Notes: a model not told the origin generated them from the letters alone. 32,000 nt of DNA from Candidatus Methanophagaceae archaeon (GCA_003194425.1 PQXB01000001.1:1155125-1187124), one strand, 5' to 3'. Shown: positions 1-32,000, counted from the first letter of the stretch. Made by a program: numbers and translations.

Positions 1-21
1 CAAACTGCCTTACCGCTTCGG

Positions 22-1464
22 TCATTTTCTGCCGCTGGCTGCTGCGTTGCAGGCTGTTGTGTTAAGAGAGAAAACAGGAAGTTTCTGCGGTGCGTCGGGC
101 TCTTTACCGCTAAACAACTCTTCAATCGTAAAAATCTGCGTCTTCGGGTACTTGCTACCGAACGAATCTTTGAAGTCGCCGTTTTTTGCCGCCTCCTCGA
201 TCATCGGTCGTGTCGCGGGTTCTAAAGTTAAGAAGAAGCCCATTTCCGCCTTCTCGCGTTCTACGACCGCGTTGAGCTCTCGGATTTGGCTGACTCCGAC
301 TTTACCGCTCTTAACTTGAACGACCGCCTTCTTTGTCGCCCCGCCGTCGTTGAAGTAGTAGAAGCCGTCGATTCCCGTGTCCGCTCCTTTCTTCCCCTTC
401 TTCCCTTTTTTCCCACCACCGCCGTAGGGTCTCGCGCCGACGAGCGAGAGCGCCCACCACTGAAACTGGTAGCGGTTCTGCGTTGCCAACGCCTTGGCGC
501 CGGCTAAATCTTTTGGCTCACCGACTACTTTGAACTGGATTTCTGGGAAGTTGCGTTTCAGCCGCTCTTTTACCACCGCGATCGCAAGGTGCGTGATGTC
601 AATCCCAATCCAGCGGCGACCGAGTTTCTCGGCAACTGCTACTGCAGTCCCGCAGCCGCAGAACGGGTCTAAAACCGTGTCGCCCTCGTTTGAGGACGCT
701 TTAATAATTCGCTCTAACAGCGCTTCGGGCTTCTGCGTTCGGTAAGGCAGCCACTCATTCTTTTTGTAACTCGTCAGTCTCGGCAGGTCTGCCCACCAGT
801 CATTTACAGGCGTCCCCTTCTCCAGATCCAACGCCCTGCCCCCAGACAACAGGCTGTGCCTCGGCGTTTTTAAAGTCCCCTCGCTGTAAGGTCTGAATTC
901 GGGATTAAACACCCATTCGTCGCCCTTCGTGTACCTAAAAATGACATCGTGCTTTCTCGGAAAGTCTCGTCTCGGAATTCCACCACCGCTGTAGCACCAA
1001 ACAATCTCGTTCCTGAAATTTCTCTTCCCGAAGACCGCGTCCAAAACGATTTTTAAATAATGGCTCGCCGTCGGGTCGCAGTGCAGGTAAATCGAACCCG
1101 TCTCCTTCAAGACCCGCTTCAACTCCAGCAGCCGAATGCACATCATCGTTAGGTAAGCCAAAATGTCGTTCTCGCGAACCGCCCGCCTCAACGAGAGCAT
1201 TAAATCCACTACCTCCGACGGCGCAGACTCCACGATTTCCTGAAACGCCCGCTCTATTTCCGCAGTCCAGTGCCAAGTGTCCTCAAAAGCGGTAATTTGT
1301 GATTTTGACTGCTCGCCTGTCCCCGGCTCTTTGAAGAGGACGTTGTAGGTGGCGTTTGAGTTGAACGGCGGGTCTAAATAAATTAGGTCTACCGACTCGG
1401 GGGGAAGGTACTCGCGGAGAACCGCTAAATTGTCGCCGTAGTAGAGGACGCTTGTTTCGGTCAT
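22..1464 (-). CDS. DNA methyltransferase (beta-class, N6-adenine or N4-cytosine) fused to a C-terminal Mrr-like restriction-endonuclease domain
   Basis: 480-aa ORF with an ATG at 1462-1464. Motif IV 'LIYLDPPFNSN' lies near the N-terminus and AdoMet motif I 'VLDPFCGCGTAVAVAEKLGRRWIGIDI' lies downstream; this IV-then-I order defines the beta class. The C-terminal 'TGIDGFYYF...AVVQVKSGK...FFLT' resembles the Mrr catalytic core (D...QxK). A Gly/Lys (GKK)3 linker separates the two parts. Confidence 0.85.
   Translation of the reverse strand: MTETSVLYYGDNLAVLREYLPPESVDLIYLDPPFNSNATYNVLFKEPGTGEQSKSQITAFEDTWHWTAEIERAFQEIVESAPSEVVDLMLSLRRAVRENDILAYLTMMCIRLLELKRVLKETGSIYLHCDPTASHYLKIVLDAVFGKRNFRNEIVWCYSGGGIPRRDFPRKHDVIFRYTKGDEWVFNPEFRPYSEGTLKTPRHSLLSGGRALDLEKGTPVNDWWADLPRLTSYKKNEWLPYRTQKPEALLERIIKASSNEGDTVLDPFCGCGTAVAVAEKLGRRWIGIDITHLAIAVVKERLKRNFPEIQFKVVGEPKDLAGAKALATQNRYQFQWWALSLVGARPYGGGGKKGKKGKKGADTGIDGFYYFNDGGATKKAVVQVKSGKVGVSQIRELNAVVEREKAEMGFFLTLEPATRPMIEEAAKNGDFKDSFGSKYPKTQIFTIEELFSGKEPDAPQKLPVFSLNTTACNAAASGRK
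386..413. repeat. 9-nt tandem repeat x3 (encodes GKK GKK GKK on the minus strand) in the MTase-Mrr linker
   Basis: Plus strand 'tcctttcttccccttcttccctttttt'. The reverse complement reads GGN-AAR-AAR three times. Confidence 0.7.
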
Positions 1465-1518
1465 TTTTACGATTTTTTCTTGCCTTGAATTTATTTTTGC
1501 TCTGATTAAAGTTAAATT

Positions 1519-2277
1519 ATGGACAGCGTAGGAAAAGCGGTGGTTGTCTTCTCTTTGTTGGGCGTTTGCGGGTTGTACGGGCTTTCCTTAACCTCGCTTG
1601 TAGAGCCGCCGTTCGTTCCGTTGGAGGCGGTTGCGAGCGGTGGGGGAAGAGGTTGGGGAAGCGGTGGGGGAAGCGGTGGGGGAAGCGGTGGGGGAAGTGG
1701 AGGCTGCGGCGAGTACGAGGGGCAACTTGTGCGGACGAGAGGCGTTCTCACTGACCTCCGCACTACCGCAGCTGGAGACCTGCTCACGATTAAAGCGAAC
1801 GGGAGCGAGTTGCTGGTTTTTGTCTTTCTTGATTCGGCGGTGGGTGCGACCGCAGCGAGTGCGAGGAAGGAGCGGGAACGTTTAAACCTGGGCTACGGCG
1901 ACGAAGTAGTGGTTCAGGGCAAGGTGCAGTCGTACAGGGGCAGGTGCGAAATCGTAGCCGAAAAGGTAGGTTGTAAAAATGAGACTGCCAATTCTTCCGT
2001 CTCCGTCTTTGTCTCGCAGGTAGCGGAGAACCCCGAGGAGTACGAGGGCAGGAGGGTAAGCGTTGTAGGTTGCGTTGGGAACGTTTACAAGAACATTTTT
2101 TATCTCGGCGACGAGAAGGGCAAGTATTTAATGAGGGTGAATCTGAAGTCCTTTTCAATTTCACGCCCTGAGTTGAAAATGCAGAAAGGGGAGAAAATAA
2201 TCGCAGAGGGCGTCTTCGCGTACAACGCCGAGAATTTGAGGTACGAGTTGAACTTGGTCTCGGTTTCAGAGATTTAA
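1519..2277 (+). CDS. Membrane-anchored protein with two putative OB-fold-like halves (function unknown)
   Basis: 252-aa ORF with an ATG at 1519. It has a hydrophobic N-terminal segment 'AVVVFSLLGVCGLYGLSL', then a (GGGS)n repeat, then two similar beta-rich halves ('VVVQGKVQSYRGRCEIVAEKV', 'VSVVGCVGNVYKNIFYLGD') reminiscent of OB-fold anticodon-binding-type domains. The functional call is weak. Confidence 0.5.
   Translation: MDSVGKAVVVFSLLGVCGLYGLSLTSLVEPPFVPLEAVASGGGRGWGSGGGSGGGSGGGSGGCGEYEGQLVRTRGVLTDLRTTAAGDLLTIKANGSELLVFVFLDSAVGATAASARKERERLNLGYGDEVVVQGKVQSYRGRCEIVAEKVGCKNETANSSVSVFVSQVAENPEEYEGRRVSVVGCVGNVYKNIFYLGDEKGKYLMRVNLKSFSISRPELKMQKGEKIIAEGVFAYNAENLRYELNLVSVSEI
1639..1698. repeat. 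12-nt tandem repeat x5 (ggtgggggaagc), encodes (GGGS)n
   Basis: Units lie at 1639, 1651, 1663, 1675 and 1687, with 0-2 mismatches per unit. Confidence 0.95.
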
Positions 2278-2278
2278 A

Positions 2279-2812
2279 TTACACGTCTAAAACGACCCTC
2301 GCCTTCCAAACCCCGCTCTTCTCGTCCTTCTTCACCTCCATCATATTGTAAGTCACCGCTTTAATTATTATTCCAGATTCGTGCCTGGCAGGGTCGAATC
2401 GCCCGCCGCTGCACTTTCCGTTTATGCTAAACTCCGCAGCCTCTCCTCCTTCTGAACCCTCCCCTGCTTCCCCCCCTGCTTCCCCTACTCGTTCTTCTTC
2501 TCGTTCTTCTTCTCCTGCCTGCACTTTTATCTCAAACCGCTTCGGTACCAGCAACTCCGACTCGAAGAGGAAAATCATCTCGTCCAGCCAATCAAACATC
2601 AAACTGCAGAGGTCCTCCGATTTTATCTTCACCTCCTTCTCCACCACCTCCTCTCCTTCCCCCTCTCCCACCTCCTCCACATTCGTCATAAAGCTGAAAG
2701 TAGCGAGAGCAGCGTTGGCAAACAACTCCTCCAGCGTCTCGCCACACGCCTCAAACCCCACATCTGACGGGTGCTCGAAGTATTTGAATTTATTTTTGAA
2801 TCTGCTCTGCAT
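2279..2812 (-). CDS. Archease (RtcB/tRNA-modification chaperone family) with an acidic low-complexity insert
   Basis: 177 aa. The N-terminal 'YFEHPSDVGFEACGETLEELFANAALA' and C-terminal 'IIKAVTYNMMEV' match the archease signature (FEHTADxG...; KAVTYH). An insert 'EEEREEERVGEAGGEAGEGSEGGEAAE' lies between the conserved blocks. Confidence 0.8.
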   Translation of the reverse strand: MQSRFKNKFKYFEHPSDVGFEACGETLEELFANAALATFSFMTNVEEVGEGEGEEVVEKEVKIKSEDLCSLMFDWLDEMIFLFESELLVPKRFEIKVQAGEEEREEERVGEAGGEAGEGSEGGEAAEFSINGKCSGGRFDPARHESGIIIKAVTYNMMEVKKDEKSGVWKARVVLDV

Positions 2813-2848
2813 ATTTACTTACTTGCGTTCTTAATATTTAAACGAACG

Positions 2849-4000
2849 ATGAAAGCGATTCTCGCACTCGAAGACGGGACAGTGGTGGAAGGCGAAGGCT
2901 GGGGAGCGGAGGGGACGGCGTTGGGCGAACTCGTCTTTGCAACGCCGTTTACGGGCTACGAGGAAGCCCTGACCGACCCCTCGTACAAGGGGCAGATTTT
3001 GATGTTCACCTACCCGCTCGTCGGGAACTACGGCGTGAGCGGTGCTAAATTCCAGTCAGACGGCGTGAAAGTGGAGGGTTTCGTGGTGCGTGAGCGGTGC
3101 GATTTTCCCTCGCATTTCAAGAGCAAGCGAAGCCTCAACCAGTTCCTACAGGACGAGGGCGTGCCTGCGGTGAGCGGAATTGACACGAGAATGCTGACGA
3201 TAAAGACGAGGAGGTACGGCACAATGAAAGCGTGCTTGAGTGTGGGAGCGAGAGGGGGAGCGAGAGGGAGAGCGGGAGCGAGAGCGGGGGAGGGGGAAGA
3301 GAAGACCGAGATTTTGGAACTCGCAAGAAAGCAGTCCGAGATTTCAGAACTCGACTTGGTGGAGCGGGTTACTTGCAGGAAGCCTTACCGAATAAAAGGC
3401 AGGGGGAAAAGGGTGGCGGTAATTGACTTGGGCGTGAAACGGAACATTCTGAAGAGCCTGGCAGAGCGGGGGTTGGACATTTTCGTCTTCCCTGCGAACG
3501 CGGCGGAGTCTGAGATTCGTGGTTCTGAGCCCGACGCGTTGCTGCTCTCGAACGGACCTGGTGACCCGAAGCGAGGCGCTGCTGGAAATTTAACGCGAGT
3601 GGTAAAGAACTTTGCAGGCGAGATTCCGATTTTCGGGATTTGTTTGGGTCTGCAAATAATTGCGCTTGCCTTTGGTTGCGAGACCTACAAACTGAAGTTC
3701 GGGCACCGCGGTGCGAACCAACCCGTGAAAGACCTCAAGAGCGGGCGTGTTTTCATAACTTCCCAGAACCACGGCTTCGCAGTCAAGAAGGACTCGCTGG
3801 ACGGTGCGTTGGACGGTGGAGGAACAGCAGCAGGACTGACGCAGGTGAACGCGAACGACGGCACGGTGGAGGGCTTCGAGGACGCTTACTTGGGTGTGAA
3901 ATGCGTGCAGTACCACCCAGAGGCGAGCCCAGGTCCGTGGGACACCGAGAAGGCGTTCTTTGACGATTTGGCGAAGGGAGGCAGCTCAGGATTTGTCTAA
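2849..4000 (+). CDS. carA: Carbamoyl-phosphate synthase small (glutaminase) subunit
   Basis: The N-terminal 'MKAILALEDGTVVEGEGWGAEG...GELVFATPFTGYEEALTDPSYKGQILMFTYPLVGNYG' is typical CarA. The triad-type GATase has 'GICLGLQ' and 'QYHPEA'. The start was moved to the ATG at 2849 because the ORF-track start at 2771 adds a non-conserved hydrophobic leader. It contains a Gly/Ala/Arg low-complexity insert. Confidence 0.9.
   Translation: MKAILALEDGTVVEGEGWGAEGTALGELVFATPFTGYEEALTDPSYKGQILMFTYPLVGNYGVSGAKFQSDGVKVEGFVVRERCDFPSHFKSKRSLNQFLQDEGVPAVSGIDTRMLTIKTRRYGTMKACLSVGARGGARGRAGARAGEGEEKTEILELARKQSEISELDLVERVTCRKPYRIKGRGKRVAVIDLGVKRNILKSLAERGLDIFVFPANAAESEIRGSEPDALLLSNGPGDPKRGAAGNLTRVVKNFAGEIPIFGICLGLQIIALAFGCETYKLKFGHRGANQPVKDLKSGRVFITSQNHGFAVKKDSLDGALDGGGTAAGLTQVNANDGTVEGFEDAYLGVKCVQYHPEASPGPWDTEKAFFDDLAKGGSSGFV
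3246..3293. repeat. Imperfect ~12-nt tandem repeat (gagcgagagggg) inside carA, encodes GARGGARGRAGARAG
   Basis: The units read by eye are gagcgagagggg, gagcgagaggga, gagcgggagcga and gagcggggga. Confidence 0.7.
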
Positions 4001-5116
4001 CAGCCGTGCCACAGCGAAAGCCGGAAAAGCCGCCGATATTTTCGCACCGTAGACCGAAGCGAGCGAGACGAACTCAAGATTCACACGCTCCGCAGCCGCC
4101 TTCGCAACGAAATCCCCGATTCCCGCAGAGACCACACGCTCCAGCCCGTACTCCTCTCTCTGCCGCTTCAACTCCGCCGCCAACTCCGCCACCTGCACTT
4201 CCTTCACCTGCTCTGCAATTCCAACAACGCTCTCCTCACCAAGCTCCTCAAGGTCGCTGCAGACCACCCGAGCCAACCTTCGCAGCGCAGCTCGCCGACT
4301 TTTCGCTCCCTCTCCCTCTCCCTCTCCTTCTCCCTTCCACTCCTCTCCTTCTTCCTTCCACCCCTCCCCTCCCGCTCGGTCAGGGCTTTCGCAGCGGTAG
4401 TCCTCCTCGCTCAAGTCCCCAAGTACGAGGTAAGCGTCCGCCGTGATTGCGAAGAACTCCGCCGCAGTCCTGCATTCCTCTTTTTCCTTGCTTTCTCCCC
4501 CTCGCTCACCTACCCTAACTCGCCGCAGCAGCGTAGCAACACTTGTTCTCAAGACGCCCGAATAAATCAGTTCGTCGGATTTCAGCCGCTCGAGGTCGCT
4601 TCTCTTCGCCTTTATTTCCCCACCCGCGATTGGAATCACGTCGGTTGTGGTGCTACCAACGTCCACAAAAATCGCGTCTTTGCCGCCGCAGCCTCCTCCC
4701 TCTGAGACCGAGACGAACTTTGCAGAGGCGAGCCAATTCGTAGCCGCGAACGAGAGCGGGTCTCTCTCAACTGCAGAGCCGTCCCTGAAGACGCAGTCCG
4801 TCCCGAAGAATTTAAGTCCTTCAAATCCAAAGACTGAGGTTAGAATATTTTTTATCCGCAGAACACCCTCCCTCCTCGTCTCAAAACAGTCGCACAACTC
4901 TCCTGTCATCACCACCCCCACTGCTTCAATTCCTGCCCCTCCCTCTTTCCCCCCTTCCTCTTTCTCCCCTCCTTCTGTCTCAAAGTTTTGTTTCACCCTT
5001 AACAGCACGTCGTCCAGAACCGCACTGCTCTTCCAGAGCGGAGCGTAAATTGAAAATGCGTCGTCTGGAGTTGCTACTTTCGTGTTCGCCCCGCCCACAT
5101 CTACGCCTACAATCAT
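3986..5116 (-). CDS. Hydantoinase/oxoprolinase-like ASKHA ATPase of the H4MPT-associated type
   Basis: 376 aa. Phosphate-1 motif 'MIVGVDVGGANTKVA' and 'IFVDVGSTTTDVIPI' are typical of the hydantoinase_A-like family found next to C1/methanopterin or methanofuran genes in methanogen-like archaea. It carries two Glu/Gly/Trp/Lys low-complexity inserts. Its start overlaps the upstream gene stop (ATGA at 5113-5116). Confidence 0.6.
   Translation of the reverse strand: MIVGVDVGGANTKVATPDDAFSIYAPLWKSSAVLDDVLLRVKQNFETEGGEKEEGGKEGGAGIEAVGVVMTGELCDCFETRREGVLRIKNILTSVFGFEGLKFFGTDCVFRDGSAVERDPLSFAATNWLASAKFVSVSEGGGCGGKDAIFVDVGSTTTDVIPIAGGEIKAKRSDLERLKSDELIYSGVLRTSVATLLRRVRVGERGGESKEKEECRTAAEFFAITADAYLVLGDLSEEDYRCESPDRAGGEGWKEEGEEWKGEGEGEGEGAKSRRAALRRLARVVCSDLEELGEESVVGIAEQVKEVQVAELAAELKRQREEYGLERVVSAGIGDFVAKAAAERVNLEFVSLASVYGAKISAAFPAFAVARLLDKS
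4306..4375. repeat. Pyrimidine-rich (ctccct)n and ~21-nt imperfect repeats inside the ASKHA gene, encoding EGWKEEGEEWKGEGEGEGEG
   Basis: 'ctccctctccctctccctctccttctcccttccactcctctccttcttccttccacccctcccctccc'. Confidence 0.7.
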
Positions 5117-5835
5117 TTCTCCTTCTCCTTGCTCTTTCCCCCCTCTCTAACAAACAAAAGCGGGAAAATTATGTCGCTCAGGCAGCAGGGAAACCAGACC
5201 GAGAGAAACAAAATGAAAAACACAAAAGGCAGCAAAGAAAAACCCGCACCGCCAAAACCACCGCCAAAACCACCGACAAAACCACCGCCAAGACCACCGA
5301 CAAAACCACTGCCAAAACCAAGACCGAACGCGGTGAGGTAGAAGAGCGACGCCCAAGTGCTCAGCAGGACGTGCCCTGCGTGCGGAAACTTGGTCGCGGG
5401 GCGGAAGTAGGCGATTAAAATGCCGAGAACCGCGAGCGGGTTCACGAGCCACCACTTCTCGACGAAGCCCAGGTGAAACTCCATTTCCGCACCTAAAAGA
5501 GTCCCGCCGAGGTAGGGGAAAAAAATGTCGCTCAGCGTGGCGATTCCGACCGAGCCGAGGTAGCCGACTAAAAAGACCTGCCAGCCTTTACCTCGGTGCA
5601 GCCGAAACATTCCCGCGGTCACGAGCGCACTCAAGACCACGTGAATCGGGTGAAGGGTGTAGAAAATTGTCTCCGAGAGATTTTGCGAGAGGCGGGTCGT
5701 GAAAAACATTAGAACGATTCCTGTAACCGCGCCGAAAGAAGTGAACGGGGCGTGCCTCACTAATTCCCTGCTAATTAGCCTTGATTTTTCGTGCAGCCTC
5801 GTCCTGAAGGGTTTTGCGTACTCGTTAATTTGCAT
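5113..5835 (-). CDS. Polytopic integral membrane protein with conserved His motifs (possible metal transporter; function unknown)
   Basis: 240 aa with multiple hydrophobic segments. Two His motifs are present: 'LHPIHVVLSALVTAGMF' and 'KFPHAGHVLLSTWASLF'. There is a Gly/Phe/Val-rich tandem-repeat insert near the C-terminus. Confidence 0.6.
   Translation of the reverse strand: MQINEYAKPFRTRLHEKSRLISRELVRHAPFTSFGAVTGIVLMFFTTRLSQNLSETIFYTLHPIHVVLSALVTAGMFRLHRGKGWQVFLVGYLGSVGIATLSDIFFPYLGGTLLGAEMEFHLGFVEKWWLVNPLAVLGILIAYFRPATKFPHAGHVLLSTWASLFYLTAFGLGFGSGFVGGLGGGFVGGFGGGFGGAGFSLLPFVFFILFLSVWFPCCLSDIIFPLLFVREGGKSKEKEK
5247..5318. repeat. 12-nt tandem repeat x6 (caccgccaaaac), encodes a Gly/Phe/Val-rich segment of the membrane protein
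   Basis: Units lie at 5247, 5259, 5271, 5283, 5295 and 5307 with 0-2 mismatches. Confidence 0.9.
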
Positions 5836-5848
5836 TGTTTTCTCTTTC

Positions 5849-7156
5849 TTATTTTCTAATAATTGCGTCTATTCCTAAAATAAAAGAATACGGCGCGTAG
5901 GTCTTCACCTTCCTCGCATTCAGGATTTCCAACTGGACCTCACGCCCGCCCGCTCGCTTGCTCGCCTCGTTTATTCCTGCAGCCAACTTCTCCTTCGCCT
6001 TCTTTATCGCAGTCTCAAGAGAAAGGGAAGGGGGAGAAGAAGAAGGAGAAGGAGTGGGAGAGGGAGAAGGAGAGGGAGAAGAGGTTTCAAGAGTGTAGAA
6101 ATGAATTGTCCCAGCACGCAGTTTGAGCATTCCAAGAGCCTCGTTAAGAAAGAGGTGGGCGCTCTTTGGCAAGTTCATAATTATTCGGTCTGCAGAGCCT
6201 CTGAACCGCTCTTTCTCGTTCCCGCTCTCGTTCCCGCTCTCGTTCCCGCTCTCGTTCCCGCTCTCACTCTCGCCTTTGAAGACCTCTCTTGCGTCGCCCA
6301 GCACCGCCTCAATTTTTCCCTCACCCACGCGGTTCAATTTTATATTCTCCTTAAGGTACCGCACTGCCTCGGGATTGATTTCAATTGCGGTAACGTGGCT
6401 GTGGGGTGCTCGTTTAGCGATTTGAACCGCGAAGGAGCCGACGCCTGCAAACATATCAATTATTTTTTCTGCCTCGTTCTCTCTCTCGCTGCGTTCTACC
6501 TGCTCCACCACTCTGGCTCGTTCGGTTGCGAGGCGGGGGTTGAAATAGACTTTGTTGAGGTCGAGTTTGAACCTGCAGCCGTTCTCCTTGTGGGTTGTTT
6601 CTGTCCTGCACTCGCCTGCGATTATTTTCAGCCGCCGCTGCCTGAAGACGCCTTCGACGGGCGAGGTCTGCTTTGCGACGACTTTTATGTTCTTGTGCAG
6701 GCTCAAAATTGCTCGTGCTTGTGCTGCGACCCGCTCAAGACTCTCGTCAATTTCGGCAGTCTCGCGGTCGCGGTGGCGGTCGCGGTGGCGGTCGCGGTGG
6801 CGGTCGCGGTGGCGGTCGCGGTGGCGGTCGGAGTCGGGACCGCGGTCACCAGTCAGCACCGCAATGTCGCCCACGACCTCGTAAGCAGGCTTGAACCCAA
6901 CCAGGTCTTCTACGCTCCTTCTTGGCTCTGAAATCTCAAACTCTCGTGTTTCTTGGGTTAGAGTTAGAGACTCCTGCTGCTCTAACCGTCGCACGAGCGG
7001 CAGAAAAATGAAATCCGGGTCCGAGATTATTTTTGCGTCGGTTCTCAGCAGTTTGCGCTCTTTCAAAGCCCTCCTGACCTCTTCTCCTCGCCGCTTCTCC
7101 ACCTTTACGCAAAGCAAAGTCGCACTCTTCAAATTCGCCCTCTTTTCCTTCTTCAT
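5849..7156 (-). CDS. trm5: tRNA (guanine37-N1)-methyltransferase, Trm5/Taw22 family
   Basis: 'YEVVGDIAVL', 'VYFNPRLATER', the AdoMet motif 'IDMFAGVGSFAVQIA' and 'RIIMNLP' are Trm5 (Met_10) hallmarks. The start was set at the ATG at 7154-7156. The ORF-track start at 7222 is a TTG that would overlap the divergent neighbour. Three separate tandem-repeat inserts lie inside. Confidence 0.85.
   Translation of the reverse strand: MKKEKRANLKSATLLCVKVEKRRGEEVRRALKERKLLRTDAKIISDPDFIFLPLVRRLEQQESLTLTQETREFEISEPRRSVEDLVGFKPAYEVVGDIAVLTGDRGPDSDRHRDRHRDRHRDRHRDRHRDRETAEIDESLERVAAQARAILSLHKNIKVVAKQTSPVEGVFRQRRLKIIAGECRTETTHKENGCRFKLDLNKVYFNPRLATERARVVEQVERSERENEAEKIIDMFAGVGSFAVQIAKRAPHSHVTAIEINPEAVRYLKENIKLNRVGEGKIEAVLGDAREVFKGESESGNESGNESGNESGNEKERFRGSADRIIMNLPKSAHLFLNEALGMLKLRAGTIHFYTLETSSPSPSPSPTPSPSSSPPSLSLETAIKKAKEKLAAGINEASKRAGGREVQLEILNARKVKTYAPYSFILGIDAIIRK
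6021..6083. repeat. Purine-rich imperfect 6-nt repeats (ggagaa/ggagag), encode SPSPSPSPTPSPSSSPPS in Trm5
   Basis: 'gaaagggaagggggagaagaagaaggagaaggagtgggagagggagaaggagagggagaagag'. Confidence 0.75.
6209..6268. repeat. 12-nt tandem repeat x4-5 (cccgctctcgtt), encodes (GNES)4 in Trm5
   Basis: Perfect units lie at 6221, 6233 and 6245. Degenerate units lie at 6209 and 6257. Confidence 0.95.
6763..6828. repeat. 12-nt tandem repeat x5.5 (cgcggtggcggt), encodes (DRHR)n in Trm5
   Basis: Five perfect units lie at 6769, 6781, 6793, 6805 and 6817, with a leading half unit at 6763. Confidence 0.97.
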
Positions 7157-7205
7157 CAAGTTTAAGACAAAACAAGATTTAAACAAAACTACTTTCCTTA
7201 AAAAA

Positions 7206-8195
7206 ATGGGAAAATATTCCAAAATCGCAGTTGTCGTTGTGTTGTGCCTGTTAGCAGCCTCGGCAGGCTTTTTGGCCGGCTTACTACAGCTTTCCGAGGG
7301 ACCACCAAGCGTGTATTTGCAACAAACAGGCTACTACCCCGAGGAAGAGGGGGGCGGAGTCAAAGTAGGGGGAGTAGGGGGCGGGAGATTTCCGTTAGCA
7401 GTGCCAACGCCTCGCCCGTTTGCAGTAGCGCCGGTAGAAGAAGAAATAGACGAGAAGGAAATAGACGAGAAGAGGCTGGAATATGCAGAGAAGACTTCTG
7501 CGGGGAGATCTGAATTCGAACCCGCGAGCGAGAGGAAAATAATTCAAACGGCTTCGCTGGAGATTGAAGTAAAGGATTTTCAGTCGAGTTTCGATGCCGT
7601 CGTTGAGATTGTGGAGCGGTCGGAGGGGTTCGTCTCAGATTCCCGCGTCTACACAACTGGCACAGGAGCCAGCACAGGCGCCGGCGAGCGTAAGAAAGCA
7701 ATGATTACGGTCCGAGTCCCAAAAGACAACTTCCTCGCAGTCCTCTCTGAAATTGAACGGCTCGGCACCGTGAAATCAAAGCACACCTCCGGCGAGGACG
7801 TTACCGAAGAATTCATTGACTTGAATGCGAGGCTCAACAACTCTGAACGACAGGAGCGGCGGCTGCTGGAGATTCTGGAGACCGCTGAGGAGGTAAAAGA
7901 CGTTCTTGAGGTGGAGCAGGAGTTGTGGCGTGTGCGGAGTGAAATCGAGAGTCTTACGGGCCGGAAGAAATATCTTGAGAACCGCGTCGAGCTTGCGACG
8001 GTCTCGGTTTTGTTGCACGAGCCAGAGCCGATTACACAGAGCTGGGGGCTGAGGGACGCTTTTCGCTCGGCTTTCAGGGGCTTTGTGTCAGTTGTTCGGG
8101 GGCTTGTAATTTTGGTGGGCTACGCCTTGCCGATTTTAATTCTGCTCGGTCTCGGCTGGCTCGTCCTACGGCTGCAGTGGCGGAAAAGGGGTTAA
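7206..8195 (+). CDS. DUF4349-type membrane-anchored protein
   Basis: The ATG at 7206 gives 'MGKYSKIAVVVVLCLLAASAGFLAG' (signal/anchor). The central 'IIQTASLEIEVKDF...ITVRVPKDNF...LGTVKSKHTSGEDVTEEFIDLNARLNNSERQERRLLEIL' matches the DUF4349 pattern, and there are C-terminal TM helices. The upstream part of the 434-aa ORF is antisense to trm5 and was discarded. Confidence 0.7.
   Translation: MGKYSKIAVVVVLCLLAASAGFLAGLLQLSEGPPSVYLQQTGYYPEEEGGGVKVGGVGGGRFPLAVPTPRPFAVAPVEEEIDEKEIDEKRLEYAEKTSAGRSEFEPASERKIIQTASLEIEVKDFQSSFDAVVEIVERSEGFVSDSRVYTTGTGASTGAGERKKAMITVRVPKDNFLAVLSEIERLGTVKSKHTSGEDVTEEFIDLNARLNNSERQERRLLEILETAEEVKDVLEVEQELWRVRSEIESLTGRKKYLENRVELATVSVLLHEPEPITQSWGLRDAFRSAFRGFVSVVRGLVILVGYALPILILLGLGWLVLRLQWRKRG
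7443..7472. repeat. 15-nt tandem duplication (gaaatagacgagaag x2), encodes EIDEK EIDEK
   Basis: Perfect copies lie at 7443-7457 and 7458-7472. Confidence 0.9.
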
Positions 8196-8202
8196 GGCGG
8201 CG

Positions 8203-9276
8203 TTAAGGCAGCGTTGAGGAAGGCGGGTTTGAGCCAAACAGAAAATCGTCAAACTTCAGCAACGCACACCAGACTCCCTTGCACTCGCACTCCGCTTCTG
8301 CTGCGGTCTCTGCGGTGGTCGCCTCTCTCTCGTCGAGTCGTTCCAAGACGCTCAAGTCCTGCGTTCTGTTGAACTTTTTTATCGCTCTTACAACCGCGGC
8401 GTCACACTTGCCGCAGTTGTGCGGTCCTCTCTTGTGCCCTCCTCCGACGGGGTCCGAGAGCAGCACAAGCCCCTCTCCTCGCTTCCTCTTCACAGTTTTC
8501 AGCACCTCTACCGCACTCCAGAGCCACGGCGGTCTGTAAAACTTTCTCCTCCACAACCCTTCTAAAGCGGTCTGTCTCTGCACATTGCAGAGGTTAAGCG
8601 AGATTGTTGAACTGTAAGGGGCGACGAGGTCGGCGGATTTTACGGCGTCCTGAATCGCCTTCTTCTCGGAGACAAACGGCGGCTTGAGCAGGAGGTAGGT
8701 CTTTACACTTGCTCCGCTCTTCTTCGCGACCTTCGCCGCGTTTCGGAAATCCTCGAACGAGAAGCCCTTGTTTATGTAGTTTGACCTGATAAAATCGTCT
8801 GCGGTCTCCAACCCAAAGGCGAGTTCAAGACCCTCGACAACTTCTAAGTCCTTGATTTTCTCCTCGCTCACAAACTCAGGCCTCGTCTCCACTAACAATT
8901 TTTTTATCCCCCCTCTTCTTCGCCCTTTTGTTCTCCCTTGCCTTCGCCTCCTCCGCACCGTCTCGGCGATTTTTCTCCTCGTCTCGCCCGAGATCTCGCG
9001 TTCGTCGAGGAAGCTGCCGGAGGTGAAGATTTTGAGAATGAAATCTTCGTCAGGGCTGTGTCGTTCTAACGCCTGTTCCAGTTGAGTCAGGAGGTCTGCT
9101 TGTGTCAGCGAGGGGTCTGCAGATTCGTGCCAGAAGCCGCACATTCGGCATTTCCGCCACTGACAGCCCCGCGTTCTTAAAATGACGGTTAAGCATTTTA
9201 CCGCTCTCTGCTCTTCGGCGAGGAAGTCGTAGTCGAGCCACGAGGCTACGGGGGTCTTGTTCTTTAGGGAAGTCAT
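8203..9276 (-). CDS. Archaeosine-biosynthesis radical-SAM protein (RaSEA / TIGR01210-like)
   Basis: 'LTVILRTRGCQWRKCRMCGFW' is a Cys cluster typical of the RaSEA family, followed by a TIM-barrel-like radical-SAM core. The start was set at the ATG at 9274-9276; the ORF-track start at 9300 is a TTG. That ATG overlaps the stop of the upstream nuclease gene (ATGA). Confidence 0.7.
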   Translation of the reverse strand: MTSLKNKTPVASWLDYDFLAEEQRAVKCLTVILRTRGCQWRKCRMCGFWHESADPSLTQADLLTQLEQALERHSPDEDFILKIFTSGSFLDEREISGETRRKIAETVRRRRRQGRTKGRRRGGIKKLLVETRPEFVSEEKIKDLEVVEGLELAFGLETADDFIRSNYINKGFSFEDFRNAAKVAKKSGASVKTYLLLKPPFVSEKKAIQDAVKSADLVAPYSSTISLNLCNVQRQTALEGLWRRKFYRPPWLWSAVEVLKTVKRKRGEGLVLLSDPVGGGHKRGPHNCGKCDAAVVRAIKKFNRTQDLSVLERLDEREATTAETAAEAECECKGVWCALLKFDDFLFGSNPPSSTLP

Positions 9277-10427
9277 ATTTTTTCGATGACACCCAACCAA
9301 ACTCTCAGATGCTCTTCCTTTACTTCTTTATCTTCTTTCAAATTATTCGTGTAAGTCTCCATAAATTGACTGGGCGTCTTTACAAGCCTCAAATAATACT
9401 TTATTGACGGTATTATCCCATTTACAATTACTTCACAGCCGTGTTCATTCTTTATTCTCTGCTTTAGATTCTCAACTCGCGTCTCTTCACCTTCTCCCTC
9501 TTCTTCCCGAATATAAGGCTCTGCGGTCGTCAGCAAATAATAACGGCTAACAGCAGTTTTTCTGAACTTTTTATATGAATCATTTATTATGCTCTCGCTG
9601 ATTGGTATGTTGTGTTTTATTTCTACAACTTCGAAATATTCGCCGGTTTCGTCAACCACTTCTACATCTCCGATTGCCTTTGCATGTAAGTCAGGAGATT
9701 CGTAACTCCTCAAACTTTTTAGACTTTTATTTCGGTAGCGAGTAATGTCTTCCATCATTAATTGATATAACGAATACACAGCTAAAACAGGCAGTTTAGA
9801 CGCTCCAGCAGAGCCATATTTGTGGAAGAAATGCGACCTCAAACACTCTATGATTGAATCAATTTGCATCTTCTTTGGGAAAATCACACCCTCTAAAATG
9901 CTTCTGATTTCTGTAAATTTTTGTAATAGAAGCGTAAATAAAGCCAGTAAATATCTCTCCGCGTCTGCGTCATTTTCTTCAATATCGTTCAAAATCTCTA
10001 AAAAGCAGCATTTCACCCTCGCATCCCGAATCTTACCAGGAAAATCCAGCGTAAACGGGTGAGGCTGTTCAATAGATCTGCTTAACCAGCCGCTCTCTTT
10101 CATCGCTATTCTTGGGAACCTCTTTTTGAGAAATGGCGTTACATATTTCGTGTCAAACACTCTTGCTGAATACCCACCCTCAAATTCTTTCCTGTGAAGT
10201 CTAACATCCTGACTTGGCTCTGTAATCTTCTTTACGAAACAAGTTATAAGAGCGGTTGTTACCGCTTTCTGCGATTCGCACGCGTCTGCTATTGCAGTTA
10301 TCCATTCTCTCTGCTCTTCGTCTAAACCGTCGAGGTCAAGAGGGAGAGGGATGTCATTTACCTCTTCATACGCACCTTCAAGCACTTTTGTAGCTTCTTC
10401 CATTTTGCTGCTTTGCTTTAAAACCAT
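9273..10427 (-). CDS. Putative type II restriction endonuclease (PD-(D/E)xK)
   Basis: 384 aa in visibly AT-richer DNA, translationally overlapping the adjacent methyltransferase gene. The candidate catalytic motif is 'AIGDVEVVDETGEYFEVVEIKH' (D254...E269-x-K271; nt about 9615-9668). I could not assign a named family. Confidence 0.6.
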   Translation of the reverse strand: MVLKQSSKMEEATKVLEGAYEEVNDIPLPLDLDGLDEEQREWITAIADACESQKAVTTALITCFVKKITEPSQDVRLHRKEFEGGYSARVFDTKYVTPFLKKRFPRIAMKESGWLSRSIEQPHPFTLDFPGKIRDARVKCCFLEILNDIEENDADAERYLLALFTLLLQKFTEIRSILEGVIFPKKMQIDSIIECLRSHFFHKYGSAGASKLPVLAVYSLYQLMMEDITRYRNKSLKSLRSYESPDLHAKAIGDVEVVDETGEYFEVVEIKHNIPISESIINDSYKKFRKTAVSRYYLLTTAEPYIREEEGEGEETRVENLKQRIKNEHGCEVIVNGIIPSIKYYLRLVKTPSQFMETYTNNLKEDKEVKEEHLRVWLGVIEKI

Positions 10428-11443
10428 TTTAATTGCGCCTGTGCCGTCTCTAATCGCTCTCTCGCGTATTCACAATATTCTGGATTAATCTCAAAACCTA
10501 TGAACTTCCGCCCTAATTTCTTGCACGCCACCGCGGTGGTTCCGGACCCAACAAAAGGGTCTAAAACAATGTCTCCTTCTTTTGTGAGCAATTTGACCAA
10601 TTCCTGTATTATATATTCTGGATACACAGCGGGATGAGGGCAGTTTTTTATCGTCTCCACAGAGCTCTCGATGACATCGCGCTTCAAATCATTCCCGAAT
10701 ATTCGGATAATCGTAAAACCTTGCTTCTCAATCTGAGTTTTTCTACCTCCTTCTTGACCACCGAATGCAGGGGCGTGAATGCCACGAATTTTCATCCTGA
10801 ATTCCGCTATTTCGCCTTTCTTCACCTCCTCTATTACCTTCCGCAATTCTTCCCTCGCTCTCTCTTTCTCCTGCTCAGATAAAGCAGATTTCTCTATTAA
10901 TTCAAAATATCTCCTGCCGACGCTGGTATTTCCCCTCTTTTTCCTCCCCCGCCCCCTCTCCCGCTCCTTTCTCGTGTTTCCAGTCAAGAAGGCGTCAATA
11001 TTGTAATAGTATTTATTTGACTTGGCGAAATGGAAGAATGGCTCCGTGCTACTCACAAGCCGTCGCTTGAACTGTCTTGGTGTAGGGTTCGTTTTTATCC
11101 AAGTTATTGTATTTACAAGCTTCACTAGCTCCCTTTTTGTTACTTCAGCCGCAAACCTAAAAGGAATTAAGGACAAACTCCCTTCCTCGTTGTATTTGTC
11201 GCCCAGATTGAATACAATGCTTCCAGAGTCTTTAACTACCTTAACGCACTCGTGAAATATCTTTAAAAGGTTTTCAATGTACTCGTCCGGCGTGTCCTCG
11301 TTCCCGATTCCCAGCCCGTAATCCCGCTGTTTGTAGTAAGGCGGACTCGTTATAACAAGGTCTACCGCTCCTTTAGGAATATTCTTTAAGAGCTCAAAAC
11401 TGTCGCCTTCGATTATCTGGTTTAGCAGTTGCTCAAATTTCAT
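10418..11443 (-). CDS. DNA methyltransferase, beta-class, SPPY type (likely N4-cytosine, possibly N6-adenine)
   Basis: 341 aa. Motif IV is 'DLVITSPPYYKQRDYG' (N-terminal) and motif I is 'VLDPFVGSGTTAVACKKLGRKFIGFEINPEY' (C-terminal). It overlaps the GNAT stop by 11 nt and the nuclease start by 10 nt. Confidence 0.9.
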   Translation of the reverse strand: MKFEQLLNQIIEGDSFELLKNIPKGAVDLVITSPPYYKQRDYGLGIGNEDTPDEYIENLLKIFHECVKVVKDSGSIVFNLGDKYNEEGSLSLIPFRFAAEVTKRELVKLVNTITWIKTNPTPRQFKRRLVSSTEPFFHFAKSNKYYYNIDAFLTGNTRKERERGRGRKKRGNTSVGRRYFELIEKSALSEQEKERAREELRKVIEEVKKGEIAEFRMKIRGIHAPAFGGQEGGRKTQIEKQGFTIIRIFGNDLKRDVIESSVETIKNCPHPAVYPEYIIQELVKLLTKEGDIVLDPFVGSGTTAVACKKLGRKFIGFEINPEYCEYARERLETAQAQLKWF

Positions 11444-11966
11444 CCTCCACCTTCCGCTCGTAAGTCTGAACGAGCATTCCCTTGCTCTGCTCCCAGGGTT
11501 CGCCGGTCTTGTAAAAATTGAACTTCTTCATCGCTCGCTCGCAGGGTTCGCTGCCCTCAAGAATGTTCACGCAATTCACCTTGCACTTGTTGGCTCGTGC
11601 GAACTCGTAGAACTGCTCGTACATCGCGGACGCGACACCTTGAGCGCTGTATTCTGGAAGAACCGCCTGCTGCTCGCCGAAGCAGACCCTAACCCTGTCT
11701 GTGCCTCGCTCGGTTACGGAGGCTTTGTAGACGCCCACCAGTTTCCCCGCGATGCGAACGCCGAAGAAGAAATAGCCCGCTTCCATTTCCTTCTGCACTT
11801 CCTCCTCGCTCATCGCACGCTTCTCTCGCCACTCCTTCGGGTACTCGTACGCCTTTAGCCAGACCTTTTTGTAGAGGGCGGAGATGTCTTTGGCGTCCTT
11901 TTTGCCCAGTTCTACTGCACGGCGTTTCTCGCCGCGGTAATCCTCTTCTACAACACAGACCGCCAT
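11433..11966 (-). CDS. GNAT-family N-acetyltransferase
   Basis: 177 aa. It has a beta4-alpha3 style motif 'AVLPEYSAQGVASAMYEQFYEFA' (Q/RxxGxA acetyl-CoA pocket) and typical GNAT size. Confidence 0.6.
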   Translation of the reverse strand: MAVCVVEEDYRGEKRRAVELGKKDAKDISALYKKVWLKAYEYPKEWREKRAMSEEEVQKEMEAGYFFFGVRIAGKLVGVYKASVTERGTDRVRVCFGEQQAVLPEYSAQGVASAMYEQFYEFARANKCKVNCVNILEGSEPCERAMKKFNFYKTGEPWEQSKGMLVQTYERKVEDEI

Positions 11967-11994
11967 TCTGATTGTAAATGTTCCGACTGCATAT

Positions 11995-12597
11995 TTATTC
12001 TTTTCGGTTTTTCGCTCTGCACTCGTTCAAAAACCCGCTCTGCAACGCCACCACTTCCCCACTGTCCTTCGCTCCAGAATACGCGAGCAACCGCTCCCAG
12101 TTCAACCGCAAAAACTCGTTCCCCCACTTGAACCCGCCCAGCACGCGTTGCGACTGCTCCTGCTCGCCGAGAATAAAAAGAGCAGCAGCAAGAGCTTCGG
12201 CAGAACTCAGCAGGAACGGCTTGCCGTAGTTTACGGGGTTTACAGCGATTAAAAACGGTAGTGCCCGCTTCCGCCTCCCCCACTCCCTCCTCCCACTCTT
12301 TCCCTTCCTTTCCCACCCTACCTGTCTTTCCCTCCCTACCTGTTCCTCCCGCCGCAAAAAATCCTCAAAACCTCCCGTCTCCGTCTTCTTCCACGAGCAG
12401 TCTAAGACCGTTACACTCGTTTTCGTAGATTTGTCTGCAGGCGAGAGAGCCTTCTCCGCAGTCGGTAGCAGCAAAATCGTGTTGTGCGGTATTTTTCGCA
12501 GCACTTTAACCGACTTCACCAAGCCTGCGCGTGCTAATTTCCGAACCGTGCATTTCTTCGGGTCGCACTGCCCCTCGTCGTAGGCGTAAAGTCGCAT
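11995..12597 (-). CDS. tsr3: 16S rRNA aminocarboxypropyltransferase Tsr3 (DUF367)
   Basis: 'DEGQCDPKKCTVRKL', 'VLDCSWKK' and 'LIAVNPVNYGKPFLLSSAEALAAALFILG...KWGNEFLRLN' match Tsr3. It carries an inserted Arg/Glu/Gly/Trp repeat. Confidence 0.8.
   Translation of the reverse strand: MRLYAYDEGQCDPKKCTVRKLARAGLVKSVKVLRKIPHNTILLLPTAEKALSPADKSTKTSVTVLDCSWKKTETGGFEDFLRREEQVGRERQVGWERKGKSGRREWGRRKRALPFLIAVNPVNYGKPFLLSSAEALAAALFILGEQEQSQRVLGGFKWGNEFLRLNWERLLAYSGAKDSGEVVALQSGFLNECRAKNRKE
12313..12348. repeat. 18-nt imperfect tandem duplication inside tsr3
   Basis: 'ccaccctacctgtctttc' is followed by 'cctccctacctgttcctc'. Confidence 0.7.
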
Positions 12598-12622
12598 TTC
12601 AAAGCACCGCTGTAGTTGCAGC

Positions 12623-15286
12623 TCAAGGACTAGCCGAGAAAACCTCCACCCCCACCACTTTCTCCCCCTCCTTCACATTCATTAACCGCACACCGTAAGT
12701 GTTCCTGCCCTGCGTGGGAATGTTGCGTGCAGCGATTTTCGTCACCAGCCCGTCAGAAGTGGAAATCATAAGTTCGTCGGCGTTCCGCACCTGCTTTACG
12801 CAGACGACTCTTCCGTTTCTCTCGCCCGTTCTTATGCTAATCACACCTTTACCGCCGCGGTGCGTTTCCCGGTAGGCGTTCAACCTCGTCCTCTTCCCGT
12901 AGCCCTTCTCGGTCACTGTAACGACCCTCTTCACCTCCCTTGACGTCGAAGAACCCAAACCCAAACCCAAATCCACCGCCTCAACGCTCGCGATTTCGTC
13001 TCCTTTTTCTAATCTCATTCCCCGCACGCCCGCAGCGTACCTGCCCATTTCCCGCAGTTCCGCTTCCTCGAACAAAATCGCCTTTCCGTTCTTCGAACTT
13101 AAAATTACGCCTCGCCGCTGCTCGCCGCCGCCTCTTACTAACGCCACGCCAGCCAACGAGTCGCCCTTCTCGCTCCTGACCTTTACAGCAACGACCCCGT
13201 TGACGCGGACGGATTTCAGACTTGCGAGCGTGGTTCTCTTTACTACGCCCTGTCGAGTAGCGAAAACGAGGAACGAGTCCTCTGCTCCTTCGGCTGCTCC
13301 TTCGCCTCTCGCAGCGGCTACCGCCCTGTCCAGGTCTTCAGGAATTGGAATTACAGCAGCGATTTTTTCTTTCTCTTTTTCATTTTCATTTTTTTCTTCT
13401 CTTAGCTCCTGCCCTGGAATATTCACCAGCGGTCTGCCTTTTGCGTGTCGGCTGCTGGTTGGCGGAATTTGGTAGGTCTTGACTTGGTAAGCCCGCCCTG
13501 ACTCTGTAAAGAGCAGCAGCCGTTCCCTCGTGGACGCTCGTGCGAAAAGGAGAACTGTGTCGCCTTCTTTCTTCTCGAGCACCGAAATTCCTTTCCCGCC
13601 GCGCCGCTGCTGTTTAAAAATATTCGCAGGCAACCGCTTTAGGTAGCCCCGCTGCGTAAAAAACAGAACTACCTCCGCCTCTTCTACAAGGTCTCGCTCG
13701 CTCAAGAACGCCTTTTCTTCCTCGATTTCCGTCCGCCGTGCGTCCCCGTACTTCGCCTTCAACTCCGCCAGTTCGTCTTTTACGAGCCCAAATATTCGGG
13801 ACTCCGACGCCAAGACCTCCCGCCGCCAATTTATTCTCGCCTCAAGTTCCGCCCGCTCGGTCTCGATTTTCCCACGCTCGAGAGCACTCAGCCGCGAGAG
13901 TTTCATTTCCAAAATCTCCTTCACCTGCTCCTCGCTCAGCCCAAACCTGCTGACGAGTGCGGCTTTTGCGGTCTTGCTGTCGGGTGCGGATTTTATTAGT
14001 TTTATCGTCTCGTCAATCTGCGAAATCGCAACGACCAAGCCCTCTAAAATGTGGCACCGCTTCTCGGCTCGCTCCAGCTCGTACCGCAGCCGCCGGACCG
14101 TCACCTCCCGCCGGTGCTTGACGAAGCACTCGATGAGTTCTTTCAGCGTCAAGACCCGTGGCTCGCCGTCCACCAGCGCGAGATTTATCACGCCAAAAGT
14201 GGTCTGCAGTCGCGTGTGCTTGTAGAGTTTGTTCAAGACGACCGCAGCGTCCGCACCTGCCCGCAACTCCACAACAATCCGCATTCCCTTGCGGTCCGAC
14301 TCGTCTCGCAGCCCCGTAACACTCTCCAACTTCTGCGTCTTCACGAACTCGGCAATCTCCGCCACCAGACTGCTCTTGTTCACTTGGTAAGGAATTTCGG
14401 TAACGACAAGCCGCTCCCGCCTGCCCTTCTTCTCCGCTTTTTCCACCTCTACTCGTGCCTTCAGCGTTAAAGAGCCCCTGCCGGTTGTGTACGCGTTTTT
14501 TATGCCCTCGTAGCCTGAAATTATGCCACCAGTAGGAAAATCAGGACCCCTTAAGGTCTGCATCAACTCTTCCACCTCCTCGCCCGGCTCGTCAATCACT
14601 TTCACTACCGCGTCCACCACCTCCCCTAAGTTGTGCGGAGGCATATTTGTCGCCATTCCGACGGCAATTCCAGAAGAGCCGTTCACGAGCAGGTTCGGGA
14701 ACTTCGCGGGCAGGACCTGCGGCTCTTTTAGCGTGTTGTCGAAGTTTGGGGACCAGGAGACGGTCTCTTTCTCGAGGTCGGTTAGCAGTTCTTCAGATAT
14801 TTTCGAGAGCCTCGCTTCTGTGTAGCGCATTGATGCCGGAGCGTCCCCGTCAAGGCTGCCAAAATTCCCCTGACCGTCGATTAAGGGGTAGCGGTAGGAG
14901 AAATCCTGTGCCATTCGCGCCAGCGTGTCGTAAACGGCAGCGTCGCCGTGCGGGTGGTATTTTCCTAAAATTTCGCCCACGATCCTCGCTGACTTCTTGT
15001 GCGGTCGGTCGTGCCTGCTGCCGAGTCCGTGCATTCCGAACAAAATCCTGCGGTGCACCGGCTTCAGCCCGTCGCGTGCGTCAGGAAGAGCCCGCCCCAC
15101 GATCACGCTCATCGCGTAGTCAATGTACGAACTCTTCATCTCGTCTTCCACGCTGATTTCTGTTACTCGCTCCCCTCCCACGACGCGTCCTGCTTCTCTT
15201 TCTCGCTCTTCTTCTCCCTCGCCTTCTCGCTCTTCTTCTCCCTCGCCTTCTCGCTCTTCTTCCTGCCGCTGCCCGCTTTCGTTCAT
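12623..15286 (-). CDS. gyrA: DNA gyrase subunit A
   Basis: '[37 protein letters not shown]', the active-site region 'RYTEARL' and the GyrA-box 'QRRGGKGI' in the C-terminal beta-pinwheel are present. The first ATG is at 15284-15286. The ORF-track start at 15301 is a GTG immediately abutting the gyrB stop. Confidence 0.93.
15201..15264. repeat. 24-nt tandem repeat x2.7 (tctcgctcttcttctccctcgcct), encodes (EEEREGEG)n at the gyrA N-terminus
   Basis: Perfect copies lie at 15201-15224 and 15225-15248, with a partial copy at 15249-15264. Confidence 0.95.
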
Positions 15287-15301
15287 TTTTGTGCTCCTCA
15301 C

Positions 15302-17372
<2,071 letters not shown>

Positions 17373-17590
17373 ACTACAAAAAGCGAGACACTTAAATGAA
17401 TTTTTTCGTATTCAAGATTTAGAACTGAAGAATCTACGGTGCGGTGGCAGGGCTGCAAACAGAAGAAGGTGCAGACAAGTTAGCCTACCGTCAAGGTCTG
17501 TTCGTCTTTCTTGGCAGGAAGCGGAGAGGGGCTGGTTCGGATTCCTCGGCGGGGCTGCTCGGGGTCCGGGCTACTTCCTGCTCGGACGGC

Positions 17591-17683
17591 GGAGAAGGGA
17601 GAAGAAGTAGAAAAGGAAAGGCAGAGAAGGAGAAAGAAGAAAGAGGGAGGGAGAGAAGAAAGGGGGGGAGAAGAAAGGGGGGG
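17591..17683. repeat. 93-nt near-pure purine tract (2 pyrimidines), ending in a perfect 15-nt tandem duplication agaagaaaggggggg x2 (17654-17683)
   Basis: Read directly from the sequence. Only t17608 and c17622 interrupt the A/G run, and the tract contains two G7 runs. Confidence 0.9.
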
Positions 17684-17709
17684 CGTTCCACCCCCTGTTT
17701 TTATTTTTT
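17677..17709 (+). terminator. G5/C5 hairpin followed by T5-a-T6 (plus-strand terminator-like element)
   Basis: The sequence 'ggggggg cgttcca ccccc tg ttttt a tttttt' is present. Oligo-T tracts are the known archaeal termination signal. Confidence 0.45.
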
Positions 17710-17739
17710 GAAGATAAAAAATTTAAGGTGGAGGGGAAA

Positions 17740-17846
17740 GTGCGTTTAGCGGTGCCGAACGCGAGTTGGGCAGAACTTTCACGGTTCGGTCGCTGGTAAA
17801 GTGGCGGTAGGTCTGCTGTTTCTCGTTCCGCTGCTGGTCTTTTTTT
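17740..17846 (+). ncRNA. Candidate small structured RNA (unclassified)
   Basis: A TATA-like 'ataaaaaattta' (17714-17725) lies about 25 nt upstream. Two hairpins follow: AGCG-GTG-CCGAAC...GTTCGG-T-CGCT at 17748-17794, and the hairpin at 17801-17834. A T7 run closes the unit. No ORF and no family motif were recognised. Confidence 0.25.
17801..17846 (+). terminator. 7-bp hairpin (GTGGCGG / CCGCTGC) followed by T7 (plus-strand terminator-like element)
   Basis: The stem spans 17801-17807 and 17828-17834, including two G-U pairs. The T-run spans 17840-17846. It is oriented for the plus strand, whereas the neighbouring gene (17856-18872) is on the minus strand. Confidence 0.4.
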
Positions 17847-17855
17847 ACCCGTGGA

Positions 17856-18872
17856 TTAAGCGTTATTTTTGAGTCTGAACTCTGACGAAAAAACTCCTTT
17901 CAGCCCCACGCAGTCCACCAAAATCATATTCAACCGCACTAACAAAGCAAAAGAGAGACCCACTGCAGGTCCTACGCCGAGCAACTCAAACACTACCGCG
18001 GTCGCACCCTCCATCAGCCCCAACCCCGAGACGGTTACAGGAACGAACCGCAGAATCGTGATCAACGGGTGCAGAAGGAAGTAGGCTAAAAACCCCAACT
18101 CCGCCGCCGTCACGCCAAGCGACAAACCGATGAGTTGCCACTGAACTGCAAGAAGAACCCAACAGACAAAGTAAATTACGAGAATAAGAGGAACGGTCTC
18201 GCGTATTGAAAAACTCTTCTCCTTCATTTTTTGAAACTCCGCTTCAAACCGCCGCACGAAAGCAAAAGGAATCTTGGCGAGGAAGTTGGCGGAACGCGAT
18301 TCTGCTGTCCAGACTACCCACAAAATGACCGCACCGAGTCCCAAGAAGACCCCGCCGCCAACGCACAGCGGCAGCAGCAGGCTCGCACCGCCTACCCCTC
18401 CCGCTCCGCTCCCGTCCACCGAAATTACGCCGGTAAAGAAGACCAAGCCCACGAAGCCACCTGCTACCTTCAAAATGAATTCTATCCCCTGCGGAGCGAG
18501 AATAGCAGCCATTCCTTCTGAAATTCTGCAGCCTGTGCGGTTTCTCAAGAAATAGGGGACGAGGAAGAAGCCCACCCTTCCCGGCGTTACATCCGAGGCG
18601 AGCATTCCTGCGAAGTGGGCGAAGAAGGAGTCCGAGAACTTGAGGCTGACGCTGTTCCCTACGCCCTCTCCCACACCCATTTTTCGCAGGAGGTAAGAGA
18701 GACGGTAAGCCATAAAAAGATTGTAGCAGAGGTAAGAGACGCCTGCGAGTGCGAACAAGAAAATATTCACACCTCTTACCACCTCTGCAACCTTGTGAAA
18801 GTCTATTTTGTAAAACAGAAGTGCGAGAATTCCTACTCCCACGAGCACCTGAACAAAACCTTTTTTATTCAT
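17856..18872 (-). CDS. Flippase-like / lysyl-PG-synthase-TM-region family membrane protein (UPF0104)
   Basis: 338 aa with about 8 hydrophobic helices. The N-terminal 'VLVGVGILALLFYKIDFHKVAEVV' pattern is typical of UPF0104. Confidence 0.6.
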   Translation of the reverse strand: MNKKGFVQVLVGVGILALLFYKIDFHKVAEVVRGVNIFLFALAGVSYLCYNLFMAYRLSYLLRKMGVGEGVGNSVSLKFSDSFFAHFAGMLASDVTPGRVGFFLVPYFLRNRTGCRISEGMAAILAPQGIEFILKVAGGFVGLVFFTGVISVDGSGAGGVGGASLLLPLCVGGGVFLGLGAVILWVVWTAESRSANFLAKIPFAFVRRFEAEFQKMKEKSFSIRETVPLILVIYFVCWVLLAVQWQLIGLSLGVTAAELGFLAYFLLHPLITILRFVPVTVSGLGLMEGATAVVFELLGVGPAVGLSFALLVRLNMILVDCVGLKGVFSSEFRLKNNA

Positions 18873-19186
18873 AAACTTTTCTTTAACAAAGTAAACTTTA
18901 CTAAAGAAATTGTTTTTAAGACAATTTACTCCAGTTTGTCAAACTTGTTCAAAAACTCTTTCCACTTCCCAAAGTCCTTCGCACTGAAATGTTGCCTGTC
19001 TTGGTCCTTTGAAAAATAAAAATACCTTTCAAAGAATCATAAAAATGAAATTCGTCTTTAATTAAATCCTACACTCTTCGAATTTGGTTTTTGATAAGCA
19101 AATCGCAAGAGAAGCACAAATGCTACTCTTCCCAACATCTCCTTTTTTACTAACTTGAATCCATAGTATAAAAAATTATTTATTCG

Positions 19187-20479
19187 TCAATTAGATATAT
19201 CTAAAATCCACTCAATCCATCTAAGAACTGTTTGAGCTCTTCTTCTGTAAGTGGTTTCTGCATCAATATTGTATAATTTACATTGTTTCATAATATTGAC
19301 TACTTCGTCTTTCGTTGGAGGTTCTGATTTTTTAAGATAAAATTTTAGAGTTTCTTTAAATGGTTTGTGTTCAAGAATCTGTTTAACAATTGCTAAATTC
19401 TTTTCCTTGTGAGGCAAGGACATTATTTTCAATCCGTTTTTGGTTAATTTAACCCGGATTGTGTTGTCTTCATCCTTAAACTTCTCTATTAGTTCGAGAT
19501 ACCTGCCTGCATTAAAATAATAATCTGTTTGCCTTTTATCAAAATCGTAGTTTGATGTAATCTCTTCCTTGGATAATTCATTTTCAACTAACAAACCAAA
19601 TAAATCAATAATTCTACTAAATTTATCTGCTTGTGGAAAAGGAACTTCTGGCTCAGAAATTATTTTCGCTCTTTCTAAAATCAATTTAATATCTCCTAAA
19701 TTAATTGGCTCTGGAGCAATAATATAATCTCTTTGTTCAACAAGTTTTAATGAATTATAATTTTCCGCCTCCTCAAATTCATAAATAAAAAAACTAAAAA
19801 CATCGTTACTAAATGTCATAAAAATAGGAACTACCTTTTTTGAAACTCTTTCTTTCCACAACCTGTAGGGATAATAAATCTGCCTTATCAAGAAATCTTC
19901 ACATTTAGTATTTTTAGCTTCAATTAATGCAAGTTTTGTTTCGCTTTCAAATCCGCCATCAATCTCACATTGACTATTTTCTACATTAATTTCTCTTTTT
20001 TTCTTTTCTAATTCCTGTATTTTCACACTGATGCAGAAATTAAAAGTTTTTGTTGACATCCTCCCACTTACAGTTAACCAACACTCTTCACCTCCTAAAA
20101 CATCCTGAATAATCCTGCTCGCATACGCACAGTTTAAAGCGGCAGATTCAGAGTAAATATTATTATAATCTAAACTCTCCAAATCTTCCCTTTTAGGAAC
20201 AGGAACTGCTTTAACCTTCTTTGAATATTCCACTTTTTGGTACGCCTCAAATTTTGCGATGACATAACTTCCTCTCGTTAAAGGAAGAACAGATAAATTA
20301 TTCTCTTGAAAAATTTGAGGTAAATTGGTTTTATGATCAAAGTTAGTCATCAATCTACTCTCTCGAAATTCATTAATTTGTTTAGAATTTATGGTGTAAC
20401 AACCATTTTGGGCAATTTCATCTAAAATGTTATATTTTTCAAATAGCTTTGCCCAAGCCAAGTCATTTTTAGATTTCAT
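19187..20479 (-). CDS. Putative type II restriction endonuclease (PD-(D/E)xK core plus C-terminal helical domain)
   Basis: 430 aa in very AT-rich DNA, overlapping the Dam-family MTase stop by 11 nt. The candidate catalytic motif is 'CEIDGGFESETKLALIEAKN' (D174...E187-x-K189; nt about 19913-19960). The C-terminal ~170 aa are helical and Lys-rich, possibly a wHTH-like DNA-binding module. Confidence 0.6.
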   Translation of the reverse strand: MKSKNDLAWAKLFEKYNILDEIAQNGCYTINSKQINEFRESRLMTNFDHKTNLPQIFQENNLSVLPLTRGSYVIAKFEAYQKVEYSKKVKAVPVPKREDLESLDYNNIYSESAALNCAYASRIIQDVLGGEECWLTVSGRMSTKTFNFCISVKIQELEKKKREINVENSQCEIDGGFESETKLALIEAKNTKCEDFLIRQIYYPYRLWKERVSKKVVPIFMTFSNDVFSFFIYEFEEAENYNSLKLVEQRDYIIAPEPINLGDIKLILERAKIISEPEVPFPQADKFSRIIDLFGLLVENELSKEEITSNYDFDKRQTDYYFNAGRYLELIEKFKDEDNTIRVKLTKNGLKIMSLPHKEKNLAIVKQILEHKPFKETLKFYLKKSEPPTKDEVVNIMKQCKLYNIDAETTYRRRAQTVLRWIEWILDISN

Positions 20480-21320
20480 AATTTCTCACTAAGACTTCGT
20501 CAACTTTACCCCTTTTAGCGGCGTCAGAATTAATATTTCGTGGAACTTTCACTATTTCTATGATGTAATCCTTATACAAATCCTTGATAAAATCTGTTGC
20601 CGAGTTAGAGAGCAGAAATTTCACTCCTTCTTTTTTGTTTAATTCATCGCAAAAATCTTTTAGTTTTTTCTGATCTTTTTTATCAAACCCGTGTAAATTA
20701 TACCCTGTAAAAGAAGCTGTATTTGAGACAGGGTCGTACGGCGGGTCCAAATAAACAAAACTCCCTTTCTTAATCTTGGGCAACAATTTCTCGAAAGATT
20801 CGTTTAAAATAATTATTTCGTTTTCGTTGAGGAATTTGCTAACCGCCCTTAGGACTTCGGCATTAATGAAATTAGGGTTTTTATATCCTCCAAAAGGGGC
20901 ATTAAATTGCCCTTGATTATTCACCCTAAACAAGCCATTAAAACAAGTTTTGTTCAGATAAATGACTCGTGCTGCTTTTTCTAGACTACTCAATTCATTG
21001 AATTTTTCCTTATCTCTGTCCAAGCCTCTTATTTTATAAAAATAGTCCGACTCATTTTTATGATTAGATAATATTTTAATTAATTCCTCAACATTCCCCT
21101 TTTTTTTTATTACCCGATAAACATTAATTACCTCAGTATTTATGTCATTTACTATTGCTTTTTTCGGTTGTAAAAAGAATAAAACTGCACCTCCCCCTAA
21201 GAAAGGCTCGTGATAAGTAGTAAATTTGGGAATTCGTCTAGTTATTTCAGGCAAGAGATACCTTTTTCCTCCTGCCCATTTTAAAAATGGGCGAACTAAT
21301 TTATTTTTACTTTTTATCAT
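20469..21320 (-). CDS. Dam-family (D12 class, alpha) N6-adenine DNA methyltransferase
   Basis: 'RPFLKWAGGKRYLLPEI', motif I 'YHEPFLGGGAVLF' and motif IV 'FVYLDPPY' are present. The start was set at the ATG at 21318-21320; the ORF-track start at 21323 is a TTG. Confidence 0.9.
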   Translation of the reverse strand: MIKSKNKLVRPFLKWAGGKRYLLPEITRRIPKFTTYHEPFLGGGAVLFFLQPKKAIVNDINTEVINVYRVIKKKGNVEELIKILSNHKNESDYFYKIRGLDRDKEKFNELSSLEKAARVIYLNKTCFNGLFRVNNQGQFNAPFGGYKNPNFINAEVLRAVSKFLNENEIIILNESFEKLLPKIKKGSFVYLDPPYDPVSNTASFTGYNLHGFDKKDQKKLKDFCDELNKKEGVKFLLSNSATDFIKDLYKDYIIEIVKVPRNINSDAAKRGKVDEVLVRNYEI

Positions 21321-21343
21321 CAAACATTTTTAAAATCATTTGT

Positions 21344-21353
21344 GTTTATAAAC
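21344..21353 (-). promoter_or_regulatory. TATA-like box upstream of the Dam-family MTase / nuclease pair
   Basis: The minus strand reads 'gtttataaac', 24-33 nt upstream of the ATG at 21320. This suggests that Dam plus nuclease form their own transcription unit, separate from the upstream MTase. Confidence 0.4.
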
Positions 21354-21389
21354 CTCCAGCGAGTCTATCCAGTGGTTTCTGTTCAGTGC

Positions 21390-22616
21390 CTAAAAAATGG
21401 AGCCACCTCCACAATCAAATTCTGAAATATTTAGCGGAAAGTGTTTTTTTATATTTTTCAAACTCGCCTCTCTAAACCGCTCTTTGTTAATTTCAATCCC
21501 AATCCCGACTCGCCCCAATTTCTTTGCTACGATTACCGCGGTGAAACTGCCTGCAAAAGGATCTAAAACACGCTCGCCCTTGTAAGAGAACATTCTAACC
21601 GCGAACTCTGGAATGTCTTCTGGGAAGGGCGCGGAGTGCCCCAAAACATTTTCGCCCCTGCTGTTGATTTTCACAACAGGCGAAAATCTAACAACATCTT
21701 TTCGCCATTTCTTAATGAACTCTCTCGGAATCTCGTGCTCTCTGGTTTGGCGGGACTGCGTCGTCAAAGTCTTCAACGAGAACCTCTTCCCGCGGTTGCT
21801 CTTGCTCCGCTCAAAGCATTCCAAATTCTTGCACTCCCAACTCTTGACTCCAATCTCGGACTGCGTGTTCCCGTTGACCTTCAACGCACCGCAGACGGGG
21901 CAGGGGTAGCGGGTGTTGTCGAGGCGGTGCTTGTGAAAGACTAAAATGTGCTCGTAGCAGTTCGCGGGGTACTGGTAGAAAGGGAACGGGCGGTTTTGGT
22001 TCTTGTGCCGCTCGCTCTGGACTTCGCCCTTGTCCCAGATAAAATCGTCGACGAAAGTAAAACCTGCCTCCTCAAAGATTTTTATAAAATACGCTCCGAG
22101 CGGCAGCCGCCGCCGACCCCAGACCGATTTTGTCGTTAGGTTGTCGTTGTCAAAAATATCGCCGACATTGAAGACAAAGACGCGGTGGTTCTCCAGCACT
22201 CTGTACGCCTGCCGAATAATTCTTCGCATCTCCTCCAAATATTCAGCGAGGTCTCGCCACTGCGAATATTCGCGGGCGTTGTAGTACGGCGGCGAGGTTA
22301 CCATTAAATGAACCGACTCGGATTTCATTCCTCGCAAAACCTCTTCGCAGTCGCCCCAAATTACTTTCACACCGTCGTCCTTCATTTCTACAAATTTCGA
22401 CAAATTCTCGTTAACGCTTTGGTACTGCTCTTGAAAATCTTCTTTGACAAAACGAATGTAAATCTCAGAGAATTTTTTAATCACCTCGTTACGATCTTCA
22501 TTCTTTAAACCACGCAAACAATCAACTTCTTCCAAGAAATCCTCTAAACGCTTTTTAGAGAAAGTTTTTACGAGGTAAGGTCTGCTTATTTCTAAAATCT
22601 TGTCTGCGTAAGTCAT
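21390..22616 (-). CDS. DNA methyltransferase, beta-class SPPY type, with internal Zn-ribbon insert and divergent motif I
   Basis: 408 aa. Motif IV is 'LMVTSPPYYNAREY'. A CxxC...CxxxxC segment 'CPVCGALKVNGNTQSEIGVKSWECKNLEC' lies at nt about 21816-21902. The motif I-like 'VLDPFAGSFTAVIVAKKLGRVGIGIEINKE' has Phe where the canonical GSG Gly sits. An N-terminal extension of about 90 aa is unassigned. Confidence 0.8.
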   Translation of the reverse strand: MTYADKILEISRPYLVKTFSKKRLEDFLEEVDCLRGLKNEDRNEVIKKFSEIYIRFVKEDFQEQYQSVNENLSKFVEMKDDGVKVIWGDCEEVLRGMKSESVHLMVTSPPYYNAREYSQWRDLAEYLEEMRRIIRQAYRVLENHRVFVFNVGDIFDNDNLTTKSVWGRRRLPLGAYFIKIFEEAGFTFVDDFIWDKGEVQSERHKNQNRPFPFYQYPANCYEHILVFHKHRLDNTRYPCPVCGALKVNGNTQSEIGVKSWECKNLECFERSKSNRGKRFSLKTLTTQSRQTREHEIPREFIKKWRKDVVRFSPVVKINSRGENVLGHSAPFPEDIPEFAVRMFSYKGERVLDPFAGSFTAVIVAKKLGRVGIGIEINKERFREASLKNIKKHFPLNISEFDCGGGSIF

Positions 22617-22638
22617 AATTGATACTTAATATTCTTAA

Positions 22639-22655
22639 TTTTATAGTATAAATAA
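22639..22655. promoter_or_regulatory. AT-rich TATA-like element positioned for both tRNA-Leu (+) and the divergent MTase gene (-)
   Basis: The element 'ttttatagtataaataa' is centred at about 22647. That is about 28 nt upstream of tRNA position 1 (22675) and about 31 nt upstream of the MTase ATG (22616). These distances are typical for an archaeal TATA-to-TSS spacing with short or leaderless transcripts. Confidence 0.45.
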
Positions 22656-22674
22656 TCAAGAAAAAGTTTTGTTT

Positions 22675-22757
22675 GCGGAGGTCGCCGAGTGGACAAAGGC
22701 GTGAGGTTCAGGGCCTCATCCCGCAGGGGTTCGGGAGTTCGAATCTCCCCCTCCGCA
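22675..22757 (+). tRNA. tRNA-Leu (anticodon CAG), class II with long variable arm
   Basis: Hand-folded. The acceptor GCGGAGG pairs with CCTCCGC, with discriminator A. The D-arm is GCCGAGTGGACAAAGGCG. The anticodon stem TGAGG/CCTCA has loop TTCAGGG (anticodon CAG). The variable arm is TCCCGCAGGGGT. The T-arm is GGGAG-TTCGAAT-CTCCC. No CCA is encoded. Confidence 0.9.
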
Positions 22758-24218
22758 TTTTGACCTTGACTTTCCTGCAGTCCTCACACTCTCAACAAAG
22801 TTCTCGGCGAACCCTGTGTAAGAAGCAGCGTGTAGGTGGGCGAAAGAAGCGAGGCAGTTCTTCGAGACAAGCCCGTCCAGCCCGTCTTTTATCCCCTCCC
22901 CTCGCAGCATCTTGTAAGCAAAACGCTGCTCTTCCTTCCCTGCCTCTTCCCTCGTGTCTCCGTCCTCGAGCAGAATTTCAGAGTGGTGGAACTCGTGCCC
23001 CTTGAACCGCTCGCCCCGTCTTCCCACGACGCAGTCGCTCCGAAACTCGCCCTCTACATAATTCACGACCCTCTTCTCTGTAAACCTCGCCGAGCCGTCC
23101 AACACGCCGCACATCTCAAAACTACCGCCCCCGTACTCAATCGTCTTCATCAAATACATCAAACCCCCGCACTCCGCGTAAATTACACCGCAACGCTCGT
23201 AAAACGCTTTAATCTCGTGCTGCATTTCCGGGTTCGAGGCGAGCTCCTCTGCGTAAATCTCAGGGAAACCGCCGCCTAAAAAAACTGCAGCCACACCCGC
23301 AGGAAGCTTTTTTTCCCGCAGCGGGCTGAAAAACACGAGCTCCGCACCCGCCAGAGCGAGCAAGTCCAGTGTGTCTTGGTAGTAGAAATTGAAAGCCTCG
23401 TCAAAAGCTACTGCAACTCTGACCTTCCTCCTTTTAGGTCTCTCGGCACGGAAAACCCTCGAACCCGCCGGCTGCGTCCGCAAGGGAGACGCAGACCTCG
23501 CAACCTCAAGAAACGCCTCTAAATCCACATTCTGCTCCACCGTCTTTTTTATCCGCTCCAAAACGCTCTTAAAATCGCTCCACCGCTCTTTGCACTCCGT
23601 AGCAGTCGTCAAGCCAAGATGCCGCATTGAAATTCCCAAGTCGCTCCTGCGTGGAATCCTGCCAAGCACTTTTACGCCGCAGTACTTCTCCACCGCCTTC
23701 GCCGCCTTCTCTCCGTGCCGTTCGCTCCCAATTCGGTTTAGAATTACGCCTGAAATCTGAACTTCGGGGTCGAAACTTTGGTAGCCGCTGACGAGTGCTG
23801 CCACGCTCCTCGTGATGCTGCCTGCGTCAATTAGAAGCACGACAGGGCAGTCCAGAATCTTGGCGACCTGTGCCGTGCTTCCCACATCGTCGGCGTAGTT
23901 CAAGCCCTCGTAAAGCCCTCGCACACCCTCTACAACCGCAACCTCTGCAGCAGAGCCCCCAGTACCTCTGTTCGCACCACTGCACGCCCGCGCAAAAATC
24001 TCCTTCACTACCTCGGGCGACATCAAGAAACCGTCCAGATTCCGTGACGGCCTGCCCGAGACCAAAGTGTGAAAGCCAGGGTCAATGTAGTCCAGCCCGA
24101 CCTTGAACCCCTGAACCTCAAGCCCCCGCTCCCGTAAGGCACTCAGCAGCCCAATGCAGACCGTAGTCTTCCCCGCCGAACTTCTGTCCCCTGCGACCAA
24201 CACTCGTGGAATATTCAT
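22716..24218 (-). CDS. Cobyrinate / Ni-sirohydrochlorin a,c-diamide synthase (CbiA/CobB/CfbB family)
   Basis: 500 aa. It has the N-terminal P-loop 'VLVAGDRSSAGKTTVCIGLLSAL' and a C-terminal GATase with 'AECGGLMYL' and 'GHEFHHSE'. The last ~14 codons run antisense through tRNA-Leu. Confidence 0.85.
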   Translation of the reverse strand: MNIPRVLVAGDRSSAGKTTVCIGLLSALRERGLEVQGFKVGLDYIDPGFHTLVSGRPSRNLDGFLMSPEVVKEIFARACSGANRGTGGSAAEVAVVEGVRGLYEGLNYADDVGSTAQVAKILDCPVVLLIDAGSITRSVAALVSGYQSFDPEVQISGVILNRIGSERHGEKAAKAVEKYCGVKVLGRIPRRSDLGISMRHLGLTTATECKERWSDFKSVLERIKKTVEQNVDLEAFLEVARSASPLRTQPAGSRVFRAERPKRRKVRVAVAFDEAFNFYYQDTLDLLALAGAELVFFSPLREKKLPAGVAAVFLGGGFPEIYAEELASNPEMQHEIKAFYERCGVIYAECGGLMYLMKTIEYGGGSFEMCGVLDGSARFTEKRVVNYVEGEFRSDCVVGRRGERFKGHEFHHSEILLEDGDTREEAGKEEQRFAYKMLRGEGIKDGLDGLVSKNCLASFAHLHAASYTGFAENFVESVRTAGKSRSKCGGGDSNSRTPAG

Positions 24219-24294
24219 ATTTCATATTCTTATATTTCTTAAAATTTAGTCTTAGCACAAAATAAAAACACGAAAGACTAAAAATAAAATAAAA

Positions 24295-25782
24295 ATGAAC
24301 CTACGGGTGAGAAAGATTTACGAGGCTTTGTTTGCACTTGAGGACTTGCGGGAGATTTTTAGGCAGGCGTTGCCTACAGCCGCAGCCACAGGAACAGCCA
24401 CAACCGCAGCCACAGGAACAGCCCTCGACGAAAGCGGCGAGGAAGAACTCGCAGACGGCATTGCCCGTGTAGAAGCCATTTTGAGAGAATTGAAATATGG
24501 AAAGGGAAGTCCGATTAAGCACATTGACGCCGAGGGAAGGATTGAACTGCGGACGCGAGAGGAGGAGTTCATAAATATTAATTCCATTCAACCCGGCGGG
24601 CGACTGACGCCGGCAGCGAGGAAAGCACTCATCGCGTACGGCGACGGCTACTCGGTCTGCGACAAATGTCTGGGCGGCAGGCTTGACGGAATTAGAAAAC
24701 CGCCGGTGGAAGAATTTCACGCAGAACTCGCTGAGTTCGTTGGAATGGACGAGGTAAGGGTCGTGCCGGGCGCGAGACGCGGGTTTCAGGCGGTTGCCTC
24801 CTCGCTGCTTGGGAAACGGACGGGCGAGGGGACGGGTAAAGGGACGGGCAAAGGGACGGGCAAAGGGACGGGCAAAGGGACGGGCGAGGGCGACATCGTC
24901 TTGGTCTCGGATTTGGCGCACTACACGGAGTTTCTCGCGGTAGAACTTGCGGGCGGCGTGGTTAGAGAAGTGCCTTCGGGCGAGGCGAAGAAAATTACCG
25001 GAGACGCAGTGGCGGAGGAGGTGGAGCGAGTGAAGTCAGAGACAGGCAGACTGCCAAAACTCATTATTCTCGAGCATTTTGACTACAACTTCGGGAACGA
25101 GCACGACGTCTACGGCGTAGGGAAGGTTGCGAAGGACTACGGCGTCCCGTTTCTCTACAACGGCGCCTACTCGGTCGGGATGGTGCCAGTGGACGGTAAG
25201 AAAATCGGGGCGGACTTCGTCGTCGGCTCGGGGCACAAAGGAATGGCTGCGGTCGCTCCCTCGGGCATTCTCGCAGTCACTGAAGAGTGGGCGCCGAAAA
25301 TATTCAGGAGCAGCCAAATCGTCGGCGACCTCACGGGCAGGCGGTTCGGGAACAAGGAGCCGGAGATGCTGGGTTGCACTTTGATGGGTGGGACTCTGCT
25401 CTCATTGATGGCTTCGTTTCCGACGGTGAAGGAGCGAGTGAATCGGTGGGACGAGGAGGTGAAAAAGTCAAACTACTTCTGCCGCGAGTTCCTACGCGTC
25501 GCGGGCAGCAAAATCTCGAGCGAGCTCCCCCGCAAGCACACGCTCACAAAGGTCGACACCCGCGAGAGCTTCGACACGGTCGCGAGGACGCACAAGCGCC
25601 GCGGGTTCTTTCTCAGCGACGAACTGAAGCGAAGAGGAGTCGTTGGCGAGTTCGCAGGCTCGACGCGGGTCTGGAAATTCAACACCTACGGCTTGAACTG
25701 GGCAAGGCTGAAATATTTGGGCGAGGTGTTCGTGGAAATCGCGGAGAAGTACGGGCTGGTGGAGGGGGCTGGTGGAGGGTAG
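24295..25782 (+). CDS. O-phosphoseryl-tRNA(Cys):Cys-tRNA synthase (SepCysS) with N-terminal extension
   Basis: 'NINSIQPGGRLTPAARKAL', 'HYTEFLAVELAGG' and the PLP-lysine region 'VVGSGHKGMAAVAPSGILAV' are present. The ~95-aa N-terminal extension and a (GTGK)n insert are not part of the conserved core. Confidence 0.85.
   Translation: MNLRVRKIYEALFALEDLREIFRQALPTAAATGTATTAATGTALDESGEEELADGIARVEAILRELKYGKGSPIKHIDAEGRIELRTREEEFININSIQPGGRLTPAARKALIAYGDGYSVCDKCLGGRLDGIRKPPVEEFHAELAEFVGMDEVRVVPGARRGFQAVASSLLGKRTGEGTGKGTGKGTGKGTGKGTGEGDIVLVSDLAHYTEFLAVELAGGVVREVPSGEAKKITGDAVAEEVERVKSETGRLPKLIILEHFDYNFGNEHDVYGVGKVAKDYGVPFLYNGAYSVGMVPVDGKKIGADFVVGSGHKGMAAVAPSGILAVTEEWAPKIFRSSQIVGDLTGRRFGNKEPEMLGCTLMGGTLLSLMASFPTVKERVNRWDEEVKKSNYFCREFLRVAGSKISSELPRKHTLTKVDTRESFDTVARTHKRRGFFLSDELKRRGVVGEFAGSTRVWKFNTYGLNWARLKYLGEVFVEIAEKYGLVEGAGGG
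24381..24422. repeat. 24-nt tandem repeat x1.75 (cgcagccacaggaacagccacaac), encodes AATGTATT AATGTA in the SepCysS N-terminal extension
   Basis: Copies lie at 24381-24404 and 24405-24422. Confidence 0.9.
24817..24888. repeat. 12-nt tandem repeat x6 (gggacgggcaaa), encodes (GTGK)n in SepCysS
   Basis: Units lie at 24817, 24829, 24841, 24853, 24865 and 24877. The three central units are perfect. Confidence 0.97.
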
Positions 25783-25872
25783 GGGGAGGGGTAAGGGAAG
25801 GGTAGAGCAGGGCAGGAGAGCCAGCAGGGTAAAAAACTTTTAGCAGAAACTCTTTCTTTAGAAGAGAGTGCA

Positions 25873-25944
25873 GCCCCAGTGTGGTAAGGGAAATCCGTTG
25901 GGCTTGCGGAGCCTAACATCCGGGTTCGACTCCCGGCTGGGGCA
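25873..25944 (+). tRNA. tRNA-Arg (anticodon GCG)
   Basis: Hand-folded. The acceptor GCCCCAG pairs with CTGGGGC, with discriminator A. The anticodon stem TGGGC/GCCTA has loop TTGCGGA (anticodon GCG). The T-arm is CCGGG-TTCGACT-CCCGG. The variable loop is 4 nt. The D-stem is weak (3 bp plus a mismatch). Confidence 0.8.
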
Positions 25945-25954
25945 CTGCACTGCT

Positions 25955-25989
25955 TACCTGCGGTGCTACCTGCCGACTACCTGCGGTGC
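25955..25989. repeat. 12+11+12-nt direct repeat (tacctgcggtgc / tacctgccgac / tacctgcggtgc) straddling the pyrK-pyrD stop codon
   Basis: Read directly from the sequence. The middle unit is 11 nt and contains the stop codon complement (cta at 25977-25979). Confidence 0.85.
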
Positions 25990-27965
25990 GACTCGCCAAC
26001 CAACTCCTCAATATTTCGGTACCCCCCAGCCGCCAGAAACCGCTTTAAATCATTCTTCAACCGCGAGAAAATCCCAAACCCTCCGCCAGCTCCGCTACTA
26101 CTCACTAACGCACTCCCCACCTGAAAGAGACTCGCACCGTTCTTCGCGTACTCCACGACGTCTTTAGCGGAAAAAATACCGCCCACCGCAAAGACAGGAA
26201 TTTTTAACTCCTTGTAGAGAGCGAAGACGACGCTTTTACCGCCAACCGTCAGGTCTGCACCCGATTTCCCACCGTAGCCCGTTGGGTTGCCCAAAAAAGG
26301 AATCTCGAGCGTAGGCTCTAGTGGTCTGGAAATTACAGTGTTAACAGCGGTGATCGCGTCGGCACCCGCCCTCTCCGCAGTCAGTGCCAGCCCCGCGGGG
26401 TCGCCGACATTTGGCGAGATTTTTACTGCGAGCGGAACGCCTTTCGGCTCTGCAACGGCTCGCACCGCTCTTACAATTTTTGTCAGCAGTTTCGGGTCGT
26501 TCTCGACCGCGACGAAGTCCGAGTGCGGGCAGGAAGCGTTGAACTCGAGCATTTCTACAGCTGCAGGGGCAGGGGGGACAGAGAGTTCAACCGCGGTCTT
26601 CGCCACTTCTCGGCACTCCTCCACGCTCCTGCCAAAAATGCTCAGCACCAACGGCACCTCCGCAGCCGCGGTCTTAAACTCCACTACCTCCGCGCCGTAA
26701 TTTCTTATCCCTGGATTCGGAAGTCCCATCGCGTTCACGTAGTTGTGCAAGCCACGCGGGGACGACGGGAGTTCAAAGAAAGTGGGGTTGGGGTAGCCCT
26801 CGCGCTCCGCCAGCCCGACCGACTTCGTTACTACCGCTCCCGCACCCGCCACCGCGTACCTGTAAAGCAGCCTCCCGCTCAAGCCGAACCCCGCTGCGTT
26901 CGCAAGTGGGTTGGGAAACTTAATTCCGCAGACCTCGGTCTTCAAGAGCGGTTCGTCTTCGGGCGTGAAATGCGGAGGAGGAGGAGGGGGGAGTGGAGGA
27001 GGGAGTGGAGGAGGGAGTGGAGGAGAAGAAGGAGGAGGCGGAATTGAAAACAACTCGTTTGGAGCAGGCGGGTGAACCGGAACCCTTTTACCGCTCCTCT
27101 CCCGTCGCCACCTGCCAAACTCTGTCTTTTCCAACTGAACCGCGTCGAAGACTGGGCCGTCTTTGCAGACCCTGTACCCCCCGAGGTCGCAAGACCCGCA
27201 AGCACCGCAGCTGCATTTTACAATTCGCTCCACCGAGACCTGTGTAGGAATTCGCTCCCTCCTTGCAATTTCGCAAACACGCGCCAGCATCAACTCAGGA
27301 CCGCACGCCAAGATCTGCTCAAATCTCTCTCCTGACGCCAGCACTTCCTCCAACAACTCCGTAACCAAGCCCCTGTAACTGTTTTTGTAACTGTAACCGC
27401 AACCAGGACTGCGAGAGCCGTCCTCAGTGGCGACCTTGACCTCACACCCGAGTTCGGAAAATTCCTTCAAATACAAAAGGTCTGCACTACTCTTCGCACC
27501 TTCCAAGACCACCACTTCTTGCCCCAATTCTCTCGCTCTCCGTGCTGCGAACCGCAGCGGTGCCGCTCCGTAGCCGCCTGCAACCACGCAAATCCTCCCT
27601 TCGCTCCTCCCTTCGCTCCTCCCTTCGCTCCCTCCGTGCCCGTGCAGTGCGAACCCCCTACCGTAAGGACCTCTCAAGCCCACCAAATCCCCGACCTGTT
27701 TTTGATGCAAACTGTGCGTGCAGTCGCCGACATCTGCGATCGCGACCTCCACTTCTCCTGCTTCTTCTCCTTCACCTGAAGGCGTCGCACCAGCGTCCGC
27801 AACCGAGATCGGAATCTCGTCTACCCCCGGATTCCAAACCATCACGAACTGACCCGGTTCGCTCTCTCGAGCAATCTCGTCCGAGCGAAACTTAAATATC
27901 TTTACTTCTCGGCTCGCTCTTTTTACCGCCACTATTTTGTGCAGCCTCGGAATGTTGAATGTCAT
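25977..27965 (-). CDS. pyrK-pyrD: Fused dihydroorotate dehydrogenase 1B: electron-transfer subunit (PyrK) plus catalytic subunit (PyrD) in one ORF
   Basis: 662 aa. Residues 1 to about 300 are PyrK ('PGQFVMVWNPGVDEIPISV' and the 2Fe-2S motif 'CSCGACGSCDLGGYRVCKDGPVF'). Residues about 345-662 are PyrD ('CGIKFPNPLANAAGFG', 'EFNASCPH', 'GGKSG', 'VGGI'). They are joined by a Pro-rich linker 'PPPPSSPPLPPPLPPPLPPPPPPH' encoded by a 12-nt tandem repeat. Confidence 0.85.
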   Translation of the reverse strand: MTFNIPRLHKIVAVKRASREVKIFKFRSDEIARESEPGQFVMVWNPGVDEIPISVADAGATPSGEGEEAGEVEVAIADVGDCTHSLHQKQVGDLVGLRGPYGRGFALHGHGGSEGRSEGRSEGRICVVAGGYGAAPLRFAARRARELGQEVVVLEGAKSSADLLYLKEFSELGCEVKVATEDGSRSPGCGYSYKNSYRGLVTELLEEVLASGERFEQILACGPELMLARVCEIARRERIPTQVSVERIVKCSCGACGSCDLGGYRVCKDGPVFDAVQLEKTEFGRWRRERSGKRVPVHPPAPNELFSIPPPPSSPPLPPPLPPPLPPPPPPHFTPEDEPLLKTEVCGIKFPNPLANAAGFGLSGRLLYRYAVAGAGAVVTKSVGLAEREGYPNPTFFELPSSPRGLHNYVNAMGLPNPGIRNYGAEVVEFKTAAAEVPLVLSIFGRSVEECREVAKTAVELSVPPAPAAVEMLEFNASCPHSDFVAVENDPKLLTKIVRAVRAVAEPKGVPLAVKISPNVGDPAGLALTAERAGADAITAVNTVISRPLEPTLEIPFLGNPTGYGGKSGADLTVGGKSVVFALYKELKIPVFAVGGIFSAKDVVEYAKNGASLFQVGSALVSSSGAGGGFGIFSRLKNDLKRFLAAGGYRNIEELVGESHRR
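26973..27040. repeat. 12-nt tandem repeat x3 (gagtggaggagg) within a purine-rich tract, encodes the PPPL-rich PyrK-PyrD linker
   Basis: Units lie at 26991, 27003 and 27015, flanked by (gga/ggg) runs. Confidence 0.95.
27593..27628. repeat. 12-nt perfect tandem repeat x3 (tcctcccttcgc), encodes (GRSE)3 in the PyrK part
   Basis: Units lie at 27593, 27605 and 27617. Confidence 0.97.
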
Positions 27966-27966
27966 T

Positions 27967-29874
27967 TCAGACCTCCTTTCCTCTAAGAAGCGACCGCCTG
28001 CGGCAGTGCTCCCTCACAATGTCCGACCTGCTGATTATTCCTACCAACTCCTTCTCACCTTCTTCTCCTCCGCCCTTCACCACTGGCAACCGCCCGATAT
28101 TGTAAGTATTCATTTTGTACAAAACCTCTTCCAAAAACTCGTCCGGATACGCCACCACAACCTCCTGCTTGCAGACTTGCTTTACTTGCCTGTTCCCCGC
28201 CCCCGCCTCTCTCTGCTTCTCCAAATCCATCACACTCGTTATTCCTATCATTTTCTTTCCTGCTCCTGTTCCTCCTGCTCCTGTTCCTCCTGCTCCTGTT
28301 CCTCCTGTTCCTCCTGCTCCTGCCTCCGCGTCAACAACCGGGAACGAAATGTGCCCAGTCTCCTCCGCAAAAAGAATCCCCTCCTCAACCGTCTTCTCCC
28401 CAGAAATCGTCAACACCTCCTTCGTGCAAGCGTCCTTCACTTTTATCCCCTCCAGAATGTCCTCCACAAATTCTCGCCTGTGTGCCTGCGACTCTCTCCT
28501 CGTCGTCTCCTGCTTCTCGTAAATCGTCACTTCCCCAGAAAGAGTGTAAGCCACCGCCGAAGTGAGCATCAAAGGCACCAGGAGGCTGTAACTCCCTGCC
28601 ATCTCGGAAATCATCAGAATCGCAGCAATCGGCACCTTCGCCACGCCCGAGAAGAACGCTGCCATTCCTACGAGCACAAACGCCGAGACCGTCAGCTCGG
28701 TTACTACCTGCGGGAAGAAGAGGTGGAACAGGCCGCCGAAGAAACCGCCCAACATCGCTCCAATCACGAGCGAGGGTGCAAACACGCCTCCGCTACCACC
28801 CGAGCCAATCGTAAACGAAGTCGCAAAAATCTTGACAACCGCAACCACAAGCATCAAAACCAGCAACTCGCCGAGCGGCAGTTCTTGGCTCAGGGCAGAC
28901 TGAACGAAGCCGTAGCCCGCCCCGAGAACCCCGTCCAACGCTCGCGGTCTCCAAGAGCCGACTGCCAACGCAACCGCACCGACCAACACCCCGCCAAGAG
29001 CGGGCTTCAAGTGTCTCGGAACTTTCAGCCTCTTGAAAACATCCCGCAACCCGTAAAATACTTTCACATAAAAAATCCCTACCACCGCACAGACCACGCC
29101 CAGCAGGGCGTAAAAAACCAGTTCGTAGGGGTGTCTAAAAATGTAGGGCTGAGTCGCAAAAATCGGTCCCCAGCCAACGCCGGGAAACGAGCAGAAGACT
29201 GAATAGGCAACCACTGAAGACACAACCGCGGGAACCATCGATTCCATTTCAAAATCCCGCTTGTACAAGACTTCAATCCCGAACAACGCCCCGCCTAGAG
29301 GTGCTTTAAAAATCGCACCGACGCCCGCTGCAGCACCGCAAATCATCATCGCCCGCCGCTCACGCTCGTCCAACTTCAGCCAACCCGCCAAGAACGACCC
29401 AAAACCCGCACCGATTTGTGCAGTTGGTCCCTCCCTACCCGCGCTTCCGCCCGAGCCAATCGTGACTGCAGACGCCAGTGTCTTGACCAGCGGCACGCGT
29501 TTTCTTATTTCGCCTTTCTTGTTGTGAAACGCGTCGATTACAGCGTCCGTTCCGTGCCCTTCTGACTCGGGAGCGAAAGTGTAAATTAGCAAGCCTGCGA
29601 GGAGACCGCCGACTGCAGGAACCGCAGCAAGCACCCACAAACGGAACGGTCTCTCGACAGTCTCGACAGGTAACAGCAGAGCACCAGAAACGCCTGATTC
29701 ACCAGCCGGCGAGGAGGGGTAGTAGCCAGCGAGGTAGCCCTGAAAGAACACGCCCGTAGCTTGCAGGAGCAAAAAAAAGGCAACCGCACCGAGCCCTGCC
29801 ACTACTCCGATCACAACGCTCCAGAGAACCCACTGCTGTAAGTGTCGCAGTTCACTCGTGCCGTGTTTTTTCAT
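27967..29874 (-). CDS. ClC-family voltage-gated chloride channel/antiporter with C-terminal CBS pair
   Basis: 635 aa. Selectivity motifs 'GSGGSAGREGPTAQIG' and 'GGVFAPSLVIGA' are present. The C-terminal CBS-like repeats are interrupted by a (GAGGT)n insert. Confidence 0.9.
   Translation of the reverse strand: MKKHGTSELRHLQQWVLWSVVIGVVAGLGAVAFFLLLQATGVFFQGYLAGYYPSSPAGESGVSGALLLPVETVERPFRLWVLAAVPAVGGLLAGLLIYTFAPESEGHGTDAVIDAFHNKKGEIRKRVPLVKTLASAVTIGSGGSAGREGPTAQIGAGFGSFLAGWLKLDERERRAMMICGAAAGVGAIFKAPLGGALFGIEVLYKRDFEMESMVPAVVSSVVAYSVFCSFPGVGWGPIFATQPYIFRHPYELVFYALLGVVCAVVGIFYVKVFYGLRDVFKRLKVPRHLKPALGGVLVGAVALAVGSWRPRALDGVLGAGYGFVQSALSQELPLGELLVLMLVVAVVKIFATSFTIGSGGSGGVFAPSLVIGAMLGGFFGGLFHLFFPQVVTELTVSAFVLVGMAAFFSGVAKVPIAAILMISEMAGSYSLLVPLMLTSAVAYTLSGEVTIYEKQETTRRESQAHRREFVEDILEGIKVKDACTKEVLTISGEKTVEEGILFAEETGHISFPVVDAEAGAGGTGGTGAGGTGAGGTGAGKKMIGITSVMDLEKQREAGAGNRQVKQVCKQEVVVAYPDEFLEEVLYKMNTYNIGRLPVVKGGGEEGEKELVGIISRSDIVREHCRRRSLLRGKEV
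28259..28327. repeat. 15-nt tandem repeat x3 plus partial copies (cctgctcctgttcct), encodes GAGGTGGTGAGGTGAGGTGAG in the ClC CBS region
   Basis: Perfect units lie at 28259, 28274 and 28289, followed by 9-nt and 15-nt variants. Confidence 0.95.
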
Positions 29875-29933
29875 TTTCTTAATTTTGTCCCTGTCGTAAT
29901 AAAAAATATTTGCGAAGAGAAGACGAAGAAAAA

Positions 29934-30893
29934 ATGAAATGCAGTAAACGGGGCTGTCAGAAGCCTGCGGTCGTTTACCAAAAATACTCAGGGCTGCACC
30001 TCTGCGAAGAGCATCTCGTCGAAGATGTGGAGCGGAGGGCGAAGAAGGAGATGCGGAAGCGGTTGATGGTCGAGCGCGGGGACAGAATCGCGGTGGCGTT
30101 GAGCGGTGGCAAGGACAGCTCCGCCCTTCTGCACCTACTAAAGAAGATTTTTAAGAGCCGCAGCGATTTGAAGTTCTTTGCGGTTGCGGTGGACGAGGGG
30201 ATTGGGGGCAAGGGCTTTGAAGGATTTCGTGCGGCGACGCTGCGAAACGCAGAGGCGGTAGCGAAGCGGGAGGGCGTCCCGCTTTACACATTCTCGTTTG
30301 AGCAGGAGTTTGGTTTCTCGGTGGACGAGGTCGCGGCGAGAGGGTTCGAGCAGGCACCGTGCACTTTTTGCGGCGTCCTGCGTCGGCGGATTTTGGAAAC
30401 GAAAGCGCGTGAGTTGGAGGCTACGAAGGTTGCGACTGCTCACAACCTGGACGACGAGGCTCAAACCGTTTTAATAAATTTTGTGCGTGGCGACTGGGTG
30501 CGGTTGGCGAGGCTGGAGGGGGGAGGAGGAGGAAAAAGACGGCGAGCAGAGTTCGTTCCGCGAATTAAGCCTTTACGGAGCGTTCCCGAGAAAGAGGTCG
30601 CACTCTACGCGCTCGCAGTCGGACTGCCACTGGTCTCGCTGGTCTCCGCTCACTGCCCCTACGCCGCACGCTCGTTCAGGCACACCGCGAAGAAAATGCT
30701 GAACGAGTTTGAAAGGAGGCACCCGGGAACGAAGTTCTCTTTGGTGCGGGGCTACGAGCGGCTGTCGGAGTTTTTGCCGACAGCAGCAGCGGAGCAGCAG
30801 CCGAGTAAGAGGCTTTTGCGGTGCGTGCGCTGCGGAGAGGCGTCAGCGTCGCGAATCTGCAAAGCGTGCGAGATTGTTGAGCGGATGAAATGA
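29934..30893 (+). CDS. TtuA/NcsA-like PP-loop tRNA 2-thiolation ATPase
   Basis: It has an N-terminal Zn finger 'CSKRGC...LCEEH', the PP-loop 'AVALSGGKDSSALL', 'CTFCGVLRR' and a C-terminal 'CVRCGE...CKAC'. The start was set at the ATG at 29934; the ORF-track start at 29910 is a TTG. Confidence 0.85.
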   Translation: MKCSKRGCQKPAVVYQKYSGLHLCEEHLVEDVERRAKKEMRKRLMVERGDRIAVALSGGKDSSALLHLLKKIFKSRSDLKFFAVAVDEGIGGKGFEGFRAATLRNAEAVAKREGVPLYTFSFEQEFGFSVDEVAARGFEQAPCTFCGVLRRRILETKARELEATKVATAHNLDDEAQTVLINFVRGDWVRLARLEGGGGGKRRRAEFVPRIKPLRSVPEKEVALYALAVGLPLVSLVSAHCPYAARSFRHTAKKMLNEFERRHPGTKFSLVRGYERLSEFLPTAAAEQQPSKRLLRCVRCGEASASRICKACEIVERMK

Positions 30894-30904
30894 GGAAAAA
30901 TGTA

Positions 30905-31674
30905 TCAGGTTTTGTTTCGTCTCTTAATCCGCGGATAAACAATAATCCCTACCGGCACCGAAATCAAAACTCCGATTACCACCCACCCTCCAACGCCCGC
31001 GTTGGCTAATCGGACCGCAATAATCTCCTCTTCCTCTCCCGCCCGAACCTCAAACAAATACGGAACGACCTCTGTCATAAAATCTTTGGTGTAGTTGAGT
31101 GTCCCGGCCCAAAGAGCCTTTTAGCGGTGCCATCGAGGAGACACGAATCATTGTAAATGTGTCTGCAGCGAGCGGGTTGTCTTTTACATAAAAATACAGG
31201 ACTACTCTACGCTCTGTGATTTTTCCTCCCGATTCTTTGAAGACCACCAGCCTCTTGGCAGAGATTGAGCCGTTGAAACAGCCTAACTCCTCCTTTCTAC
31301 TCTCCCAACTGGCGAAGAGTGGTTTGCTCGCCCAACTCGCATTTGAGACCGGGATTTCCTCGGTTGTCTCCTCTTCGATCTCGTAGCCCAGTGCCGGGTA
31401 GCAGACGATTGGCGGGTGGAAACTTGAGCGGTTCCGGCTTTTTGCATAATGAGCAAAAACACCGGCTGGTAGGCACTTGGATGAGAATAGTCACGGGAAA
31501 GCACCACGTCTGCTCCCAACTGCCCCGAAAGCGTTGATTTGTTGTAGCTGCCCACGCTGTGCCAGTCGGCGATTTCTGTCGGGAATGCCTGCACGTGTGT
31601 GCTGTTGCCGTCTCGTGCCCTGACGCGTAGGAAAGTTCGGTTTCAATTACGGAGATTTGTTTGGCGAGAATCAT
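30905..31674 (-). pseudogene. Probable frameshifted gene for a C-terminally membrane-anchored (surface?) protein
   Basis: Plausible protein-like sequence hops between three frames. It runs from 31674 ('MILAKQISVIETELSYASGHE') to a second frame ('AFPTEIADWHSVGSYNKSTLSGQLGADVVLSRDYSHPSAYQPVFLLIMQKAG'). It then moves to a third frame ('HPPIVCYPALGYEIEEETTEEIPVSNASWASKPLF...VVFKESGGKITERRVVLYFYVKDNPLAADTFTMIRVSSMAP'). It ends in a 57-aa ORF at 30905-31078 not in the ORF track ('MTEVVPYLFEVRAGEEEEIIAVRLANAGVGGWVVIGVLISVPVGIIVYPRIKRRNKT*', a TM helix plus basic tail). Confidence 0.4.
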
Positions 31675-31701
31675 TAAATGAGGAGATTCGCTGACGAAAA
31701 A

Positions 31702-32000
31702 CTAAAAGAATTCTCTTCTCCTCCTCAAAAGATACGCCACGCCCAAAAGTCCGAACACTGCGAGAGAAGTCTCGAATCCTGGAACTTTCTTTTGCGGTGT
31801 TGGCGTCGTCGGCGTGGTGGTAGGCGTTGCTACTGCTGTTGGCGTTGTTGGTTGTGCTGGAGTTACCGTCGGTGTCAGCGTCAGTGCAGGTGAAGGAGTT
31901 GGCGTCGGCGTTACCGCTGCCTCTTCTTTTGCCTTACCCGGATAGTCGCTCGCGTCCTTCCAGTCCGTCTCCGCAAGAATCTCGTCCACATCGCTTACTC
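31702..32000 (-). CDS. C-terminal end of a secreted surface protein with Thr/Pro-rich linker and PGF-CTERM archaeosortase signal (partial; continues beyond window)
   Basis: The C-terminus 'KKVPGFETSLAVFGLLGVAYLLRRRREFF*' is a PGF motif plus TM helix plus Arg-rich tail. It is preceded by 'TPTPTPSPALTLTPTVTPAQPTTPTAVATPTTTPTTPTPQ'. The frame stays open upstream to the window edge. Confidence 0.65.
   Translation of the reverse strand, partial: VSDVDEILAETDWKDASDYPGKAKEEAAVTPTPTPSPALTLTPTVTPAQPTTPTAVATPTTTPTTPTPQKKVPGFETSLAVFGLLGVAYLLRRRREFF

Follow-up and report, generated by a model that had tools for sequence, protein, structure and literature searches.

Do the short in-frame tandem repeats that interrupt conserved enzyme genes of this archaeon come from a process of their own and, if so, of which kind? 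The window, i.e. the whole stretch of DNA analysed (32 kb), is chromosomal DNA from a MAG of ANME-1a (Methanophagaceae), whose genome has a GC content of 54%. Its repeats add floppy loops to essential enzymes, with copy numbers that shift between near-identical strains. A repeat density like this has so far been described only for archaeal 'Borg' elements, and no published description of such arrays in ANME-1 was found in the literature.

Abundance of tandem arrays in the window

Arrays were called on the 32 kb with Tandem Repeats Finder (TRF), and the chance baseline was obtained from 200 codon shuffles within genes, which keep composition. The gyrB neighbourhoods of 80 other prokaryotes (1.33 Mb) and a pooled set of 2.26 Mb served as controls. 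TRF returned 49 non-redundant arrays, against a mean of 11.5 in the shuffles; for arrays scoring at least 75 the figures were 12 and 0.01, and for period-12 arrays 18 and 0.97. In addition, arrays scoring at least 75 reach a density of 3.75 per 10 kb in the window compared to 0.28 in the gyrB neighbourhoods, and period 12 accounts for 10 of the 26 window arrays scoring at least 50, but for only 6 of 194 in the pooled controls (Fisher odds ratio 19.6, p = 5e-7). The predominance of a 12-nt period, pointed out in an earlier note made from the sequence alone, is thus strong by both yardsticks.

All the arrays listed in that note were recovered by TRF, at the same positions or a few bases off, and translation places them in frame; for three of them the TRF spans (6764-6830, 26983-27025 and 28258-28323) are slightly narrower than the stretches given below. 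The note had overlooked arrays in archease (2461, 2488 and 2630), in the ASKHA protein (4936-4981), in GyrB (16474-16509) and in ClC (29652-29669). Its statement that nearly every housekeeping gene is affected holds as regards a widespread occurrence, but is overstated, since arrays with a score of 50 or above occur in 13 of the 18 native genes. Specifically, TRF found no arrays or weak ones only in the radical-SAM, GNAT, CfbB-like, TtuA-like and MTase-Mrr genes, and weak 2-copy matches only in the low-GC restriction-modification islands. Several arrays repeat without a nucleotide mismatch, and fractional copy numbers, e.g. 2.1-6.2, correspond to partial copies at the flanks.

Position and length of the individual arrays

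Copy numbers in other strains were read from metagenome assemblies. Independent assemblies yielded 14 same-species contigs with 97-99.5% nucleotide identity; 13 of them (L001 and L082-L093) entered a census of indels, and L176 was compared apart. About 45 kb of the genome of this species was sampled, so that genome-wide statements are extrapolations. Below, each array is given with its coordinates, strand and TRF score.

The MTase-Mrr fusion carries a weak array of 2.9 copies of 9 nt, encoding (GKK)3 (389..414, - strand, 38), for which the window is the sole covering strain. In the OB-fold protein, close to the N-terminus, 5.2 copies of a 12-nt unit encode (GGGS)n (1636..1697, + strand, 110), with alleles of -12, -24 or +12 nt in other strains. 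Archease, whose Pfam model of 136 positions is stretched over 169 residues of the protein, shows two adjacent 12-nt x2 duplications, (GEAG)2 and (EEER)2 (2461..2514, - strand, 50 and 54), the former missing (-12 nt) in four of eight strains, together with an imperfect 9/12-nt acidic tract, EEVGEGEGEEVVEKEV (2630..2680, - strand, 48), in which no polymorphism was seen among eight strains. In CarA, a 6/12/18-nt array, ARGGARGRAGARAGEGEE (3244..3297, + strand, 68), separates the CPSase small-chain domain, which ends at residue 156, from the GATase domain, which starts at residue 217 (Pfam, ORF residues); it is 24 nt shorter in two of eight strains.

The Pfam match of the ASKHA/hydantoinase_A-like protein is broken into two stretches. 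This protein contains a combined array (6 nt x5 plus 21 nt x2.4), GEGWKEEGEEWKGEGEGEGEG (4306..4370, - strand, 81), with net length changes of -18, +3, +24 and +66 nt in other strains, and a second one of 3.1 copies of 15 nt, ETEGGEKEEGGKEGG (4936..4981, - strand, 64), which is 48 nt shorter in one of ten strains. A membrane protein of unknown family, whose cluster members measure 224-240 aa, harbours 6.2 copies of a 12-nt unit, encoding GFGS/GFVG/GLGG/GFGG (5247..5320, - strand, 120); the array is 6 nt shorter in all ten other strains.

Trm5 has three arrays. The first, a 6/18-nt array encoding (SP)n with a pyrimidine-rich coding strand (6033..6081, - strand, 70; alleles of +18, +21 and -3 nt), stands in place of a shorter variable loop of the orthologues, and the AF2 model renders it as coil (pLDDT below 50, residues 364-370). 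The second, in the methyltransferase domain, consists of 4.3 copies of a perfect 12-nt unit, (GNES)n (6214..6265, - strand, 104, 100% match; alleles of -12 and -24 nt); it is likewise coil in that model (pLDDT below 50, residues 297-314) and was not found in the alignment of 37 other ANME-1 orthologues. The third, 5.6 perfect 12-nt copies encoding (DRHR)n (6762..6830, - strand, 134; alleles of -12, -18, -24 and -36 nt), sits between strand E98-101 and helix H125-153 as low-pLDDT coil (residues 105-134, AF2 model) and was not found in the aligned orthologues. The DUF4349 protein carries, upstream of its DUF4349 domain (Pfam), a 15-nt x2.3 duplication, (EIDEK)2 (7439..7472, + strand, 61), missing (-15 nt) in five of seven strains. 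Tsr3, with a Ribo_biogen_C Pfam match broken into two stretches, shows an 18-nt x2 duplication (QVGRER/QVGWER) and a 13-nt match (12274..12350, - strand, 65), the duplication being 18 nt shorter in two of four strains.

The N-terminal tail of GyrA holds 2.6 perfect copies of a 24-nt unit, (EEEREGEG)n (15200..15262, - strand, 126), present as a single copy in strains L084 and L176. The GyrB transducer domain contains an 18-nt x2 duplication, EKGEKDE (16474..16509, - strand, 51), a 9-aa insert that an alignment of 12 GyrB proteins shows in no other species. A second array, 5.6 copies of a 12-nt unit encoding (GAGV)n (16611..16677, - strand, 113), lies between the ATPase part and the transducer part; in terms of E. 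coli GyrB it enters between residues 211 and 215, and it was not found in any other lineage aligned. GyrB proteins of the same species measure 661, 661, 665, 673 and 681 aa, and the array of L176 has 91 nt, with a 24-nt unit, GAGVGVGV. Upstream of gyrB, an intergenic cluster of periods 21, 13, 23 and 15 nt (17302..17683, unstranded, 54-66) is unchanged in L001, the sole other strain that reaches this region.

SepCysS ranges from 483 to 511 aa within the species. Between its first two helices lie two copies of a 24-nt unit, (AATGTATT)n (24376..24423, + strand, 89), coil in the AlphaFold model (pLDDT below 50, residues 28-41) and not found in the aligned orthologues; 11 near-identical proteins present at least four length alleles (+4, +8, +12 and +16 aa) and unit-sequence variants, and the array of L082 is 48 nt longer. 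A loop of the catalytic domain contains six copies of a 12-nt unit, (GTGK)n (24814..24885, + strand, 116), which vary from two to seven among same-species proteins and were not found in 451-aa orthologues; in the AlphaFold model this array is coil (pLDDT below 50, residues 176-196), flanked by helix H160-171 and strand E201-205. The 3' end of the gene and the spacer before pyrK-pyrD hold periods of 13, 12 and 11 nt (25753..25989, unstranded, 41-54), with strain indels of -2 and +16 nt, neither divisible by 3.

In the PyrK-PyrD fusion, the match of the PyrK-like part covers query residues 8-282 and that of the PyrD part begins at 341; the linker carries 3.6 copies of a 12-nt unit, (PPPL)n, with a pyrimidine-rich coding strand (26974..27042, - strand, 79; alleles of +3 and +15 nt). 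The PyrK part itself contains 3.2 perfect 12-nt copies, (GRSE)n (27593..27631, - strand, 78), 12 nt shorter in L083. The C-terminal part of ClC, which also holds CBS domains, has at residues 518-540 a 15-nt x4.4 array, (GGTGA)n, also readable as 6, 9 or 24 nt (28258..28327, - strand, 104). The lengths of 15 ClC proteins (617-636 aa) differ almost solely through this array, and in the rest of their sequence these proteins share 99-100% identity with that of the window. A 9-nt x2 duplication, VETVE (29652..29669, - strand, 36), occurs in the window protein only, 14 of 14 other same-species proteins being without it.

Strain variation and site of insertion

Differences between the same-species contigs (97-99.5% identity) are almost confined to the arrays. 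In the 13-contig census, 81 of 107 gap events fell in or adjoining TRF arrays, and the remaining ones were mostly intergenic or confined to a single divergent stretch of L086; an exception outside arrays are short in-frame indels at 10321-10326, in a SacI-like gene. Length polymorphism was found in 10 of the 11 arrays scoring at least 75 that the census covers and, once GyrB and GyrA are added through further comparisons, in 12 of 12. The allele steps of these 12 are whole codons, mostly 12 nt or multiples thereof. By contrast, weak arrays (score below 50), many of them imperfect acidic or basic tracts, are invariant among strains in 19 of 22 cases. Copy number differs even among strains whose flanking protein is 99-100% identical, in agreement with the recent expansion that the earlier note had suggested.

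When mapped on AlphaFold models and domain boundaries, the inserts fall in loops, linkers or tails, and all five modelled arrays (three in Trm5, two in SepCysS) lie in low-confidence loops. SepCysS, Trm5 and GyrB alignments show that the segments are missing from orthologues of other ANME-1, Alkanophagales, Methanoperedenaceae and Methanothrix. The same insertion sites carry independent inserts in other lineages (P0055 in the SepCysS alignment, P0264 in the Trm5 alignment) and are therefore insert-tolerant. Array density is at baseline in other ANME-1 and intermediate in ANME-1c; high array density is restricted to this lineage.

Period, unit sequence and strand bias

All coding arrays scoring at least 55 have a period divisible by 3, compared to three of nine intergenic ones, and every net coding indel among strains is a multiple of 3, so that frame is preserved as proposed. 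The units of the 26 arrays scoring at least 50 are locus-specific, with one equal-length pair at most 2 mismatches apart, both G-rich; this bears out a recurrent local process rather than one mobile element.

On one strand, 9 of 12 period-12 units have at least 10/12 purines or pyrimidines, against a background of 11.5% (p = 5e-7), and 4 of the 12 strongest arrays (GFGG, DRHR, GAGV and AATGTATT) are without this asymmetry. The halves of 12-nt units agree at 3.33 of 6 positions, compared to 1.77 in random 12-mers, indicating a 6-nt substructure. The 12-nt preference is real, and this substructure accounts for part of it only. Simple slippage does not predict that units of 12 nt should be favoured over those of 9 or 15. 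Since strong arrays in 9 kb outside the window, in the same species, have periods of 6, 9, 19, 35 and 37, the dominance of 12 nt may be milder genome-wide.

Origin of the arrays

All together, these data make it probable that the arrays are coding minisatellites (VNTRs), generated by repeated local events in the chromosome of a single ANME-1a species; their likely source is tandem duplication and slippage at a rate that is high in this lineage specifically, with selection for frame and tolerated sites acting as a filter. In a first step, a short stretch of 6-24 nt, mostly homopurine/homopyrimidine and often prebuilt of two similar 6-nt halves, would be duplicated in tandem. Whole units would then be gained or lost via out-of-register pairing in replication or repair, for which polymerase slippage, microhomology-mediated tandem duplication or Okazaki flap mis-processing are candidates. 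Archaeal PolB and PolD are reported to slip in vitro (PMC4134008, as cited in PMC9879509), and microhomology-mediated tandem duplication has been tied to Okazaki fragment maturation (10.64898/2026.02.28.708716); microhomology-mediated duplication in particular is but weakly suggested here, because young 2-copy duplications show microhomology of only 0-5 nt (TRF copy fractions). Finally, selection would purge variants that break the frame or disturb the fold, leaving periods divisible by three in loops, inter-domain linkers and termini, and peptides that are small, charged or Pro/Gly-rich, or Gly/Phe/Val in the membrane protein. The outcome would be fast-evolving, probably near-neutral disordered inserts in core enzymes. 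We infer the mechanism, the raised rate in the lineage and near-neutrality from these patterns.

Near-neutrality is an assumption, and the fact that 13 of the 18 native genes retain arrays might also be due to positive selection. The arrays might be functional, as proposed for Borg amino-acid tandem repeats, the inserts tuning linkers, solubility, interactions or modification sites and their copy-number variation serving as an evolvability device. The peptides do fit their context (GFGG in the membrane protein, PPPL in the fusion linker, G/S/T/E/K/R elsewhere), PyrK and PyrD are joined by such an array, and strong selection has been argued for Borg ORF repeats (PMC9879509). We nevertheless consider this rather unlikely: such a context fit is equally expected from purifying selection alone, orthologues of all other lineages function without the inserts, intergenic arrays of like kind occur, and copy number is free to vary in otherwise identical proteins, as with the SepCysS (GTGK)n units, and therefore points to weak constraint on array length.

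It is far less plausible that no special repeat-making process operates and that the arrays are compositional low complexity, due to a purine-loaded coding strand and a Gly/Glu/Arg/Lys-rich proteome. Coding strands are indeed 55-66% purine, and the many weak, mostly invariant acidic or basic tracts may still be explained in this way. However, the composition-keeping shuffles and the unit-sized steps between strains largely refute it for the rest. The nucleotide-perfect arrays also speak against it, as does the far smaller number of arrays in ANME-1c and other ANME-1, which have the lifestyle, and to a degree the composition, in common with this species. Lastly, although the data are metagenome assemblies throughout, many same-species contigs are short, and assemblers are known to collapse repeats, which end contigs (PMC9879509), an origin of the arrays or of their copy-number differences in assembly or binning artefacts of short-read metagenomes, raised in the earlier note, is scarcely credible, as the same loci carry repeats in independent NCBI, JGI, ENA and Logan assemblies of different samples, arrays of at most 91 nt are likely under read length, flanks are collinear with indels mostly limited to arrays, and every allele keeps its reading frame.

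Comparison with known systems

The inserts of Plasmodium proteins are alike in being disordered, lineage-specific and placed in loops of conserved enzymes. In Plasmodium, housekeeping proteins carry lineage-specific, fast-evolving, disordered loop inserts, attributed to slippage on biased DNA; this eukaryote has an AT-rich genome and inserts in the form of homopolymer-like, Asn/Lys-rich tracts. The ANME-1a arrays, unlike these, belong to an archaeon at 54% GC, are built of discrete 4-codon units and have demonstrated copy-number variation among strains.

In bacteria, VNTRs are known mainly from surface, virulence or contingency genes; here core enzymes are hit, with multi-copy arrays at a density of about 3 per 10 kb. 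Bacterial coding VNTRs/minisatellites (e.g. of Burkholderia pseudomallei; 10.64898/2026.02.28.708716), products of replication slippage or microhomology-mediated tandem duplication, are similar in their local tandem duplication followed by expansion or contraction, strain-dependent copy number and in-frame coding arrays; in archaea, highly variable loci were too few for statistics in that study. A survey of archaeal 'satellites' (Subirana and Messeguer 2019, PMC6749651) showed that tandem repeats abound in some Methanomicrobia and that, where the period is divisible by 3, many of them code for amino-acid repeats. In that survey the median was 0-3 per Mb, with 21 of 142 archaea above 4 per Mb, whereas the window has seven arrays of at least four copies in 32 kb, a comparison that is rough because definitions differ. 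Moreover, the long-repeat satellites of Methanosarcina (about 69, 100-150 and 246-264 nt) encode structural-domain repeats of surface-layer proteins (PMC6749651), whereas these seven are inserts in enzymes whose orthologues are without them.

The tandem repeats of Borgs (Schoelmerich et al. 2023, PLoS Biol, PMC9879509) share most features with those described here: head-to-tail, locus-specific units with partial repeats at the flanks, lengths divisible by 3 in ORFs and mostly not intergenically, a purine-type coding-strand bias, absence from homologues, unit numbers that differ among close relatives, peptides predicted to be disordered, and a host that is likewise an anaerobic methane-oxidising archaeon. 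The bias is for A in Borgs and for G+A in ANME-1a, whose units are shorter, mostly 12 nt, with many imperfect arrays; the threshold used for Borgs, a perfect repeat with a minimum of three units and 50 nt, is reached by only two ANME-1a arrays. Borg repeats affect mainly extracellular and membrane proteins of an extrachromosomal element, while the Borg host chromosome is almost repeat-free (at most 0.01%; PMC9879509). In ANME-1a, in contrast, the arrays lie on a cellular chromosome, mostly in cytoplasmic housekeeping enzymes, among genes for gyrase, SepCysS, CarA, PyrD and Trm5.

Array inventory, chance expectation and reading frame

Tandem Repeats Finder (TRF) returned 69 rows on the 32-kb window, corresponding to 49 non-redundant arrays, 26 of which have a TRF score of at least 50 and 12 a score of at least 75. 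The periods of these 12 top arrays are 12 nt in eight cases, 24 nt in two, and 15 and 21 nt in one each. All the arrays named in the earlier note were recovered where it had placed them, and six-frame translation showed that they are in frame and inside long ORFs. Antisense ORFs running over the arrays, such as the one at 6101-6931 on the plus strand reading 'AVAVAV...', were set aside as by-products of the repeats. A CRISPR array was ruled out, since the units, which are 6-24 nt long and located within ORFs, follow one another directly, with no unique spacers.

The presence of head-to-tail repeats beyond chance was borne out by TRF, codon shuffling and control loci. Specifically, when the codons of each gene were shuffled over 200 rounds, leaving intergenic DNA unshuffled, a mean of 11.5 arrays was obtained compared to the 49 observed; at a score of at least 75 the shuffled mean was 0.01 against 12 observed, and for period-12 arrays it was 0.97 against 18. 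The arrays left after shuffling were mostly the intergenic, unshuffled ones. As controls we used 80 gyrB neighbourhoods from unrelated prokaryotes (1.33 Mb), retrieved by a GTDB genome scan with GyrB in which no hit exceeded 59% identity; in these loci arrays at a score of at least 75 occur at 0.28 per 10 kb, compared to 3.75 in the window. The proposed enrichment of 12-nt periods was also confirmed: at a score of at least 50, the period is 12 nt in 10 of the 26 window arrays and in 6 of the 194 arrays from the pooled controls (2.26 Mb), giving an odds ratio of 19.6 (p = 5e-7). Arrays of at least three copies at the same score number 10 in the 32-kb window and 46 in the 2.26 Mb of pooled controls, and one or more arrays at a score of at least 50 are present in 13 of the 18 native genes.

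The periods preserve the frame, as had been claimed: all coding arrays at a score of at least 55 have a period divisible by three; in coding DNA, periods of 10, 11 or 13 nt occur in a few rows, all of them weak two-copy matches. Among intergenic arrays, three of nine have a period divisible by three. Four purine- or pyrimidine-rich arrays, with periods of 21, 13, 23 and 15 nt, are clustered at 17302-17683 in the 530-nt spacer upstream of gyrB, and this cluster is unchanged in the one other strain covering it (contig L001).

Gene content of the window

Pfam matches among the scanned ORFs identified an MTase-Mrr fusion, an OB-fold protein, an archease, CarA, a hydantoinase_A-like ASKHA protein, Trm5, a DUF4349 protein, a radical-SAM protein and Tsr3. 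GyrB and PyrK-PyrD were identified through PDB matches, SepCysS through its homologues, and GyrA and ClC through source names together with the Pfam annotation of genes called on sibling contigs. The nearest relatives of SepCysS, Trm5 and GyrB belong to ANME-1/Methanophagales, and two window proteins match the NCBI entries PXF51874.1 and PXF51859.1 of 'Candidatus Methanophagaceae archaeon' (locus tags C4B55_) identically. The window is part of a 1.19-Mb contig of an ANME-1 MAG, and the occurrence in it of gyrA/B, carA, pyrK-pyrD, SepCysS, trm5 and tsr3 indicates that this DNA is chromosomal and does not derive from an extrachromosomal element. A single 662-aa protein (25977-27965) combines PyrK, the electron-transfer subunit, with PyrD, the dihydroorotate dehydrogenase B, and the same fusion is found in the same-species contigs L082 (667 aa) and L083 (659 aa).

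Two low-GC restriction-modification islands, at 9273-11443 and 17856-22616, show only weak two-copy matches. The first (40-44% GC) encodes a SacI-like restriction endonuclease and an N4/N6 methyltransferase; this cassette is present in all the same-species contigs covering it (L084-L088, L176) and, unlike the surrounding native genes, is almost without tandem arrays. The second (31-52% GC) encodes an LPG_synthase_TM membrane protein, a DUF6996/6997/7226 protein, and Dam-like and N6_N4 methyltransferases; it is present in L082 and mostly gone from L083, where 17222-21854 holds a methyltransferase and, after it, Rad51/RadA and an ATP synthase subunit with an intein. In the window, gyrA directly follows gyrB (15286-15330), whereas in L176, another contig of the species, the two genes are separated by a restriction-modification cassette (2552-5041) made up of a CfrBI-like endonuclease and a 473-aa N6_N4 methyltransferase, and in L084 the same methyltransferase is located upstream of gyrA (1-628). 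Insertions at the gyrB-gyrA junction thus seem to vary from strain to strain.

The arrays are insertions between structured elements

Three of the proteins that carry arrays were aligned to their orthologues. SepCysS measures 495 aa in the window and 451 aa in most ANME-1, the difference corresponding to its two arrays, both of which align to gaps in every other lineage, Methanothrix included. Trm5 is 435 aa long, compared to about 356-365 aa elsewhere, and against 37 other ANME-1 sequences its three arrays correspond to gaps or replace short variable loops. A comparable result was observed for GyrB (673 aa, compared to 634-637 aa elsewhere), in which both the (GAGV)n array and another insert, of 9 aa, are restricted to the window species among the ANME-1, Alkanophagales and Methanoperedenaceae sequences aligned. 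The possibility that orthologues share these segments is thus not supported by the SepCysS, Trm5 and GyrB alignments, in which they are absent, so that they are not part of the conserved fold. Unrelated inserts occur at the same sites in orthologues from other lineages (P0055 for SepCysS and P0264 for Trm5), which indicates that these sites are tolerant to insertion.

A SepCysS structure was modelled with AF2 from a 63-sequence alignment (mean pLDDT 73.7). Array 1 (residues 28-41) is predicted as coil between helices H3-24 and H46-67, and array 2 (residues 176-196) as coil between helix H160-171 and strand E201-205, both with pLDDT below 50. In the weaker Trm5 model (mean pLDDT 63.4) all three arrays are low-confidence coil. 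Low pLDDT values are partly expected here, because the array columns have no homologues; the informative point of the predicted structures is that every array lies between secondary-structure elements. An ancient structural repeat domain (TPR, collagen-like or pentapeptide) was ruled out, as the aligned orthologues lack the repeats and the AF2 models give coil with pLDDT below 50.

In the other proteins, the (GAGV)n array of GyrB falls between E. coli GyrB residues 211 and 215 in the PDB alignment, the CarA array is located between the CPSase small-chain and GATase domains, and that of GyrA belongs to the N-terminal tail. For Trm5, Tsr3 and the ASKHA protein, the Pfam match is in each case broken into two stretches. 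The (PPPL)n array forms the Pro-rich PyrK-PyrD linker, the PyrK part matching residues 8-282 and the PyrD part starting from residue 341.

Array length varies between strains by whole units

Variants of SepCysS, ClC and GyrB were collected from protein clusters at 90% identity over NCBI, JGI, ENA and Logan assemblies. Outside the arrays they are 99-100% identical. Their lengths are 483, 487, 491, 491, 495, 495, 499, 503 and 511 aa for SepCysS, 617-636 aa for ClC, and 661, 661, 665, 673 and 681 aa for GyrB.

In addition, 14 same-species contigs from independent assemblies (L001, L082-L093, L176) are 97-99.5% identical to the window at the nucleotide level. A census of indels in 13 of them (L001, L082-L093) placed 81 of 107 gap events within a TRF array or at most 12 nt away; the rest fall mostly in intergenic DNA or in a single region where L086 diverges (745-974), apart from short in-frame indels (6 or 9 nt) that the SacI-like gene shows at 10321-10326. 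The divergent region is in the MTase-Mrr gene; for about 230 nt the L086 sequence departs strongly from the window, and the alignment is broken by numerous small out-of-frame gaps, suggestive of another allele, or of a segment exchanged by recombination, in this restriction-modification gene.

The net length changes per array are multiples of the unit, namely 12, 24, 36, 48, 15, 45, 18, 6 and 9 nt. Polymorphism was detected in 10 of the 11 arrays covered at a score of at least 75, compared to 3 of 22 at a score below 50. The remaining two top arrays vary as well: the GyrB array of L176 consists of 91 nt of a 24-nt unit, GAGVGVGV, compared to 67 nt of GAGV in the window, and the GyrA array is reduced to one copy in L084 and L176. 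All 12 arrays at a score of at least 75 are thus polymorphic, in agreement with the recent expansion that the earlier note had suggested.

All net length changes in coding DNA are multiples of three; the two that are not, -2 and +16 nt, both map to the spacer that separates SepCysS from pyrK-pyrD. In prokaryotes, discussion of coding tandem repeats usually centres on surface and contingency genes. An on-off switch by a phase-variable simple-sequence repeat was ruled out here, as every coding allele is in frame.

In conclusion, all together these data define the arrays as real, recurrent and locus-specific coding minisatellites, inserted with respect to orthologues and hypervariable between strains, which selection confines to frame-preserving units at tolerant sites.

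Phylogenetic extent of the repeats

Per 10 kb, the window contains 8.1 arrays at a score of at least 50, ten of its arrays at this threshold having a 12-nt period, and 3.75 at a score of at least 75. In 16 loci from other ANME-1 (131 kb), whose SepCysS is 64-76% identical, the corresponding densities are 1.76 and 0.31, with no period-12 array at a score of at least 50. They drop to 0.35 and 0.13 in 63 loci from Methanothrix-type and other methanogens (794 kb). The ANME-1c 'Ca. Methanospirare jalkutatii' is intermediate (3.7 and 0.7 over 43 kb), and the ANME-1c GyrB has its own Ser/Ala-rich inserts, which are unlike between two relatives. In this ANME-1c locus (L174) a MutL homologue is encoded at 7369-9204, about 0.8 kb upstream of gyrB.

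The 9 kb past the window end, as found in two contigs of the same species, contain five (L082) and three (L083) arrays at a score of at least 75, differing between the two contigs and with periods of 6, 9, 19, 35 and 37 nt. The phenomenon hence reaches beyond the window, and the dominance of the 12-nt period may be weaker genome-wide. Intergenic long-period arrays flank the formylmethanofuran:H4MPT formyltransferase gene in both contigs, at 5544-5663 and 6660-6772 in L082 (periods of 37 and 35 nt) and at 5662-5710 and 6724-6814 in L083 (19 and 25 nt), with differing unit structure and length. A more distant 12.6-kb locus, L110 (SepCysS 64% identical), was rejected as a second repeat-rich lineage: its 25 weak arrays follow a different pattern, nearly all being exact two-copy arrays with periods of 7-16 nt that are not divisible by three.

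Unit sequences and mechanism of expansion

Unit sequences differ from locus to locus, which upholds the initial view of a recurrent local process and rules out a shared mobile element. Copy numbers are fractional, meaning that the last unit of an array is incomplete. Of the 12 period-12 units, nine are made up of purines, or of pyrimidines, at 10 or more of 12 positions on one strand, compared to a background of 11.5% in the same genes (p = 5e-7); the purine strand is usually the coding strand, with (SP)n and (PPPL)n showing the opposite.

When the 12-nt units are divided into two 6-nt halves, these agree at 3.33 of 6 positions, compared to 1.77 in random 12-mers and 2.43 in purine- or pyrimidine-rich random 12-mers. 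Even codon numbers are favoured among the coding arrays at a score of at least 50 (16 with periods of 12, 18 or 24 nt against 4 with 15 or 21 nt), and higher-order units are found in GyrA (EEEREGEG), SepCysS (AATGTATT) and the GyrB of L176 (GAGVGVGV). Taken together, these properties suggest that arrays grow stepwise, from 6 to 12 to 24 nt. Such growth would account for part of the four-codon preference, though not for why 12-nt units would expand more readily than those of 9 or 15 nt.

The most likely mechanism is slippage or tandem duplication, occurring at a raised rate in the window lineage. Microhomology-mediated tandem duplication has been tied to Okazaki fragment maturation in a 2026 preprint, where variable archaeal loci were too few for statistics (10.64898/2026.02.28.708716). 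GC content as the cause was rejected: locus L109, at 57% GC, has 2 arrays in 21 kb; arrays are few also in ANME-1 loci at 47-49% GC. A contribution of thermophily, by which stable re-annealing at 60 C would favour the 12-nt unit, was dropped, as the source is probably an ANME-1a from a 37 C enrichment; the G37 ANME-1a from such an enrichment has 52% GC, nearer to the window (~54%) than the 60 C genome at 46% (PMC5947290).

Significance and comparison with Borg repeats

The window documents a cellular archaeal chromosome with Borg-like behaviour in gyrase, SepCysS, Trm5, CarA and PyrD. Dozens of independent loci and many natural alleles are already available in public metagenomes, offering a natural experiment on the origin and expansion of archaeal tandem repeats, on unit-size preference, on purine/pyrimidine asymmetry and on transitions such as GAGV to GAGVGVGV. 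Moreover, the arrays provide a measure of the disordered insertion that essential enzymes can tolerate. They can serve directly as markers to tell strains of the ANME-1a species apart, and they call for caution in assembling MAGs, in filtering orthologues by length and in clustering proteins. Such repeats are not mentioned in the ANME-1 genome literature searched, including PMC5947290, PMC9894754, PMC13385816 and PMC5569505, and a survey of 142 archaeal genomes reported a median of 0-3 satellites per Mb (PMC6749651).

Of the systems described so far, the window arrays come closest to the repeats of Borgs, the extrachromosomal elements of Methanoperedens, with which they share units restricted to one locus, partial flanking repeats, lengths divisible by three in ORFs only, a base bias on the coding strand, fast changes in unit number and disordered encoded peptides (PMC9879509). 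We advance as a speculative and rather unlikely reading that, in one ANME-1a lineage, the replication or repair machinery has itself entered a state in which it actively generates repeats, preferentially in steps of four codons (two 6-nt halves). This would be the same kind of process as in Borgs and would continuously add disordered segments to essential enzymes; Borg-style repeats would then stem from the replisomes, or the repair deficiencies, of certain ANME, and not from the Borgs themselves. To our knowledge, Borg elements are the sole archaeal case described in detail.

The two systems also differ. The window units are shorter and often imperfect: a perfect repeat of at least 50 nt with at least three units, as used to define Borg repeats, is found in two arrays (6214-6265 and 6764-6830), while most of the others show 88-96% unit identity or fewer than three units. 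Borg units are A-rich on the coding strand, whereas those of the window are G+A- or C+T-rich, with 55-84% GC. Finally, Borg repeats belong to an extrachromosomal element, affect mostly extracellular proteins and leave the chromosomes of the Methanoperedens host almost repeat-free (at most 0.01%) (PMC9879509), whereas the arrays described here reside on an ANME-1 chromosome and in core cytoplasmic enzymes.
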